DNA of 64,000 nucleotides. It comes from Candidatus Cloacimonadales bacterium. Lineage in GTDB: Bacteria > Cloacimonadota > Cloacimonadia > Cloacimonadales > JAIOQZ01. The translations under genes and the position numbers were made by a program. Shown in pieces: positions 1 to 64,000 of this stretch (the stretch's first letter is position 1; each line of letters begins with the position of its first letter). The notes beneath the pieces are model-generated. The model made no database searches. It saw only the letters and a list, made by a program, of their open reading frames with translations, and was not told where the DNA came from. The stretch lies in contig OY762463.1 of NCBI GenBank assembly GCA_963665815.1, positions 1,152,001 to 1,216,000 on the forward strand, given 5' to 3'.

Positions 1-9
1 AATCCCCAT
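1..9 (-). CDS. possible 5' end of a divergent gene running off the left edge
   Basis: Minus-strand ATG GGG ATT at 9..1, preceded by AAGGATGAG (RBS-like). Only 3 codons are visible. Confidence 0.25.
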
Positions 10-256
10 AAAACTCATCCTTTTTACACACATTTATTCATTCTGAAATACTTATATATCAACGATTTTCAGGAACCACTCATATGATATTGAGAAGATT
101 GTTGACAAATTTAACTTTATATAGGGATAGTCGATCAAAACTAATAGATAGCTTTGTATTGTAAAATCAGGCTTTTATATGTAAAATTCTAATCTGAAAA
201 TCGGATTTTTTACAAAGAGTCTTTATAAGTGCGAAGTAATTTCATCGGAGTGTAGC

Positions 257-1003
257 TTGAAACATAAAACTTACGATAAACTCGTTAAAATGGCTGCTGA
301 ACAGGCAAATTATGTATGCTTAATAGATCCAGACAGTACTGATGTAAGAGAATCAGTTGATCTTGCTGTTAAGTGTGAGAAATACGGTGCAGATATTATT
401 CTGGTGGGAGGCTCTATTATGCTTCACAACAGATTCAGGGATACTCTCCGTGCCATAAAAAATGCAGTAAGCATACCAGTATTAATTTTCCCGGGTGTTT
501 TCGAATTTGTCAGCCCGGATGCAGATGCTCTTTTACTGTTGAGTGTTGTTTCCAGCAGAAACGCTCAGATGCTGATAGGCGATCAGGTAAGATCTGCTCC
601 ACTCATCAAATCTACTGGAGTAGAAGCAATTGGTACAGCTTATATGCTCATTGAATCAGGCAGTTTGAGCTCTGTTCAATACATGAGTTACAGCATTCCA
701 ATTCCAAGAGAGAAACACGATATTGCTGTAGCCCATGCACTCGCAGCTCAATATCTTGGTTTTAGACTGCTTTATATGGACGCAGGAAGTGGTGCTGATT
801 ATTCAATATCACCTGAAATGATAAAAAGAGTGAAACAAAATACCGAACTTCCACTTTTTATAGGTGGTGGTATAAGAACGCCCGAGGATGCATACAGCAA
901 AGCTGAAGCAGGTGCTGATTTTATTGTTACCGGTACTTCCATAGAAAATACAAAAGACCATGGACTGATCAAAGCTTTTGCAGATGCAATCCACAAGAGG
1001 TAA
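257..1003 (+). CDS. geranylgeranylglyceryl/heptaprenylglyceryl phosphate synthase (PcrB/GGGPS family, group II-like)
   Basis: LIDPD, LVGGS, PVLIFPG, ADALLLLS..SSRN..LIG, HALAAQYLG..LLYMDAGSGA and FIGGGIR motifs; TTG start behind GGAG. Confidence 0.92.
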   Translation: MKHKTYDKLVKMAAEQANYVCLIDPDSTDVRESVDLAVKCEKYGADIILVGGSIMLHNRFRDTLRAIKNAVSIPVLIFPGVFEFVSPDADALLLLSVVSSRNAQMLIGDQVRSAPLIKSTGVEAIGTAYMLIESGSLSSVQYMSYSIPIPREKHDIAVAHALAAQYLGFRLLYMDAGSGADYSISPEMIKRVKQNTELPLFIGGGIRTPEDAYSKAEAGADFIVTGTSIENTKDHGLIKAFADAIHKR

Positions 1004-1004
1004 T

Positions 1005-1805
1005 ATGATAGATATCCATACACATATATGTCCCGGTATAGATGACGGATCATCATCTCCCGAAGAATCAGTTAAAGCTCTGGCAAAAATGGCTGAACTT
1101 GGTGTTACAGATGTATTCATGAGTCCTCACTATCTGCCCGGTCATTATGAAAATACTTCTGAAGTTGTAATTCCAATAATGGAAGATTTGAAAGAAAGAC
1201 TTCATGCAGAAGATGTAAAAATTAATCTTCACCAGGCAGCAGAAGTATTTATGTCCCATAATATTGTAGTTGAAATAGTTGCCAACCAACTTGCTATGGC
1301 AGATTCCCAATACGTTCTCGTAGAAATGGACATGAATAATATTCCGGTAAATCTCAATGATATCCTGTATCAAATTGTTCTTGCCGGCTTCTACCCAATT
1401 CTTGCTCATCCGGAAAGATATATGGGAGTACAGCAAAACAACTCTTTAATTGAGGATCTTATATACAGAAATGTGTATATGCAGGTTAACTCAGGTAGTC
1501 TTCTTGGTATGTATGGAAAACAGGCACATGATACAGCCTGGTTCATGGTGGAAAACGGATATGTCCATTTCATGGGTTCAGATTACCATTGTCATGGAAA
1601 AACTTATACTTTGATTGAAGCTAAAAATGCTATTGCTGAACATGTAGATGAATATACTGCTAACCTGCTTACAAAAATAAATCCAGCCAAGATATTATCC
1701 GGTGAAAAAGTAGATCTGCACTATCTGAAACTTGTAGATGAATATAGAAAAGAGCATAAAAAGAAAACTTGGAAAGACAAACTGAAAGGGCTTTTATGGA
1801 GCTAA
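1005..1805 (+). CDS. CpsB/CapC (YwqE-like) PHP-family protein-tyrosine phosphatase
   Basis: MIDIHTHICPGIDDG, SPHY, ILAHPERY, QVNSGSL and GSDYH motifs; start reset to the ATG at 1005. Confidence 0.9.
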   Translation: MIDIHTHICPGIDDGSSSPEESVKALAKMAELGVTDVFMSPHYLPGHYENTSEVVIPIMEDLKERLHAEDVKINLHQAAEVFMSHNIVVEIVANQLAMADSQYVLVEMDMNNIPVNLNDILYQIVLAGFYPILAHPERYMGVQQNNSLIEDLIYRNVYMQVNSGSLLGMYGKQAHDTAWFMVENGYVHFMGSDYHCHGKTYTLIEAKNAIAEHVDEYTANLLTKINPAKILSGEKVDLHYLKLVDEYRKEHKKKTWKDKLKGLLWS

Positions 1806-2770
1806 AGAAAAAGGTTCTTATTACCGGAGTTACTGGATTTATTGGCAGAAACTTCCTTAAACTGATTATCAACAGAAATTACGAGATTCATGTTCTTGTA
1901 AGACCTGATACATCTTCGAAAAGATATGCCGAATTTGAAAACTCAGTCACAATCCATGAGATTGATCTGACAGATATAAAAAAACTTAAACTTTTCCTGT
2001 CAAAGCATACTTTTAATACAATCGTACACATCGGAGCGTTAAGAGGTGGTAGAAAATTCTCGAAAGAAGACTATTATAAAGCTAATGTCGAAGCCACAGA
2101 ACAACTCATGTACAATGCTCTTGAGCATCAGACTAAATTCATTTTCTGTTCATCTGTTGGAGTTTTCGGCGCTATTCCTAAAGAACTTCCGGCATCAAAT
2201 CTGACAGAAAAGCAGGAAGATAATTATTACCATTATACAAAGATTAAATCGGAACAGATACTTCAGAATCTTGTAATGCAAGGGCTTAACGCAATTGTCC
2301 TCAGACCTGCTATTACATATGGTCCGGGGGATTATGGTTTCCCTTATACACTTACAAAACTGATAGATAAAAAACTGCTTTTTCTGCCCGATAAGAACTT
2401 TAAAATACATATGACGAATGTTAACCTTATGGCTGAATCCTTTGTTAAAGCTATGGATATTGACCTTAGATCAGGTTCTGAATACAATATTGCTGACAGA
2501 AAACCTGTTGAGTTCTATGAGATAGTGAATGCAATATCAAAACGTATTCATGGAAGTGATTATCCTGAATCTCGATACATCAAGCAGGAATACTTTACTT
2601 TCTTCGAGAATGTTGCAAGATTCTTCAAAAATGAGTTATGGATTGCACGATTTGAGTTAATATCTAAAAGCTGGTATTTTGATGTCGAAAACAGCTACAA
2701 AGACCTGAAATTAGACTCAGGAAAAACCACAAATGATTTCATGTCAGTCGTTGACTGGTATAAGAAATAA
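1796..2770 (+). CDS. NAD-dependent epimerase/dehydratase (extended SDR)
   Basis: LITGVTGFIG Rossmann motif, FCSSVGVFG, YxxxK (YHYTK), LRPAITYGPGD. Confidence 0.88.
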   Translation: MELKKKVLITGVTGFIGRNFLKLIINRNYEIHVLVRPDTSSKRYAEFENSVTIHEIDLTDIKKLKLFLSKHTFNTIVHIGALRGGRKFSKEDYYKANVEATEQLMYNALEHQTKFIFCSSVGVFGAIPKELPASNLTEKQEDNYYHYTKIKSEQILQNLVMQGLNAIVLRPAITYGPGDYGFPYTLTKLIDKKLLFLPDKNFKIHMTNVNLMAESFVKAMDIDLRSGSEYNIADRKPVEFYEIVNAISKRIHGSDYPESRYIKQEYFTFFENVARFFKNELWIARFELISKSWYFDVENSYKDLKLDSGKTTNDFMSVVDWYKK

Positions 2771-2784
2771 GGGAAAAGACAATT

Positions 2785-3621
2785 ATGGCTATACCTATCA
2801 TACATTTCTGGGATAAATATTACAGTAACCCTGATGAAGGACTTGGTTCATCCTATGAACGAGTTATAATAAATGATTTTATGCTCAAGATCGTTAAGGA
2901 TTACAGAGTCAAAACAGTTCTGGAAACTCCGTCCTTCGGTTTCACGGGAATATCCGGTATAAACAGTATGGAGCTTGCTTCAAATGGTTGCAAAGTGACA
3001 ATTCAGGATCATCACGAAGAAAGGCTTGAGAAGATCCGTGATTTCTGGGATAATACCGGACTTAATCTAAGAGCAGACCTGAACGACAAATACAACGAGC
3101 TTCAGTATGACAATAACAGTTATGATCTCAGCTGGAACTTCTCAGCACTCTGGTTTGTCGATGATCTGGAAAGCTACCTGAGAGAATTATGCAGAGTCAC
3201 TAAAAGAGTAATTGTGCTATGCGTACCTAACAGATCTGGTATCGGATATCTTTCACAGAAATACTCTGGCAAAAATGATCTGAAAAAATACTTGAAAGAA
3301 GCACACATAATCCCGGCAAACTTCATAAAGCTTATGAAGCTGAATGGCTGGGAACTTGTAATGAAAAGCTATATAGACTGCCCTCCATGGCCAGATATTG
3401 GCATGCCTAAAGCAAAATTCCTCAAAAAGTTCGGGCTTGGAGCTCTGGTAAAAGAGGAAGAACCGGAACCTGTAAGCATAGCTGATTATTATTTTGGCAA
3501 AGACAATTCCTTCCCTGAGAAAATGCGAAAATACAGTTTCGTGGAAAAATTGGCTCCGGACACTTTCAAATTCTTCTGGGCTCATCACAAGTATTTCGTT
3601 TTTGAGCCGGAAAAGGATTAA
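2785..3621 (+). CDS. class I SAM-dependent methyltransferase-like protein
   Basis: VLETPSFG atypical motif I, LQYDNNSYDLSW, LRELCRV..VLCVPN. Confidence 0.7.
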   Translation: MAIPIIHFWDKYYSNPDEGLGSSYERVIINDFMLKIVKDYRVKTVLETPSFGFTGISGINSMELASNGCKVTIQDHHEERLEKIRDFWDNTGLNLRADLNDKYNELQYDNNSYDLSWNFSALWFVDDLESYLRELCRVTKRVIVLCVPNRSGIGYLSQKYSGKNDLKKYLKEAHIIPANFIKLMKLNGWELVMKSYIDCPPWPDIGMPKAKFLKKFGLGALVKEEEPEPVSIADYYFGKDNSFPEKMRKYSFVEKLAPDTFKFFWAHHKYFVFEPEKD

Positions 3622-3622
3622 T

Positions 3623-4339
3623 ATGACTGAAACTGCTTATTACAACGAATACTGGGAAAAGCATAAGCTGAATGAACTCTCGGCTTACTCCAAATGGAAA
3701 ATGTCTTGTTTGACTAAACTTAAGCTGTCAGGCGACACAATCGTTGATATAGGATGTGGCAGCGGAATTCTTTCTGCACCGTTTACAAACGAATTCAAAG
3801 TATATGGACTGGATCTGTCTTCTGAAGCACTTGAACTGGCAAAGAATAGAGGATTGAATCCTGTAAAACTGGAAAATCAGGACACCAGTCTAACTTTTGA
3901 GAGCGATTCCATTGACCATGTATTCTGTTTTGATGTTCTTGAACATTTATTCGCTCCTGAGCATACAGTAAAAGAAGTTTATAGAATACTTAAACCGGGT
4001 GGAACATTTCATGTTGTTGTGCCAAACATACTTAATATAATTAACAGACTGCACTTTCTCATGGGAGAATTTGTTGATGTAATGGATGTTTCTCATCTGA
4101 ATAATGAACTTTTTTCGGAACATATCAGACCTTTTTCCAAGAAGAAGCTTACTTACATTCTGGAAAAACATGGTTTCAGAATTTTCAATAAACAAAACTA
4201 TTTCCCAGCATCATTTGAGGAAGAATCCTGGAAGAAGATTCAGGTAATCGGTAACCTGATGAACTCCTTGAATATTCCTGATTTATTCCCTTCATTATTT
4301 GCACTGGGATTTTTTTATTCAAGCAAAAAGATTAAATGA
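3623..4339 (+). CDS. class I SAM-dependent methyltransferase
   Basis: IVDIGCGSG, YGLDLS, DVLEHL, RILKPGG; start reset to the ATG at 3623. Confidence 0.9.
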   Translation: MTETAYYNEYWEKHKLNELSAYSKWKMSCLTKLKLSGDTIVDIGCGSGILSAPFTNEFKVYGLDLSSEALELAKNRGLNPVKLENQDTSLTFESDSIDHVFCFDVLEHLFAPEHTVKEVYRILKPGGTFHVVVPNILNIINRLHFLMGEFVDVMDVSHLNNELFSEHIRPFSKKKLTYILEKHGFRIFNKQNYFPASFEEESWKKIQVIGNLMNSLNIPDLFPSLFALGFFYSSKKIK

Positions 4340-5322
4340 AAAAAAATACTATTTACCTGATTCTTACAATCCTGGCAGGAGTTCTGCTCTTTTTCATATG
4401 GATGCAATTTGTAGATCTTTCTGAACTACGACAGCATCTTAAATCTGCAAGAGTTGATTATCTGCTGTTAATGATTTTGTTTTATATTCTATCCTATTTT
4501 ATTCGATCACAACGTTGGAGAACTCTTTTAAAACCTCTTGTAAAAATCTCACCGTACAGATGCTTTCTATTGTGGACAGCAGGAAATTTCATAAATTACC
4601 TGGTTCCCATAAGAGCCGGTGAATTAGGAAAAAGCATCTTTCTAAAAAAAACAAACAAAGTTCCGGTTTCGGAATCACTGCCTTCCGTGTTCATTGATAA
4701 GATGTTTGATATGCTCTCAGTATTTGTTGTTCTGACTATTATTCCATTTCTGAACATTACACTCCCAAAAGCAATCTTATGGTTGATTGTTATGGTTGTA
4801 ATTGTTTTTATGACAGCATTGTTTGTTCTTATTATGGCAGCATTCAATAAAGAATTGATCATCAGGATTCTGCATAAGCTTTTTTTCTGGGTTCCGGCAA
4901 AATTCGAAGAAAAAGTAAAAAGCGTTATTGAGCTTTTTATTCATGGTCTGTCTTTGTTCAGAGAGCACAAGTTTATGATACCGAAAGTTATTGTTTTATC
5001 TTTGGTTGCAACAGCCACAGATGGACTTTTCTTCTATTTCGTTGTCAGAGCATTTCAGGTATCAATCAGCTATTTCAAAGTTCTGTTTGGTTATACACTT
5101 TTAAATCTATCATACATTTTCCCGCATCCACCGGTTCAACTTGGATCAAATGAACTTATTGTCGGCGTGATCTTCCATAATGGATTCGGATTAGATAAAA
5201 ATCTTGTTGCAGCAATAACAGTTACAGCTCATTTGCTGACAGGAATTGTTATAATATCTATCGGCTTATTCGCTATTGGATATTTAGGGCTTAAACTATT
5301 TGACAAAAAGAAATCCAACTGA
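4336..5322 (+). CDS. flippase-like membrane protein (lysylphosphatidylglycerol synthase TM / UPF0104 family)
   Basis: RSQRWRTLL, NYLVPIRAGE and DKMFD motifs; about 8 hydrophobic segments. Confidence 0.85.
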   Translation: MKKNTIYLILTILAGVLLFFIWMQFVDLSELRQHLKSARVDYLLLMILFYILSYFIRSQRWRTLLKPLVKISPYRCFLLWTAGNFINYLVPIRAGELGKSIFLKKTNKVPVSESLPSVFIDKMFDMLSVFVVLTIIPFLNITLPKAILWLIVMVVIVFMTALFVLIMAAFNKELIIRILHKLFFWVPAKFEEKVKSVIELFIHGLSLFREHKFMIPKVIVLSLVATATDGLFFYFVVRAFQVSISYFKVLFGYTLLNLSYIFPHPPVQLGSNELIVGVIFHNGFGLDKNLVAAITVTAHLLTGIVIISIGLFAIGYLGLKLFDKKKSN

Positions 5323-5344
5323 CAAATCAACATGAGGAAAAAAA

Positions 5345-6346
5345 ATGAGTAATACAAAAGAAATCTATAATAACATAAATAATTGTAAAGAGAAAATTCT
5401 CAAAGAAATCGAAAAAGTAATAATCGGTCAGAAACAAGTTGTTGAAGAACTTCTGATTGTTTTGTTTTCGGGAGGTCACTGTGTAATTGAAGGTGTTCCC
5501 GGATTAGCTAAAACACTGATGATTTCATCCTTGTCCGAACTTCTTCATTTGAAATTCAAGCGTATTCAGTTTACACCTGACCTGATGCCTTCTGACATAA
5601 CCGGTACAGATATTCTTGCTGAAAATAAAGCAGATGGAAAGAAATATTTTCAATTCATTAAAGGTCCTGTGTTCTCCAATATTATACTCGCAGATGAGAT
5701 TAACAGAACACCTCCTAAAACTCAAGCGGCTCTTTTGCAGGCAATGCAGGAAAATGAAGTCACCATAGGGAATGAAACCTTTAAGCTTGATAAACCCTTC
5801 ATAGTTCTTGCAACACAGAATCCTATTGAACAGGAAGGTACATATCCTTTACCTGAAGCTCAGTTAGATAGATTCATGTTCCAGATTAAGATTGATTATC
5901 CAACATTCGAAGAAGAAATCGCAATTGTAAACTCCACAACATCGGGAGTAACTCAAAATATTGAGGCAGTTGTAACATCTGAAGAAATTCTTAAGTTCCA
6001 GCAGGCAATAAGAGAACTTCCTGTCAGTGAACACGTTGTTGACTATGCAGTGAGACTTGTCAGATCAACAAGACCTTCTTCCGATCAATGCCCGGATAAC
6101 TTGAGAAAATTCATCAGCTGGGGTGCCGGACCACGTGCATCACAATTCCTTATTGCAGGGGCTAAAACCAGAGCTGCTCTGGATGGCAGGTTATCCCCCT
6201 CAGTTGACGATATAAAAAAAATCGCACATTTAGTACTCAGACATAGAATTATCATTACTTTTGCCGCCGAAGCAGAAGGAATGTCTAAAGAAGAAATTAT
6301 CAGTGAACTACTCACATCAGCAGAAAAGCACCAGAGGAAACAATGA
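5345..6346 (+). CDS. moxR: MoxR-family AAA+ ATPase
   Basis: EGVPGLAKT, RIQFTPDLMPSDITG, LADEINRTPPKTQAALL, ATQNPIEQEGTYPLPEAQLDRF. Confidence 0.95.
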   Translation: MSNTKEIYNNINNCKEKILKEIEKVIIGQKQVVEELLIVLFSGGHCVIEGVPGLAKTLMISSLSELLHLKFKRIQFTPDLMPSDITGTDILAENKADGKKYFQFIKGPVFSNIILADEINRTPPKTQAALLQAMQENEVTIGNETFKLDKPFIVLATQNPIEQEGTYPLPEAQLDRFMFQIKIDYPTFEEEIAIVNSTTSGVTQNIEAVVTSEEILKFQQAIRELPVSEHVVDYAVRLVRSTRPSSDQCPDNLRKFISWGAGPRASQFLIAGAKTRAALDGRLSPSVDDIKKIAHLVLRHRIIITFAAEAEGMSKEEIISELLTSAEKHQRKQ

Positions 6347-8349
6347 AACTGAGATACACAATTTTTGCATTGATCAGTGTTTTTATATATACAGGTTTAT
6401 CAGCCTACCTTCCACCTATGAATCTCCATTATGCACTTGAAGATGAGATAAATCTAAGGCTTATGTGGACTGCTCCTGAAGATATCGGTGGTACATACTT
6501 GATGTATCAGGGATTTGAAAATAATCTGATTGATTCCGGCTGGTCTCATAAAAAATCTAACGATCTGACCGGTAATAATCTTGTTGATGTCAGTTCCGGT
6601 ACAAACTCCTGGTTCCAGGTTGATGCTACCTCATTCAACAATCAAGGCACAAATATGATTTACTCAGGAAATCATTCTGCCGGTATCAGATATAATGTCA
6701 ATGGTTTCCACTGGCTTATCTCCGAAGATATTAACCTTTCGGGTAGCAATGTACTCAAGTTCCAGCTCTGGTATAAAAATGCTCCTGAGTATAACTGGAT
6801 AACTGAGTTCCATGTGATGATCTATAACAATCAGCAATGGACTGAACTGCAATCCTATGGTTCATCTTCCCAAAATAATCTGTATCAGCAAATGGAAGAG
6901 ATATCACTTTCAGGTATTACCGGAGCAACAAGAATAGCATTTGTCTATGAAGGGAGCAACGGATTTCAGCTTGCAATTGATGATATAGCCGTAATAGAGC
7001 CCACTTCATCGAGAATCAGCAGATCAGTTGACGGATACAGAATCTACAGAGACGATAGTCTTTATACAGAAGTTGCATCTACAGACACAATGGAATTTAT
7101 TGAGGGTCATGATATAGGTCATTTTATTTACAACGTGACAGCAATTTACGGAACAGAAGAATCTCTACCTTCAAACAGTATTGATATTACAATAACCAAT
7201 GATGAACTGGCCAGACCTGTTAGTTACCTGTCAGCCAATGTAGAAGAAGACTCTTTTATTGAACTCAGATGGATACCACCAAGTGAGCCAGATAATGTTT
7301 TATGGACTTCTGATTTTGAATATGATGAAGCCAACTTCCCTCCACATGATTTATTGATTCTTAAAAACGACGAACCGGAAGGCTACCTTTCGACAATGAT
7401 AGATATTGCTGTTGCAACAGATGAATCCTGGAATATAACAAATACTGAACCATATGATGGTGAGTATTCACTTTTCATAAATCCCGGAGATTTCAGAGAA
7501 TTTTATTTCCTGATTACTGAAGCCAATGAAAGAGATAGTCATGAAGTTCTGAACTTTGAACTTAAGTATTATTCAACAGATGAAATGACTACGGAATTCA
7601 TGGTCAAAGCCATTGTTGATGACAATGACTGGAAAGATTTACTAATCTTCAACAACGAACTCTATAATAACAATTTCGAATATAGAGTATCAGTTCCTCT
7701 GGAGAAGGCAGATGGTGATAATGCAGGAATTGCTTTTATTTACAATAAATTAAGTCATTCTCAAGTCATGATTGACAATGTTTCAATAACTCGTCCTTCT
7801 CTTTCCTTATCGAGAAATGAGCAAAACGGAACAAGAGATGATATCCCTCTTACAGGATATAACATATACATGAAAACAACAGAGGTTGATACATTGATTG
7901 CATCTTTACCGGATACCGTAACCTCTTATGTTATACCAAGAAACAGTATTAGCCAATATAACAACACCCTGTTTTTTGTTACAGCTGTTTATGAGGAATA
8001 TGAATCAAGAAGATCAAACTTCTTTAATACTGCCATGTTTGACACACCAACTAAAGATCCTGATATAAGAAAACCTGAACTGAGAATATCCAATTACCCT
8101 AATCCTTTCAATCCGGAAACAACTATCAGCTATTCTCTGGATTCAGATTCAGAAGTGGACATCACAATATACAATATCAAGGGTCAAAAGGTAAAGACAA
8201 TTGTAAATGATTTCAAAACAAAGGGAAATCACAATGTTATATGGAGAGGTACAGACAATAATGGAGATGCTGTTTCAACCGGAATCTATTTATGCAGAAT
8301 TCAATCTGTCAACAAATCCGGCATCAGTAAAATGCTGCTGATCAAGTAA
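6343..8349 (+). CDS. secreted/surface protein with two adhesin-like beta-sandwich modules, FN3-like segments and a C-terminal FlgD-Ig (T9SS-like) sorting domain
   Basis: Signal peptide; repeated L.W..P / GY.IY / VTA.Y..ES..SN FN3-like motifs; C-terminal NYPNPFNPETTISY...IYNIKGQKV...GIY...KMLLIK. Confidence 0.8.
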   Translation: MKLRYTIFALISVFIYTGLSAYLPPMNLHYALEDEINLRLMWTAPEDIGGTYLMYQGFENNLIDSGWSHKKSNDLTGNNLVDVSSGTNSWFQVDATSFNNQGTNMIYSGNHSAGIRYNVNGFHWLISEDINLSGSNVLKFQLWYKNAPEYNWITEFHVMIYNNQQWTELQSYGSSSQNNLYQQMEEISLSGITGATRIAFVYEGSNGFQLAIDDIAVIEPTSSRISRSVDGYRIYRDDSLYTEVASTDTMEFIEGHDIGHFIYNVTAIYGTEESLPSNSIDITITNDELARPVSYLSANVEEDSFIELRWIPPSEPDNVLWTSDFEYDEANFPPHDLLILKNDEPEGYLSTMIDIAVATDESWNITNTEPYDGEYSLFINPGDFREFYFLITEANERDSHEVLNFELKYYSTDEMTTEFMVKAIVDDNDWKDLLIFNNELYNNNFEYRVSVPLEKADGDNAGIAFIYNKLSHSQVMIDNVSITRPSLSLSRNEQNGTRDDIPLTGYNIYMKTTEVDTLIASLPDTVTSYVIPRNSISQYNNTLFFVTAVYEEYESRRSNFFNTAMFDTPTKDPDIRKPELRISNYPNPFNPETTISYSLDSDSEVDITIYNIKGQKVKTIVNDFKTKGNHNVIWRGTDNNGDAVSTGIYLCRIQSVNKSGISKMLLIK

Positions 8350-9262
8350 CCGGAATATCTTTTACAGTTTTACTTGTTTTTAAATTTGCAGCTGCAATAT
8401 ATCCTCTTTCGATGATTTCTTTTCCTTTATGGAAATCGAATAATGAAAATTCTGCAACATCAGGTTCTATATAAATATCAGGTTTATACAATTTCATAGT
8501 CAGTTCAATAATTCTTGTTTGAGTAATTTCTGTTGATCTCATCATTATTTTCTTAGCTCCGGGTACATCATTTTCTTTCTTTAACTGTTCCTTAAGCATC
8601 TGAGAGTTTATTCCAAAGCTGTCAAGCTTGTCCAGCAGACTTATTAGCGCAGCATTCTTTTTTACGGGTGCTTTTACCTTCACTGGTTTGTTAATCACAT
8701 TCACGGCAATAATCGGATCACTAAAGGATTCACTGGCAATGTTTACAGGAAGTGGATTAACAAGACCTCCATCAACCAGTATTCCCGAATCTCTAATTAC
8801 AGGCTCAAACACCAATGGTATAGATATACTTGCCCTGATTGCATCAATGATTCTCCCCTTGCAAAAAACAACTTCATTTCCACTGTTAATATCTGTTGAT
8901 ACAGCTTTGAATGGTATTTTCAGTTCTTCAATATTTATATCTCCAAACAGTGATTGTAAATATTCTTCAACTTTTTTCCCTGACGTGATTCCACTTTTAG
9001 AGATTGTTGGCGAAAACAAATTAACAACCTGTTTAAGGTCAATTTTAAGAGCAATATTCTCTATTTCCGATACAGTTTTACCATGAGCATACAAACCACC
9101 TAGTAAAGCCCCTATACTGGTACCGGTAACGGATGTAACTTGTATATTATTCTCTTCCAGCCACCTGAGAACACCGATATGAGATAATCCTTTGGCTCCT
9201 CCACCTCCCAATACAAGAGATGCTCCGGAAGAGAAGAGATGCAAATCAATTTTATTATTCAT
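8342..9262 (-). CDS. patatin-like phospholipase (RssA/NTE type)
   Basis: LGGGGAKG..HIG, GTSIGA and LVDGG motifs. Confidence 0.92.
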   Translation of the reverse strand: MNNKIDLHLFSSGASLVLGGGGAKGLSHIGVLRWLEENNIQVTSVTGTSIGALLGGLYAHGKTVSEIENIALKIDLKQVVNLFSPTISKSGITSGKKVEEYLQSLFGDINIEELKIPFKAVSTDINSGNEVVFCKGRIIDAIRASISIPLVFEPVIRDSGILVDGGLVNPLPVNIASESFSDPIIAVNVINKPVKVKAPVKKNAALISLLDKLDSFGINSQMLKEQLKKENDVPGAKKIMMRSTEITQTRIIELTMKLYKPDIYIEPDVAEFSLFDFHKGKEIIERGYIAAANLKTSKTVKDIPVT

Positions 9263-9466
9263 TTTAACTCCCTATCCTGAAAAAAAGATGTTCTGAAAAG
9301 CTGTCAATACAGATATAGATTAATATTCTTTGAATTTATATCTTAACAAAATAATAGTTCCTGACAATAAAAGTATTCTTGACAATTTTTGTAATATTGT
9401 TAAGTTTTAATGTGTAAAGAAAATTATTTCATACATACATAACTTCCCATCACTTAAGGAGACAAG

Positions 9467-11026
9467 ATGAAAAGACTTTTATTGTTTTTCATAGTATTTT
9501 CCATTATTTTAGCTGGCTGTGCAGACAGAAAAGCTGAAAAACTTAATAAATCCCTTGTAAAGGCTGTTCAAGATAATAACCCTGAAGAAGTTTCAGCTCT
9601 CCTGAAATCAGGTGCAAGCTTAAGCTCTAAATCAGAAGAAGGTATGACTGTGTTAATGATTGCTTCCCAGAAAAACTACCTTGAGATTGTGAAACTGCTT
9701 GTTAGTCACGGTGCAGACGTTAATGAGAATCCTCTTTTCTCCGGGGATGAAACAGCTTTAAAAAAAGCACTTCTATACAACAACATGGAAGTTGCTCAAT
9801 ACCTTAAAGATCATGGAGCTGACGTTGACGCAGCAGACAAATCAGGTAATACTATTCTTATGCTTGAAGTAAAGTATGCTGCAAGACCGACGATAATCAA
9901 ATGGCTTATAGAAAATGGAGCAGATGCTTCGAGAAGAAACGATGAAGGCTTGAGCGCTCTTGACTTTGCAACGGAAAGAAACGATTTTTCCATAACAAAA
10001 CTCCTGCTGGATAAAGGTACGGAAATTACAAATGATAATCTATCAGAGCTTAATGAAAAATTGTGGGAAGCCCTTAAAGATAACAATCTGGAAACGGCAA
10101 AGCTTATTCTGAAAAAAATAACGGATGTCAATGCTGTTAACAACGAAGGTAAATCAGTTCTAATGTGCTCAATTGATCTGGATAACCCGGGAGCTACTGA
10201 CCTTTTACTGCGCAACAAGGCAAGTATTGAAACAGAGAATGTTAACGGAAACACCTGCCTTTCTTATGCCGTGTTCAAAAATAAAGATGATGTAATTATT
10301 AATAAACTGCTTAAATATGGTGCTAATGTAAATACTGCAAACTATGATGGTTTAACACCACTTATGCTTGCAGCTCTCAATAAAAACTATGAGCTGGCAA
10401 AACTTATGATTGATTATGGGGCAGATGTGAATGCGGTAGACGCTATAGGAAGAACTGCTCTCATGCTTTGCAGTATTGATCCTAAAACAGAATTTCATGA
10501 CACTCATAAACCTTCAAATGAATTCAGTAAAACCGCCAGACTTCTGCTGAACAGCGGAGCAAAGATAAATATCAAAGACAGAACAAAATCTGATGCTCTT
10601 TCCTACGCTCTTCGTTATCACAGAACAGGCTGTGCAAAACTTCTCATTGAGAAGGGAGCAGATATATCAACTCTTGTCCCGGATAAGTACAGAAACAAAT
10701 ATCCGGCTATTGTCTGGGCATCAAGAAAACACTTCTCAAATGCGGATTATGCTCCTATTTTGAAATCACTCGTTGAGAAGAAAGCAGATGTAAATGTTCG
10801 CAGCTCTAATGGTACAACAGCGTTAATCGAGCAGACTAAAAGGAATAATCTTGATTTGATTCAATATCTGCTTGATAACAATGCTGATGTTACAGTTGCA
10901 GATAATGACGGAACAACAGCTCTGGACATAGCTAAGAGAAACAACTTTACGAAAGCTGCAGAAATATTGCAGAAAGCCCTGGATAAAAAACTTAAAGAAG
11001 AAGAAGAAAAGAGTCAGCAACAATAA
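9467..11026 (+). CDS. ankyrin-repeat lipoprotein
   Basis: Lipobox ILAGC; many G.T.L..A...LL..GADVN repeats. Confidence 0.9.
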   Translation: MKRLLLFFIVFSIILAGCADRKAEKLNKSLVKAVQDNNPEEVSALLKSGASLSSKSEEGMTVLMIASQKNYLEIVKLLVSHGADVNENPLFSGDETALKKALLYNNMEVAQYLKDHGADVDAADKSGNTILMLEVKYAARPTIIKWLIENGADASRRNDEGLSALDFATERNDFSITKLLLDKGTEITNDNLSELNEKLWEALKDNNLETAKLILKKITDVNAVNNEGKSVLMCSIDLDNPGATDLLLRNKASIETENVNGNTCLSYAVFKNKDDVIINKLLKYGANVNTANYDGLTPLMLAALNKNYELAKLMIDYGADVNAVDAIGRTALMLCSIDPKTEFHDTHKPSNEFSKTARLLLNSGAKINIKDRTKSDALSYALRYHRTGCAKLLIEKGADISTLVPDKYRNKYPAIVWASRKHFSNADYAPILKSLVEKKADVNVRSSNGTTALIEQTKRNNLDLIQYLLDNNADVTVADNDGTTALDIAKRNNFTKAAEILQKALDKKLKEEEEKSQQQ

Positions 11027-11029
11027 CAT

Positions 11030-12478
11030 ATGAACATACAATGTCGATTGAATTGGCTGTATAAACTAGTATTGATAATTTCAGCATCATTAGTTATGTA
11101 TAGCTGTGCAAAAGGTGATATTAATTCAAAACTGATAGACTCAGTCAAAAAACATGATATCAAAGCAGTTACGAACTGTCTTCATAAAGAAGCGGATCCT
11201 GACGCCAGAGATCCCAGAAAGAAATACACAGCCCTGCATCATGCAATTAGTTCACAGTCTTTTGATATATGCAAAATACTTCTCGATGCGGGAGCTGATC
11301 CTAATCTGACAAGCCCATATATTGGATCACCGCTCAACCACAGTTATAAATCAAATCAAGTTCATATTGCCAGACTTCTTCTAGAGAAGGGAGCTGATCT
11401 TGAAGAAAAAAACAGTAGTGGTGAATCTTTCATACTACAGGAAATGCTGAAAGATAAACGCCATGAATGGATTAAACTTTTTGTTGAATACAATGCAGAT
11501 TTAAATGTGAAAAATGAAAAACTCCTCTCCCCTCTCAGACTTGCTGTTCAAAGCGATGATTCTTTGCTGACTGATCTTTTTCTAAACAGTAATGCAAAAA
11601 TAAATGAAGCCGATACCCTTAACGGATCGCTAATGTGGTCTGCACTTGAATCCGGCAACATTGTAATTGCTGAACTATTAATTTCCTATGGTGCTAACAT
11701 TCATAACAGCAATAATATGGGGAACAATCTTCTGATGCATGAACTGACTAATAGTGCGAGGACAGAGATTATCAGTTTTCTTATAAGAAACGGTATTGAT
11801 GTTAATCAGAAAAACAGGGATGGTATGACCGCATTAATGATTGCAGCCTTAAACAGACATCCACATGCAGTTCAAACTCTCATCAACAATGGAGCAAAAG
11901 TCAACGATGTAAACGGACTCAACATGACTGCCTTGATGATGACCTGCATTGATATGAAAAAGAAAACACAGAAAGAATACCTGAATCCTGAAGGTAATCT
12001 TGAATCAGCTATTATTCTTGTTGAGTCAGGAGCTGATATAAACAAAATAGACCGATTGGAGTTTAATGCCTTAAGCTATGCTCTTCTTAATAACGAAGTG
12101 GAGTTAGCAGTATACCTTCTTAGAAATGGTGCAGATGTGAACACTAAAGTTGTGGACAACCGTAACAATGAATACACAGCCTTAGTCTGGTCATCCAGAA
12201 AAGTATACTTCAGTAACAACTTCCAGTACATTTCGAAACTGCTTATATCACTTGGTGCTGATATAAACACTCAATGTGCTGATGGTACAACAGCTCTGAT
12301 GGAAGAAACCCGTAAAGGTAATTTTGATATGATCTATCTTTTACTGGAAAATGGAGCAGATGTGACATTGAAAAATTCTGAAGATGAGACTGCTCTAGAT
12401 ATTGCTAAATTCTATGGAAAGTTTGATGTTATTAATTTGTTAAAAGAAGCAGAAAAGGATAGTACTCTCTTCAAATAG
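11030..12478 (+). CDS. ankyrin-repeat lipoprotein, paralogue of the upstream gene
   Basis: Probable lipobox MYSC; ankyrin repeats; shares LVWSSRK/IVWASRK and GTTAL.E.T features with 9467..11026. Confidence 0.88.
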   Translation: MNIQCRLNWLYKLVLIISASLVMYSCAKGDINSKLIDSVKKHDIKAVTNCLHKEADPDARDPRKKYTALHHAISSQSFDICKILLDAGADPNLTSPYIGSPLNHSYKSNQVHIARLLLEKGADLEEKNSSGESFILQEMLKDKRHEWIKLFVEYNADLNVKNEKLLSPLRLAVQSDDSLLTDLFLNSNAKINEADTLNGSLMWSALESGNIVIAELLISYGANIHNSNNMGNNLLMHELTNSARTEIISFLIRNGIDVNQKNRDGMTALMIAALNRHPHAVQTLINNGAKVNDVNGLNMTALMMTCIDMKKKTQKEYLNPEGNLESAIILVESGADINKIDRLEFNALSYALLNNEVELAVYLLRNGADVNTKVVDNRNNEYTALVWSSRKVYFSNNFQYISKLLISLGADINTQCADGTTALMEETRKGNFDMIYLLLENGADVTLKNSEDETALDIAKFYGKFDVINLLKEAEKDSTLFK

Positions 12479-12668
12479 TTTCCACAAACTGTCTGATAAT
12501 AAGTAACAAAACTTAACTGAATAAAATTCATATAAAATTTTCAATGAAAATAAGCTTTTATTTGCAATTTTTCTGTTTTCAATTATAATAATAACAGATT
12601 TATAATATTAATTCTAAAAAAAGTATACTCATTTTATTATCATTTAAAAATAAATATAAGGAGAAAAC

Positions 12669-13091
12669 ATGCAATTTGCGCGTAAAACAATTTTATTGAT
12701 TATTTTGCTGATGCTGATGACAACTATACTGAATGCCAAAATAATCATAATCATTAACAAAGGCTCAGACATTAAGGTACTTCCTAAACCGGCTGCTAAA
12801 GCTATTTTCATGGGAGAACTTAAATCTCTTAAGGGGATTGATGAGTTAGTTGTAACAATCCAGAGTGACACAGACTCACACAGTGGTTTCCTTCAGGAGT
12901 ATATCGGTTCAACATCTTCTGATTTCAAAAAGCACTGGGAAAAGATGATCTACACAGGAAAAGCAATGGAACCTGAAGTAATGAATTCTGATCAAGAAGT
13001 AATTGATTATGTAAAAGCTAACAAAGGGGCTATTGGGTATATTGATGTTAAGTCACTGGACGACAGTGTAAAAGCTGTAATGGTAAATTAA
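12669..13091 (+). CDS. small periplasmic protein with a PBP/PstS-like fold
   Basis: Signal peptide; IIIINK..., W.KMIYTGK and EVIDYVKANKGAIGYI. Confidence 0.7.
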   Translation: MQFARKTILLIILLMLMTTILNAKIIIIINKGSDIKVLPKPAAKAIFMGELKSLKGIDELVVTIQSDTDSHSGFLQEYIGSTSSDFKKHWEKMIYTGKAMEPEVMNSDQEVIDYVKANKGAIGYIDVKSLDDSVKAVMVN

Positions 13092-13100
13092 GGAGAACAA

Positions 13101-14324
13101 ATGAAAAGAATAACAATATTATCAATGCTTTTTATCTGCATGTCGTTTTCTCTATTCGCTTTTGGCAGCAAAAATGATGTTAAAATCCGTGGATATGTAT
13201 CTCAAGGATACCTGTATTCAGATGAAAACAATTTTAACGCAAAGACTTCTGAAGGAACATTTCATTTCAATGAAATAGGAATCAACTTCCAGAAAAAAAT
13301 ATCAAGAAAACTCCATGTAGGTCTCCAGCTCTCATCCAGAGATCTTGGAAACATGGAAAATAATACCGTCAGAATAGACTGGGCTTTTGCTGATTATCAA
13401 TGGAAACCATATCTTGGTGTTCGCGTTGGTAAAGCTAAAGTTCCTGTTGGAATGATGTCTGAATATTGGGACCTTGATATGGTTAGAACCAATATCTTCC
13501 TTCCACTTGGAGTATATCCAGAAACTTTCAGAGATGTGTTTATGACAAACAGAGGTTTAGGACTCTATGGAAGTCGTAACTTTGGAAGTTTTGGTAATTT
13601 CAAATATAATATGATGATAGGTAGTGATGAAATTGACACTGAAGGTACTTTTGGAAGATATGTTTCAAGTGATTTGCAAACTCTTGATATGAGATATAAA
13701 ATCAATGCCAATATTGCATGGGAGACTCCTCTGAAAGGACTTGAAGTCAGTGGTTCATATATTCAGGGAGATTTCAAATATGCTCTTCCGGATCCTGCTG
13801 ATACTTTAAAGTCAATTGAGTCACACGTTAGACCTGAAGTATATATTGCATCTGCAAAATTCAATTACAAAAACTTTAATATTTCAGGAGAATATCTCTT
13901 ACTTGATATCAACCAGCTTAGACATTTCCATAGAACATTACCTCTTCCATCATTTGATTTTGTAGAAGTTGATCTGGCTCCGGATACAAAATCAATGGGA
14001 TTTTATGGAAAAGTTGATTATAGAATTAATGATATGTTTGAAATTGGTGCATATTATACTGAGTTTTATCCAAATGAAGATGATAAAGATGGTAAAAAAA
14101 TTCCAGAAAATCCTACAAAAGCATGGTCTCAAATCGAGGAATACGGATGGCAGAAAGATATTTGTCTTTCCCTGAGAACAGACTTAATGTCTTCCTGGAT
14201 AATTAAAACTGAAGTACATAAAATGAATGGTACTGCCAGCCTTTTTGAAGTTGACCAGGAAAACTCCCTTAAAGTAAAAAAAGATTGGTACCTGTTTGCC
14301 GCAAAACTGACATACCTTTTCTAA
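13101..14324 (+). CDS. outer-membrane beta-barrel (porin-like) protein
   Basis: Signal peptide, GYVSQGY, IDWAFADY, GVRVGKAKVPVG, amphipathic strands, terminal Phe (KLTYLF). Confidence 0.75.
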   Translation: MKRITILSMLFICMSFSLFAFGSKNDVKIRGYVSQGYLYSDENNFNAKTSEGTFHFNEIGINFQKKISRKLHVGLQLSSRDLGNMENNTVRIDWAFADYQWKPYLGVRVGKAKVPVGMMSEYWDLDMVRTNIFLPLGVYPETFRDVFMTNRGLGLYGSRNFGSFGNFKYNMMIGSDEIDTEGTFGRYVSSDLQTLDMRYKINANIAWETPLKGLEVSGSYIQGDFKYALPDPADTLKSIESHVRPEVYIASAKFNYKNFNISGEYLLLDINQLRHFHRTLPLPSFDFVEVDLAPDTKSMGFYGKVDYRINDMFEIGAYYTEFYPNEDDKDGKKIPENPTKAWSQIEEYGWQKDICLSLRTDLMSSWIIKTEVHKMNGTASLFEVDQENSLKVKKDWYLFAAKLTYLF

Positions 14325-14351
14325 TCATTTTTATTTGTGTGTCTGATTATG

Positions 14352-14379
14352 GCTGCTGAATAACTTCAGCAGCTTTTTT
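14352..14379 (+). terminator. rho-independent terminator
   Basis: GCTGCTGAA-taac-TTCAGCAGC followed by T6. Confidence 0.85.
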
Positions 14380-14478
14380 ATTGCAACTTTTACAGTATTA
14401 CTCAGTTATTGTTTCAAAGAGTCAATTTTGATTGTGGCTCTACGTCATCACATATATAATGAATCAACAGGAGTATAT

Positions 14479-15303
14479 ATGAAGATAAATACGCGTAACT
14501 TTTTTTTATTATTGATTGTTGTATTTTTGATTGGTTGTGATTTTGTTGATACCGAACCTGTCAGAAAAAGACGTTCCAGAGGAGGTTTATCCGGTGCTGC
14601 AAAGAAAGCTAGTGATGACTATTCAGGAGAACGGGTTGTCGAAGAAGAATACAAAAGAGAAAAAAAAAATCATCATAGACATCATAATGACTGTGATGAG
14701 GACGAAGAGAATGAAACAACTACAAGCACTGTTGACACAAGTCTTCCTATTGAATCAATTTTCATCAAACCCTACTATTCCAATGGTATCATGACTCTTA
14801 ACTCTCAAACGGATTATATGAAGTTTGGTCTTGATTTTGGTATGAATATGGAAAAGAACTCAGTCGCATTTGATATTGGAATGGGTCCAGTGAATCTGCT
14901 CAGCAGTAATAAACTGACAGATGGTTTTAAAAAAGACATGTTCAAGATAGATTTAAATATCGGTATGAGAAAACCTTTCACATCTGATCACACATTTCTT
15001 GGTGGTCATTTCCTCTTTGGAGGTGGTTTGAGCATTCTGTCCTACAGGTTCAAAAACTCTTTGAAGGTAGAAGACTACGAAGGTGATCTGGAAACAATAA
15101 ACAGTGATTTCCTCACCGGAATAAATATTTACACAGGGCTTGGAGGACTTATCTTCAATCCTGAAAAAACAAAAATATCTCTTGATATTCAAGCGGGAGT
15201 AATTCTATGGAATGAGACAACATTTCAGGATTTTGAGAACGATGTATTTGATCCATCGGCTTACCTGCTTTTTAAATTCGGACCACTTTTTGAGTTTGAC
15301 TAA
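14479..15303 (+). CDS. hypothetical lipoprotein with a charged/His-rich linker and a C-terminal beta-barrel-like domain
   Basis: Lipobox LIGC; KKNHHRHHNDCDEDEE; alternating hydrophobic strands; GGAG RBS before the ATG at 14479. Confidence 0.6.
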   Translation: MKINTRNFFLLLIVVFLIGCDFVDTEPVRKRRSRGGLSGAAKKASDDYSGERVVEEEYKREKKNHHRHHNDCDEDEENETTTSTVDTSLPIESIFIKPYYSNGIMTLNSQTDYMKFGLDFGMNMEKNSVAFDIGMGPVNLLSSNKLTDGFKKDMFKIDLNIGMRKPFTSDHTFLGGHFLFGGGLSILSYRFKNSLKVEDYEGDLETINSDFLTGINIYTGLGGLIFNPEKTKISLDIQAGVILWNETTFQDFENDVFDPSAYLLFKFGPLFEFD

Positions 15304-15312
15304 GGAGAAAAT

Positions 15313-16296
15313 ATGCATTTCCTAATTATTGGTGGAAAAAAATTTCTGGGTAAACATATCGTAGGGCAACTGATTGCAAAAGGACATAATGTAACTATGT
15401 TCAACAGAGGAAAAACTAATCCTGATTTGTTCAGCGAAGTTAAAACTATTCAGGGAGACAGAGATTGTGATCTTGAAAAACTAAAAAATATTAGCGCGGA
15501 TGTTGTCATTGATACTTGTGCTTACTTTCCGAATCAGGTTACTGAACTTCTAAAAGTAGTAAAATCCAATATCAAACACTACATTATAATATCTTCAGTA
15601 TCTGTTTATCAGGATTTCAAAATATGCAATATCAATGAGGATTATCCGGTTGGTACAATAGAAGATGAAAAAACAAGAGAGATTACAGGTGAAACCTATG
15701 GTCCTCTTAAAGCACTTTGCGAAAATAAGGCGTTCTCTGAATTTGATAATGTTACTGTTGTTCGTCCAGGGTTAATCTGCGGACCAGATGATCCTTCTGA
15801 CAGATTTACCTACTGGCCGGTAATTATGCAACGAGCAGACAGTATTATAGCCCCCGACAGTGAAGATAACATCCAGTTCATAGATGTACGTGATCTTGCT
15901 GAATGGATAATTAACCTTGCTGAAAATTGTATCACGGGAACATTTAATGCTACGGGACCGGAAAATCCCCTTAAAATAAATGAGTTTCTACTGCATTGCA
16001 GAACAATAGTAAATCCTGATGTTGAGATTGTATTCAAAGACCAGAGTTTTCTTACAAAAAACGAAATCATGCCATGGTCAGATATTCCTGCCTGGATTCC
16101 TGCTGAAGGAGACTATACAGGATTTTCTGAGATTGATGTCTCAAGGGCAGTTAAAAACGGACTTAAATTCCGAGATTATAGCGAAACAATCAGAGATACA
16201 CTGAACTGGTACAAGGCAAATTTTAATGAGGACTCAGAACTTAAAAGCGGATTAAATCCCGGGAGAATTCAGTCTCTGCTTGAACAAGAAACCTAA
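15313..16296 (+). CDS. NAD-dependent epimerase/dehydratase (isoflavone reductase-like SDR)
   Basis: IIGGKKFLG, FNRGKT, ISSVSVY, YGPLKALCE, RPGLICGP.D.SDRFTYW. Confidence 0.9.
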   Translation: MHFLIIGGKKFLGKHIVGQLIAKGHNVTMFNRGKTNPDLFSEVKTIQGDRDCDLEKLKNISADVVIDTCAYFPNQVTELLKVVKSNIKHYIIISSVSVYQDFKICNINEDYPVGTIEDEKTREITGETYGPLKALCENKAFSEFDNVTVVRPGLICGPDDPSDRFTYWPVIMQRADSIIAPDSEDNIQFIDVRDLAEWIINLAENCITGTFNATGPENPLKINEFLLHCRTIVNPDVEIVFKDQSFLTKNEIMPWSDIPAWIPAEGDYTGFSEIDVSRAVKNGLKFRDYSETIRDTLNWYKANFNEDSELKSGLNPGRIQSLLEQET

Positions 16297-16901
16297 GCGT
16301 CAGTTTCTTCCAGATTTTTAAAATATTCTATGATGAATGGAATCATCTTCTTGAGTGCTCTTCCTCTGTGGCTGATTTCATTCTTTGCTTCATCAGTCAT
16401 CTCACCAAAAGTAAGACCGGTTTCAGTTGATCTGAATATTGCATCATAGCCAAAACCCTTTACTCCTATCTCTCTGTCTGTAATCTCTCCTTCTACCCTG
16501 CCTTCAGTAACATGGATTACTTCTTCAGGAGAGCAAAATGCTGCAACAGTTATAAATCTGGCGGACCTGTTATTCTGATTCTGCATTTCTTCAAGCATCT
16601 TATCTCTATTATCCTTATATGAGCAATCAGCTCCGGCATATCGAGCAGAAAAAACTCCTGGTTGACCATCAAGAGCATCCACAAATAGTCCTGTATCATC
16701 AGCAAGAGTGTATACTCCTGTAAACTCGGCTGTTTCCTGTGCTTTTTTTCTGGCATTGCCTTCCAGAGTATCGCAATCCTCAACAACTTCCGGCATATCA
16801 TCAAAAGAAATCATTGAAACAACATCTATATCTGTTCCTGAAAACAATTGCTTTATTTCTTTCAGTTTATCATTATTTCTTGTAGCTAACAACAGTTTCA
16901 T
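16293..16901 (-). CDS. rdgB: RdgB/HAM1 non-canonical purine NTP pyrophosphatase
   Basis: LATRN..KL.E, ADDTGL.VDAL.G.PGV.SARYAG, GFGYD..F, KNEISHRGRAL. Confidence 0.95.
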   Translation of the reverse strand: MKLLLATRNNDKLKEIKQLFSGTDIDVVSMISFDDMPEVVEDCDTLEGNARKKAQETAEFTGVYTLADDTGLFVDALDGQPGVFSARYAGADCSYKDNRDKMLEEMQNQNNRSARFITVAAFCSPEEVIHVTEGRVEGEITDREIGVKGFGYDAIFRSTETGLTFGEMTDEAKNEISHRGRALKKMIPFIIEYFKNLEETDA

Positions 16902-16902
16902 A

Positions 16903-17439
16903 TCAACCTCTTCTCACATTAATCCATTTTTTAATTTTTGAATATACTTTTGAATTCATCAATGCATTGGATTTTTCAATAATATTGGTTATTGAGTTCA
17001 GCAGGTTAGTTTTTCCACTCCAGTGTTTGTTGAGTATTTCCGGATTAATATCCTTAATAATAGTATTTAAGCCATATACAACAATGAGCAGATCATCCAT
17101 CAGTCCTATAACAGGAATAAAGTCCGGAATAAAATCTACAGGAAGTATAACATAACCTACAAGTGCCAGTATAAAGGTCTTGTCTTTAACCGGAACTTCT
17201 TTGTCTTTCAGTAACCTCAGCAACAGCATAAAAAAATCAGGCAGCATGAGAACGTAATCCAGTACAGGATGATCATGATATTTCCCAGCCATGTCCCTGA
17301 TCTTGTTTCTAAGCTTTTCGTAGAAACGATAATGCTTTTCCTGATCTTCTTTGTTATATTCAAAAGCTCTTAACTTTTTTACTTCCTCTTCGTTAAGTTC
17401 TTCTGCTTCAGTTTCGATGATTTCTTCATCATTAAACAT
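16903..17439 (-). CDS. DUF1232/YkvA-family membrane protein
   Basis: YVILPVDFIPDFIPVIGLMDD. Confidence 0.9.
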   Translation of the reverse strand: MFNDEEIIETEAEELNEEEVKKLRAFEYNKEDQEKHYRFYEKLRNKIRDMAGKYHDHPVLDYVLMLPDFFMLLLRLLKDKEVPVKDKTFILALVGYVILPVDFIPDFIPVIGLMDDLLIVVYGLNTIIKDINPEILNKHWSGKTNLLNSITNIIEKSNALMNSKVYSKIKKWINVRRG

Positions 17440-18280
17440 TCAGTTCCTCCATGATTAGTTTTTCCAGATTGAGAACATGCATACGGGGCACCCAGAAATC
17501 TTCGCTTTTCATTCCGGGAAGACAATCTTCCAATTTCAGATTTGTTTTCAGTATCTCCAAATATTTATCATACTCCAAATCTTTATTGTTGTGTATAATC
17601 TCGAGAAATTTTGTTTTTAAACTCTTCAAATATACCAGATCAGATTCCAGTTTACTTTTTGATACATTATATCCATGTCCGGTTAGATACGTTGCACAAT
17701 TGAGACTAAGTAACTTTTGTAAACTACCTATCAGTTCTTTATGAGAACCCCAGTAAAAGTAAGGAATAGCATACTTTTCATTGCACGAATTTAATACTGT
17801 ATCCCCACAGATTACAAATGAATTGTTCCCTGAATAAATTGATGAACTATCCGGAGAATGTCCCGGAGTATGAACAATACGTAAATCAATATTATCCAGG
17901 AACTGAATCCCTGTATCAAAAATAATATTCGGTTTTCGGATGATATCATTATTGATTGTTCTTACTCTTTTCTTTGAAATTACATATTTTTCTCTGCTTA
18001 TTGTAGTCCAGAAATCCTTATGAGCAATGATAACTGTGTTATCCTCAGCAATAATTCTGTTACCATAGCAATGGTCACTATGCCAATGAGTATTAACAAT
18101 ATAACGAACTGGCTTTGCAACCTCAATAATATGTTCTTTAAGCTCATTTATGTCTTTAGGACGAATCAGAGTATCAAATACAATCAGGAAATCAGTCATT
18201 TCCAGAACATAAGAATTCACACAAGCTCCATCTGAACAGAGTTGTGTTAAACTATCATTTATTTTAATTTTCTCCAGCAT
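17432..18280 (-). CDS. metallo-beta-lactamase fold hydrolase
   Basis: NTHWHSDHCYGN, HTPGHS, GD and TGHG motifs. Confidence 0.9.
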   Translation of the reverse strand: MLEKIKINDSLTQLCSDGACVNSYVLEMTDFLIVFDTLIRPKDINELKEHIIEVAKPVRYIVNTHWHSDHCYGNRIIAEDNTVIIAHKDFWTTISREKYVISKKRVRTINNDIIRKPNIIFDTGIQFLDNIDLRIVHTPGHSPDSSSIYSGNNSFVICGDTVLNSCNEKYAIPYFYWGSHKELIGSLQKLLSLNCATYLTGHGYNVSKSKLESDLVYLKSLKTKFLEIIHNNKDLEYDKYLEILKTNLKLEDCLPGMKSEDFWVPRMHVLNLEKLIMEELNV

Positions 18281-18431
18281 ATCTCATCTCAAAATTTTAC
18301 TTGTGACATTTCTATACTTCCTTGAAATTTTTGCAAGTATTATTAACCTCAGAGATTAACTATGTTCTCTCAGCTCATAGCTTTTCAGATCAGAAATTTA
18401 TCAAACTTAATTCTTCATATGCAATTTCATT

Positions 18432-18465
18432 AAAAGAGCCCTCCGACAGCAGAATCAAAGGGCTC
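18432..18465 (-). terminator. terminator-like hairpin upstream of the MBL gene
   Basis: Minus strand GAGCCCTTTGA-ttctgctg-TCGGAGGGCTC followed by TTTT (11 bp stem including two G-U pairs). Confidence 0.55.
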
Positions 18466-18896
18466 ATGTTCATGAGAACATATGTAATTACTCATAGTTT
18501 AATTATTATTAAACAGATAGTTATGTCAACTCAAACAATAAAAATTATTTGAGGTGACAGATATTTTTTACTTGCTTTATTGTACTATAATCATCAGATA
18601 TCTTTTTATGACAAAGTTTGAAAAATACAAGAATAGAGTTTTGTGTTTTCATAATAGATTATTATATTGTTATTAAGTATTTGCTTCTCTAGTTTCAGTC
18701 TTTAAAGAATATGATGAGACCTTTGCACAATTGATTTAGCTGATGAATTCAGAATTTCATCCTATTTCAGATCAAAAATTGATCCTTAAATGACTCTCTT
18801 GCAGATTCTTTTAAATTCATCGAACCAAAGAGTCATAAAGGATTATTGTTGTTATTATGCAAAGATCCCTTATTAATCACATATCGAGGAGAATCT

Positions 18897-21809
18897 GTGT
18901 CAAAGAAAGCATTCACCAATGAACTTAAACTCAAAATCAGGTTATCATTAATCTACATGACTCTTTTTCTTTCTATTGTTTGGATAATGCATGATTACAT
19001 TCTGTATACACGTAATGTGAGCAGAATGAGAAAATCTTTAATTGGTGATGCGAAACAGGAAGCACTGGAAAAAATTAAAGAAGTAAAAACCTATATTTAC
19101 TATCAGAAAGCCAAAACTGAACAACAGCAAAAAGATCTACTCATCACAAAGATAAATGAAGCTTATTCCATTGCCACAAACTTGTATAACAAGTACAGAA
19201 AATCAAAAAATGATGCTGAGTTGAAAGAACTGATCATAAGCACTCTGGAGTCTATTAGATGGAACGATGGTCAAGGTTATTATTTCGGGATATCCATGAA
19301 GGGAATAAACCAGATTCATCCAAGAGATCCTCGAGGGAAGAATATTTACGAACAGCAGGACACAAAAGGTGATTTTTTTGTAAAGAGAATGATTGAACTG
19401 ATTAGAAGAGAGCGTGAAGGATTCGTTAAATACTATTGGGAAAATAGACCCGGCTCAAATATTCAAGCAGAAAAACTGACATATATTAAGTATTTTGAAC
19501 CTTTTGACTGGTTTTTAGGGGCTGGAATGTATATTGCCCATGAGTCTGAGCAACTTCAACAAGCGGTACTTGATCAATTCGGATATATTGGTGAATTGTA
19601 TGAACAGGAATTTCTGTACCTTTTTGATGGTGATGGACCAGTTATATACTGTGCAGCCTTTCCTGAACTGGTAGGAAAGGATTTCAGAGAAGTAAAAGAT
19701 AATAAGAAACACTACTTTATGACAAGGCTTAAAGAAAATGCAGATTTCAACTCTCAGGAGTTTGTTGAATACAGCTGGATGAATCCCGAGACATCCAGAA
19801 GTTCTGTAAAACTCAGTATTGCCAAGAAATTTGATGACTGGAACTGGTACATTGTCTCCGGCTTCTATATGAATGACATTGAAGAAAAAATAAGTGAACA
19901 ACTGAAGTATATCAAACTCGCATCTCTGATCAAATTGCTTTTGTCTATCATTGTTTTCGTAATTATTGCCTACATTTTTAACAAGATTGCTAATTTGATG
20001 ATTCTGAATACAATCAATGATTTCAAAATATTCTCTGACTTTGTGAAAAACAGTAATGAGGAAGTAAAGAGAATCGATAAAAGTAAAATTCAATACATTG
20101 AATTCGCTGAACTGGCAGATGATGTGAATCTCATGATTCAGAAGCGTGAAGAAGCTGAAAATCAAATTAACAATTATAAAGACGATCTGGAACTGCTGGT
20201 TGATAAACGAACTAAAGAACTTTTGAATCTTAACAACCAACTCAATATTGAGAATCAAGAACGGATTAGAACTGCTAAGGAACTTAAAGCTCAAAAGCAT
20301 CAGTTTGAAACAATTATTCAATCATCTCCATCAATTATTTTTGGTGTATCTCCTTTTGGAGAAATTGAATTCATCAATCCTGCCGGGGAACAAATTACCG
20401 GTTATTCTTCCAGTGAAGTTATAAAAAGAGACTGGTGTAAAGTATTCTTCCCAGATCATAAATTCAGATTTCCGCAGGATTTTCTCACAGAGAATGAATT
20501 TGATTATGATGATCAAGTCACACTGACTACGAAAAACGGTGATAAGAAAAATATCATCTATAATGTCAGAAAATTCTTTGATCATGACAAACAATTAAAA
20601 GAAATCTTCTTTTTTGGTAATGATGTAACTGATATATTAAAGGCAAAAAATGAAATTGCTGCTTCAAAGAAATACATCCAGAATATCATTGATTCCATGC
20701 CATCAGGAATTATCAGTGTAGACTCTGATTGCATTATTACTCTCTGGAATACAGAAATATCCATAAGTTCCGGCATTTCTGCTGAAAATGCTGAAGGTAA
20801 ACCTATTGATGATGTCTTGCCCTGGTTGAAAAATATAAAGAAATCAATAGATAAGGCAATAATGATGCGATCTATTCAGGAAGAATCCAAAGTCCCATAT
20901 TCAAACATGGACTCCATATATTACTTGAATATCACAGTTTATCCTTTGATTTCTGATAACGCGATGGGGGCAGTAATAAGAATTGATGACATAACTAAAA
21001 AAATCAAGATGGAAGAAATAATGATTCAATCGGAAAAAATGCTCTCGATTGGTGGACTTGCAGCCGGGATGGCCCATGAGATAAACAATCCTCTGGCAGG
21101 TATGATACAAAATGCAGATGTACTGCAAAATAGATTATCCTCTGGCTTAAAAAAGAATTTTGCAGTTGCAGATGAGCTGGGAATTGATTTCAATTTGATT
21201 CTGAAATACATGGAAAAAAGAAGCATCTTCAATTTACTTTCCAATATTAAAAATTCCGGACTGATTGCAGCAAAAATTGTTGATAATATGTTGAGTTTCG
21301 CACGGGACAATAAAACAAGAATTAAAAAAGAAAATATTATCGATCTTTTAGATAAAACTATTGACCTTGCGTCTAATGATTATAATATGAGGAAAAAATT
21401 CGATTTCAAGAAAATTGAAATTCATCGTGAATATCAACCCAATCTACCGGTAATTAATTGTGAAAGCTCAAAAATTCAACAAGTAATTCTTAATCTGCTC
21501 AGGAATTCTGCATATGCACTGACGAAAAGCAATATCACAGAAAAAAGAGAACCAAAGATATATATACGGGCATTCACTGAAATGGGATCACTCAGAATAG
21601 AAATTGAAGACAATGGACCCGGTATACCGGAAAAACATCAAAAGCAAATATTTGAACCATTTTTCACGCTGAAATCTGTTGGAGAAGGAACAGGCTTAGG
21701 ATTATCAGTTTCATATTTCATTGTAACTGAAAACCACAAAGGTTCTATGTACGTTGAGTCAAAAATGGACGAGTTTACAAAATTCATAATCATATTACCA
21801 TATGATTAA
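18897..21809 (+). CDS. membrane sensor histidine kinase (tandem Cache domains, 2 PAS, HisKA, HATPase)
   Basis: TM-Cache-Cache-TM layout (GYYF, GFVKYYW, FEPFDW.LGAG); LAAGMAHEINNPL; DNGPGI, FEPFFT, GTGLGL; GTG start behind GAGGAG. Confidence 0.92.
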   Translation: MSKKAFTNELKLKIRLSLIYMTLFLSIVWIMHDYILYTRNVSRMRKSLIGDAKQEALEKIKEVKTYIYYQKAKTEQQQKDLLITKINEAYSIATNLYNKYRKSKNDAELKELIISTLESIRWNDGQGYYFGISMKGINQIHPRDPRGKNIYEQQDTKGDFFVKRMIELIRREREGFVKYYWENRPGSNIQAEKLTYIKYFEPFDWFLGAGMYIAHESEQLQQAVLDQFGYIGELYEQEFLYLFDGDGPVIYCAAFPELVGKDFREVKDNKKHYFMTRLKENADFNSQEFVEYSWMNPETSRSSVKLSIAKKFDDWNWYIVSGFYMNDIEEKISEQLKYIKLASLIKLLLSIIVFVIIAYIFNKIANLMILNTINDFKIFSDFVKNSNEEVKRIDKSKIQYIEFAELADDVNLMIQKREEAENQINNYKDDLELLVDKRTKELLNLNNQLNIENQERIRTAKELKAQKHQFETIIQSSPSIIFGVSPFGEIEFINPAGEQITGYSSSEVIKRDWCKVFFPDHKFRFPQDFLTENEFDYDDQVTLTTKNGDKKNIIYNVRKFFDHDKQLKEIFFFGNDVTDILKAKNEIAASKKYIQNIIDSMPSGIISVDSDCIITLWNTEISISSGISAENAEGKPIDDVLPWLKNIKKSIDKAIMMRSIQEESKVPYSNMDSIYYLNITVYPLISDNAMGAVIRIDDITKKIKMEEIMIQSEKMLSIGGLAAGMAHEINNPLAGMIQNADVLQNRLSSGLKKNFAVADELGIDFNLILKYMEKRSIFNLLSNIKNSGLIAAKIVDNMLSFARDNKTRIKKENIIDLLDKTIDLASNDYNMRKKFDFKKIEIHREYQPNLPVINCESSKIQQVILNLLRNSAYALTKSNITEKREPKIYIRAFTEMGSLRIEIEDNGPGIPEKHQKQIFEPFFTLKSVGEGTGLGLSVSYFIVTENHKGSMYVESKMDEFTKFIIILPYD

Positions 21810-21893
21810 GTTGGTTAACATAAAAAAATAATTCGCTTTTGTTTTTTTTACATTATTATATTATTGATACTTAAATATTATCATGAGGTACAA

Positions 21894-22277
21894 ATGGACA
21901 ATCAAGATGTAAAAATTCTTGTCCTTGATGATGACATTGCTGTCCAGGAAAGTCTGGAGGCATTTCTTGAGGATGAAAACTTCGACGTATTTAAGGCTGG
22001 TTCAGCAGAAGAAGCACTTGAACTGTTAAAAGATACGGCAATAGATATTGCTATTGTAGATATTAGACTCCCCGGGAAAAATGGAGATGAATTCATTTCT
22101 GAAATGCTTGATAGAGGTACTGACACAAAATTTATTATATATACCGGTTCTGTCGGTTACTCTCATCCGAAATCCATATGTAGTTCCTGCAATGTCTATA
22201 AAAAAGTTTTTATCAAACCTCAGATTAACCTTAATGTATTTATTGAAGTGATTCAGCAAATAATGTCTATGGAGTAG
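21894..22277 (+). CDS. stand-alone response regulator receiver
   Basis: ILVLDDD, IVDIRLPG, YTG, KP. Confidence 0.9.
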   Translation: MDNQDVKILVLDDDIAVQESLEAFLEDENFDVFKAGSAEEALELLKDTAIDIAIVDIRLPGKNGDEFISEMLDRGTDTKFIIYTGSVGYSHPKSICSSCNVYKKVFIKPQINLNVFIEVIQQIMSME

Positions 22278-22279
22278 GA

Positions 22280-25144
22280 ATGAACGAACTGGAAAAATGT
22301 AAAATCCTTGTTATTGATGATGAACTGTCTATACGTGAAAGTTTTGTTGCACACCTTGAAGATCTTGATTATGAAATTTATCAGGCCGAGAATGGTCGAG
22401 TTGGTATAGAAAGAATACAGGAACTAAAGCCTGATCTAATTCTTGTCGATTTAAGAATGCCGGAAATTGATGGACATGGTGTTCTACAATGGACAGGAGA
22501 AAATACTCCCGAAACACCTGTCATAGTCATCTCCGGAACAGGTCTCATTACAGACGCTGTAGATGCTCTAAGACTTGGAGCCTGGGATTATCTTCTCAAA
22601 CCGGTTGAGGATCTTAATGTTCTGACTCATGCCGTTAACAGCGTACTTGAAAAAGCAAGATTAATAAAGCAGAATGAAGAGTATAAAGAACACCTGGAAC
22701 AACTTGTTGAAGAGAAAACTAAGGAACTTAGAAAAGTAAATAAAAATCTGGTTAATGTGAATCAACGACTCCAACAGATTGTTGATACGGCAAGTACATT
22801 GTCAGGTATTACAAATATTGAAGACTTCAGAAAAAGATTTCTTGAGGAATTCGGAAGACACATGATAGCATCAGGCGGTAGTCTCTATATTATTCAGAAA
22901 GATGGTCTGAAGCTTGTTCATACACTTGATCCGGGACACGCACCGGAATTTATCAATTTCCCATTAGCTGAACACACATTGTTCAAAAAAGTCCTTGAAG
23001 AAAAAAAACCGGTTCTTGTTGAAGATATTTTTCAGGATAGTGAAGTTGAATCAAGTGGATGGAAAAAATATAAGAATAAGTCCTCATTAGTATTTCCTCT
23101 ACCTGATGAGAATGGAAATATATTTGGTTTACTCGCTCTCCATAACAAAATAAAACCGCCTTTCCTGGAACAAGATAAGGAAATTGGTAGTATCTTAACT
23201 ACTTATGGTTCTGAAACTTTGCGTGCAGTTCATGCGATTGAAGCACTTAAGGAAAGTGAAGAAAAATATCGATTACTTGTTGAGTCGGCTAATCAAATTA
23301 TCCTCGTAATATCACTCAATGGGACAGTTAGATTTATTAATCATTCATCTCAATCCCTTTTCGGAAGGGATCCTGAGTACATTATCAATAAAAATATTTC
23401 AGAACTTTTCAGTTCAAATGTCAGGACAGAAATACAGGAGAGAATAGATACTGCTCTTTGCAATGTTCAGCAGGTATCCAGTATACTTGAAGTACAAGAT
23501 TATAATGATAACAGAAAATGGTTTGATGTAAGAATACAGCCTATAATAAGTCACAAAAATCCTGTTACAAACACAGCTCTTGTAATTATGGCAGATATTA
23601 CAGACAGGATTCTTATTGAAGAAGCTCTTCTCGCAAGCGAAGCAAAATTCAGAGCTATCTTCGAATATTCTCCGATAATGATACAGCTTCTTGATACCAA
23701 TGGAATGTGTCTGCTATGCAATAGAGAATACAAAAATGTTTCAGGTTGGACTGATGAAGAACTGAAAAGTAATGATCCTCTTGAATTTATGATTAAAGAT
23801 AAAAGCACTATCGACTCTGCTCGTGAAGCCCTGCTTTCAACCGATGGCGTATTCAAAGACTATGTAACTAAAACCAACTCCGGTGAAACCAGATATCAAT
23901 CCTGGGCAAGCTTCAGACTTCCGGACGAATCAATACTGTTTGTTGGAAATGATATTACAGAGAAAAGAAAAGCTGAAGAGCAGAACGAGCTTATTCAGCA
24001 GCAGCTTAATCAAGCCCAAAAACTTGAGGCAATAGGCAGACTTGCAGGTGGAGTTGCACATGACTTCAACAATATGCTCTCACCAATCCTTGGATATGGC
24101 GAGTTATTGCTTGATGAGTTTTCAGAGAATAACAAAACAAGGTCTGTCCTTATGGAAATCAGAAAAGCTGCTTTACGCTCAAGAGATCTTACTCAGCAGC
24201 TTCTGGCATTTGGTAGAAAACAAACTCTGGAAATGAAAACTTTCAATCTTAATAAAGCAGTTAAGGATTTCAGAAAACTGATAAGAAGAACTTTGCGTGA
24301 AGATATTGAACTTGAACTTAATCTGTGTGAAAATGAGAACACAATAAAAGCCGATATCGGTCAACTTGATCAGGTATTAATGAATCTAGTGATTAATGCT
24401 CAGGATGCAATGCCTGACGGTGGAAAACTCAGAATTTCTACAAGACTGGAAAAGTTGAAAGAAAATCAATTGGAAAAACTTCAGGATTTAACACCAGGTT
24501 CCTACATGGTTTTAACTGTAGCTGACAGTGGTCTCGGAATTCCAAAAGAATTGATGGACAGAATTTTTGAACCGTTCTTTACAACAAAGGAAGCAGGTAA
24601 AGGTACCGGACTTGGACTCGCTACTGTATACGGAATAATGAAACAGCATGGTGGAGGAATCTCAGTTCAATCTGAGTCAGGAAAAGGAACTGAGTTTGAA
24701 GTTTATTTGCCTTCTGCCGATGCTCCTCCTGAGGATTATAACTATTCTGAGTCAGAGAAAGTCAACTCTGATGGAAAAGAAACCATACTGGTTGCTGAAG
24801 ATCAGGAAGTTGTAAGAAATCTGGTCTGCAATATTCTGAAGAAACAGGGATTTCAAACAATTACTGCTTCTACAGCAGAAGATGTGATAAAAACTGCTGA
24901 AAACTATGAAGGTAAAATACACCTTCTTCTCTCTGATCTTGTAATGCCCGGTATCAATGGTAAACAACTTTATGAAAAACTTAAAGAGAAAAGGGAAAAA
25001 CTTAAAGTCTTATATATGTCAGGTTATACGGGAGATGTAATTGCTCATCACGGTATACTTGATGAAGGTACGGAGTTTATCCAAAAACCTTTTACAATAA
25101 AATCGCTTTCAGCAAAAATAAAGGAAGTGCTTCAGAAAGACTGA
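22280..25144 (+). CDS. cytoplasmic hybrid histidine kinase (REC-GAF-PAS-PAS-HisKA-HATPase-REC)
   Basis: N-terminal REC (DLRMP), GAF-like region, LAGGVAHDFNNML, GKGTGLGLATVYGI, C-terminal REC (SDLVMP, MSGY, QKPF). Confidence 0.93.
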   Translation: MNELEKCKILVIDDELSIRESFVAHLEDLDYEIYQAENGRVGIERIQELKPDLILVDLRMPEIDGHGVLQWTGENTPETPVIVISGTGLITDAVDALRLGAWDYLLKPVEDLNVLTHAVNSVLEKARLIKQNEEYKEHLEQLVEEKTKELRKVNKNLVNVNQRLQQIVDTASTLSGITNIEDFRKRFLEEFGRHMIASGGSLYIIQKDGLKLVHTLDPGHAPEFINFPLAEHTLFKKVLEEKKPVLVEDIFQDSEVESSGWKKYKNKSSLVFPLPDENGNIFGLLALHNKIKPPFLEQDKEIGSILTTYGSETLRAVHAIEALKESEEKYRLLVESANQIILVISLNGTVRFINHSSQSLFGRDPEYIINKNISELFSSNVRTEIQERIDTALCNVQQVSSILEVQDYNDNRKWFDVRIQPIISHKNPVTNTALVIMADITDRILIEEALLASEAKFRAIFEYSPIMIQLLDTNGMCLLCNREYKNVSGWTDEELKSNDPLEFMIKDKSTIDSAREALLSTDGVFKDYVTKTNSGETRYQSWASFRLPDESILFVGNDITEKRKAEEQNELIQQQLNQAQKLEAIGRLAGGVAHDFNNMLSPILGYGELLLDEFSENNKTRSVLMEIRKAALRSRDLTQQLLAFGRKQTLEMKTFNLNKAVKDFRKLIRRTLREDIELELNLCENENTIKADIGQLDQVLMNLVINAQDAMPDGGKLRISTRLEKLKENQLEKLQDLTPGSYMVLTVADSGLGIPKELMDRIFEPFFTTKEAGKGTGLGLATVYGIMKQHGGGISVQSESGKGTEFEVYLPSADAPPEDYNYSESEKVNSDGKETILVAEDQEVVRNLVCNILKKQGFQTITASTAEDVIKTAENYEGKIHLLLSDLVMPGINGKQLYEKLKEKREKLKVLYMSGYTGDVIAHHGILDEGTEFIQKPFTIKSLSAKIKEVLQKD

Positions 25145-25148
25145 TATC

Positions 25149-25937
25149 TTAACTGACAACAAAATCAAATACAAGAAGGCTGTTTACAGATCCAATCTGT
25201 ACTTCATTACTGCCTTTATGTAACACTGTTTTCCTCTCCGCTCTTCTGCTTCCGCCAATCTGTATATTATTCACATATGTTCCAAGAGTTGAACCTCTGT
25301 CGTAAAATACAAGTTCACCTTTGAATAAGAGTACGGAAAAATGAGACCTTGAAACGGTAAATGGAGGATTATCATAAAGCATGAGGTTGTTTGAGTGAAA
25401 CATGTCATCAGATCTTCTTCTGGAAAATCTTCCACAATATAACGGATACTCACTGATTTCTATCTTAGACTTGCCGTTCAAAGCTTCAATAGCATAGTCA
25501 GTCTTAGGAACAATAGTAAGTTCAGGTGAATTATCATCAGAAGTCTTGTTTATAATTGAAGCTTTGTCAGCGTTTTCAAGTAGTAGCATATTGTAATGTC
25601 TGATTCTTTCTGCCATTGACTGAATAATCGGCTTAATCAGCTCAGCATGCTCAGTATCGTATAGTTCACTGAAAACACGTGGATTTATCAGTTTAAGCTT
25701 AACATCAGTAAAAGCTTTTGCAGTATATGTTCTGGCTTCTTCAAGGATAAAACCCATTTCACCAAATACCTGACCTTCTGAAAGATATCCAATTTCGACT
25801 TCTCTGTTTTGCTCATCTCTTTTTATCAATCGGACTTTACCCTCAATGACTAAAAAAATTACATCTGCTACTTCACCTTCACGAATGATTAATTCATTTC
25901 TCCTGTATCGCTTAATTTCCGAATACGAGTATCCCAT
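25149..25937 (-). CDS. cyclic-nucleotide-binding domain + FHA domain protein
   Basis: IIREGE..., GQVFGEMG...RTYTA (cNMP); GR...VSRSH...DRGSTLGTYVN (FHA). Confidence 0.85.
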   Translation of the reverse strand: MGYSYSEIKRYRRNELIIREGEVADVIFLVIEGKVRLIKRDEQNREVEIGYLSEGQVFGEMGFILEEARTYTAKAFTDVKLKLINPRVFSELYDTEHAELIKPIIQSMAERIRHYNMLLLENADKASIINKTSDDNSPELTIVPKTDYAIEALNGKSKIEISEYPLYCGRFSRRRSDDMFHSNNLMLYDNPPFTVSRSHFSVLLFKGELVFYDRGSTLGTYVNNIQIGGSRRAERKTVLHKGSNEVQIGSVNSLLVFDFVVS

Positions 25938-26043
25938 TAATTCTCCAATATATTTTTATTATGAATTATGATTTGCACTATTTACATTTTACTATATCAT
26001 TGTCAAGAAATTCTGACAAAGTAAAACAATGTTTACTTTTTTT

Positions 26044-26559
26044 TTAGCTACCATCTCTGATAAGAAAATTTCTTTTCTGCAAAAATTTCTCCAGCATTAT
26101 TGAAAAAACAATTATCAGTGGTAATGATAAAAGCAATCTGATAAGCGAAAACTTAAGCCCAAGACTTGATATCTCAAATACTGTCATCGGTATTCGAAAT
26201 ATTGCCGCAGCATTAATGTATGTAAAAATAACACTTAATCTGGCGTTCTTTTTGTAAAGAGAATATGCTACAGGAAATGCTACATACAAACCACCTACTG
26301 TGAATCCGGCGAGAAGAACAGCCCAGAAATATCCTGCAAACACTGAGTTTGTTCCCATATGATTCTCTATTGTCTCTTTTTTTACCCAGACTTCCAGAAG
26401 ACCAATTAATACAAATGCACATGGCAATAATATTATAAAATCTTTTGCAAAATCTACGAAATTCTTTCCAATTTCCTGCCCCGGCTCGAATGAAAAAAGA
26501 AATGAACACCCTATAAGAACTAAATATATTACTGAAAATACTATGAATTTCCTGCTCAT
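26044..26559 (-). CDS. predicted permease (DUF318-like), second half
   Basis: Hydrophobic; GGLYVAFPVA.SL.KK.AR motif. Confidence 0.75.
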   Translation of the reverse strand: MSRKFIVFSVIYLVLIGCSFLFSFEPGQEIGKNFVDFAKDFIILLPCAFVLIGLLEVWVKKETIENHMGTNSVFAGYFWAVLLAGFTVGGLYVAFPVAYSLYKKNARLSVIFTYINAAAIFRIPMTVFEISSLGLKFSLIRLLLSLPLIIVFSIMLEKFLQKRNFLIRDGS

Positions 26560-27041
26560 ATAAAAAGTTCTCCGAAAATGAAACCGGTGAAAAGTGCTAT
26601 GATTAAAGCAATGAGCAGACTAACAAAATTCCTGAGAACTGATATCTTAATTCCGAAATATTTAATTTCAATTGGTATTGATACGAGTCCAACCATCATT
26701 AATGTTGTTGAAAATGCAGAAAGAACCATGTAGGTAACTCCTTTCTGTAAAAGAAGCCTGCATAAAGGAAATGCAATAAATCCCGGCAATACACTAATAG
26801 AACCGATTGCAGATGCCAACGTGAGAGAAACACCTTTGCTTTCATTGTCCAGAATTGCAAGAATAACCTTCTCCGGTAGTAGATACAACACGATAGAAAC
26901 AAACATCAGCATTACAGCAAATGGCGGAATAATCTTCTGCATCTTCTTTACAGCTATTCTCAGTGCTTTCAGAGTTTTCTTTTTATCAAAACAAAACGAG
27001 ACAAATAAGGCAATTATAGTTACCAGTAGAAGAATCCTCAT
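26556..27041 (-). CDS. predicted permease (DUF318-like), first half
   Basis: GSISVLPGFIAFPL..LL..G and P.E.KYFG motifs. Confidence 0.75.
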   Translation of the reverse strand: MRILLLVTIIALFVSFCFDKKKTLKALRIAVKKMQKIIPPFAVMLMFVSIVLYLLPEKVILAILDNESKGVSLTLASAIGSISVLPGFIAFPLCRLLLQKGVTYMVLSAFSTTLMMVGLVSIPIEIKYFGIKISVLRNFVSLLIALIIALFTGFIFGELFI

Positions 27042-30000
27042 TAATCCTCGGATTCCTCCTGAGTAACCTCATCATTGGTATCTGTAAAATGATGGAAATC
27101 AATGTCTGATGAAGACTTATAGCTGAATAAAATATCCTGCATCTTTTTTAATGAATCATATATTCGATTGAGATATCTGGACTGTTTTGGAGTTTTATCA
27201 TCCAGATCAAACGAGATAAGAAGCATTTCCAGATTTGCCTGAAGAACCATCAAAGGCTGGTTAAGTTCATGATTTGCAGTAACAGCCATTGCCAGAGCGG
27301 AACTCTTTCTTTCAAGTTGTATTATCTTCTCTTCAGAAGCTTTACGGGCATCAATATCAATCAGTATAGCAAGTATAGAATCAATATTGTTAAATCTGTC
27401 CTTGATTGCAGAGCAAGAAAGATTCACCCAGAAATCCCCCTGTCCTTCTCTAATAAACTTTAACTGTAGATGAAACTCAGTTTTCAAACCACTCTTAAGA
27501 TCATCCAGTTCTTGCTGTAAATCTCTACAACTTTCATCCAAACAATGCTCTGTGAATTTAGATCCTATAAGTTTTTTATCTTCTTTATTGAGCATAATAC
27601 CAAGATATTTATTACAGAATTGAACAGTGTTATCTTTATTAAGAATTACAATTCCGGCAACTGCATTGTTAAAGATAGCGGTAAGTTTTTCAACATGCTG
27701 CTTTGCTTCATCATTACGAAGAGCAACCATATGCTCTAATTTCCTGGTTTGTGCCTTAAGAACTTTCGTTTTTATATACAGTATAAGCTGTACAATAAGA
27801 ACTAACAGAACAATGTAGATTAACTTAAACCACCATGTCAACCAGATAGGAGATGCAATCTTAAACACTAACGAGGTTCCATTCTCATTCCAGATACCAT
27901 CACTATTGGATGCTTTTACCTGAAATGAGTATCTTCCGGGTTTAAGATTTGTATACTGAGCATATCTTTGATTAGCATTTACCTTTACCCAGTTTTCGTT
28001 GAAATTCAATAATTTATATGCGTACTGGTTTTTGTCCTGGAAAGTAAAATCCAAGGCAGCAAACTCAATCTTAAGAGATTTTACTGAATGAGGAAATTCG
28101 AATATTTCTTTTGACGGATCTGAAATCGGAACACGCTCTCCGTTAGCATAGAAACCTGTTATCAGTACCTGAGGTTCTCTGTTATCAACCTTAAGTTTAT
28201 TGTGAGCAATAATATTAAATCCATTCTGACCACCAAAGATCAGTTCCTGTTTACTGGTAATACCATAGGCTCCCTGATTGAATTCCTTCCCCTGAAGTCC
28301 CTTTTCCTCATCGAACACAGCAAAACTGTTGTTACTTAAATCATATCTGATTATCCCATTAGTAGAGCTCAGCCATAAGTAATCATCTAACTCCACGATA
28401 CCATAAACAACATCTGTCGGAAGTCCAATATCTTTCAGCCGCGTGAAAGATTTGTTCCTGATGTTAAACTTGTTAAGTCCTCCCCCATTGGTTCCAATCC
28501 AGATACAATCATCTTTATAATAAAGAGTCCATATAAAGTCTTCACTAAGTGATTTCGGATCATCAGGATCATTAGAATATTTCTCAAATTTCGCCAGATT
28601 ATGATTATAACGGATCAATCCACGTTCTGTACCTATCCAGATATCCCGTCTGTCATCCTCAACAATGTCATATACTATTCCCATTTCTTTAATAATTTTA
28701 TTATCTTCATCTGCAAAGTAATAAAACTGATTCGTTTCCGGGTAAAATACTGTTAGCCCTTTGTTTTCCCCTCCAATCCATATCCTGTTCTGAGAATCCT
28801 CATAAATAACCCTTACAACTTTCTCATCGCATTCCGGATAGATTTTTGAACTTCCATCACAAACATGTATTGTCTTTGTTTTTTGATCATAGATGTTTAT
28901 ATTCCCGAACCACTCACCTATCCAGAGACGCTTCTTTGAGTCCTCCAGAAAAGCAACTACAGTATTAGAAGTTATCTTTAAACCTTTTGAGTTTTTCGTA
29001 ATCTTTTTAAAATTACCGGTATCTCTATCCATTATGTTAATACCACCACCATCTGTTCCTATCCAGAGCTTACCATCATATGTTTCTGTCAGTGCATAAA
29101 CACTGTTATTTGAAAGAGAAGTATCATCATAATATAAGTTGTAATAGTGTTGTATAGCCTGATGATCAGGATTAAAGAAACTTAAACCATTTCCATAAGT
29201 TCCAATCCAGATATTTCTGGTGTTATCTTGATACACATAGCTAGTCACATTATGTGCAAGAGAATTTACAATACCGTTTTTATGAGTATAATTAGTTGAT
29301 ATTCCTGTTTCTTCATTAATACATCCGAGCCCGTGTCCCCAAATCGTAAACCAGACATTGTCTTCATCATCAACAAAAACACTCAGGATAATTTCTTTTG
29401 AGATGTCAATTCTTGATTTTCCTTTTCCAAGATATCTGATTTGCTCCAGCTTTTTCTTTTCCTTGTTCATTTTCCATAAACCGGACTCCCAGGTAGAGAT
29501 CCATAAATTCCCCTTGCTGTCATCTGTCATACTGATTACATGAATGCCTTCAGTCACTTCTATTGCATCAATTTCGTTGTTTTCAGGATCGTATTTAATA
29601 ATCTTTTCGTCTTTCCCGTTTATAATAACCATCCAGAGAACATTGTTGCTATCAATATAGTAATTATCTATACTGTCATATTCAAATTCACGGAATTTAC
29701 ATCTTGCCCTGTAGAGATTATCCTTTGTCCTGTCATACATTACGAATACATCATCGACTTTGGAAAGATGAAATGGAAAAGTCGAAACCTGCTTATAAAA
29801 GTCCTTGATTGTTAATTCGAGATCTTCTACAGGTTCTCCTTTAACGTAAAATCTTGTGAAATTCTCCTTATAAGGATCATATCTGTGAACAGCACCTTTT
29901 GTTCTTACCCAGAGTGTATTGTATTTATCTTCAAAAATACAGACAACATAATTACTGTTCAGACTTGTTACATCTCCATTGATCTTGCGGAATACTTTTA

Positions 30001-30196
30001 TTTCGTATCCGTCATATCTGTTCAACCCGTTTCTTGTTCCAAACCACAGATAACCCTTGTTATCCTGATGAACAGAACTAACAATATTCTGACTCAGCCC
30101 GTCTGATGTATTCAATTGGTGAAAATTAATATTCTCCAATGAAATCAGACAGATACTTGACAGCAGCAGAAAAACTGCAATAATACCTTTCAACAT
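27041..30196 (-). CDS. sensor with two-component-regulator beta-propellers, Y_Y_Y domain, TM helix, PAS and HisKA, but no HATPase domain
   Basis: GLSQN.V..QD.KGYLWFGT.NGLNRYDG repeats; YTNLKPGRY.F.VKASNSDG.W; ANHELNQPL about 60 aa from the stop. Confidence 0.85.
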   Translation of the reverse strand: MLKGIIAVFLLLSSICLISLENINFHQLNTSDGLSQNIVSSVHQDNKGYLWFGTRNGLNRYDGYEIKVFRKINGDVTSLNSNYVVCIFEDKYNTLWVRTKGAVHRYDPYKENFTRFYVKGEPVEDLELTIKDFYKQVSTFPFHLSKVDDVFVMYDRTKDNLYRARCKFREFEYDSIDNYYIDSNNVLWMVIINGKDEKIIKYDPENNEIDAIEVTEGIHVISMTDDSKGNLWISTWESGLWKMNKEKKKLEQIRYLGKGKSRIDISKEIILSVFVDDEDNVWFTIWGHGLGCINEETGISTNYTHKNGIVNSLAHNVTSYVYQDNTRNIWIGTYGNGLSFFNPDHQAIQHYYNLYYDDTSLSNNSVYALTETYDGKLWIGTDGGGINIMDRDTGNFKKITKNSKGLKITSNTVVAFLEDSKKRLWIGEWFGNINIYDQKTKTIHVCDGSSKIYPECDEKVVRVIYEDSQNRIWIGGENKGLTVFYPETNQFYYFADEDNKIIKEMGIVYDIVEDDRRDIWIGTERGLIRYNHNLAKFEKYSNDPDDPKSLSEDFIWTLYYKDDCIWIGTNGGGLNKFNIRNKSFTRLKDIGLPTDVVYGIVELDDYLWLSSTNGIIRYDLSNNSFAVFDEEKGLQGKEFNQGAYGITSKQELIFGGQNGFNIIAHNKLKVDNREPQVLITGFYANGERVPISDPSKEIFEFPHSVKSLKIEFAALDFTFQDKNQYAYKLLNFNENWVKVNANQRYAQYTNLKPGRYSFQVKASNSDGIWNENGTSLVFKIASPIWLTWWFKLIYIVLLVLIVQLILYIKTKVLKAQTRKLEHMVALRNDEAKQHVEKLTAIFNNAVAGIVILNKDNTVQFCNKYLGIMLNKEDKKLIGSKFTEHCLDESCRDLQQELDDLKSGLKTEFHLQLKFIREGQGDFWVNLSCSAIKDRFNNIDSILAILIDIDARKASEEKIIQLERKSSALAMAVTANHELNQPLMVLQANLEMLLISFDLDDKTPKQSRYLNRIYDSLKKMQDILFSYKSSSDIDFHHFTDTNDEVTQEESED

Positions 30197-30213
30197 AAAA
30201 CCTCTTTAATGTT

Positions 30214-30906
30214 TCATATTTCTATTTTTGCATTGAACTCAATAATTGTCAATTTTGATTTACTCTGTAAGAACTGTTTTTTCAATTCATTCATGTCAAT
30301 TCTGACTAAATCGAATGTATTATAATGCATGGGAATGACATTATCTACAGACAGTAACTCTGCAGCGACAACAGCATCTTTAATACCCATAGTAAAATTA
30401 TCCCCAACAGGAAGCAAAGCATAATCAATGTTCTCCATATCTCCATACAGCTTCATATCACTGAATAAAGCAGTATCTCCGGCATGATAAACAGTCGTTC
30501 CATCAAGCGTCAAAATATACCCGCAAGGATTACCAGTATAGTGTACAAATCCTGTCTCAGGGTCAGTCAAAGAGGAACTATGCTGTGCATAAACCATTTT
30601 TACTCGACCGAAAGGAAATTCATAACTTCCGCCTATCTGCATAGGATGATTTCTTATATCATATTTTCCAATCAAGGCTGCAAGTTCAAATGGAGCAATA
30701 ACTGTACATTTCCCATCTTTTGCAAGTTCAAACGTATCACCAACATGATCTCCATGACCGTGAGTAAGTAAAATATAGTCAGGCTTAATTGCATCATAAA
30801 GTAAAGTATCAAAATGTGGATTGTGCTTTAGAAAAGGATCTATAAGGATTGTAAAATCTTTGGTTTCAATCATAAAAGCAGAATGTCCGAAATAAGTTAA
30901 AAACAT
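30214..30906 (-). CDS. UPF0173 metal-dependent hydrolase (MBL fold)
   Basis: GHSAF, IDPF, THGHGDH.GD, YHAGDT, LPVGDNFTMG, IPMHYNTF. Confidence 0.92.
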   Translation of the reverse strand: MFLTYFGHSAFMIETKDFTILIDPFLKHNPHFDTLLYDAIKPDYILLTHGHGDHVGDTFELAKDGKCTVIAPFELAALIGKYDIRNHPMQIGGSYEFPFGRVKMVYAQHSSSLTDPETGFVHYTGNPCGYILTLDGTTVYHAGDTALFSDMKLYGDMENIDYALLPVGDNFTMGIKDAVVAAELLSVDNVIPMHYNTFDLVRIDMNELKKQFLQSKSKLTIIEFNAKIEI

Positions 30907-30977
30907 ATTATCTATCTCCGATAAAACATAATTTGACATTTATATCATCTTTACCATGTTTTATTCAGGAGATTTAT

Positions 30978-32330
30978 ATGCAAGAAAATAAAATTGTGAA
31001 CATCATTCCTTATCCTCAAGAAGTAACTTTCAAGACAGGGTATAACTGTAATTTTACTACTGAATTCAACCGAGATGAATCACTTCCTGATGATCATTTC
31101 CGCATTGTTGTACATAAACAAAATATTGCGATTAACTACAACAACAAAAGATCAATGATATATGCAAACCAGATTATTAAACAATTAAAGAAAGAAAATA
31201 ATTCAATCCCATGTATGGAAATTTATGACTACCCTAAGTACACTTGGCGAGGAATGCATCTTGATGTAAGCCGTCATTTCTTCGATGTTGGTTTTGTAAT
31301 GCAATACATTGATGTGCTCTCCTACTATAGACTGAACTACTTTCACCTTCACCTGACAGACGATCAGGGATGGAGAATAGAAATCGATAAATATCCGGAA
31401 CTGACAAAGCACGGAGCATATAGAATAGATGAAAGCGGGGAGACTTACGGTGGTTTCTTCACAAAAAATGATTTAAAAAAAATCATTGAATATGCTGCAG
31501 AAAAGGGTATTGAAGTAGTTCCGGAGATTGATATGCCGGGACATATGCAGGCAGCAGTATCAACCTATAACTACCTGTCCTGTAAAGATGAAGAAACACA
31601 TGTCTGGAGTAAATGGGGAGTATCAGAAAACGTACTATGTCCAGGTAAAAAAACTACTTATGAGTTTGCATATAATGTTCTTGATGAGATAATAGATCTC
31701 TTCCCGTCAAGATTCATACATATAGGTGGAGATGAATGCCCAAAGGAAAACTGGAAGCACTGCAGTAAATGTCAGAAAGTGATTAGGGACAAAAATCTTA
31801 AAGACGAGAATGAATTACAAGCTCACTTCATCAAAGATATATGCGGCTACCTTCATGGAAAAGGAAAGATTGCATTAGGTTGGGATGAAATTCTTGAAGG
31901 TGATTTACAGACAGAAGCCTGGATTATGGCGTGGAGAAATGAAGGTGCGGTAAAGAATGCTCTGGAGAAAGGCTTCAAGACGATTGTAACTCCCAACAAT
32001 ACACTGTATTTTGACTGGAAGCAAACTGCTGAGGAAGGAGAGAAAGGTGGTTTTGGGGTTATCAATACTAAAAAAGTATATACTTTCGATCCGAATCCTG
32101 ACAATAGTAATCTCATTGCAGGAGCACAGGCTAATCTCTGGACTGAACTTATTCCAACTCCAGAAAGAGCATTCTATATGCTGTTCCCAAGGGTTGCAGC
32201 CCTTGCAGAAATGACCTGGGGAACCAATAATCACTGGAATTCCTTCTTAAAAAGACTTCCTTATGCACTTCCTGAAATATTTACTGAATCAGAGATAACT
32301 GATATTTGTATTAGGGCTAAATCGAAATAA
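30978..32330 (+). CDS. GH20 beta-N-acetylhexosaminidase (no obvious signal peptide)
   Basis: WRGMHLDVSRHFF, HLHLTDDQGWRIEI, PEIDMPGH, HIGGDE, GWDE, NLWTE. Confidence 0.93.
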   Translation: MQENKIVNIIPYPQEVTFKTGYNCNFTTEFNRDESLPDDHFRIVVHKQNIAINYNNKRSMIYANQIIKQLKKENNSIPCMEIYDYPKYTWRGMHLDVSRHFFDVGFVMQYIDVLSYYRLNYFHLHLTDDQGWRIEIDKYPELTKHGAYRIDESGETYGGFFTKNDLKKIIEYAAEKGIEVVPEIDMPGHMQAAVSTYNYLSCKDEETHVWSKWGVSENVLCPGKKTTYEFAYNVLDEIIDLFPSRFIHIGGDECPKENWKHCSKCQKVIRDKNLKDENELQAHFIKDICGYLHGKGKIALGWDEILEGDLQTEAWIMAWRNEGAVKNALEKGFKTIVTPNNTLYFDWKQTAEEGEKGGFGVINTKKVYTFDPNPDNSNLIAGAQANLWTELIPTPERAFYMLFPRVAALAEMTWGTNNHWNSFLKRLPYALPEIFTESEITDICIRAKSK

Positions 32331-32606
32331 CGATCAATAGATTTAACACTCAATCTCTTATGCAAAGCACGAAAACTGTTCTGATAAGTGGGTAACTTAA
32401 ACGGATTTTTCCCTTGCTTTTTGTCTGAATTCCTGTTTACATAAAAAATATTTTACTTGACGTTTCCAAAAAGACTTTTAACTTATTTATAGTCAGTGTA
32501 TTAAAAGTTGTTACTTCAATAAAGAACTGATTGCATTGTATATTAATTTATCAACAACAAGATAACAGCCTAACAAATGTCAATCATTAATTGACAGAGG
32601 AAAATT

Positions 32607-33365
32607 ATGAAAAAAATGCTCTTTTCATTAATATTGTTATTTTCCCTTCAGATAGTTAATGTTTTTTCCGAAGAAATAACAATTCTGGGAAATGATTATA
32701 AAATCCCAAAAATATATAAAGAAAATGGATATCCAAAGGGTATCCTTGTTGATATTGCAGAATATATAGATATGCATATGAAAAATTATTCATTCAATAT
32801 CAAATTGTATCCATGGGCAAGAGCTTACAATATGGCTGTCAATGCGGAAGGTGGAATTATAGGTTTGTCAAAAACCGAAGAGAGACTTAAAATTTTCGAT
32901 TACTCTGATGTGATTTACTTTGATGAGGTTATCATTGTTGTGATGAAAGGTAGCGAGTTCAATTTTGAAGACATTGCGGATCTGAAAGGTAAAACAATCG
33001 GTATTGGACGTGGAGGATCTTTCGGTGATGAATATGAAGAAGCAAAAAAAGAAGGGCTATTCAATGTCGAACAGGATGATGGACCTGTTATTCGTCTAAA
33101 AATGCTTTTGGACAATCGAATTGACTGTGCTCTGATAAGTCCCGGGAAATATGCATTTTATGAAACACTAAGAAAAGACAAGCATCTGATGGAAATGAAA
33201 GACGAGTTTATTATCCTGTCTAAACCTTTCAAAAGAGATCCAAATTACCTGGGATTTCCTAAAAAAATGAAAATGCAGGATTTTCTGAACGAATTCAATA
33301 ATATTTTACAGCAAGGATATGAAAACGGAGATATTCAGAAACTGATTGATAACTATACAAAGTAA
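32607..33365 (+). CDS. family 3-like extracellular solute-binding protein
   Basis: Signal peptide; GILVDI, YPWARAY, DLKGKTIG, RID. Confidence 0.8.
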   Translation: MKKMLFSLILLFSLQIVNVFSEEITILGNDYKIPKIYKENGYPKGILVDIAEYIDMHMKNYSFNIKLYPWARAYNMAVNAEGGIIGLSKTEERLKIFDYSDVIYFDEVIIVVMKGSEFNFEDIADLKGKTIGIGRGGSFGDEYEEAKKEGLFNVEQDDGPVIRLKMLLDNRIDCALISPGKYAFYETLRKDKHLMEMKDEFIILSKPFKRDPNYLGFPKKMKMQDFLNEFNNILQQGYENGDIQKLIDNYTK

Positions 33366-33440
33366 TTATCTGATTTTACTTTGAAGCAATCAATGGAGGT
33401 ACTGCTTGAACTGTAAAACAAAACAATCATACCAAAGGCG

Positions 33441-34790
33441 TCAACTTTCTCCCTCATTCAACTTCTCATACTGATAATTAAAAACTCTGTACGATAAACC
33501 AAGCAATTCTGCAGCCCTCTTTTTATTTCCCCTGGCTTTCAATATTGCCTGTGTGATATACTTGCTACGGATTTCATTCAAGACTGCTTCAAGGTCAATT
33601 TCACCATTCAGATCTATTATACACTCCAGCTCAGGTTTTACTGAAAACGAGAATGTTTCAGGGTTAATCACATCATCGGACAATACAGCTGCCCGATTAA
33701 TCTCACTTTTCAATTGTCTGATGTTCCCTGGCCAGTCAAACAGCATCAGCTTCCTTAAAGTATCATCATTTATGGCTTTATCAGGATACTTTTTCTTCAG
33801 GAAATAACGGGCAAGTTCCGGAATATCTTCTCTTCTGTCTTTAAGATCAGGGATTACCAGCTCAAAATTATTCAGTCTGTAATACAGGTCTTCCCGAAAA
33901 TCACCGTTTGTGACTTTATCTTTCAACGATTTATTTGTGGCAGAAATCACGCGGACATCCACATGCTGCGGATCAGATGACCCAATTTTATATACTTCTC
34001 CATTCTCCAGAACACGCAAGAGCTTTGCCTGAAACTCCAACGGCATCTCCCCTATCTCATCGAGAAACAATGTTCCTCCGTCTGCTTCGATGAATTTACC
34101 GTTATGATTAGTTACTGCACCGGTAAATGCTCCTTTCTCATGTCCGAAGAACTCGCTTTCAAACAAATCTTTCGGAATTGCTGCACAATTAACAGCTATA
34201 AACTTCCGGTTTCTTCTTGATGATATCTTGTGAATTGCTCTCACAATCAGCTCTTTACCCACTCCGCTCGAACCCTGTACCAGCACAGAAAGCTCTGTAT
34301 TAGCCACTTTCTCTGCCAGATTGCATGTATCTTTTATAGCTTTTGAAGATCCAATAATCTCCCTGAACGGATCGTCCTCGTATATCTGCGACTCAAGAGC
34401 ACTGAGCTTTCTGTTCAGCTCAACAACCCTGACAGCTCCATTGAGTATCGCCAGAATCTCGTTATTATCAAACGGCTTTGACACAAAATTATAAGCTCCG
34501 TCCTTCATTGCCTGAACAGCATGTTTTATCGTTCCGTGGGCAGTTATAAACACGTACTGAGCATGTTTCTGCAATACTTTCAGTTTCTGCATTGCCTCAA
34601 GGCCGTTCAGCAGAGGCATATTCATATCCAGAAGTACAACATCAAACTGGTTTTTACCGCATATCTTTATCGCTTCATTACCGGAATCTGCATCTATAAC
34701 TTCATATCCTTCTTTTTCCAGAAGCATTCTCAGTATTATCCGGATTTTCTCTTCATCATCTACAATCAGTATTCTGTTCTTTTTACTCAT
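33441..34790 (-). CDS. sigma54-dependent response regulator (NtrC family)
   Basis: REC domain; GSSGVGKEL, NCAAIP, FFGHEKGAFTGA, LFLDEIGE, FREDLYYRL, WPGNIRQL; Fis-type HTH. Confidence 0.95.
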   Translation of the reverse strand: MSKKNRILIVDDEEKIRIILRMLLEKEGYEVIDADSGNEAIKICGKNQFDVVLLDMNMPLLNGLEAMQKLKVLQKHAQYVFITAHGTIKHAVQAMKDGAYNFVSKPFDNNEILAILNGAVRVVELNRKLSALESQIYEDDPFREIIGSSKAIKDTCNLAEKVANTELSVLVQGSSGVGKELIVRAIHKISSRRNRKFIAVNCAAIPKDLFESEFFGHEKGAFTGAVTNHNGKFIEADGGTLFLDEIGEMPLEFQAKLLRVLENGEVYKIGSSDPQHVDVRVISATNKSLKDKVTNGDFREDLYYRLNNFELVIPDLKDRREDIPELARYFLKKKYPDKAINDDTLRKLMLFDWPGNIRQLKSEINRAAVLSDDVINPETFSFSVKPELECIIDLNGEIDLEAVLNEIRSKYITQAILKARGNKKRAAELLGLSYRVFNYQYEKLNEGES

Positions 34791-35941
34791 TCTTTCCTCA
34801 TGCCAATTTTAAATTTTGTGCCGACACCTTCTTTGGAGATCACACTCATACTCATATTCATTGCGTCTGCCAGATTTTTTGAGATAGCCAGTCCCAGACC
34901 TGTCCCACCTTTTTTTACAGTAAAAAACGGCTTAAAAATATTACTGACAACATTCTCCGACATTCCGCATCCGGTATCCTCCCAGTATACATGAACATCA
35001 TTACCATTGATCTCTGTATAAATCTTAATCTGTTTACGCTCACTTTCAGAAAGCGCATCAAGACTGTTATTCATCAGATTAACCATAACCTGCCTTAAAG
35101 CATTCTCATCTGCTGAGACAAACTGCTTCTCAATACTATCACTTATTTCCACCGATATTCCCAGTTTAGACAATCTCTGTTCATACAGCAGTTTTACCGA
35201 ATTGATCAGTTCATATAAATCTACTTTTTCAAGGTTTATCACTTTGGGTCTGGCATAAACCAGAACTGACTCGGCAATATCATTTACTCTGTCAACCTCG
35301 CTGATGAGGCTGTCTGACAAATTCTTCAGTTTCTCATCAGGTACACTGTCCATAATAAACTGGATGGAGCTTCTGATTGATGTTAACGGATTCTTGATCT
35401 CGTGAGCTATCATGGAGGCTATGCTTTCCACCACAGACATTTTCTCATTAATAGACTCGTTCTTCAAACGTCTCTGCTCGTGAAGCATTCTTCTGGCGTT
35501 ACCAAGAGCAATTGCAGAAAGACGGAAAACCGTCATGAGAAACTCCAGAACTTCCTTTTTGAGAACTCCCGATTCTATCATGCAAAACCCAATCAGCTCA
35601 TTGTGAGATTCCAGCGGAAAAATGTAGTCGAACTCAATGCCTGAACGGACAACTTCATCCTTATAAACATATTCATAAGCTCGTTCTCCATGATAAAGCC
35701 AGGTTGAATTGGTTTTAAGCCAGTGAACAAGTTCCGAATCAGCAGAGATTTCCTTATTCTTTTCCTGACAGATAAATCCTGTTTCCTTCAGCTCAAAGAA
35801 ACTGACCCTGGTAATATCAAAGAATTCTATGATTCTTCCCTGCATAATCCGCACAACTTTATCCGGATCTACAATAATAGAATAAGCCGAGATAAACTCA
35901 TTAATGATTTTATTGAAATCAATTTTACTTTTATTGAACAT
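34787..35941 (-). CDS. soluble GAF-like sensor histidine kinase
   Basis: IAHEIKNPL, NLMNNS, DTGCG, FKPFFT..GGTGLGL; no TM segment; start reset to the ATG at 35941 behind GGAG. Confidence 0.9.
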   Translation of the reverse strand: MFNKSKIDFNKIINEFISAYSIIVDPDKVVRIMQGRIIEFFDITRVSFFELKETGFICQEKNKEISADSELVHWLKTNSTWLYHGERAYEYVYKDEVVRSGIEFDYIFPLESHNELIGFCMIESGVLKKEVLEFLMTVFRLSAIALGNARRMLHEQRRLKNESINEKMSVVESIASMIAHEIKNPLTSIRSSIQFIMDSVPDEKLKNLSDSLISEVDRVNDIAESVLVYARPKVINLEKVDLYELINSVKLLYEQRLSKLGISVEISDSIEKQFVSADENALRQVMVNLMNNSLDALSESERKQIKIYTEINGNDVHVYWEDTGCGMSENVVSNIFKPFFTVKKGGTGLGLAISKNLADAMNMSMSVISKEGVGTKFKIGMRKE

Positions 35942-35959
35942 GCATAAACTCCATACTGC

Positions 35960-35989
35960 AATATGAAGTATCTTCAGTATTTCTGTCAA
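35960..35989 (-). promoter_or_regulatory. putative sigma70 promoter of the HK-RR operon
   Basis: TTGACA-N18-CATATT on the minus strand just upstream of the RBS. Confidence 0.5.
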
Positions 35990-36022
35990 GATAGCTTTGT
36001 GTAATAGCGGAATCGAGTCTAC

Positions 36023-36039
36023 TGCTTCTGTTATGCCAA
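36023..36039 (-). promoter_or_regulatory. possible sigma54 -24/-12 site upstream of the HK
   Basis: TTGGCATAACAGAAGCA: GG-N10-GC with a weak -12 box. Confidence 0.35.
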
Positions 36040-36211
36040 GCTCTCTGTCGTATATTACAGAAGTGAGGAGGAAGAAAAGGGGGAATTCTGTCATGTGGAA
36101 GTAGTATCATATATATATATTATTGCCTAAATGCAAAATATTAGTATAACATTATAGGTTTAATATTGATACTGGAAAAGTACTGCAGGAATGGCTAACA
36201 ACGTTTTATTA

Positions 36212-36294
36212 CCCTTCGACTCCGCTCCAGGAACTTCCAACTATTATCTTTATCAGTAGGTTAAATTGATTGAGTCCCGAATAATCGGGAAAAG
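36212..36294 (-). repeat. REP-like element A, copy 1 (inverted relative to copies 2 and 3)
   Basis: CCCTTCGACTCCGCTC...TGAGTCCCGAATAATCGGGAAAA; its reverse complement aligns with 39703-39769 and 42161-42222. Confidence 0.75.
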
Positions 36295-36329
36295 TGGCTG
36301 TATGAATATTAAATTATATTAAAGGACAC

Positions 36330-36424
36330 AGAAAACTATTGACTTATTGAGCATAATTCATTCATTTAGGTATTGATACTAAAATCCATGTAATCTGTGA
36401 GGACTGATGAAATATCGCATTTTC
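36330..36424 (+). repeat. duplicated promoter/RBS/start module, copy 1
   Basis: AGAAAAC..TTGACTTATTGAGCATAATTCATTCA....GGTATTGATACTAAAATCCATGTAATCTGTGAGGACTGATGAAAT.TCGCATTT, near-identical to 40143-40236. Confidence 0.9.
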
Positions 36425-37333
36425 CTGTTACTCCTTTTCTGCCTGTTCCTGTTCTCCTGCTCTGACAATAAAAGTAAAGTCTTGAAAATGGAGGATATAT
36501 TCAAACTGGAGTCTGCAATAGAATTAAAAGACATAGATGAAATCCCAGTTTTTACATTTACTGAATTCGGTTTTTTTGCTATGCAAACTCATTCCAGCAG
36601 AGTGTCAAAGTTTCTGAATGATGGAACTGAGGAAAAAGTGTTTGGTAAGAAGGGAAAAGGACCTGGGGAGTTTGAGTGGGGCAGATTTTTGTCTTATTCT
36701 GAAGACATTCATACACTTGGAATATATGATATTCCAAATTTTAGAACGTTGTATTTCAATGATTCGTGCGAGTTTCAGAAACATGACTCTCGTCCAATTT
36801 CCGGGATTCCATACTTCAAACTCAGGAAGAATGATATTGAAGTATTCTCATTTTCTCAATTTCCTGATAATAATGGATTTTGGAAAAATAATATTGCTGT
36901 AAATGACTCTATCATTTTAAGTAATAATGAGAAGACAGATTCACAAATACCGGAGAAGTACTATCAATACAGCTACAATTCAGGCAGAATCATAATTTTG
37001 AAACCAGATGGAACAGACTTCGCGTTATATAATTACGACTTGGAAAACAGGAAGCTGAATCGCATAGAAACAGGTTCTAATAAGCATTACACAGTTAACA
37101 TATCAAGTATCAATAACGTACACACTATTGGAAAATACATCATAATAGAAGCCAGTAACACTGAAGATCGCCTGGAATACATCTTTATGAAGCAAAAAGG
37201 CAAGTACATCGGTACAATGGAGTTTGAAGAGGATTACAAAGCGATTTACGGTGTATATAACAACCACATTTATGTTGTTGAATCTGATGACTCCGAAGAA
37301 TGGATAATAGTACACAACTATATTCTGAAGTAA
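36407..37333 (+). CDS. 6-bladed beta-propeller (NHL-like) lipoprotein 1
   Basis: Lipobox LFSC; FGKKGKGPGEF motif; beta-rich. Confidence 0.8.
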   Translation: MKYRIFLLLLFCLFLFSCSDNKSKVLKMEDIFKLESAIELKDIDEIPVFTFTEFGFFAMQTHSSRVSKFLNDGTEEKVFGKKGKGPGEFEWGRFLSYSEDIHTLGIYDIPNFRTLYFNDSCEFQKHDSRPISGIPYFKLRKNDIEVFSFSQFPDNNGFWKNNIAVNDSIILSNNEKTDSQIPEKYYQYSYNSGRIIILKPDGTDFALYNYDLENRKLNRIETGSNKHYTVNISSINNVHTIGKYIIIEASNTEDRLEYIFMKQKGKYIGTMEFEEDYKAIYGVYNNHIYVVESDDSEEWIIVHNYILK

Positions 37334-37345
37334 AATGGATCACTG

Positions 37346-38269
37346 ATGAAAGCGAAATACATTGTTCTACTATCGATATGCCTGCTGCTGTTTGCCTGTT
37401 CTGACAATAATAGCAAGGTCTTGAAAATGGAAGATATATTCAAACTGGTGAACACTGTCAAGTTAGAAGATACCGATTACTATCCACAACTTATTATTAC
37501 AGAGACTGGTTTTATTACATTTCAAGCTGACTTGAGCAAATTCACAAGATATTTAGATAATGGTGAAATTGTCAGTTCCTTTGGGAAGAAAGGAAAAGGT
37601 CCCGATGAAATAGAATTTGGAAAGAAGTATTATTATTCGAGTGATGAGGATATACTGGGAATCTTTGATGTTATGAACTACAAAATGACGTACTTTGATA
37701 AAACCGGATGTGTAGTTGAGCAGAAATCAGTTCATTTATCAGGAATACCATTTAGAGAATTAAAGATAAATGGTGTTCTCGTAAAAACACATACGAATTT
37801 CCCGAACGAAGACAATAAGTGGCAAAACACAATAACTATTAATGACTCACTAATTCTATCAAATGAGGAAACTCTTAGATCAGGGGATGTTACCGAACTG
37901 AATTATTATTTCTTCAGTTACAATAATGATAAAGTCTATATTGTGGCACCAAATCAAGGTGACTTTGATTTATATGCATACGATTTAATTAAGAAGAACT
38001 TGAAACATCTGAATGTAAAAGGTGGAAATAGTCATAAACAGATTGATATCCATAACATTATTGTAATCGGCAAATATATCATTTTGCCTGTTACCAATGA
38101 TGATGATTCCGGTAGTTGGCTTTGCTATAAGACTAATGGTAGATATGTTGGTGAATTGATTTGTGAAAATGAAAATGATTTTATAGTGAACTCAAATAGC
38201 AAGAATATGTACGTTGTTTCTACTGACAAAGAAGAAAACTATTCAGTAAAAATATACACATTGAAGTAG
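37346..38269 (+). CDS. 6-bladed beta-propeller lipoprotein 2
   Basis: Lipobox LFAC; FGKKGKGPDEI. Confidence 0.8.
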   Translation: MKAKYIVLLSICLLLFACSDNNSKVLKMEDIFKLVNTVKLEDTDYYPQLIITETGFITFQADLSKFTRYLDNGEIVSSFGKKGKGPDEIEFGKKYYYSSDEDILGIFDVMNYKMTYFDKTGCVVEQKSVHLSGIPFRELKINGVLVKTHTNFPNEDNKWQNTITINDSLILSNEETLRSGDVTELNYYFFSYNNDKVYIVAPNQGDFDLYAYDLIKKNLKHLNVKGGNSHKQIDIHNIIVIGKYIILPVTNDDDSGSWLCYKTNGRYVGELICENENDFIVNSNSKNMYVVSTDKEENYSVKIYTLK

Positions 38270-38282
38270 TAAAGGATCACTG

Positions 38283-39230
38283 ATGAAAGCTAAATACTTT
38301 AATCAATTATTACTAATATTTGTATTATGCTCATGCAATTATAGAATGCAGGAGAGGAAGCTTGCTTTTGATATAATCACAGAATTCAATCTCCCAGAAA
38401 TAATTAATCCTGATGTTTGTGCTACGAAAGATGAAATATTTGTAACAAATTTGGCAACTCAAACTGATGGAAAAATTTATACCTATAACTATCAAGGAGA
38501 TTTATTATCAGAATTTGGAGGAAAAGGTGATGGACCTGATGAGTTCACACATATTTTCAATATATTCTATGACTATAATAAAAATCTACTAGGAATATAT
38601 GATTTTTATGGATTCTGTATAAAGTACTATAATGCAAAACATGAATTGGTCATGAAAGATGTTCTTGACAAAACTATGTTTAATAAGGTTTATACGGCAG
38701 AATCAAGTCTTCAAAGTCACTTATTTCCAAAAGATAGCTCAGATAAGAAGCTATACTATTTACACGACTTACATCTGGAAAATGGAAATAAAATATCCCT
38801 TAAGGAAAAAGAGTTCTTATCAAGTGATGACTTCAGCATCTTCAAAGAATCAACAAGAATTGCTGCCAATATGGATTTCTTTTTCATCTGGGATTTAAAT
38901 GGCAATGAAACCTCTGTTGAGCAATTCGACGTGGAGGGTAATCCTGTTAAGAAATGGGATTTGAAGATGCTGCCAAGATATCTGGAAAACATTAAAAAAT
39001 ATAACAGAATACATGCAGGAGATGATTTCATTCTATACGATTTTCAGGACAATAATGATGTTCACTTCTATGACGCCTATGATTTCAAGAATAAATATCT
39101 TGGCACCATTAGAATGAGCAAGCCTGAAGACACAATCCCGTTTGTTTTTAAGGATAAGATTTTCATGCTGGAATACAATGAACAAGACGATGAAGATTTC
39201 TATGTATGTAAAATACTGAAAATGAAGTAA
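38283..39230 (+). CDS. 6-bladed beta-propeller lipoprotein 3
   Basis: Lipobox LCSC; IYTYNYQG..FGGKGDGPDEF. Confidence 0.8.
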   Translation: MKAKYFNQLLLIFVLCSCNYRMQERKLAFDIITEFNLPEIINPDVCATKDEIFVTNLATQTDGKIYTYNYQGDLLSEFGGKGDGPDEFTHIFNIFYDYNKNLLGIYDFYGFCIKYYNAKHELVMKDVLDKTMFNKVYTAESSLQSHLFPKDSSDKKLYYLHDLHLENGNKISLKEKEFLSSDDFSIFKESTRIAANMDFFFIWDLNGNETSVEQFDVEGNPVKKWDLKMLPRYLENIKKYNRIHAGDDFILYDFQDNNDVHFYDAYDFKNKYLGTIRMSKPEDTIPFVFKDKIFMLEYNEQDDEDFYVCKILKMK

Positions 39231-39249
39231 AATCAACAAGGAGACATGC

Positions 39250-39606
39250 ATGCATACACTCATAAAATTCATTGCAATGGTAATAATTCAATCATCAGTA
39301 CTTTATCTTATAACAAATAAATTGATGATGATAAGCAACAGCCCTTTCGTTAAATCTTTAATCGTAACTATTATAATAGCCGCAATTGATTCCGGAGTTG
39401 CATTATTAGTAGGAGATCCTCATGGATTTCATGCCGGAATGTTTGCAAAAATTGCGAACTATCTGACAATTATACCGGCTATTCTAACTTTCAAAATTGC
39501 TTATGATCTTACAGTGCAACAGCTGTTTTTGTTCATTGTAGGTTACAGGATTATTCTGTTTGTTGTTGGTTTTACAATCATCCCCATAACAGCAGCAATA
39601 TATTAA
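39250..39606 (+). CDS. small hypothetical membrane protein (about 4 TM)
   Basis: AAGGAG RBS; four hydrophobic segments in 118 aa. Confidence 0.7.
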   Translation: MHTLIKFIAMVIIQSSVLYLITNKLMMISNSPFVKSLIVTIIIAAIDSGVALLVGDPHGFHAGMFAKIANYLTIIPAILTFKIAYDLTVQQLFLFIVGYRIILFVVGFTIIPITAAIY

Positions 39607-39702
39607 TATAACATGATCGGTTCGGTTTTTTTGCCCTTCCACACCGTTCTCAGAGTGCAAAAAAGCAAATATTTTATAGTCAAAAGTAATTTATGACGTA
39701 GG

Positions 39703-39769
39703 TTTTCCCGATTCTTCGGGACTCAACCGACTTAACGTATTGATAGATATTGATATGATCGTTCCCTGA
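39703..39769 (+). repeat. REP-like element A, copy 2
   Basis: TCCCGATTCTTCGGGA hairpin plus a 48-nt core that is 47/48 identical to 42161-42208. Confidence 0.85.
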
Positions 39770-39783
39770 CAGACTGTGTTGCA

Positions 39784-39815
39784 CCTGACGGCGCTCGAAA
39801 AGCTGCCTGACAAAT
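39784..39815 (+). repeat. repeat B, copy 1
   Basis: CCTGACGGCGCTCGAAAAGCTGCCTGACAAAT; 30/32 identical to 42330-42361. Confidence 0.85.
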
Positions 39816-39960
39816 CTCTTTTTACAGCAGAACTTGTGCAATTTAGTTAGACATAGCTGTCAGTATCTGTATTTCCTCTTTGTCACTTAAAGTCGTTATA
39901 GGCCTACATTAAGTCTTTTCAATTGCAAATTTGTGTAATCGTTCTATCTGTTGATAAAAG

Positions 39961-40097
39961 TAAATTTTCCCGTTAAGAAATCCTGAAGCCTTGGAAGGAT
40001 TTCAGGGGAGATTTATGGTTCCAGCTTGCTGGAAATACATTTTGATAAAGAGTGCCTTTCTTTTGCTTCGTTTTCTTTGGCACCAAAGAAAATGAAG
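39961..40097 (+). repeat. 137-bp palindrome-rich MITE/REP-like element C, copy 1
   Basis: Its reverse complement matches 42426-42562 at 124/137 by manual alignment; internal hairpins TTCCAGC..GCTGGAA and TTTTCTTTGG..CCAAAGAAAA. Confidence 0.9.
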
Positions 40098-40142
40098 AAA
40101 CAAATATCAGGAGTTAAAAATATAAAATGGATTGAAAGATGT

Positions 40143-40236
40143 AGAAAACAGTTGACTTATTGAGCATAATTCATTCAATCAGGTATTGATACTAAAATCC
40201 ATGTAATCTGTGAGGACTGATGAAATTTCGCATTTT
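40143..40236 (+). repeat. duplicated promoter/RBS/start module, copy 2
   Basis: Near-identical to 36330-36424. Confidence 0.9.
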
Positions 40237-41173
40237 TATTATTCTCCTTCTCTGCCTGCTGCTATTTGCCTGTACAGAGAAGAAACAAAATCCAACATTG
40301 GATGTTAAACAAATCAGTTTATTCAAAGTACCCGAACTGTATAAATCCCCGGTTGTATGTGCTGCTAATAATAAAATAGTATTCACTGACGCTGAGGATG
40401 GGGTTATTTATGTTTATAATTATGCTGGAGAGAAACTTAAATCCTTTGGCAATAAAGGACAGGGTCCCGGTGAATTTCAAGGGGTATATCATATAGTCTA
40501 TCAGGAGAATCAGAATCTATGGTACTTTTACGATCTATACCATTGGAAAATCCATGTTTATTCTGATACTTTCGATTACATCAAATCTGAGAAAACATCT
40601 TCTATAATTGCAGGAATGAAACCGTGGAAAGATAATGTTCTTATACAAGTAAGAATTCCGGTAAGTGTCGATGGATCACGAATTTTTGACGACAGGATAA
40701 AAGTGTTCAACCCAAAAGGTGAAGAAAAGACTATCAGGAACAAGCTGCTGAAATCAATAACAGATGTTGAGTTTATGCTAGAATACGGCTTGATGTTTGA
40801 TACGAATTCCAACAAGCTGTTTGTTCTGGATAAACAGCAGAATACTTTCTCCGTAGAAGAGTACACAGACGAGAACACAAAAATCAAATGGGAAATGGAA
40901 GACAACATAACTGTAATAGATAATGCGAAAATATCGGGTATCTATGCAGGAAAAGACTTTATCATTATAAAAAGGCTTAAACCTGAAGATGAGGAAGATA
41001 CATACTATACTTATTATGAGTTCTATGATTTCAATCAGCACTATCTGGGTAAGCTAATACTGAATAATAAAAATGAGTACATAATAGATGTGTACGAGAG
41101 CAAACTGATTAAACTTGTGAAAGACGAAAATGGTGACTACTCATGCAGTATTCTGGAGGTAAAGTTATTGTGA
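40220..41173 (+). CDS. 6-bladed beta-propeller lipoprotein 4
   Basis: Lipobox LFAC; IYVYNYAG..FGNKGQGPGEF. Confidence 0.8.
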   Translation: MKFRIFIILLLCLLLFACTEKKQNPTLDVKQISLFKVPELYKSPVVCAANNKIVFTDAEDGVIYVYNYAGEKLKSFGNKGQGPGEFQGVYHIVYQENQNLWYFYDLYHWKIHVYSDTFDYIKSEKTSSIIAGMKPWKDNVLIQVRIPVSVDGSRIFDDRIKVFNPKGEEKTIRNKLLKSITDVEFMLEYGLMFDTNSNKLFVLDKQQNTFSVEEYTDENTKIKWEMEDNITVIDNAKISGIYAGKDFIIIKRLKPEDEEDTYYTYYEFYDFNQHYLGKLILNNKNEYIIDVYESKLIKLVKDENGDYSCSILEVKLL

Positions 41174-42111
41174 CAGTAGTAAGAAACTTCGCATTCATTT
41201 TTATTTTAATGTTCGTAATTTCCGGCTGTTCAGATAGACGTAATTCTGATGGAAAGCTATCTATTTTGCCAGTTATCAGCTTTGAGATAGAAGGAGCAGG
41301 CAGTTCTCCAATTGTACATGCATCAAAAGATTATATTTTCATCAGTGATATGCTTGATGGAATTGTAAATGTATATAACTATGAGGGAAATAAAATCAAA
41401 ACCTTTGGCAGTAAAGGAAAAGGACCGGGTGAGTTTTTGTCAGTATCGATGTTATGCCGGTTAGAACCATTAGATGAATTAGTAATATATGATGTTTACC
41501 AGAAGAGACTTTCATTCTTCAATAAAGAGTTTGAACTCAGCAATACCGTAAATATTCAGGAATACCTTTTGAGTATACAGCCACTTCAGAACAATTTACT
41601 TTATGTTACCAGAAAACCTGCAGAAAATGGAATGATGAGTGGTTTCAACGATTTAGTAACTATGAAAAATATTAGTTCTGATGAAAAAATCATAACTAAG
41701 AAATTTCTGCCTGCTTCTGATGATGTTTTAACTTATGTGGACAAAGGTCTGCTGATTGATACAAACTCAGAGAATTTGTTCGTTCTGAATAGAGGCGATG
41801 ATTTCGTAATTGAGCAGTATGTTAACGGAACAAACAAGAAAATCTGGAAATTGAATAAAGAAAAAATAAACATTGAGTTCACAAAACTAAATTCTATTCA
41901 TTGTGGTAGTAATTTCATCATTTTGAATTTGGTAAAGGCAGATAACTCTATGAACTATGCATTCTTTGATTTCGACGAACAATTTCTGGGAGAACTCAAC
42001 ATGAATACAGAAAATGAGTATATTATTGATGTACACAAAAACAAACTTATTAAGCTTGTAACTGATGAAAATGGTGATTACATCTGTAGTATTATGGAGG
42101 TAAAGTTTTAA
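41170..42111 (+). CDS. 6-bladed beta-propeller lipoprotein 5
   Basis: GTG start overlapping the upstream TGA, GGAGG RBS; lipobox ISGC; FGSKGKGPGEF. Confidence 0.8.
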   Translation: MTVVRNFAFIFILMFVISGCSDRRNSDGKLSILPVISFEIEGAGSSPIVHASKDYIFISDMLDGIVNVYNYEGNKIKTFGSKGKGPGEFLSVSMLCRLEPLDELVIYDVYQKRLSFFNKEFELSNTVNIQEYLLSIQPLQNNLLYVTRKPAENGMMSGFNDLVTMKNISSDEKIITKKFLPASDDVLTYVDKGLLIDTNSENLFVLNRGDDFVIEQYVNGTNKKIWKLNKEKINIEFTKLNSIHCGSNFIILNLVKADNSMNYAFFDFDEQFLGELNMNTENEYIIDVHKNKLIKLVTDENGDYICSIMEVKF

Positions 42112-42147
42112 GTCACAGCACTCCTGGAATGACTGGCAACTTTTTTA

Positions 42148-42222
42148 CCTTTTGACTCAGCTCAACCGACTTAAAGTATTGATAGATATTGATATGATCG
42201 TTCCCTGAGCGGAGTCGAAGGG
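42148..42222 (+). repeat. REP-like element A, copy 3 (REP doublet with terminal inverted repeats)
   Basis: CCTTTTGACTCAGCTCA ... TGAGCGGAGTCGAAGG imperfect inverted ends. Confidence 0.85.
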
Positions 42223-42329
42223 GAATCAGTTTTAAGTGAATGAAGCGACAAAAATCACTTATTTACTCAGTTTGTCAGAAATCACAGCAACAAACCAGCT
42301 TACTTCTCACTTTTAATTTACAGGTCGCT

Positions 42330-42361
42330 CCTGACGGAGCTCGAAGAGCTGCCTGACAAAT
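42330..42361 (+). repeat. repeat B, copy 2
   Basis: CCTGACGGAGCTCGAAGAGCTGCCTGACAAAT. Confidence 0.85.
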
Positions 42362-42425
42362 TTCATCGAAATCCGTGTATAAATACTTAATTCACCGCAG
42401 ATAAATTAAGATAAATATAATATTC

Positions 42426-42562
42426 CTTCATTTTCTTTGATGCCAAAGAAAACGAAGCAAAAGAAAAGCACTCTTTTTTTAGATGTATTTCCAGCATGCT
42501 GGAACCATGAATATCCCCTGAAATCCTTCCAAGGGTTCTGGATTTCTTAACGAGGAAATTTA
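42426..42562 (-). repeat. element C, copy 2 (inverted)
   Basis: About 90% identical to the reverse complement of 39961-40097. Confidence 0.9.
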
Positions 42563-42615
42563 TTATACAAGTAAAAGAGAGAAAATACAGGTCATGATCT
42601 CTACATTATCCCCCC

Positions 42616-42653
42616 AAAAAAAGCTCTGCCTGACCGAACAGTCAGGCAAAGCT
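42616..42653 (-). terminator. rho-independent terminator of the ABC operon
   Basis: Minus strand AGCTTTGCCTGAC-loop-GTCAGGCAGAGCT followed by a T run. Confidence 0.8.
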
Positions 42654-42670
42654 CTATCAAACATCAACTG

Positions 42671-44071
42671 CTACCTTACGTCATATTTTCTCAAGACAAA
42701 CAGACTTGTGGCAAAAATCAGCAGATTGTATAGAATCAGCAAAGCGAAGGGGCTCACAGCATGCTCTATTCTATCTGCAACAGTAGACTCTGCATATTCA
42801 GAACTAACGAGTTTTTCAGGATGTTCAAAAGCTGCGGTTGTGAATGTATTCCTTCCATCACTCCATGCCCAGTTATAGAATTGATGCAGACTGTTCTCAT
42901 CTTCTTCATCCTGTTTCTTAGCTAGTTCTGACACCTCATCAAGTTTATTGTAAAACTGTTTTTTCTCATTCCTGTATCTAAGGAATCCTATATCAAGGAT
43001 TGAGTTACCGATCCTCCTGAGAAGTTCATAAGGAGACAAAATGGAAAGTTTTAATATCGTTTTCGTCTGGGCTTCAGCATCTCTCAGATACTTTTCCCAC
43101 TCTGCCATTTTCAGAGCATTGGCAGCTTTGACAGCTCCGGATCTCAAACCCTTTTCAACATACATATTACCGGCAACATAGTGCTCATTCTTCTCTTTAT
43201 CATCGTACTTATCACTCCAACGATTAAACTCAGCATTAAAAGCTTCATTCATACGAGTCAAGTATGCTCCAATTGCATCAACTCTGGTTAACTGATTACC
43301 AACAAGTATCGCAGTCTTTGGTATTATCACAATAAACAACAGCCAGCAGACCAAAGCCTTAACAACTGCCGAGTTAGCATTCTTTGCCATGGATATAAGT
43401 ATCCCAAGCAGTATAAAAAAGCTTATATAAATTATTGAGACAAGGCTCCATACGAGTGACTCTAAGATCAGAGAGCCGTTAATCCCTTTATTGAGAAATG
43501 TCCAGATAATAAGTGATAGAACCTGTCCCGCTAGTATTGTAACAAAAAACAGACTGAGAAGACTTGCATACTTAGACACAAGTATCTTATAGCGTGAGTA
43601 TCCTGATATAATCAGCAATCTCAGTGTAGAATTCTGTTTTTCCTCCGATATAACATTATAACTGAAAATGAGAGCTGAAAAACTGCACAAGAAGCCAATA
43701 ATGAAGAACCAGTTGATCCTCTGTTTATAGTCATCATAATTGTGAACAGCTTCTACCTGACGATAAGTAAGTCCACTGGAAAAACCTACAGGATACGATT
43801 CATCTCTCTGAATCACCATAGAGCTCAATGGCTTTCTCATGTAAGTCACTTTTGCATTTGCAATCATCCATGACAAATTTCCCGAACGCTCCGAAGCGCT
43901 ATTCTGAAGAATTTTATACTTGTTATTGTATTTATCAAGATCATCCCTGTACTTGATTGAATTGGAGAAAGCTCCTACAACAAACAGGACTATCAGGATT
44001 GAAAAGAATATCTGAAATTTCAGTTCTTTTACCAGCAGTAAACAGTCTTTTTTGTATAAATTATAAAACAT
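42671..44071 (-). CDS. ABC-2 type transporter permease with large extracytoplasmic loops
   Basis: YNVISEEKQNSTLRLL...SR.KILVSK EAA-like motif; about 6 TM. Confidence 0.88.
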   Translation of the reverse strand: MFYNLYKKDCLLLVKELKFQIFFSILIVLFVVGAFSNSIKYRDDLDKYNNKYKILQNSASERSGNLSWMIANAKVTYMRKPLSSMVIQRDESYPVGFSSGLTYRQVEAVHNYDDYKQRINWFFIIGFLCSFSALIFSYNVISEEKQNSTLRLLIISGYSRYKILVSKYASLLSLFFVTILAGQVLSLIIWTFLNKGINGSLILESLVWSLVSIIYISFFILLGILISMAKNANSAVVKALVCWLLFIVIIPKTAILVGNQLTRVDAIGAYLTRMNEAFNAEFNRWSDKYDDKEKNEHYVAGNMYVEKGLRSGAVKAANALKMAEWEKYLRDAEAQTKTILKLSILSPYELLRRIGNSILDIGFLRYRNEKKQFYNKLDEVSELAKKQDEEDENSLHQFYNWAWSDGRNTFTTAAFEHPEKLVSSEYAESTVADRIEHAVSPFALLILYNLLIFATSLFVLRKYDVR

Positions 44072-44082
44072 CTTTCTTCCCC

Positions 44083-45669
44083 CTATCTGATATCAAACTT
44101 GTACATCAGGTAATAACAGACAATAAGCAGCACGATTATAATCATCAGGAACTGCAGCAAAATTCTGAACGTCCTGCTCAATGATTTGCCTGCACTTAAG
44201 CCTTTAAACTCATACTTAGGCAGGTCAGGGAACTTGAAGTCAAATCTTTCCAATGAGTTAAAATGTGCCAGGCAAACATCTGAATACTCTTGCTGAAGTC
44301 GAGACTTATCTTCCTGTGTCATCTCATGCCCAAGTTTTTTGATGAACTCAGCAGCAAACTCGTTCACATCATAACATACTTCCCCCGGTTCCATCATTGC
44401 ATAATACTCATCACTGTACAACCAGTTATTCTTGATTGCCAAATCAATAAGTCTGTTCCTGAGAGAAACTCCATCCCGCATAAAGTTGATCATATCATCG
44501 ATATCATATCCGGAGTTTTTCTGTGCTGCATCTTCAAAAAGAGCAATTGGTGATGCAAACAAATATAAAGATTTACTTCTCTCCTGCTTTTCCATCAACA
44601 AGAACAATTCCTGCTGTATGTTCTCCATTTTCTGCATCAGAGGATAATAGTCTTCATAAAACACTTTAACTCTGAGTGTCCTGTAATCTAAAACACTGCG
44701 AGTTGTGTACAGGATTGTATTTGTCAACCCTCTCCAACCATTCGAGTTATTATACCAATAAAAGAAGTCTCTTGGTTTATCCTGTAGCCGTTCAGAGCGA
44801 TCGAAATTATCAATTTCTTTCTGAAGCTCTCCAATTTCTTCTCTCATAGCTCTTTGCTGCTTCATTCCGTTTATTTTGTTTGAGAAAAATGAATACCCAA
44901 CAGGTACAAGCACTAACAGGAAAATCCAGATTGCCAGTACCAGAACAAGCGATTTTGCTGTTCTTTTGAAAACAAGTGAGCAAATCGTTCCAATCAAAGC
45001 AAAACATAAAACAAACAGGAATGCAAAAAGCAGATAGTTGACAAGACTAACATAAAAGTATGATGTAATATAGCTTGAATGTTTTATCACCAAATAAAGC
45101 ACACTTAACAGAGTAGGCACCAGTAATACCGTAAATGCGAACAGTGATATTGTCAGAATCTTTACAATCAGAAAGGTGAATTTCTGCACAGGATATGTGA
45201 ACATAAGCCTCAGAGTGCCGTTTTCTTTCTCTCCGTTAATTGTATCGAAGGCTATCAGCAGCACAAACAGTGACAGAAAAAAGGTTATCAGGAATGTTAC
45301 ATCCATATCAAACTTTGTGGGATGAACAGGATTGATTGTCTGTGAAAATGCTGAAGGTCTGGTTATTGATTCAAACATTCTGACTTCAATAATATTTCCG
45401 TATTTATGAGTAATTCCCTCATGAAAGACACTGAACAATTGCGGTGGAATTACAGCCGGTATCATCAGGTAACTATAGTTCTGAGATCTTCCAATTTCCT
45501 TCTGCAACATCTCATTATCATTTATATACTGCTGCTGTCGCTGATTGAACTCACTTAGACGCAGAGAGAATGTAACTCCAAACAGCACCATGAAAATACA
45601 AATCGACCAGATTACTCTATTACTCCTCAGAAGCCTTTTGTACTCGTGTTTTACCAATAGACTGAACAT
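44083..45669 (-). CDS. ABC-2 type transporter permease with large extracytoplasmic loops
   Basis: FDTINGEKENGTLRLMF..PV motif; about 6 TM. Confidence 0.88.
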   Translation of the reverse strand: MFSLLVKHEYKRLLRSNRVIWSICIFMVLFGVTFSLRLSEFNQRQQQYINDNEMLQKEIGRSQNYSYLMIPAVIPPQLFSVFHEGITHKYGNIIEVRMFESITRPSAFSQTINPVHPTKFDMDVTFLITFFLSLFVLLIAFDTINGEKENGTLRLMFTYPVQKFTFLIVKILTISLFAFTVLLVPTLLSVLYLVIKHSSYITSYFYVSLVNYLLFAFLFVLCFALIGTICSLVFKRTAKSLVLVLAIWIFLLVLVPVGYSFFSNKINGMKQQRAMREEIGELQKEIDNFDRSERLQDKPRDFFYWYNNSNGWRGLTNTILYTTRSVLDYRTLRVKVFYEDYYPLMQKMENIQQELFLLMEKQERSKSLYLFASPIALFEDAAQKNSGYDIDDMINFMRDGVSLRNRLIDLAIKNNWLYSDEYYAMMEPGEVCYDVNEFAAEFIKKLGHEMTQEDKSRLQQEYSDVCLAHFNSLERFDFKFPDLPKYEFKGLSAGKSLSRTFRILLQFLMIIIVLLIVCYYLMYKFDIR

Positions 45670-45678
45670 AGCCTCTCC

Positions 45679-46416
45679 TTAATCTGCTTCAACAGATAAT
45701 GAGTTTTCTATTCTGCCTTCCATATAGTCTATATACAGATTTTCCAGATTTTCAAACTCGAATTCATCACGTCTTCTTGAAAGCACAAGTTCACCATCCT
45801 TCATAATACCTATCTGGTCAGCCAGTTCTTTAGCTCTGAATATGTTATGAGTAGACATCAGAACAGCTTTACCGTCTTTCTTCATTCTCAAGACCAGATC
45901 CTGAAAATCCTTTGCGGCTTTTGGATCGAGACCGGAAAAAGGTTCATCCATAAGAATAATATCAGCATCCTTAACAATTGCTATAGCAATACCTGTCTTC
46001 TGTCTCATACCCTTGGAGTAATAGCTGACCGGTTTGTTGATAAAGCTCTCCTGTAGTCCGATATCCCTGAGGATATTCTCAAGCTCGGTTCTTGATCTGC
46101 TTGTTTTGCTTAGATTAGAAAAGAACTTAAGATTTTCATATCCTGTAAAATTCTCATATAATCTGACATTCTCAGAAATATATGCAATATCATTCTTTGC
46201 TTCTCTGGAGTCCTGCACAGAGTCTTTTCCATTAATGATGATTGTTCCCTCGGTAGGTTTTATAAAACCGCAGATAAGGTTTATTGTTGTTGATTTACCT
46301 GCCCCATTCGCCCCGAGAAGCACGTAAATTTCGCCACTTTCAACGTTAAAACTGATGTGATCCAATGCGATCTTCTTGTCTTCATACCTCTTTGTTAAAT
46401 CCTTAATCTTTAACAT
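45679..46416 (-). CDS. ABC transporter ATP-binding protein
   Basis: GANGAGKST, YSKGMRQK, LMDEPFSGLDP, MSTH. Confidence 0.95.
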   Translation of the reverse strand: MLKIKDLTKRYEDKKIALDHISFNVESGEIYVLLGANGAGKSTTINLICGFIKPTEGTIIINGKDSVQDSREAKNDIAYISENVRLYENFTGYENLKFFSNLSKTSRSRTELENILRDIGLQESFINKPVSYYSKGMRQKTGIAIAIVKDADIILMDEPFSGLDPKAAKDFQDLVLRMKKDGKAVLMSTHNIFRAKELADQIGIMKDGELVLSRRRDEFEFENLENLYIDYMEGRIENSLSVEAD

Positions 46417-46425
46417 TCTTCCTCC

Positions 46426-47850
46426 TTAATTTCGTGATAACTTCACCATGAAGTATATCAGCATTCCAAGTATTGTTATTGCCGCGAGAATCAGAATTAT
46501 ATTAAGCCAGATGTTGGACTTGTTCAAAATCTCCATTTTCAGTTCCTTATCTGACGTGAATATACTTTTACTAATATCTTTGCCCTTTGCTTTAATCCTT
46601 ACCTGATATATTCCCTGGAGTGATTTCTTATCAGGGATTATGTTGAATTTAAGCTTTTGCTCCTGCTCAGGTCCCAGCTTATCAATAAACTCAGGTTCAA
46701 TCACCTTTTCCCACCCTGATGGCATGAGCACCTCAAATGTCACATCCTTAATCACTTTCTTACCTGTATTCTTGATGCTGAATTGAGAGATTTCGAACTC
46801 TTTACCCTTTTCCTGCACAAAATACATATTGTCCAATGACAGCTCCATCTCGGCTTTGCCCACAGGAATAATCTGCAATTCACTTGATCCTGTCTCCTTG
46901 TTTTCCGAACTTAGAACATTTACACTAAACACCAGTGCTTCGTTAAACACAGATTCATCTAATTTTTCTGGAACAGATATACTTAGAGCTACATTATGAA
47001 CAGGTTCCTGAGCAGACATTGCCAGTGTTGAGATCGCAGCATTGTTCTTAGCATTAATAAAGTTGAAAGAGTAAGTTCCCGGTAGTCCTGCACAATTTAG
47101 TTTATACACCTCTCTTGAAGCTCCGAAATACTCAATTCTCAGATTGTAGATTGCTGATGCTGCAGTTTCAACTTCCTGGGAAAACACATTAGAGGTAATA
47201 ACAACAGAATGCTCCGCTGTTTTTCTCTTCAGCCACACCCTTTTCTCATCAACCTTACCTGCGTAAACTGCAGATACTGTTACAGCCTGAACATCCTTTA
47301 GCACAGAAAAATCTATTGTGTAACTTTTACCGGACAGCATTTCAGGGATATGATATTCGTAGGGTTGAGATATAATGTTCCCGGACTCATCCTTGAGCGA
47401 TACATACACATTGTATAGACTTTCAGGTCTCAGCTTCATATCTTTGAGAGTACTGATCAAATCATCTTCAAGAGCGTAAGAACCGGCTGAATTATTCCTT
47501 ATTTCCATCACAACTTTGTAACGACCTGTTTCATCTTTATATTTCTCTGCTTTCACGACAGTTATGTATGGATTTTCAAAGATTACTCCCAGCATATACT
47601 GCTGAAAATTCAGTTCATCATTCTCATACTGCAGCTTGATGTTCTCAAACTCATCTTGAGAGATGTACTTCTTCTCAAATAACTTTTGAGCTCGATTAAA
47701 TTCCTGCTCTGACTGCTCAAGCCTTTTCTTAGCTTTCTGTAATGCCAGAATACGGAACCTATCATCATTGGGATTATACTCCTGATAAGTAATTCCACTT
47801 ATGATGGACATTATTATTAAATTGATCATTAATAAAATTATTTTCTTCAT
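46426..47850 (-). CDS. NEW3/Ig-like domain membrane-anchored protein with an N-terminal coiled-coil hairpin
   Basis: Signal peptide; AKKRLEQSEQEFNRAQKLFEKKYISQDEF (resembles membrane-fusion-protein hairpins); IKNTG...PSGW..EP..I.KLGP...GIY (NEW3-like); C-terminal TM. Confidence 0.75.
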   Translation of the reverse strand: MKKIILLMINLIIMSIISGITYQEYNPNDDRFRILALQKAKKRLEQSEQEFNRAQKLFEKKYISQDEFENIKLQYENDELNFQQYMLGVIFENPYITVVKAEKYKDETGRYKVVMEIRNNSAGSYALEDDLISTLKDMKLRPESLYNVYVSLKDESGNIISQPYEYHIPEMLSGKSYTIDFSVLKDVQAVTVSAVYAGKVDEKRVWLKRKTAEHSVVITSNVFSQEVETAASAIYNLRIEYFGASREVYKLNCAGLPGTYSFNFINAKNNAAISTLAMSAQEPVHNVALSISVPEKLDESVFNEALVFSVNVLSSENKETGSSELQIIPVGKAEMELSLDNMYFVQEKGKEFEISQFSIKNTGKKVIKDVTFEVLMPSGWEKVIEPEFIDKLGPEQEQKLKFNIIPDKKSLQGIYQVRIKAKGKDISKSIFTSDKELKMEILNKSNIWLNIILILAAITILGMLIYFMVKLSRN

Positions 47851-47870
47851 TATATCTCCACCATTGATAT

Positions 47871-47887
47871 TGCATGCTGAGTGCCAA
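47871..47887 (-). promoter_or_regulatory. sigma54 -24/-12 promoter of the NEW3-ABC operon
   Basis: TTGGCACTCAGCATGCA = TGGCAC-N5-(A)TGCA with exact GG-N10-GC spacing, 20 nt upstream of the ATG. Confidence 0.75.
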
Positions 47888-47971
47888 AACATTTTTATTG
47901 TGTATTATGCGGAAAATAGAGGGTTTATAGTTAAGTTATAGCTCAGAGAAGAAATAGATACATTCCAAAAT

Positions 47972-47986
47972 TGTAGATATCTGACA
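47972..47986. promoter_or_regulatory. possible enhancer-binding-protein upstream activating sequence
   Basis: Imperfect palindrome TGTAGATATCTGACA, 85-100 bp upstream of the sigma54 box. Confidence 0.35.
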
Positions 47987-48023
47987 AAAAAGTAATTTTT
48001 ACACTGTCTGAACAGTTTTATGC

Positions 48024-48052
48024 TTGACTTTTTTTTATAAAATCTTCATATT
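48024..48052 (+). promoter_or_regulatory. putative sigma70 promoter
   Basis: TTGACT-N17-CATATT. Confidence 0.6.
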
Positions 48053-48059
48053 GAATCTT

Positions 48060-48204
48060 GTTAAATGACTTTATGTAGTATGTAAGGTTTGCAATGAGTT
48101 TATTGCACTTTTGAAGTATTGGGCGTACTTCATTAACACTCCGCAAAAGGTTAATAATACATTATATAAAGTCTGGCTGTTGAATTTCAACAGCCTTTTT
48201 TTTT
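48060..48204 (+). ncRNA. candidate structured small RNA (four-way junction plus terminator)
   Basis: P1 48067-48079/48161-48173 encloses three hairpins; bounded by the promoter and the terminator; no ORF in the track. Confidence 0.55.
48175..48204 (+). terminator. rho-independent terminator
   Basis: GGCTGTTGAA-t-TTCAACAGCC followed by T9. Confidence 0.85.
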
Positions 48205-48334
48205 ACTCAACCTTAAACATGTTGTTTTCAGGACTTTACTTCTTGATTTAACTAATGCTCAGTTTAACTATTAGCTTGACATTTAAACGATTTTCAAAAG
48301 CTGTGAAATCATAAATCAATTATTTAAGGAGAAT

Positions 48335-49537
48335 ATGATGCACGTATTAGTCGTTAACAGCGGATCATCATCAATTAAGTTTCAATTGCTTAATATGGAA
48401 ACACAACAACTTCTAGCCAAGGGACTTATTGAAAGAATAGGACTCCCAATGGGGAATTTTACTTACAAACCAAATGGAAAAGACAAACAAAGTTTTGAAT
48501 TCCCAATTCCGGAACACAAAGTTGGATTAAAGAAAATGCTGGAAGTAATTGTTGATCCTGAAATTGGTGTTATTGAAAAAATAGACCAGATTGATGCTGT
48601 TGGACACAGAATCGTGCATGGTGGAGATAAAATCAAATCTTCTATTATTCTCGATGATAAATCAATTAAAACAATCGAATCATTAATCCCTCTTGCACCG
48701 CTTCATAATCCTGCGAATCTTCAGGGTGTAACTGCTCTTAAAGAACTTCTTCCTGAGTCTACACCTCATATTGGGGCTTTTGATACAGCTTTTCACGCTT
48801 CAATGCCTGCTGAATCATACATCTACCCTCTTCCTTATGAAATGTACTCAGAGCATGGTATCAGAAGATTTGGATTCCATGGAACAAGCCATAAGTTTGT
48901 TGCATTAAGAGCTGCCGAAGTTCTCAAAAAAGATATTAATGACTTCAATTGTGTAACGGTACACCTTGGAAACGGTTCATCCCTTACTGCTGTTAAAAAT
49001 GGTAAAAGTGTTGATACAACTCTTGGTTATGGTACTATGTGCGGTGTTCCGATGGGAACAAGAGCCGGTGATATTGATCCTGCGATTATCCTTCACTTAC
49101 TTGAGGATATGGGAATGAGTATAGAAGAAGTACATAAAATGATCTACAAACAAAGCGGTATGCTTGGTTTGAGCGGAATATCTTCAGACCTTAGAGATAT
49201 TGAATCCGGAGCCAATGAAGGAAACGAGAGAGCTCAGATTGCTCTTGATGTACTTGCTCACTCTATAGCAAAAAATATTTGTGCTCTTGCTTCAAATTTT
49301 GAAAGACTTGATGCAGTTATCTTCACTGCAGGTATTGGTGAAAGATCACCTGTTGTCAGAGACCTTGTCTGCAAAAAGCTTAAGGTAATAAACGCTATGT
49401 ACGATGAAACAAAAAATGATTTCAAAGGTGACGAAAGAATTATCTCTGCAGATGATTCCCCAGTGAAAATCATGGTTGTTCCAACAAACGAAGAACTCAT
49501 GATTGCCCTCGATACTGTTGAACTTGCTAAGAAATAA
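48335..49537 (+). CDS. ackA: acetate kinase
   Basis: VNSGSSSIKF, GHRIVHGG, APLHNPANL, FDTAFH, FGFHGTSH, HLGNGSS, FTAGIGE, PTNEEL. Confidence 0.96.
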   Translation: MMHVLVVNSGSSSIKFQLLNMETQQLLAKGLIERIGLPMGNFTYKPNGKDKQSFEFPIPEHKVGLKKMLEVIVDPEIGVIEKIDQIDAVGHRIVHGGDKIKSSIILDDKSIKTIESLIPLAPLHNPANLQGVTALKELLPESTPHIGAFDTAFHASMPAESYIYPLPYEMYSEHGIRRFGFHGTSHKFVALRAAEVLKKDINDFNCVTVHLGNGSSLTAVKNGKSVDTTLGYGTMCGVPMGTRAGDIDPAIILHLLEDMGMSIEEVHKMIYKQSGMLGLSGISSDLRDIESGANEGNERAQIALDVLAHSIAKNICALASNFERLDAVIFTAGIGERSPVVRDLVCKKLKVINAMYDETKNDFKGDERIISADDSPVKIMVVPTNEELMIALDTVELAKK

Positions 49538-49559
49538 TTATTCTTTATACTATAAAATA

Positions 49560-49588
49560 AAGCTGTTGGCACTGTCAGCAGCTTTTTT
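49560..49588 (+). terminator. rho-independent terminator after ackA
   Basis: AAGCTGTTGGCA-c-TGTCAGCAGCTT followed by Ts. Confidence 0.75.
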
Positions 49589-49701
49589 GTTTATTATATT
49601 GATTAAAATAAATACATTCAGACACAAGATATTGTAGCACTACTGTTTCTGTAACATGTTTATCGGATTTTTGTGTTTCTTGATTATAACGTTGCTGATG
49701 T

Positions 49702-49767
49702 GTCAAAACAAATCCTTTTGATGTTTTTCAAACATCAAGACAGATCATAGCCTATGCAAGCTTGATC
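49702..49767 (+). pseudogene. possible decayed IS110-family transposase fragment
   Basis: Frame reads VKTNPFDVFQTSRQIIAYASLI, resembling the IS110 'E...F..F...RQL..YAGLD' segment; in-frame stop just upstream. Confidence 0.3.
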
Positions 49768-49896
49768 AAATATTCCGAACAGGTTGAGACAAACGGTAGA
49801 TTGAATCAGATATCTATCATTGCTTCTAAAGTTGAGCTGTTTCCACTTTGGAAAGAGTTGATTTCTTTGATTTGAGCTTATATGAAATCCTTACAA

Positions 49897-50106
49897 GTTG
49901 CTACAATTACTGTAAGAGTTATCAACATTGATGAAAGCAAGAAGAGAATCTCTCTTGAGCCTTCTGAAATGCCTGAGCAGCCTGAACAACAGGAAAGACC
50001 TCAGTACAACGAAAGACGTAGAAATAATGATAACAGAGGTGAATGGAAACGTTATGCAAATGAAAACTGGGATAACCAGTTAGATAGTCCATTCAAAGAT
50101 TTATAG
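49897..50106 (+). pseudogene. orphan 3' fragment of an S1-domain gene (ribosomal protein S1-like C-terminus)
   Basis: ITVRVINIDESKKRISL (end of an S1 domain), charged tail ending SPFKDL*, own terminator; no RBS and no 5' part. Confidence 0.55.
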
Positions 50107-50130
50107 AATTAAATTTCACAAAATTATCTA

Positions 50131-50162
50131 AAAGCTGCGTTCTTGTGACGCAGCTTTCTTTA
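50131..50162. terminator. bidirectional terminator
   Basis: AAAGCTGCGT-tcttgtg-ACGCAGCTTT between convergent ORFs. Confidence 0.8.
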
Positions 50163-50196
50163 TGTAATTATTTTAGATCAGACTTTTATTTCCGAA

Positions 50197-50685
50197 TCAA
50201 AAGTTGTATACAAAGTAAATGGACTTATCATCGAAACCAAGTTGAAATTGCCTTTTAATCGCAGGTCTGCTATTAAAAGAATAGTACTCACTAATGGCTC
50301 TGTCAGTGTGCTTGTGAGCACTTTTCTCAAACATAACAGCAATAATAAACATTCCTGCACCAACACCGGCTAAACCCCATTCAGGTTCTCCACCACCAAG
50401 TTGTGTTCCAATTGGATATCCAATCAAAAATCCTGCCGGAATTGCAAAAGCTTTTCCAATCAAGTTTCTTTTCTTTGCAATCTGCATTTCTTGTCTGGCA
50501 ACAGAGTTTGAATCCACGATCGCAGCAATATCACTCAGACCAATCATTTGTCCGTTGAGCTTGTAGATTGTACCCAATCCTCTCTTTTCAATCTGAATCT
50601 TATTCTGATCTTCAGCAAAAGCTTGTAATGCAAATAAAACTAATACGATAAAAATAATGTTTTTTAATTTAAATGTCCCTTTCAT
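50197..50685 (-). CDS. hypothetical exported/membrane protein
   Basis: Signal peptide, Gly-rich hydrophobic hairpin (GFLIGYPIG..LGGG...WGLAGVGAG), terminal Phe. Confidence 0.7.
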   Translation of the reverse strand: MKGTFKLKNIIFIVLVLFALQAFAEDQNKIQIEKRGLGTIYKLNGQMIGLSDIAAIVDSNSVARQEMQIAKKRNLIGKAFAIPAGFLIGYPIGTQLGGGEPEWGLAGVGAGMFIIAVMFEKSAHKHTDRAISEYYSFNSRPAIKRQFQLGFDDKSIYFVYNF

Positions 50686-51051
50686 TATTGAAAACTCTCC
50701 TATGATTATATTTTGCTCAATGAATATTTAACAGAGTTTTGTCTGTCAATGATTTTATGCTGTCTGCATTCACATAGAGACAAACGGCTGTAGTCACCAT
50801 ACTGTCTTAACCTTGATTCCAATGGTTTACCCGATTGGAGGATTGTTTACCTGAACACCTTCCAAATGATACTTAGCCCCGTAGATGTTTCCGCAGGAAT
50901 ACATCCAAAGAAGTTTGCAATGGTATGAAATTAAAGATTTACTTTGGTGTAAGCTCTTTCGTATGGCTGAAAGACTTCGCAATGGTAGACTTAAACCAAG
51001 GAAAGACACGGAAAATGTTATGATGCTTTTTTATAGATGAAACTGATCTAA

Positions 51052-51165
51052 TACGATGTGAAACATCGTAAGTAGGGAACAATAATCATTGTTCCATCTT
51101 GCAAGGTTGATTCTTATATCATGTCAAGACCACCATTCGCAAGGTCTTAGGACCATTGCGAAGGT
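51052..51165. repeat. cluster of REP-like hairpins
   Basis: TACGATGT-gaa-ACATCGTA; GTAG+GGAACAAT-aatc-ATTGTTCC; ACCATTCGCAAGGTC-ttag-GACCATTGCGAAGGT. Confidence 0.55.
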
Positions 51166-51308
51166 ATCATATTAAGATGGCCGTGAACTCGACATCTCAC
51201 CGTTAATGCTTCCGAAGAAATACATATAGGGAGAACAAGTTTTGCGCGGACTTGAGTTCGCTTATCAACTATTGAAATTCTCGAATGGTTAAATAAATTT
51301 TTCTCCAC

Positions 51309-51341
51309 AAAAAAGCCTGCTGAGCAGATTCAGCAGGCTTT
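51309..51341 (-). terminator. rho-independent terminator
   Basis: Minus strand AAAGCCTGCTGA-loop-TCAGCAGGCT followed by Ts. Confidence 0.85.
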
Positions 51342-51360
51342 AAGTGTTTATTATAAGAGT

Positions 51361-52485
51361 TTATTCAGAAATAATTTCTACGTTTGCTCTTGGGATTACA
51401 ACTTCTTCACCGGTATCCAGTTTAGCTTTAAGGATTCTCACAAGAGTCTCACTTTCAACTTTATAGAGTTCTTCCGGAATAGAAGTGATTTTACCGATAT
51501 GACCGAAGTTAGGCTGTCTGATAACACGAATCATAGATCCGATTTCCAGAGTAGGCATTTTTGCTTCTTCAGCACCAAGGTCTTTCTGGTCAAATTCGAT
51601 AGGGATGATAATCTCAGGTCTCATAACACCGGCACGAATCTGTGTTTTACCGTGAACAGAAGCTTTCTTGCCGTTAAACTGTTTGAGAAGACCGAAAGTC
51701 TTGTCAGCCATTTTAATTTTACCGAAACCTTCAGTAACAACGATGGTTGTTCCGATTTTCTCGTGTCCTGTAATTGCAACACCAATATCGTAACCAAGCA
51801 ATTCTTTAAGATCCTGGTCATCAATACCACCGGTGATGATAGCGTTAACACCGCACTTTATGGCTTTGTTAATTGCATCAAGTGAGATCATTGAACCGGA
51901 CACAATAATTTTGCCTTTATGTGCATCAGTTATTTTGTCTGCTTTCAGTTCTTCATTAGGATCACTTATCAGTAATTCTATATTACCTGTAGTTTCTCCT
52001 GAAAGACCGAAGATCCCCTGAATATAAGCAGATCTGTTTTCAACAATTACCCCTTCTTCAGGGACAACGTCAACAACAACACTATCGATAAAAGCTCTTA
52101 CTTCTACAGGTATTCTTGGCTCTCTGAGAAGCATCTGTCCTGTGTGAGCAGAAACACTTTCAACCTCTCCATCAGTTGGAGATTTAACTGTAGATTTGAA
52201 CATACCGAGGAAACCTTTTGTTTCAGCAAGAACTTGTCCCTTCTTGATGAATTCTCCCGGTTTTACATGGAGAAACTGCCCCAGAAGCTGAGGAGTAGTC
52301 CCAAGTTTATTTGCAAGGTTAATAGGAACGACTTTCCCCGGAAGCATTGTTACTGCAACAACATCTTCAGCTTTAACCTTATCACCTTTTTTTACTTTTA
52401 CTTCCCCTTTTAAAGGAAGAATTCTTTCTTTTCTTAAAACAATATTATCTGTAACTGCTAATCCTGGTGAATATGCTTTAGCCAT
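51361..52485 (-). CDS. conserved hypothetical protein (barrel-sandwich-hybrid motifs, alpha/beta core, C-terminal KOW/SH3-like domain)
   Basis: VKVKKGDKVKAEDVVA and VKPGEFIKKGQVLA..KSPTDGEV; GVNAIITGGID; LEIGSMIRVIR.P.FG.IGKI. Confidence 0.75.
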   Translation of the reverse strand: MAKAYSPGLAVTDNIVLRKERILPLKGEVKVKKGDKVKAEDVVAVTMLPGKVVPINLANKLGTTPQLLGQFLHVKPGEFIKKGQVLAETKGFLGMFKSTVKSPTDGEVESVSAHTGQMLLREPRIPVEVRAFIDSVVVDVVPEEGVIVENRSAYIQGIFGLSGETTGNIELLISDPNEELKADKITDAHKGKIIVSGSMISLDAINKAIKCGVNAIITGGIDDQDLKELLGYDIGVAITGHEKIGTTIVVTEGFGKIKMADKTFGLLKQFNGKKASVHGKTQIRAGVMRPEIIIPIEFDQKDLGAEEAKMPTLEIGSMIRVIRQPNFGHIGKITSIPEELYKVESETLVRILKAKLDTGEEVVIPRANVEIISE

Positions 52486-52494
52486 CTCTTCCTC

Positions 52495-54360
52495 CTATTT
52501 CAAGAAACTCTCAGGATAAACCTGAAGTTCCCTCATCCATTTTTTAAGCATTGGAACACGTTCGTTTGCTTCAACCGGAAGTACGAATGGAGCTCTACCA
52601 CGGGTATCAAGAACAATACCCACAACTCCACCGTGTAATTCTGTGTTAACTGGCTGGTGTTTACCTGCACCAAGGTCAAGACCTTTACCGGGTTTAAGAA
52701 CAGCTTGAGCTGTCTGACCTTCAGCGCATGGGATCAGTCTCAATTCACCATATGGGATATCTTCTTTAAAAGTAGACCCGTCTGGAAGTTTGATTTCAGC
52801 GCTTAATGCAATAGCTGTAGGCTTACACTTTCCAACAGGAGCAACACATGTACCAAGATAAACCATACAGTCTTTGTCAAACACTTCTGTTGCAGCTTCC
52901 GGAGAAATTTCGGAAAGTACACCAAGGTGAGGCATCATGAAGATACTATCTACACCAAGTCTGGTGATTCCTTCAGGAAGGAATGCGTCAATAAGCATCA
53001 TTACTGTCTGGTGTCTTCTTGGAGCGTGAGATGTAACACCACCTGATCCGACAAGCAGGTCAAGAGTCATCATGTTAACAATTGTGCTACCGGATGTTGA
53101 TTGACTGAATGCATCAGCAATCTCTCTTTTCCTTTGAGTTCCTTTAAGAGTTACAGCAAATTCTTTGTGCTGAACAAAGGCGAGTCTCAGTGCTTCTTTT
53201 GCAATAGCCTGTTCCAGAACAAGTTCTTCAAGTTTCTGAGGAATTGTTGTTGGACGGATCATTTTATTTTTAATCATATTTCTGAGTTCTGACTGGTTAA
53301 TATCCATTGGAACCCATCTTAGTATATTTTCAAGACCTGCGGAAGCAAGTACGTTAGAAATGGAGTAACTCATTCCAAGGTTAGCACTAACTGTTCTGTT
53401 GAATACTTTATCTTCTGAGAATACTGAGAAAACGTCAGTTGTAGCACCACCGATATCAACACCAAGAACTTCAATATCTCTTTGTTCGGAGATAGTTTTC
53501 ATGATATTACCCACAGCTGCAGGAGTCGGCATGATTGGAATATTCTGGATCTTACCGTTTTTCGGTCCGCGAGTCCAGCTCATAAGTTTATTATATCCCG
53601 GTGCCTGCTGCATAACGTGTTCCATGAACAGATCATGAATTTTGTCTCTTGCAGGTCCGAGGTTCTCGTTATCGAGAGTAGGTCTGAGGTTATCAGTAAT
53701 AATAAGGTCTGTTTTCTTTTCAAGAGTATCTTTAATGATATCAACAGCTTTATTGTTACCGGAATAAATTACAGGAAGTTTATAGCTTGATCCGAGTCTT
53801 GGTTTCGGATCTGCTGCAGAAACAAGCTCAGCCATTTCTGCAACGTGTTTGGTTGTTCCACCGTCAACACCACCTGCCATGAGAATCATATCCGGTCTTA
53901 AGTGTCTTATACGCTCAATCTTTTCGTAGTTGGCACGTTTATCGTTACTGGCGATAACATCCATAACGATAGCACCTGCACCAAGAGCAGCACGCTCAGC
54001 AGACTCACCTGTCATACTGGCAACAACACCGGTTACCATCATCTGAAGACCACCACCGGCACTACTGGTAGAAACATATGCATCTGCACCGACATCACCG
54101 TTTCTTGGTATGATAATCTCTTCGTTTTCAATTAATTTAATGTTAGGGTTGTTGTATTTAATGCGAGCAAGTTCTTCAAGTTCCTGCACTGCATTCACAA
54201 CACCACGTGTAACGTCATTCAATGGCGCTTCCACTGTTGTAGGAGCTTCGCCCCTGACTGTCTGACGATATTCGTTATCAACAAACTCAATGAGAATTGC
54301 TTTGGTAGTAGTACTACCACAGTCTGTAGCAATTATTCTTCTTAATTGCCCATTTGCCAT
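52495..54360 (-). CDS. GlmL/MutL-like (glutamate mutase accessory) ASKHA-fold ATPase
   Basis: DCGSTTTKA, TSSAGGGL, A.RAALGAGA, PDMILMAGGVDGG, IMPTP.AV, VDIGGATTDVFS; GGAGGAG RBS. Confidence 0.85.
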   Translation of the reverse strand: MANGQLRRIIATDCGSTTTKAILIEFVDNEYRQTVRGEAPTTVEAPLNDVTRGVVNAVQELEELARIKYNNPNIKLIENEEIIIPRNGDVGADAYVSTSSAGGGLQMMVTGVVASMTGESAERAALGAGAIVMDVIASNDKRANYEKIERIRHLRPDMILMAGGVDGGTTKHVAEMAELVSAADPKPRLGSSYKLPVIYSGNNKAVDIIKDTLEKKTDLIITDNLRPTLDNENLGPARDKIHDLFMEHVMQQAPGYNKLMSWTRGPKNGKIQNIPIMPTPAAVGNIMKTISEQRDIEVLGVDIGGATTDVFSVFSEDKVFNRTVSANLGMSYSISNVLASAGLENILRWVPMDINQSELRNMIKNKMIRPTTIPQKLEELVLEQAIAKEALRLAFVQHKEFAVTLKGTQRKREIADAFSQSTSGSTIVNMMTLDLLVGSGGVTSHAPRRHQTVMMLIDAFLPEGITRLGVDSIFMMPHLGVLSEISPEAATEVFDKDCMVYLGTCVAPVGKCKPTAIALSAEIKLPDGSTFKEDIPYGELRLIPCAEGQTAQAVLKPGKGLDLGAGKHQPVNTELHGGVVGIVLDTRGRAPFVLPVEANERVPMLKKWMRELQVYPESFLK

Positions 54361-54372
54361 ATTCTCCTCCAT

Positions 54373-54747
54373 CTATGTTTTTTTCTGTTTCTTTTTTTTG
54401 TTAAATACTGATTTAATTTTATTCCAGAACCTTTTACGAGCTTTTCTACGTTTCTCGCGTTCTTCAAAATACATTTCGTCGTCCAGAGTTTCTATTCTTT
54501 TAATCAAAAGATCAACATTTTCACGTTTCTCGAAAAAAGCTGAAAATTCCTGATAAGACTCCGGATTCTGAAAAAATATTTCTGCAAAAGGTCCAACTGC
54601 GTACAAACCCTGATTAAACAAAAAACTAAAGGGTTTATGTGCTTCCAGCATCAGAATTGCAGCTGATGCCATCTTTCTCTGCACAATGAATTCTGCTATT
54701 TTCTCAGCTACCTTTACGGCTTTTTCATCGGAAATTTCTATTATCAT
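54373..54747 (-). CDS. conserved hypothetical protein
   Basis: AILMLEAHKPFSF..Q motif, basic C-terminus; directly upstream of the GlmL-like gene. Confidence 0.7.
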   Translation of the reverse strand: MIIEISDEKAVKVAEKIAEFIVQRKMASAAILMLEAHKPFSFLFNQGLYAVGPFAEIFFQNPESYQEFSAFFEKRENVDLLIKRIETLDDEMYFEEREKRRKARKRFWNKIKSVFNKKKKQKKT

Positions 54748-54779
54748 TTTTACCTTTTTATCAAGCTGGCTGAACTTGA

Positions 54780-55466
54780 TTATGCTCTTGCAATCGTAAA
54801 TGCATGAATCCGGTCCACTCCATTTCTTTTCAGTTCTCCTGCAAGAGAAATCATGGTAGCTCCGGTAGTAAACACATCATCAATCAGAAGAACATTTCGT
54901 TTATCGAAAAGTTTCTTTATTCTGAAAGCATTTTCCAGATTCGCTTTTCTTTCAACTTTACTCAGTTTCGCCTGCATTTTTGTGTACATTGACCTTTCAA
55001 CAATATCAGTTCTCATCTCAATAAAAGAACACTCACTGACAATTTCAGCAATGTATTCAGCCTGGTTATAACCTCTTTCCCGTAATCTTACATTATGAAG
55101 AGGCACAGGAATAACAATCCAATCCTGAGGATTATACTCATTCTCAAAAAAGAAATATTTAATCCATTTTCTGAAAACAGCAGCAATTTCAGGATAATCA
55201 TTGTATTTAAAATTATGGATCAGGTTATGTATTCTTTCACTGTATGGGAACAATGATATTATTTCATCTATATTCTCATATTCTTCTACAGAAATCCTTG
55301 AATCATCGAGTCTTTCAGATTCAAGTTCCTGCAGACAACTCTTACACGCTATATTCTTATAATGATCTAACAACTCTCCGCAGCAAAAACATCTCGCCGG
55401 GAGAATCCAGTTTAAAATATCATCTAATGTATTTTTCAATGGAATCAAAAATTCGAGTTCCATCAT
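54780..55466 (-). CDS. comF: ComF-family phosphoribosyltransferase
   Basis: CxxC..CxxC zinc ribbon, PVPLH..RLRERGYNQA, LLIDDVFTTGAT. Confidence 0.92.
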   Translation of the reverse strand: MMELEFLIPLKNTLDDILNWILPARCFCCGELLDHYKNIACKSCLQELESERLDDSRISVEEYENIDEIISLFPYSERIHNLIHNFKYNDYPEIAAVFRKWIKYFFFENEYNPQDWIVIPVPLHNVRLRERGYNQAEYIAEIVSECSFIEMRTDIVERSMYTKMQAKLSKVERKANLENAFRIKKLFDKRNVLLIDDVFTTGATMISLAGELKRNGVDRIHAFTIARA

Positions 55467-56118
55467 GACTTACAACAGTATCTTCAGCAGCTCTTTCAGG
55501 ATGCGGCATCATTCCAAGGATATTACCATTTTCGTTGTATACACCGGCAATATTGTAGATTGATCCGTTTGGATTAGCCTGTTCAGTAACATTACCGTCT
55601 TTATCACAGTACCTGAAAGCTATCTGGTTATTATCCTGAATTCCCTTTAAACCGTCAGCACTGATAAAATAGTTACCGTCCTTGTGGGCAATAGGAATAT
55701 CAAGCACTTCATTCGGTTTGATATCACATGTAAATGCATTATTTATATTTACAGGTTTCAGGAATTGATGTTTACATATAAATTTAAGAGTATTGTTCAT
55801 CATTAATGCTCCTGGAAGAAGACCGGTTTCAGTCAACACCTGGAATCCGTTACATATACCAATTACGTATCCGCCTTTTTGAGCAAATTGAACAACTTCA
55901 TTGATTATTGGTGAAAATTTAGCGATTGCACCTGCTCTGAGATAATCCCCGTAAGAAAATCCACCGGGAAGAATTACAACATCAGGATTCTTAAGATCAT
56001 GGTCTTTATGCCAAACAAAAGAAACCTCATTTCCTCTTATATCAGGAATGTGGAAACTGTCATAATCACAGTTTGAGCCGGGAAAACGTACTACTGAAAA
56101 TCTAATCTTTGAACTCAT
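55420..56118 (-). CDS. purQ: FGAM synthase glutaminase subunit
   Basis: FPGSNCD, LPGGFSYGDYLRAGA, GICNGFQ, NPNGS, GMMPHPER. Confidence 0.96.
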   Translation of the reverse strand: MSSKIRFSVVRFPGSNCDYDSFHIPDIRGNEVSFVWHKDHDLKNPDVVILPGGFSYGDYLRAGAIAKFSPIINEVVQFAQKGGYVIGICNGFQVLTETGLLPGALMMNNTLKFICKHQFLKPVNINNAFTCDIKPNEVLDIPIAHKDGNYFISADGLKGIQDNNQIAFRYCDKDGNVTEQANPNGSIYNIAGVYNENGNILGMMPHPERAAEDTVVSHDGTRIFDSIEKYIR

Positions 56119-56344
56119 AATAGTATGTTTCCGTATTAGGATTTGCCAGAACTTTCTTGCAGATTTCTTCTACTTCTTTATCAGCCTGTTCTTTGCTGTC
56201 TGCGGCCAGTTCCAGTTCGATAAACTTACTTACTCTAGTATCTTTTACATTATCATAACCCAGATTATGCAATGTCTGCATAACTACTTTACCTTGTGGA
56301 TCGAGTACACTTGGTTTCAGCGTGATGTAAATTTGTACTTTCAT
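56102..56344 (-). CDS. purS: FGAM synthase PurS subunit
   Basis: LKPSVLDPQG, LANP. Confidence 0.95.
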   Translation of the reverse strand: MKVQIYITLKPSVLDPQGKVVMQTLHNLGYDNVKDTRVSKFIELELAADSKEQADKEVEEICKKVLANPNTETYYYEFKD

Positions 56345-56359
56345 TATTCCTCTTAATAT

Positions 56360-57088
56360 TTATAGTTCGTGTTTTATTTTTTCAATATGATTCATATATA
56401 TCTGTATAAAATGTCTGACAAAACCATAAGTTACGTAACCTGAAATCACAACAAACAATGTTATATGAGGAAGTTTGATCAGTGATATCAGTACAAGAAC
56501 TTTAAGTACTTTGATCAGGTTTATACTTACTGTATTATCATCTTTACAGAATTTTACAGGATATTCAATCTTACTGATCATCAGAAAAGCACCTGATAGA
56601 ACAATTAAGATCAGATACCCCTCTTTTATGGACTCCACCCAATATCTATCATTGAGCAGAATAAATGTTGTAATCAGTGAGGCGGCACCGGGAATCGGAA
56701 GCCCTTCAAACGGTTGTTTGGCACCAGTTTCAACCAATGAATTGCTGATATTGAATCTTGCAAGTCTGAATCCTCCGCATGTGATATAAATCAGAACTGC
56801 AGCAATTCCGAGTATTCCGAGATTACTTAGAGCATACTTGTAAACAAGAAATGCAGGAGCAATACCAAAAGCTACAAAATCACTTAATGTATCAAACTCA
56901 GCACCAAGTTCACTTGAAGCATCAAGAAGTCTGGCAACTTTTCCGTCAAATCCGTCACAAACGAAAGAAATGAGCAAAAGCCAGGCAGCAAATGTGTAAG
57001 CTCCTTCCGACGTCTTCAGCATCGAAAAGAAAGCAAAGCACAAACTGCTTAAAGTTAATAAATTAGGAGCAATATACTTAAATCTCAT
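56360..57088 (-). CDS. pssA: CDP-diacylglycerol--serine O-phosphatidyltransferase (CDP-alcohol phosphotransferase type)
   Basis: PNLLT, DGFDGKVAR..ASSELGAEFDTLSDFVAFG.APA, RLARFN, F.GLP.P. Confidence 0.9.
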   Translation of the reverse strand: MRFKYIAPNLLTLSSLCFAFFSMLKTSEGAYTFAAWLLLISFVCDGFDGKVARLLDASSELGAEFDTLSDFVAFGIAPAFLVYKYALSNLGILGIAAVLIYITCGGFRLARFNISNSLVETGAKQPFEGLPIPGAASLITTFILLNDRYWVESIKEGYLILIVLSGAFLMISKIEYPVKFCKDDNTVSINLIKVLKVLVLISLIKLPHITLFVVISGYVTYGFVRHFIQIYMNHIEKIKHEL

Positions 57089-57653
57089 CCTTTCCCTTTG
57101 TGATAACACTTACTCCGGAAACAAGCCTGTCTCCGGTTTTGACTTCAAGATCTCCACAATTCCTGATTTCCAGACATGCTCTGCCTGAGAAGAAAAAAAA
57201 TCCCAGAGCGGCAGATCTCTTTTCTGATCTGCTCTCAAATTTTTTGAAATTACCATTAATGACTCGAAATGATACTTTACCGGATTCGAAACCGTTATCA
57301 GTAACATTCACAGAATCTGCAATACTGGCTCGGACATCAATCTTTGCCAATAATCCCTTTTTGATGTAAATCTCTGTTGTATTTCCGTTTTTCTCAACTT
57401 TCTCAACCCTGCCGTTAATGGGTGAAACTATTCCAGCTTCAGCTTCAGGCAAAGTTCTGTATACTCTCAACATCAGGTTCACAAACAGATAAAGTATTAT
57501 ACCAGGCAATGCCAGATATTTCATTTCATCTATTTTAAACGCCATTTGAGAAATGAAAGATACTCCAATCAGAAAGATTGGAATGCTTGCATACTTATAC
57601 TTAAGTTTTGCAGCTTCAATAACATATTGAATAGGAGTCACATCATCTCTCAT
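57078..57653 (-). CDS. phosphatidylserine decarboxylase-like protein with degenerate catalytic motifs
   Basis: N-terminal TM pair, IVSPINGRV, LGFFFFSGR, VKTGDRLVSGVSVI; overlaps pssA. Confidence 0.6.
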   Translation of the reverse strand: MRDDVTPIQYVIEAAKLKYKYASIPIFLIGVSFISQMAFKIDEMKYLALPGIILYLFVNLMLRVYRTLPEAEAGIVSPINGRVEKVEKNGNTTEIYIKKGLLAKIDVRASIADSVNVTDNGFESGKVSFRVINGNFKKFESRSEKRSAALGFFFFSGRACLEIRNCGDLEVKTGDRLVSGVSVITKGKDEI

Positions 57654-57706
57654 TACATCATCCTGTCAGAGAAGGCATTATTTCTTTCAAAATAATACAC
57701 TATACC

Positions 57707-59005
57707 TCATTGTACAATTCCAACGCGGTTAAATATATAGTCAACATTTTTCAGATATCTTTCGTAAGAAAATACTTCCTGAAGATCTTCTTCTGCTAAA
57801 TATTCCATAATTTCACTGTCATTTCGAATATATTCTTCAAATGGTTTCTTCTCTCTCCAGCACTTCATTGCATTTCTCTGAATGAATGCATAAGACTGTT
57901 CTCGGCTGATACCTTTTTCAGTCAGTTTAAGAAGCATAGGCTGTGAAAATACCAGTCCGTTAGTAAGCTCAATATTCTTCATCATGTTTTCCGGGTAAAG
58001 AAGAAGGTTATCAATCAGAGTAATCATTTTTTCCAGCATATAGTGAACAAGTATTGTTGAGTCAGGAAGAATCACTCTCTCAACAGATGAATGACTGATA
58101 TCTCTTTCATGCCATAAAGCATTGTTTTCCATAGCTGCATGAGCATTGCTTCTGATCAGTCTGGCAAGTCCGCACATCTGTTCCGTAGCAATAGGGTTTC
58201 TCTTATGAGGCATTGCAGATGAACCTTTCTGACCTTTTGTAAAGTTTTCTTCAGCCTCGAGAACTTCTGTTCTCTGCAGGTGTCTGATTTCAACAGAAAT
58301 CTTCTCAATTGTGGAAGCTGTCAGCGCCAGAGCTGACATGAATTCTGCATGTCTGTCTCTCTGGATCACCTGTGTTGCAATATTCACATTATCAAGTTGT
58401 AAAAACTCACATGCATACTTTTCTATTTCAGGTGAAAGATGAGCATAATTTCCGACAGCACCCGAGAATTGCCCAATTGATACAATTGCTGTAGCTTTCT
58501 CCATACGTTCAATGTTTCTCAATGTCTCATCATACCACAAGGCGAACTTTAGACCGAAGGAAGTAGGTTCTGCATGAATACCATGAGATCGCCCGATACA
58601 TAATGTGTTTTTATGTACCAAAGCCTGCTTTTTCAGCACATCAGAAAAGGTTATCAGCTTTTTGATAATAAGAGTTCCTGCCTGCTTTAACTGGAGAGCA
58701 AGGCCAGTGTCAAGGATATCGGAAGATGTAAGTCCATAATGGATAAATCTTGATGAAGGTCCAACATGTTCTGCTACATTTGTAAGAAAAGCAATCACAT
58801 CGTGCTTTGTTTCTTTTTCGATTTCATCAATTCGTTCAACTTCAAAATCAGCCTTTTCAACGATGTTATCAAGATCCTCTTGCGGAATCATATTAAGCTT
58901 AGCCATTGCTTTACAGGCTGCGATTTCTACATCCAACCAGCATTGATACTTGTTTTGCAGTTCCCAGATATTCCCCATTTCAGGCTTAGTATATCTTTTA
59001 ATCAT
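57707..59005 (-). CDS. purB: adenylosuccinate lyase
   Basis: HDVIAF, HYGLTSSD, GRSHGIHAEP, GSSAMPHKRNP, WHERDISHSSVER. Confidence 0.97.
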   Translation of the reverse strand: MIKRYTKPEMGNIWELQNKYQCWLDVEIAACKAMAKLNMIPQEDLDNIVEKADFEVERIDEIEKETKHDVIAFLTNVAEHVGPSSRFIHYGLTSSDILDTGLALQLKQAGTLIIKKLITFSDVLKKQALVHKNTLCIGRSHGIHAEPTSFGLKFALWYDETLRNIERMEKATAIVSIGQFSGAVGNYAHLSPEIEKYACEFLQLDNVNIATQVIQRDRHAEFMSALALTASTIEKISVEIRHLQRTEVLEAEENFTKGQKGSSAMPHKRNPIATEQMCGLARLIRSNAHAAMENNALWHERDISHSSVERVILPDSTILVHYMLEKMITLIDNLLLYPENMMKNIELTNGLVFSQPMLLKLTEKGISREQSYAFIQRNAMKCWREKKPFEEYIRNDSEIMEYLAEEDLQEVFSYERYLKNVDYIFNRVGIVQ

Positions 59006-59027
59006 CTTAAATCCCTTTAGTTTATTG

Positions 59028-59666
59028 TTAATTTATGATTGGCAAAACCTTAACTTTTGATGTTGCAATTTTGTCAATTTTAATATTAATAACGTCTTTA
59101 TTATATTGATCTACAATAAGTTCACTCAACTTATCGTTTTCTGAATATATCATTTTTACTTCTGAACACTGTAACGGCACTGAAATAATTTTTAAAAATC
59201 CATGTTTGTTCACAGAAACACTGATATCATTAATCTTAGCTTTCCTGTTTTTAACTAATTCTGCTTTTTTCTCAATCAGATATGTACTGATTGATCTTAA
59301 AACTGTAACTACCAGTTTAATGTTTTCTTCATCATATTCGCTCAATGTAAACTGTTCATCACTGCTCCTGAATACGAATGCAGAATCTGCATATACTGAA
59401 AGAAAAGGTGTTGGCTTCATTCCGAGAATTCCGGAATCAAAAATATCAAGCCTCATAGCTTTATCTTTCTTCCTCAGAGATATGTTTTTTCTGAATGCAA
59501 ATTGTTTGTGGTTATATTCAATTATTCCCGAGATTTTAAACTCTTTGAAAAGCTCAATCTGAGACTCAAGATTTCTTACGAACTCATCTTCTGAAATTCT
59601 GAAATAGCTGCACGAACTTAAAAAAGCAAGAACTATTAGCATTGCAGAAATCTTAAACAGCTTCAT
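59028..59666 (-). CDS. hypothetical lipoprotein
   Basis: Lipobox LSSC; beta-rich; overlaps the lgt stop. Confidence 0.65.
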   Translation of the reverse strand: MKLFKISAMLIVLAFLSSCSYFRISEDEFVRNLESQIELFKEFKISGIIEYNHKQFAFRKNISLRKKDKAMRLDIFDSGILGMKPTPFLSVYADSAFVFRSSDEQFTLSEYDEENIKLVVTVLRSISTYLIEKKAELVKNRKAKINDISVSVNKHGFLKIISVPLQCSEVKMIYSENDKLSELIVDQYNKDVINIKIDKIATSKVKVLPIIN

Positions 59667-60474
59667 GAGTATCCCGTTTCATATATATCCTGATCATGGC
59701 AACAACAGCTGTAATCAGCATTACAGAACTGAGAATCTGTCCCATTGTAAGAAAACCAATAAGAAATCCATGATTGGGCATATGGGCATCCGGTTGACGT
59801 ACAAACTCAAGCATGAATCGGAATATACCATACAGTCCTATAAACGCCCAGAAAACGATTCCATGTTTCAGGTTCTTTCTATTAAGGTAATGGAGTATTG
59901 CAAACATCAGAATACCTTCGAGGAACATTTCATACAATTGTGAAGGGTGTCTTGGTTCACCGTTTGTTCCCGGAAAGATAACTCCCCATGGCACATTTGT
60001 AATTCTTCCATATAATTCACCATTGATAAAATTACCGAGTCTACCGAGTCCAAGCCCGATTGCTACCAGAGGCATAACCGGATCAGCATATTGATAAAAA
60101 GACAGTTTGTATTTCCTGCAGAAAATCAGTCCTGATACAATTACACCGAGAGCTCCTCCGTGAAATGACATCCCGCTGATTCCAACAAAGTGTCCATCTT
60201 TAAAAGGCCAGATGACTTCAAGAGGGTTTTGCAGGTAATATGAAAAGTTATAAAATAACACATATCCTGTTCTACCCCCAAGGATAACTCCCAGCATTAT
60301 ATAGAATAGAAGATTTTCATATTCTTCTTTACTTAGAGTAATGCCTTTCTTTTTATAATTTCTTTTGATAAAAATATAACCTATGACAAAACTGATTATA
60401 TAGAATAAAGCATACCATCTGATCTCCAAAGGACCAATATGCAGCAAAACGGGATCTATATCGGGAAAATTCAT
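59653..60474 (-). CDS. lgt: prolipoprotein diacylglyceryl transferase
   Basis: IRWY, GVILGGR.GYVLFY, GMSFHGG, GRLGNFINGELYGR, RHPSQLYE, RF..EF.R.PD. Confidence 0.96.
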   Translation of the reverse strand: MNFPDIDPVLLHIGPLEIRWYALFYIISFVIGYIFIKRNYKKKGITLSKEEYENLLFYIMLGVILGGRTGYVLFYNFSYYLQNPLEVIWPFKDGHFVGISGMSFHGGALGVIVSGLIFCRKYKLSFYQYADPVMPLVAIGLGLGRLGNFINGELYGRITNVPWGVIFPGTNGEPRHPSQLYEMFLEGILMFAILHYLNRKNLKHGIVFWAFIGLYGIFRFMLEFVRQPDAHMPNHGFLIGFLTMGQILSSVMLITAVVAMIRIYMKRDTHEAV

Positions 60475-60534
60475 CAAACACTCCAAATCGAAACAGGAAA
60501 CCACCATGATTTCCTGTATTTTGAACAGTCTATA

Positions 60535-60564
60535 AAAAAAGGCTCAGTTATTCCTAACCGAGCC
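60535..60564 (-). terminator. rho-independent terminator after etfB
   Basis: Minus strand GGCTCGGTTA-loop-TAACTGAGCC followed by T6. Confidence 0.75.
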
Positions 60565-60570
60565 AATAAT

Positions 60571-61353
60571 CTACATCATTAATTCTTTAAGTTTATTATA
60601 CAGTATCTCGGCTGCTTTTTCAGGTTCAACCTCATACTTCTCCCCTTTCTTTTCTATCTTTGGGGAGAATATTTTAATAACTTGAGTCGGTGAACCATTT
60701 AATCCGACATTAGCTTCATCCAGTTCAAGGTCTTCGGCAGTCAGAGTTTTGAGTTCAGCCTTTCTTGCGTTTCTTTTTCCTCTGAGTGAAGGAAGCCGTG
60801 GAATATTAATTTCTTTAACAACTGTAATCAATGCCGGAAGATTCATCTTCACGGTATCGAATCCTTCTTCCATAAGTCTTTCAATAGTAATAGTGTTATC
60901 GCTGACTTCAACAACCTTTCTCACGAAACAAGTTTGAGGAATATCCATATGAGCTGCCACACCGGGTCCAACTTGTGCTGTATCACCGTCAATTGCCTGT
61001 TGACCCATTATAATAAGATCGTACGCCCCAATTTTTCTGATTGCTTCTGTCAGCGTCAGACTGGTAGCCCATGTATCTGCTCCTGCAAATTTTCTATCTG
61101 TAATCAAATAGATATCATCAACGCCCATTGCAATACAATCTCTGAGAGCAGTTTCCACTTGAGGAGGTCCCATACTGATTGCGGTTACCTTTCCGCCATA
61201 CTCTTCCTTTAATCTGAGAGCCTCTTCAATAGCATAAAGATCAAATGGATTTATTATGCTGTCGACAGAATCTCTGATCAGAGTATTTGTAACCGGATCA
61301 ATCTTAATCTCTGTAGTATCCGGAACTTGTTTTATAGCTACTATTATATTCAT
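60571..61353 (-). CDS. etfB: electron transfer flavoprotein beta subunit
   Basis: IKQVPDT, INPFDL.A.EEAL, SMGP, FAGADT.ATS, GQQAIDGDTAQVGP, PRLPS. Confidence 0.95.
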   Translation of the reverse strand: MNIIVAIKQVPDTTEIKIDPVTNTLIRDSVDSIINPFDLYAIEEALRLKEEYGGKVTAISMGPPQVETALRDCIAMGVDDIYLITDRKFAGADTWATSLTLTEAIRKIGAYDLIIMGQQAIDGDTAQVGPGVAAHMDIPQTCFVRKVVEVSDNTITIERLMEEGFDTVKMNLPALITVVKEINIPRLPSLRGKRNARKAELKTLTAEDLELDEANVGLNGSPTQVIKIFSPKIEKKGEKYEVEPEKAAEILYNKLKELMM

Positions 61354-61363
61354 AATTAACCTC

Positions 61364-62470
61364 TTATTTCTTGAAAAAATCTTTTATGGTTTTTATCACA
61401 TAATCCATCTGTTCTTCTGTTATTTCAGAAAAAACCGGAATTGATAATACTTCATGAGACGCTCTTTCTGACTCAGGAAAATCACCTTCCTTATATCCGA
61501 GATATTCGAAGCATTCCTGAAGGTGCAGAGCCAGAGGATAATATATTGCACAACCGATATCTGCATCCCTTAAAGCCTGCATAAGCTCATCTCTCTTATC
61601 TGTTCTTATTGTGAACTGATTATAAATCATATATGCGTCTTCAACGACCTGAGGCAGTTGAATTTGATCGACATCATTCAAATGTCTGTAATAATATTCT
61701 GCGTTCTTTCTGCGAAGTTCAGACCAACCCTTAAGTTTCTTCAGTTTCACAGATAATACAGCTGCCTGAACAGTGTCCATTCTACTGTTCATTCCAACAA
61801 ACTTATGGTAATACTTTGGATTCTCCCCATGAACTCTCATTTGTCTCAGATCCTGAGCAAGATCATCATTATTTGTGAGACACATTCCTGCATCCCCCAT
61901 AGCACCAAGATTCTTACTTGGGAAGAATGAAAGAGTTCCAATATCACCTATTGTTCCGGATGCTTTCCCCTGATACAGAGAACCAATTCCCTGAGCTGTG
62001 TCTTCTATTACATAAAGATCATGTTTTTCAGCAAAATCCATAATCTTGTCCATTTCGGCAGGTTGACCAAACAAATGAACAGGGATAATAGCTTTGGTAT
62101 TTTCAGTTAAGGCTGCTTCAAGTTTGTCAGGATCCATATTATATGTTTCTTTCTTAATATCAACAAATACTGTTTTAGCTCCAACTCTTTCTATTGCACC
62201 GCATGTTGCAAAAAATGTAAATGGAACGGTAATAACTTCATCACCTTTTTTAAGTCCCAAAGCTCTTAAAGCCAGGACCAGAGCATCAGATCCGGATGCA
62301 CATGCTATAGCGTGTTTTACATTAAGAAATTCTTCTATCTGAGATTCAAATTCTCTGATTTGGGGTCCCATTATGTAACGATGGGTTTCAATAACTTTAT
62401 TTATTTCATTTTTAATATCATCCAGTATTTCACTATACTGTAAATCTAAATCAAGCAGAGGTACTTTCAT
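61364..62470 (-). CDS. DegT/DnrJ/EryC1/StrS PLP-dependent sugar aminotransferase
   Basis: SGSDAL, PFTFFAT, PVHLFGQ, IEDTAQ, SFFPSKNLGA.GDAG, NSRMD..QAA. Confidence 0.95.
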   Translation of the reverse strand: MKVPLLDLDLQYSEILDDIKNEINKVIETHRYIMGPQIREFESQIEEFLNVKHAIACASGSDALVLALRALGLKKGDEVITVPFTFFATCGAIERVGAKTVFVDIKKETYNMDPDKLEAALTENTKAIIPVHLFGQPAEMDKIMDFAEKHDLYVIEDTAQGIGSLYQGKASGTIGDIGTLSFFPSKNLGAMGDAGMCLTNNDDLAQDLRQMRVHGENPKYYHKFVGMNSRMDTVQAAVLSVKLKKLKGWSELRRKNAEYYYRHLNDVDQIQLPQVVEDAYMIYNQFTIRTDKRDELMQALRDADIGCAIYYPLALHLQECFEYLGYKEGDFPESERASHEVLSIPVFSEITEEQMDYVIKTIKDFFKK

Positions 62471-62489
62471 AATCTCTCCAATCACAAAA

Positions 62490-63548
62490 TTATTTTATAA
62501 ATACATTATACAATGTTGCACAAGAAACTAAAGCATATAGCCATTGCCTGGCCTCATACAACCAGGTTTCGGGAACAACAATTGCATCTCCAGGCAGAAT
62601 TTGCTGCCCTTTATATTTTATCTTTTCTCCATTGTTTTTCAATATATAAATTCTCTTCATTGAACCATTTATATTCGCTCCGCCAGCCCTGGAGACATAA
62701 AACATCGCATTCTTACCTGACTCATATGGGAATCTATCTGGTCTGTAAACCTGCCCATTAACATATACATAATTAATTAATGAACCAAAATAGATTTCAT
62801 CTCCGACCATAAGCTTTACATCTTTTTTAACAATCATAGATGAATCATTCCTGATCATACTTGAATTATCAAAATCAGTAAACATATATTTGTTTTCAAG
62901 ACTGTTTCTCAAATCTCCAACAGTATAAGGGATATCAAGTTCAATGTACTCTATAACACAGGAAGTATCAGAATATACATATACTTTTGCATAATCTTTT
63001 GCATATTCATAAGTTATTATATCTCCGTCATATATCGCTGGATTGTGAGATTCATCTCCATCCCTTATATATTTCCTGAGATCATAAATTTTCGTTATAC
63101 CTTCTCTGGTAATTTTAATTTTCCTGCTTGCAGCAGGCATCATCCCTCTTGGAAGCTTGGATATTTCATACAAGGTAACTATGTCTTCAAAAATATGGTT
63201 ACCGGAAACAACAACTGCTCCCGTTAATGTAACTCTTGAAGGTGCTATTGAATAAAGATCAATATACACATGATTAATCTGAGTTTTAGAGTAAAAAGTC
63301 TCCTTGATGAGCTTTATAGCATTTTCAAGTGTTTCCCCCTGAACATGAACTTCAACTTCCAACGGATGAAGACTTACAACTCCAGTTGCTAATACAGGAA
63401 TCAGGACTGAAGAAGAATCTAATAATGAAGTCTGAAGACTGAAAACATCTCCAATTTTCACTTTGTATTCAGAAGGATTCAGATCTATACTGAAAACAGC
63501 AGTAAAACTCAACAAAAACAATAATATAAATATGAATCTATTTTTCAT
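62490..63548 (-). CDS. SLBB-domain polysaccharide export protein (Wza-like)
   Basis: Y....GD, V.LTGAV, NP..YDGD.I, VYVNGQVYRP..F, ILPGDAIVVP. Confidence 0.8.
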   Translation of the reverse strand: MKNRFIFILLFLLSFTAVFSIDLNPSEYKVKIGDVFSLQTSLLDSSSVLIPVLATGVVSLHPLEVEVHVQGETLENAIKLIKETFYSKTQINHVYIDLYSIAPSRVTLTGAVVVSGNHIFEDIVTLYEISKLPRGMMPAASRKIKITREGITKIYDLRKYIRDGDESHNPAIYDGDIITYEYAKDYAKVYVYSDTSCVIEYIELDIPYTVGDLRNSLENKYMFTDFDNSSMIRNDSSMIVKKDVKLMVGDEIYFGSLINYVYVNGQVYRPDRFPYESGKNAMFYVSRAGGANINGSMKRIYILKNNGEKIKYKGQQILPGDAIVVPETWLYEARQWLYALVSCATLYNVFIK

Positions 63549-64000
63549 AGTATTCAATAATTCCTCTTAGAATATCATCTAAATTATTCTTAGGTTCGTA
63601 GTTAACATATTCTTTAATTTTTCTTATATCAGGTTTTCTATTCATCATATCTTCAAAACCGTCTTCATAGGCATCTTCATATTTAACTATTTCAATTTTG
63701 GAAGTACTATTTGTGATTTCCTTTACCTTTAATGCAAGTTCTTTAATTGAAATGCTTTCTGTTGAACCAATATTAAAGATTTGACCTTCGGCTTCTTTAT
63801 TTGCCATTAATTTAATCATACCGGAAACAACATCTGCTACATGAGCAAAACATCTTGTTTGCTCTCCTGTCCCAAACACTTCAATCGGGTGATTTAGCAG
63901 AGCATTCTTAACAAACTTAGGAATAACCATTCCGTATTGTCCTGTCTGGCGTGGTCCTACAGTATTGAAACATCTTACAATTACTACAGGTAGTTTCTTT
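63538..64000 (-). CDS. nucleotide-sugar epimerase/dehydratase, 5'-truncated by the window edge
   Basis: VVIVRCFNTVGPRQTGQYGMVIP.F, GTGEQTRCF.HV.D, IFNIG. Confidence 0.9.
   Translation of the reverse strand, partial: KKLPVVIVRCFNTVGPRQTGQYGMVIPKFVKNALLNHPIEVFGTGEQTRCFAHVADVVSGMIKLMANKEAEGQIFNIGSTESISIKELALKVKEITNSTSKIEIVKYEDAYEDGFEDMMNRKPDIRKIKEYVNYEPKNNLDDILRGIIEYYEK

Follow-up and report, generated by a model that had tools for sequence, protein, structure and literature searches.

The question raised by this locus is whether a transporter operon, a two-component system and an array of five propeller lipoproteins constitute a single envelope system, as a preliminary description had proposed. 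Every gene of that description was found in the window, i.e. the whole stretch of 64,000 nt analysed here (Table 1). The NEW3 protein most likely starts at ATG 47850, which has GGAG in front of it, and the extension provided by the longest ORF contains the sigma-54 box. The most likely kinase start, ATG 35941, is the start in all aligned orthologues, and the supposed N-terminal extension contains a 1-nt indel in the alignment with a same-genus genome.

Table 1. Features of the locus, in positions of the window
Feature	Position	Strand	Basis or remark
NtrC-type regulator	33441-34790	minus	Pfam: REC + Sigma54_activat + HTH_8; GAFTGA by sequence
Soluble histidine kinase	34787-35941	minus	Pfam: HisKA + HATPase_c; orthologue alignment; longest ORF reaches 36094
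Putative non-coding leader of the kinase operon, with its promoter region	35942-36110	minus	Alignment; function predicted only
Propeller lipoprotein 1	36407-37333	plus	Lipobox + G.KG.GP.E
Propeller lipoprotein 2	37346-38269	plus	Lipobox + G.KG.GP.E
Propeller lipoprotein 3	38283-39230	plus	Lipobox + G.KG.GP.E
Membrane protein, 118 aa, single copy, within propeller array	39250-39606	plus	Hydropathy scan
Dispersed repeat copy, 140 nt	39961-40100	not assigned	42 blastn matches in genome
Propeller lipoprotein 4	40220-41173	plus	Lipobox + G.KG.GP.E
Propeller lipoprotein 5	41143-42111	plus	Lipobox + G.KG.GP.E
Inverted partner of the 140-nt repeat	42423-42562		Brackets the last two propeller genes with 39961-40100
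ABC-2 permease B, 6 TM	42671-44071	minus	Pfam PF12679, hydropathy, synteny
ABC-2 permease A, 6 TM	44083-45669	minus	Pfam PF12679, hydropathy, synteny
ABC ATPase, DrrA/GldA-like group	45679-46416	minus	
NEW3 protein	46426-47850	minus	Longest ORF reaches 47892
Sigma-54 -24/-12 box TGGCACTCAGCATGCA	47871-47886	minus	20 nt before NEW3 start codon
Tandem imperfect palindromes, consensus TTACA-N4-TGTAA, 19 bp apart	47963-47995		Putative function
Perfect palindrome ACTGTTCAGACAGT	48003-48016		

The locus was compared with 15 orthologous Cloacimonadota loci (16 with the window) and with 80 distant metagenome loci, a clade only 23–31 % identical. Judged from sequence, the comparison shows a conserved cassette: a predicted sigma-54 promoter, genes for the NEW3 protein, an ABC ATPase and a pair of ABC-2 permeases, and a two-component system made up of a soluble kinase and an NtrC-type regulator. 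In 7 of the 16 orthologous loci, the genes of this two-component system come immediately 3′ of the transporter genes, in the same orientation; in the window and the sister species, the propeller array separates the two groups. One further genome carries an orthologue-level NtrC gene 29 kb off on the same contig; in another, whose NEW3 contig breaks off at this point, it is found on a separate contig. In the metagenome clade, ABC genes adjoin the NEW3 homologue in 65/80 loci, and a kinase and/or NtrC gene is present in 18/80. NEW3 and both permeases are single-copy in the window's genome. The ABC ATPase is 98 % identical in the sister species and 53–76 % identical in orthologous loci outside the genus, and the cassette genes show dN/dS values of 0.01–0.07 against the sister species. 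Synteny, reciprocal best hits and the joint loss of box and regulator all agree with the earlier claim that the kinase/NtrC pair, although distant, forms one unit with the transporter operon and the sigma-54 box ahead of it.

The window regulator was the best genome match of all six cassette-linked NtrC proteins tested (411–548 bits vs at most 338 for paralogues), and the window kinase that of all six cassette-linked kinases (207–295 vs at most 122 bits). The regulators of the distant clade score about equally against the paralogues of this genome, so they are not demonstrable as orthologues of the window regulator. The latter carries GAFTGA. No other strong sigma-54 activator occurs in the window, as had been stated, but the genome holds 16 of them, together with a single copy of rpoN. 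The domain order of the window regulator is identical to that of AtoSC/ZraSR regulators, and the kinase shares their HisKA/HATPase_c arrangement; the top NCBIfam rows are AtoC for the regulator and AtoS for the kinase, with scores far below the equivalog cut-offs (404 vs 714 and 176 vs 646 bits). Unlike AtoSC/ZraSR kinases, the cassette kinase lacks a membrane segment, as noted previously and confirmed by hydropathy, and its sensor domain, an alpha/beta fold of ~125 aa (AF2 model, mean pLDDT 77), has no credible Pfam match, the only two rows being at chance level (E 0.014 and 0.068). All that the locus shares with BceRS–BceAB is the idea of an ABC transporter with a two-component system of its own. 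In Bce modules, the kinase is embedded in the membrane by two TM helices, the permease is a 10-TM FtsX-type protein and the regulator is OmpR-type. Here a soluble kinase senses with an alpha/beta domain and the transporter has ABC-2 permeases, so the Bce architecture is not matched; the regulator also differs in being NtrC-type. The kinase leader is nearly identical in the sister species (alignment) and contains a weak -24/-12-like box at 36023-36038 (score 8/11) and, in a consensus scan, a sigma-70-like site at 35960-35989.

The -24/-12 box reported ahead of the transporter operon is present, one position shorter than described (47871-47886 rather than 47871-47887). Within the window the box count is not significant (three matches with at most one mismatch vs 1.58 expected, 17 of 100 shuffles reaching three); the stricter form TGGCA[CT]-N5-[AT]TGC[AT] has only 20 copies in the 3.96-Mb genome, counting both strands and including the window copy. 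The motif scan suggested in the preliminary description found a -24/-12-like box at the same place in 14/16 orthologous loci, 29–85 nt before the start, against a background for that pattern of 0.0097 per 100 nt per strand. Both box-less loci belong to genomes whose best NtrC match is only paralogue-level (293–320 bits vs 481–583 in three box-bearing genomes). The GC dinucleotide of the -12 element is found in six of the 14 boxes, with GT in five and TC in three. In the metagenome clade, a canonical box precedes the operon's first gene in 17 of the 18 loci with kinase and/or NtrC, and 19 of the 25 operons that begin with an outer-membrane gene.

A palindrome upstream of the box had also been reported. 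The perfect palindrome does exist, but only the imperfect pair, 76 bp upstream of the window's box, is conserved in relatives. Such pairs occur in 9/14 box-bearing loci with at most four mismatches to the consensus and in 11/14 with at most five, and lie 41–101 bp upstream of the box. The whole genome contains only 51 pairs of this kind; within this genome alone, the window's pair (four mismatches) is no better than the 50 others. The same sequences had already been seen when the relaxed pattern for the box and the consensus for the palindromes were defined, which biases the box and palindrome counts towards this reading. The pair is proposed as candidate binding sites of the NtrC-type activator, and the transporter operon would use the predicted -24/-12 promoter.

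The array itself corresponds to its earlier description: all five opposite-strand lipoproteins carry a lipobox and G.KG.GP.E, and the propellers are NHL/DUF5128-like and six-bladed. The small protein among them, said to have four TM segments, shows three in the hydropathy scan and is 94 % identical in the sister species. The genes of propellers 1 and 4 share a duplicated upstream region containing TTGACT. With the five divergent propellers as tblastn queries, by which distant propellers may be missed, none of the 14 other Cloacimonadota loci or the 80 metagenome loci yielded a homologue. A profile of the family matches 34 times in this genome, 30 times in the sister species and 0–5 times in each of 39 other relatives, and the propellers show dN/dS values of 0.15–0.41 against the sister species. 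The comparison shows the array as an apparent lineage-specific insertion, found in the cassette only in this genus and foreign to the exporter.

As modelled, the NEW3 protein comprises a signal peptide, an invariant TYQEYNPND, an alpha-hairpin with an RLS tip, three Ig-like beta-sandwiches and a C-terminal TM anchor. Its AF2 model (mean pLDDT 83) places the hairpin at 30-59/65-90, ahead of the three sandwiches, and the TM helix at 447-473, and the Ig-like domain exceeds the Pfam cut-off (46 vs 24.4 bits). According to PMC3391258, MacA, AcrA and MexA bind TolC through a tip motif, RxxxLxxxxxxS, and the window protein has it at its hairpin tip as R53/L57/S64. At the aligned positions of 138 NEW3-family representatives, R is found in 66, L in 125 and S/T in 115; the full motif is present in 32/34 loci with an adjacent TolC-like gene and in 36/43 other metagenome loci. 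The likeness of the hairpin to membrane-fusion proteins, suggested previously, is borne out by the tip motif, by matches to the adaptor model TIGR01730 in 7/15 diverse family members, all below cut-off, and by a TolC-like gene upstream in distant relatives: the ORF directly upstream of the NEW3 homologue encodes a Pfam OEP protein in 5/5 cases tested, and an OEP gene holds that position in 24/53 distant loci with at least 1.8 kb of upstream sequence. These observations are consistent with our proposal that an inducible ABC-2 efflux system uses the NEW3 protein as a non-canonical periplasmic adaptor.

As in MacA/AcrA/HlyD adaptors, the NEW3 protein combines a hairpin bearing this tip with sub-threshold adaptor-model matches over it, and is an operon partner of the transporter and, in relatives, of an OEP gene. 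Unlike them, it carries its hairpin at the N-terminus, not within a lipoyl domain, and is anchored by a C-terminal helix. A review (PMC13328181) defines adaptors by their lipoyl, beta-barrel and membrane-proximal domains; none of these is seen in the AF2 model, no HlyD-type Pfam match was obtained, and a structure search returned generic tandem Ig proteins, with no adaptor among the matches listed. The protein also resembles the uncharacterised COG1470 / NEW3 (PF10633) membrane proteins in its NEW3 Ig-like domain, several tandem Ig-like domains and C-terminal anchor. Atlas neighbours of a NEW3-family member bear COG1470 / NEW3 names, which is regarded as a lead only. Among the Atlas structure matches listed, COG1470-type proteins (~390–420 aa) align only from about residue 110 onward and so appear to be without the hairpin. 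Apart from one secretome list, the literature search found no COG1470 / NEW3 protein tied to ABC transport.

One close parallel is E. coli YbhGFSR, described in PMC7190983 and PMC13739795 as an ABC exporter that has a heterodimer of the separate ABC-2 permeases YbhS/YbhR in the membrane, a periplasmic partner from the same operon and a probable unlinked TolC. The cassette likewise combines two separate ABC-2 permeases and a periplasmic partner in one operon. However, YbhG is a canonical membrane-fusion protein, unlike the partner here, which has a C-terminal anchor behind a hairpin and three Ig-like domains; YbhF fuses two ATPases in one protein, where the cassette has a single ATPase of 245 aa; and a TetR-type repressor takes the place of the sigma-54 promoter and two-component system. 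The cassette permeases also differ in that a second very large loop separates TM5 from TM6. The very large external loops described earlier were found by hydropathy as two in each permease (TM1-TM2 and TM5-TM6), of 89 and 244 aa in permease A and 83 and 177 aa in permease B.

An inner-membrane-only machine would dispense with the outer-membrane channel in Cloacimonadales, the NEW3 protein assisting an ABC-2 exporter or extractor in the periplasm, either as an accessory or as a scaffold that receives the substrate, cf. GldG-GldAF and NosD-NosFY, and the hairpin serving oligomerization or contact with the permease loops. It would fit the lack of a TolC-like gene in the window and in every retrieved Cloacimonadota locus (16 loci), as well as the hairpin-less COG1470-type proteins of several other phyla, which have the same Ig-plus-anchor body (Atlas matches listed, a lead only). 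Docking may indeed have been lost in this lineage, since the motif arginine is replaced in 10/11 Cloacimonadota loci outside the window's genus (N in seven, A in two, S in one). On the other hand, the complete motif is kept within the genus and its leucine and serine positions family-wide, a TolC-like gene is the immediate upstream neighbour in the distant loci counted above, and ~7 OEP genes in the window's genome (16 domain hits), unlinked to the cassette, could serve as the channel. We regard such a machine as less likely, although it is the most serious competitor. A chance or relic sigma-54 box, with the operon driven from a sigma-70 promoter such as TTGAAA-18-TATAAT (48161-48190, minus), seems hardly credible. 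That site matches 11/12 positions, the window-level box count is not above chance and the -12 element is degenerate in 8/14 orthologous boxes; nevertheless, the whole sigma-70 scan is itself at chance level (62 found vs 56.6 expected), and the box keeps its position across orthologous loci, is canonical in the distant clade and is lost together with the regulator.

The view that transporter, NEW3 protein, two-component system and propellers belong to a single system, in which interchangeable propellers serve as cargo, receptors or decoys, draws on the location of the array between transporter and regulator in both species of the genus and on its fast evolution, as variable receptors might show. 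The gene-neighbourhood test set beforehand as refuting found no propeller homologue in the 94 other loci, and this model is largely refuted by it; of the proposed block, the transporter/promoter/two-component cassette is conserved, but the propellers are not part of it elsewhere. Their profile matches are dispersed over the genome, as opposed to the single-copy transporter, and the phyletic patterns differ (among 41 genomes, a full-length NEW3 orthologue in 12, the propeller family in seven and both in five). Moreover, the contig with the 29-kb gap between cassette and regulator lacks a propeller match, no sigma-54 box (score at least 8/11) lies upstream of any array gene, and dispersed repeats bracket the array blocks. 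The one-system model is accordingly given very little credence.

It is considered probable that the region comprises two unrelated things: an inducible envelope exporter coupled to a TolC-like channel, and an inserted propeller array. The soluble kinase would sense a cytoplasmic cue via its small alpha/beta domain and phosphorylate the NtrC-type activator, which would bind the two TTACA-N4-TGTAA sites ~76–110 bp upstream of the -24/-12 promoter and switch on the four genes for NEW3, the ABC ATPase and the two ABC-2 permeases. The permeases may pair as a heterodimer with large periplasmic loops. With its C-terminal helix in the inner membrane, its three Ig-like domains spanning the periplasm and the RLS-tipped hairpin at the end, the NEW3 protein would take the role of a membrane-fusion protein, presumably docking to TolC and linking the ABC-2 pump with a TolC-like channel whose gene lies elsewhere in the genome. 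The putative substrate would leave the cell through pump and channel, outward transport being the predicted direction. The fast-evolving five-gene NHL-type array and the small membrane protein would have been inserted between the transporter and the kinase/regulator genes in this genus only, in a repeat-rich region. The predicted exporter cassette is uncharacterised and is conserved in Cloacimonadales.

Half of the interpretation offered in the preliminary description stands: the NEW3/ABC transporter operon, its promoter and the kinase–regulator pair are a genuine conserved, uncharacterized system with an adaptor-like protein of new build, whereas the propeller lipoproteins, described there as interchangeable partners of the transporter, do not belong to it. 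Every gene of that description was recovered in the ORF listing and Pfam/NCBIfam scans of the window, which comes from a 3.96-Mb, single-contig genome (see the table). The regulator scores above the cut-offs for PF00072, PF00158 and PF02954 and thus has the REC, AAA+ and Fis-type HTH domains that define the NtrC family. The transporter is an ABC-2 (type V) exporter, with PF00005 scoring 113.7 bits and PF12679 scoring 94.4 and 74.7 bits. Hydropathy analysis revealed six hydrophobic segments in permease B and seven windows above the threshold in permease A, two of which adjoin (161–198) and were taken as one TM segment, giving each permease six TM segments and two large loops. For the NEW3 and kinase genes, the start given by the longest ORF was dropped. 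The former most likely begins at 47850, with GGAG in front, and the latter at 35941, because all orthologues start there and the sister species of the same genus has a 1-nt indel in the putative extension.

Positions of the cassette, the lipoprotein array and neighbouring features in the window
Feature	Position	Strand	Remarks
1051-aa Reg_prop protein	27041–30196	minus	
NtrC-type regulator	33441–34790	minus	REC, sigma-54 interaction domain, HTH_8; GAFTGA present (Pfam/NCBIfam, sequence)
Histidine kinase	34787–36094	minus	HisKA/HATPase_c; longest ORF
Segment upstream of kinase start	35942–36110	minus	
Five lipobox proteins		plus	common G.KG.GP.E motif
118-aa membrane protein		plus	with the five lipobox proteins
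140-nt repeat	39961–40100, 42423–42562		inverted pair
Further repeat copies	36208–36293, 39703–39818, 42161–42364		
ABC-2 permease B	42671–44071	minus	
ABC-2 permease A	44083–45669	minus	
ABC ATPase	45679–46416	minus	
NEW3-domain protein	46426–47892	minus	longest ORF
Sigma-54 box	47871–47886		TGGCACTCAGCATGCA
Candidate palindrome pair	47963–47995		
Perfect palindrome	48003–48016		rejected
GC-rich hairpin and T-run	48161–48195	plus	

The genome encodes 16 strong sigma-54 activators, and the presence of only one in the window is therefore weak proof of its link to the transporter; one of the 16 is syntenic with the transporter operon. The assignment of the predicted two-component system to the transporter is settled by synteny. 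Orthologous loci comprised the window, 11 loci found in a search of 41 related genomes and 4 from a species-genome collection, and in 7 of these 16 the genes for NEW3, permease, permease, ATPase, kinase and NtrC follow one another in this order on one strand with small gaps. Each of the cassette-linked regulators (six) and kinases (six) tested picks out its counterpart in the window as the clear top match in the genome. In one further genome an orthologue-level regulator and the operon share a contig but are 29 kb apart, and in another the regulator is on a different contig. The two loci that lack a sigma-54 box belong to the two genomes in which the best regulator match is only paralogue-level, so that loss of the box and loss of the regulator coincide. 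Synteny, best matches and joint loss agree in presenting the transporter, its promoter and the distant kinase–NtrC pair as one unit, as had been proposed.

The kinase has no membrane segment according to hydropathy, and its sensor was modelled as a small alpha/beta domain with no credible match in Pfam, which points to a cytoplasmic signal. The segment of approximately 170 nt that precedes the kinase start is nearly the same as that of the sister species (coding dS, 0.26) and holds TGGCATAACAGAAGCA, which fits the sigma-54 consensus at 8/11 positions, together with a TTGACA-18-CATATT site; this segment may maintain autoregulation following the split of the kinase pair from the operon. Elsewhere in the window, a 1051-aa protein combines Reg_prop repeats, Y_Y_Y, PAS and HisKA without HATPase_c and ends 28 residues past HisKA; this could be a sensor kinase that has been truncated or split.

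A sigma-54 promoter is characterized by GG and GC dinucleotides 10 nt apart, in the form TGGCAC-N5-TTGCW, a short distance upstream of a gene. The box of the window fits this consensus at 10 of the 11 specified positions and, given the NEW3 start at 47850, lies upstream of the gene, 20 nt before the ATG, and not within the coding sequence. Three matches with at most one mismatch were found in the window against 1.58 expected, which is not above chance within the window alone; a stricter form of the box has only 20 copies genome-wide. What speaks for the box is its position and its conservation. In 14 of the 16 orthologous loci, a -24/-12-like box occupies the corresponding position, 29–85 nt ahead of the NEW3 start, as counted with a relaxed pattern that was set after the variants had been seen (background of 0.0097 per 100 nt per strand), and in a distant clade the box is canonical, so that the conservation on which the proposed promoter depended is borne out. 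The -12 dinucleotide of the 14 boxes is GC in six, GT in five and TC in three, and this loss of GC in most of them is a real weakness of the promoter reading. The genome contains one copy of rpoN (one Sigma54_DBD gene). Scans for sigma-70 promoters and terminators yielded counts at chance level. The NEW3 and acetate kinase genes diverge, and the gap that separates them contains a 9-bp GC-rich hairpin with a T-run behind it on the plus strand, overlapping a minus-strand sigma-70-like site (11/12).

Most loci also carry two imperfect palindromes, 18–20 bp apart and about 41–101 bp upstream of the box, with the consensus TTACA-N4-TGTAA. The pair is found with at most four mismatches in 9 of the 14 box-bearing loci and at most five in 11, a count that leans in favour of the motif since the consensus was drawn from the same sequences; only 51 pairs of that quality occur genome-wide. 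When further regulator targets were sought, the window's own pair had four mismatches and 50 other pairs scored equally. The perfect palindrome considered as an activator site was rejected, as it is not kept even in the sister species.

The five plus-strand lipoproteins located between the transporter genes and the kinase are identifiable as NHL/DUF5128 propeller lipoproteins from sequence alone. DUF5128 (PF17170), a six-bladed propeller family, is above its cut-off in three of them, a profile of all five matches PDB structures of NHL propellers (6d69 at 3.9e-16, and 4raa over 243 positions at 6.6e-10), and all five have a lipobox with Cys. A tblastn search with the five queries against fetched flanks detected no propeller homologue in 94 other loci (14 other Cloacimonadota and 80 distant), and no sigma-54-like box precedes any array gene. 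NEW3 and both permeases are single-copy in the genome, while the propeller-family profile has 34 matches there, 30 in the sister species and 0–5 in each of 39 other relatives. Several of the 34 form further tandem arrays (examples of matches in the source genome, G000, are C1:311904–316380, 2362463–2363964, 2443205–2448105 and 2544012–2546957). Among the 41 genomes, a full-length NEW3 orthologue occurs in 12, the propeller family in 7 and both in 5.

The gaps within and beside the array contain copies of dispersed repeats. A 140-nt repeat, which contains several small perfect hairpins and has 42 blastn matches genome-wide (74–94 % identity), forms an inverted pair around the last two array genes, and a second repeat of about 80 nt has 19–25 matches genome-wide; further repeat copies are listed in the table. 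An Rfam scan over 33000–48500 matched no family, including for either kind of repeat, and these could be MITE-like or REP-like elements or structured RNA. A duplicated region with TTGACT lies upstream of both the first and the fourth propeller gene. Relative to the sister species, dN/dS is 0.15–0.41 for the propellers versus 0.01–0.07 for the cassette genes. In the same comparison, dS is 0.21–0.65 across the array, kinase and regulator (33441–42111) and 0.87–1.34 across the transporter genes (42671–47850), which hints at a more recent exchange of the former segment or at different codon constraints. Presence in the cassette in this genus only, membership of a multi-copy family, lack of a box and flanking repeats mark the propellers as bystanders, and the array is read as a probable genus-specific insertion or rearrangement of an expanding, fast-evolving lipoprotein family. 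This negative result matters, as gene proximity is misleading in this region owing to the repeat-rich insertion that split the operon from its regulator.

The NEW3 protein groups by sequence with the uncharacterized membrane proteins of COG1470/NEW3, having PF10633 at 46 bits (cut-off, 24.4) and a C-terminal anchor, placed by hydropathy at 451–469. Its AlphaFold2 model (mean pLDDT 83) predicts a signal peptide, an alpha-hairpin (30–59/65–90), three beta-sandwiches and a C-terminal TM helix (447–473). The orthologues are 37–92 % identical and share an invariant TYQEYNPND directly after the signal peptide. A profile search of 1.84 billion representatives showed the family to be much larger, with 193 representatives of the same full-length build reaching E 1e-30 or better; family members are roughly 480–510 aa long, and several phyla appear in the Atlas lists for one of them, though only as a lead. 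A Foldseek search with the whole model returned generic tandem Ig proteins, with no adaptor among the matches listed. In 7 of 15 diverse members, the hairpin matched models of periplasmic adaptors at scores below threshold. MacA, AcrA and MexA contact the TolC tip through RxxxLxxxxxxS (the RLS motif) (PMC3391258). According to the model and alignment, the NEW3 protein of the window has R53, L57 and S64 in register at the hairpin tip; across 138 representatives these positions are occupied by R in 66, L in 125 and S/T in 115. The tip and the adaptor-model matches uphold the earlier comparison of the hairpin with membrane-fusion proteins.

A distant clade of 80 metagenome loci, 23–31 % identical to the NEW3 protein of the window, was retrieved with a narrower alignment, the most diverse alignment having no conserved stretch. 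ABC genes lie beside the NEW3 homologue in 65 of the 80 loci, and a kinase and/or NtrC gene, usually divergent and upstream, in 18. The same-strand gene directly upstream of the NEW3 homologue is a Pfam OEP (TolC-like outer-membrane efflux protein) in all five cases tested, and by tblastn an OEP gene occupies this place in 24 of the 53 loci whose upstream sequence is long enough; in 9 more, the contig ends inside an OEP gene. Of the 18 loci that include a two-component system, 17 have a canonical sigma-54 box ahead of the leading operon gene, as do 19 of 25 OEP-first operons. One distant locus (L070:755–6203) has a complete RND pump (HlyD-type adaptor, AcrB-type transporter and OEP) directly upstream of permease–ATPase–NEW3, and some OEP adjacencies could thus belong to a neighbouring pump. 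In six other relatives (L018, L037, L068, L083, L092 and L098), two or three successive permease pairs follow a single NEW3 gene, sometimes with a second ATPase, suggesting that one adaptor-like protein may serve several permease sets.

The cassette is most likely an inducible trans-envelope ABC-2 efflux system, in which the NEW3 protein, anchored beside the permeases, would replace the membrane-fusion protein: its Ig domains would cross the periplasm and its hairpin would engage a TolC-like channel. Of the 34 distant loci with an adjacent OEP gene, 32 have the RLS motif in full. In the Cloacimonadota loci outside this genus the RLS arginine is lost, which makes a role of the NEW3 system confined to the inner membrane a serious rival. 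No OEP gene lies directly upstream in any of the 16 Cloacimonadota loci, and no channel gene is linked to the cassette in this genome, which has about seven OEP genes elsewhere. Complex prediction for permease A with NEW3 residues 20–474 gave a score of 0.52, and one control gave 0.55. The wider proposal, that hairpin-NEW3 proteins are an unrecognized class of periplasmic adaptors that would connect ABC-2 (type V) exporters with TolC-like channels and be controlled by a sigma-54 two-component switch of their own, is put forward tentatively, as a possibility that falls a little short of being probable. As modelled, such a class would combine a TolC-docking hairpin with three Ig-like domains, on which it is set, and an anchor at the C terminus.

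Among known systems, the Bce-type module pairs an intramembrane-sensing kinase that has two TM helices with an FtsX-type 10-TM permease. The kinase described here has no hydrophobic segment and the permeases are of the ABC-2 type, in contrast to the Bce architecture. In function, the system comes closest to E. coli YbhGFSR, which comprises two ABC-2 permeases, an operon-encoded adaptor and, probably, TolC (PMC7190983). The reviews of tripartite efflux pumps that were consulted describe one adaptor architecture, defined by hairpin, lipoyl, beta-barrel and, in most adaptors, membrane-proximal domains (PMC13328181). Such lipoyl, beta-barrel and membrane-proximal domains are found in HlyD, AcrA and MacA, whereas the NEW3 protein has three Ig-like beta-sandwiches instead and no HlyD-type Pfam match; it is therefore not a member of the adaptor family, even if similar in action. 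Searches of open-access full text concerning NEW3/ABC, DUF5128, DUF3526 and adaptor/ABC-2/TolC/sigma-54 found no description of this architecture.

The cassette represents a compact sigma-54 regulon, with one kinase, one activator, two predicted sites and one operon, which is useful in a phylum with almost no genetics. If the adaptor proposal is true, ABC-2 pumps with large periplasmic loops would join the list of trans-envelope machines, and an adaptor sharing the hairpin tip alone would show which part is needed to open a TolC-type channel.

Follow-up and report, generated by a model that had tools for sequence, protein, structure and literature searches.

A candidate stand-alone structured small RNA gene between a divergent ABC operon and ackA in a Cloacimonadota genome

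RoxS and RsaE of the Firmicutes are stand-alone regulatory small RNAs that end at a terminator and use an exposed C-rich loop to base-pair with mRNAs. SAM-I is a riboswitch whose aptamer is a four-way junction and whose expression platform is a terminator. RNA-OUT and RNA-IN of IS10 form a convergent antisense pair, and in the bacterial Y RNAs (YrlA) and in tRNA-like RNAs a long stem between the 5' and 3' ends closes a multi-branched module. In the portion of the literature that our search covered, no paper describing small RNAs of Cloacimonadota was found.

Layout of the locus and comparison with described systems

The candidate RNA element lies in the 442 nt that separate a minus-strand operon from ackA. 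All coordinates are those of the window, the whole 64-kb stretch of DNA that was analysed (G000:C1:1152001-1216000), which belongs to the complete 3.96-Mb genome of a Cloacimonadales bacterium with 36% G+C (G000). The only other species of the same genus among the genomes in the collection is represented by G001. The features of the locus are as follows.

42671-47892, minus strand: divergent four-gene operon (NPCBM_assoc-domain protein at 46426-47892, ABC ATPase, two ABC-2 permeases)
48024-48052, plus strand: promoter-like site, -35 TTGACT (48024-48029), 17-nt spacer, -10 CATATT (48047-48052), scan score 9/12
48050-48202, no strand assigned: conserved island, 152/153 bases shared between G000 and G001
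48060-48204, plus strand: predicted small RNA transcript of about 145 nt, its start placed from the -10 and its end from the T-run
48067-48079, plus strand: P1 5' strand GACUUUAUGUAGU, pairing with 48161-48173 (13 bp including 2 G-U), in MFE and centroid folds
48090-48107, plus strand: P2 hairpin UGCAAU/AUUGCA with loop GAGUUU, 48090-48095 pairing with 48102-48107 (6 bp), in MFE and centroid folds
48112-48132, plus strand: P3 hairpin UGAAGUAU/GUACUUCA with loop UGGGC, 48112-48119 pairing with 48125-48132 (8 bp), in MFE and centroid folds
48133-48154, plus strand: P4 hairpin UUAAC/GUUAA with 12-nt loop ACUCCGCAAAAG (48138-48149), 48133-48137 pairing with 48150-48154 (5 bp), in MFE and centroid folds
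48161-48173, plus strand: P1 3' strand AUUAUAUAAAGUC, in MFE and centroid folds
48161-48190, minus strand: promoter-like site TTGAAA-18-TATAAT facing the ABC operon, scan score 11/12
48175-48204, plus strand: intrinsic terminator, a 9-bp stem (48175-48195, 5 G-C) with a 3-nt loop, then T9 (48196-48204)
48266-48334, plus strand: conserved block upstream of ackA with TTGACA (48276-48281), a TTTCA-N7-TGAAA inverted repeat and an AAGGAG ribosome-binding site, 2 differences from G001
48335-49537, plus strand: ackA, acetate kinase (PF00871, E 2e-142)

On the evidence assembled below, 48060-48204 on the plus strand probably encodes a structured small RNA about 145 nt long, as a stand-alone, independently transcribed and lineage-restricted gene. 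Transcription would proceed from its own sigma-70-type promoter at 48024-48052. The RNA would fold into a closed four-way junction (48067-48173, about 107 nt) in which the 13-bp P1 joins both ends, with three hairpins besides, and the transcript would end at an unconditional intrinsic terminator whose T-run lies 130 nt before the start of ackA at 48335. That the element is transcribed and acts as an RNA is what we infer from these signals. The sequence-only reading of this DNA had proposed the promoter TTGACT-N17-CATATT, a junction of about 110 nt with helices P1 to P4, a strong terminator directly after it and a distance of 130 nt from there to ackA. All four were recovered in place, every helix in both the MFE and the centroid fold.

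Like RoxS and RsaE, the candidate has a promoter of its own (here a predicted one), falls in a size range of about 100-150 nt, ends at an intrinsic terminator, lies between genes and exposes a CUCC-containing loop that could pair with ribosome-binding sites. It differs from them in architecture: a 13-bp P1 closes its body into a four-way junction, where they have hairpins in a row with single-stranded seeds. It also has no sequence relation to any Rfam small RNA and no standout target, and no Hfq was found. With SAM-I it shares a four-helix junction that P1 closes, an intrinsic terminator directly after it and a metabolic gene downstream in the same orientation; in contrast to SAM-I, the candidate has no Rfam match and no antiterminator, occurs in two genomes of one genus, and is followed by a separate control region before ackA. 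If the minus-strand promoter-like site is active, the locus would also resemble RNA-OUT/RNA-IN, with face-to-face promoters, a transcript overlap of about 95 nt and one short structured RNA, but there is no transposase or mobile element at the candidate locus and the minus-strand promoter is a consensus match only. With the Y RNAs and tRNA-like RNAs the candidate shares an end-joining stem that closes a multi-branched module, whereas no Ro/TROVE protein is found in the genome, no T-loop is present, and neither ARAGORN nor Rfam gives a tRNA or Y RNA match.

Fold and conservation of the element

Folding was evaluated with ViennaRNA against 200 dinucleotide shuffles per segment. The segment 48060-48205, which includes the terminator, has an MFE of -41.5 kcal/mol, where the shuffles average -25.5 (z -4.79), and the junction without the terminator has -26.5 against -17.3 kcal/mol (z -3.06); in both cases 0/200 shuffles were as good. 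The sequence-only reading had named an energy no better than that of dinucleotide shuffles as grounds for giving up the RNA, and the fold beats 200 of 200 with or without the terminator. The opposite strand also folds significantly (z -5.5 and -3.5); any set of hairpins folds well on the opposite strand too. The junction is more stable on the plus strand (-26.5 vs -21.3 kcal/mol on the minus strand), three G-U pairs exist on the plus strand only, and the two G-U pairs of P1 become C-A mismatches on the opposite strand. The P1-P4 fold is a thermodynamic prediction, and the two known sequences, being identical across it, give no covariation. Most positions of the P4 loop have a predicted unpaired probability of about 0.7-0.9. 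A pseudoknot between the P2 loop (GAGU) and the P4 loop (ACUC) had also been suggested. The 4-bp complementarity is present, and by a rough estimate loops of these sizes would show it by chance about one time in ten, so the idea gains no support.

The terminator hairpin is worth -12.6 kcal/mol and is oriented in the plus direction only, as given by its T9 tail. Nearly identical arms (GGCTGTTGA/TCAACAGCC at 48175-48195; loci L002-L005) recur in other terminators of the genome, among them terminators that follow stand-alone tRNA genes. A DNA-uptake-sequence-like role for the terminator was considered and rejected, the enrichment of GGCTGTTGAA in the genome being too mild (24 occurrences vs 5 expected).

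The two genomes are syntenic over 42629-49588 (about 7 kb) at 85.3% identity. Against this background the flanks of the spacer are 68-83% identical, and the sole difference within the conserved island falls at 48185, in the terminator loop. No perfect run in the 7-kb block is longer than the 135 nt at 48050-48184; second comes one of 77 nt inside the ABC ATPase gene. The island starts within the plus-strand -10, some 10 nt ahead of the predicted start, and ends in the T-run of the terminator; these edges fit the limits expected of a plus-strand transcript. Farther upstream the -35 and its surroundings (GCTTGACTTTTTT) are the same in G001, the promoter spacer has diverged, and the -10 reads CAAATT. 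The promoter match taken by itself is not above chance (4 sites in an 800-nt region vs 4.8 expected), and a match as modest as 9/12 in an AT-rich region is a counterpoint to the small-RNA reading.

A wider baseline was obtained by aligning about 320 kb of G001 to G000 (82.4% identity). This alignment contains 55 perfect runs of at least 90 nt, and most of the longest 40 of the 55 lie inside ORFs. Outside the crude ORF map, those longest 40 comprise two tRNA loci, the candidate RNA and three shorter islands, the candidate being the longest run among them that is neither coding nor at a tRNA locus. For calibration, the 6S RNA is identical at 176/178 positions between the two genomes and the SRP RNA at 96/100; by this measure the element appears at least as constrained as these housekeeping RNAs. 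Contigs from three DNA sample sets of one study, which may include the source sample, show no variant within the RNA.

Non-coding runs that are identical in G001 also occur elsewhere in the genome. A 117-nt run outside the window (G000:C1:3764739-3764855; L127:140-256) has no ORF of at least 100 aa and no Rfam match, and its plus strand folds into hairpins (z -3.1) while its minus strand does not (z -1.0). A 123-nt run (G000:C1:1444652-1444774; L126) lies upstream of, and extends into the start of, a translational-GTPase-like ORF, and a 104-nt run (G000:C1:3761235-3761338; L128) lies between two flagellin-like ORFs; these last two are probably conserved leaders. Separately, in DNA runs X1 and X3 a contig from a different organism with deeper coverage matches only about 30 nt at 48110-48139, the P3 zone, and then diverges from the window; it may be a distant relative of the RNA or a chance match.

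A purely protein-coding explanation for the island was considered as well. Two short ORFs overlap it, both without a ribosome-binding site, and the one on the plus strand (48111-48251) crosses a 5-nt indel in G001. The absence of any substitution across 135 nt, where coding sequence often changes, argues against a constraint that is purely protein-coding. A small protein or type I toxin was rejected, the 42-aa minus-strand ORF having a TTG start, no ribosome-binding site and a hydrophilic product.

Search for known families and further copies

No match was found in the whole 64-kb window with the 4227 models of Rfam 15 at gathering thresholds, so the Rfam check that had been proposed for the element was run and no family reached threshold. 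In a permissive scan of 47890-48340 (E up to 10) the best hit was FopS with 17 bits (gathering 56), mostly over the terminator, and all hits were far below threshold. The sequence-only reading had set the element apart from tRNAs, and this agrees with what was observed: ARAGORN reported 0 tRNA or tmRNA genes in the window, there was no RF00005 match, and the arm and junction lengths are unlike those of a tRNA (13 bp for P1, 10 nt for the P1-P2 junction, no T-loop). Divergent versions of housekeeping RNAs were rejected, the genome's 6S RNA being located at G000:C1:3299165-3299342 (63 bits) and its SRP RNA at G000:C1:3155786-3155885 (71 bits). A bacterial Y RNA was rejected on 0 matches to PF05731 (Ro60/TROVE) in G000, which is 98.7% complete, and a CsrA sponge on the lack of a GGA motif in the sequence. 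A search of G000 for Hfq (PF17209) gave 0 matches, which sets the candidate outside the Hfq-dependent small RNAs.

The element is not a dispersed repeat of the MITE or REP kind, since BLAST finds one full-length copy in G000 with all other matches confined to the terminator, and a covariance model likewise gives 1 match. Repeats of another sort occur elsewhere in the window: two paralogous DUF5128 beta-propeller genes at 40220-42111 are bracketed by a 140-nt inverted repeat, whose arms at 39961-40100 and 42423-42562 are 90% complementary, and by two direct repeats of 48 and 41 nt, the repeats spanning 39722-40100 and 42161-42562. Copies of them are also present in G001.

When the 146-nt element was compared by BLAST with 60 relatives, it was found at full length in G001 only, the remaining matches being terminator-like or AT-rich fragments; two of the fragments (L025 and L032) were inspected and are apparently coding sequence, with no similarity beyond the short match. 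A covariance model, R1, was built from the G000 and G001 sequences and run against 151 genomes of the order, 151 of the phylum and 8 of the family (counts including G000), and only G000 and G001 matched. With filters off, R1 found nothing below E 0.8 at six ackA loci from five family relatives, whose ackA is only 45-49% identical, making these relatives very distant. A loop-anchored pattern, which demands exact loops and would miss diverged homologues, gave 22 loci in genome contigs, 1 of which matches the model (on the G001 contig), 28 loci in metagenome contigs with 0 model matches, and 2 loci in viral contigs with 0. A metagenome scan based on ackA found no relative. The homologue search that had been recommended therefore yielded one homologue, in G001, and none outside the genus in the genomes and contig sets searched. 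Among the genomes searched, the candidate RNA thus appears restricted to one genus and two genomes.

Competing readings and possible function

The alternative that survives best keeps the small RNA and adds a partner. The best promoter-like site in the region is not the plus-strand one but TTGAAA-18-TATAAT on the minus strand (48190-48161, 11/12), which the sequence-only reading had missed and which lies inside the element, with the terminator loop holding its -35 and the P1 3' strand its -10. From it the ABC-operon mRNA would start near 48154 on the minus strand, convergent with the small RNA, and its leader of about 300 nt would carry a perfect complement of roughly the first 95 nt of the small RNA, with mutual regulation through duplex formation or transcriptional interference. 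Every base would then be conserved because signals lie on both strands. The whole minus-strand site falls within the conserved island, no other minus-strand site scoring at least 9/12 occurs upstream of the operon's first gene, and the genome has few sites of this quality (287, of which 128 are intergenic). Against such a pair, the island's sole substitution weakens the -35 of this site (TTGAAA to TTGAAT in G001), a conserved -10-like block lies nearer the gene at 47924-47929 on the minus strand (TATAAA in G000, TATAAC in G001), and promoter-like hexamers can arise by chance in AT-rich helices and terminator loops. We consider the antisense pair unlikely, although part of the conservation could reflect the ABC-operon promoter and leader on the opposite strand. 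As to the operon itself, the first ORF (488 aa) is listed with an ATG at 47892 that lacks a ribosome-binding site; GGTGGAG precedes another in-frame ATG, at 47850, from which the product would begin with a signal-peptide-like sequence (MKKIILLM...), and the gene probably starts there.

A cis-acting role as leader or attenuator of ackA, in which the junction would sense a ligand or protein and gate read-through of the terminator, is less likely than the small-RNA reading and, to our judgement, distinctly improbable. The arrangement does look like an aptamer with its expression platform, in that P1 of a closed multi-stem junction stops 1 nt short of the terminator and a metabolic gene follows 130 nt further on in the same strand, and the scan finds no canonical promoter with both -35 and -10 for ackA. 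The sequence-only reading had credited ackA with a TTGACA of its own; the hexamer is present at 48276-48281, but the scan found no -10 at 16-18 nt from it, so that a promoter belonging to ackA is at most putative. Several observations weigh against a leader. No antiterminator was found: the fold of the nascent first 127 nt leaves the 5' arm of the terminator free except for a marginal 4-bp contact (probability about 0.6), and forbidding P1 does not stop the terminator hairpin from forming. Downstream of the terminator, 62 nt diverge and include a 5-nt indel; the separately conserved block that follows before ackA, with its TTGACA and inverted repeat, looks like a control region belonging to ackA, and 48276-48316 may be an operator or an activator-dependent promoter. 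There is no Rfam riboswitch match, and the ackA upstream regions searched in five family relatives yielded no similar element. A terminator riboswitch in the strict sense was rejected, since no mutually exclusive antiterminator and terminator pairing exists and in the genomes searched the aptamer-like junction was not found beyond G000 and G001.

Least likely of all, and very improbable, is a purely DNA-level explanation in which no plus-strand RNA is made and the island is a promoter with a UP-like A-tract, operators and the initial 100 nt of the ABC-operon leader; palindromic protein-binding sites would then give rise to the four-way junction as a by-product. The minus-strand site at 11/12 and the good folding of the minus strand speak for it, but a G+C-rich hairpin with T9 in the plus orientation would have nothing to terminate, terminators of the same kind follow tRNA genes elsewhere in the genome, the three G-U pairs favour the plus strand, and the island begins on its left side at the plus-strand -10 and not at any minus-strand feature.

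Within the small-RNA reading, the role we would name first, and only tentatively, is that of a regulator pairing with mRNAs in trans; an antisense partner of the divergent ABC-operon leader is somewhat less likely, and a structured RNA that binds a protein or ligand slightly less so again. As effector regions the exposed loops are the best candidates, chiefly the 12-nt P4 loop, which could contact mRNA or protein. Targets were sought on a crude map of 3008 ORFs of at least 100 aa with guessed start codons, by duplex energies combined with accessibility; this map leaves out genes below 100 aa, and the scan is rough enough that real targets may be missed. The best target had a total of -10.8 kcal/mol, a 17-bp match at -42 to -24 of the gene at G000:C1:970826, and the site is probably outside the mRNA because it overlaps that gene's own promoter, TTGACA-17-ATAAAT. 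A reversed-sequence control performed equally well or better, giving 44 sites at or below -11 kcal/mol against 30 for the RNA. The proposal that the exposed CUCC acts as an anti-Shine-Dalgarno seed gained no support from the scan of translation starts, which did no better than this control. An 8-mer match to the ribosome-binding region of the GGGP synthase gene had been pointed out as well; CGGAGTGT is indeed found at 246-253, but the match is attributed to chance because there are 36 occurrences in the genome against 49 expected from composition.

The proposal of an independent small RNA that is not a tRNA therefore stands on sequence evidence (an island conserved to the limits of a transcript, no antiterminator, no ARAGORN or Rfam match), while the specific mechanistic ideas that came with it do not. 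We think it improbable that the element founds a new class of structured RNA, a closed four-way junction acting by its fold, through binding of a protein or small molecule, rather than by seed pairing, such as a free-standing aptamer-like RNA linked to acetate or acetyl-phosphate metabolism beside ackA. Base-for-base conservation above that of the SRP RNA in the same genomes and the lack of a predicted mRNA target are points in its favour. Orphan lineage-specific small RNAs are common in bacteria, and the candidate is best described as an orphan bacterial small RNA that is not demonstrably a new class.

The value of the finding is limited by its occurrence in two genomes and by how common orphan lineage-specific small RNAs are. 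Within those bounds, the candidate RNA adjoins ackA, a central fermentation gene, and a delimited and strongly constrained RNA gene at this place would offer a first handle on RNA-based regulation in an uncultivated syntrophic lineage.
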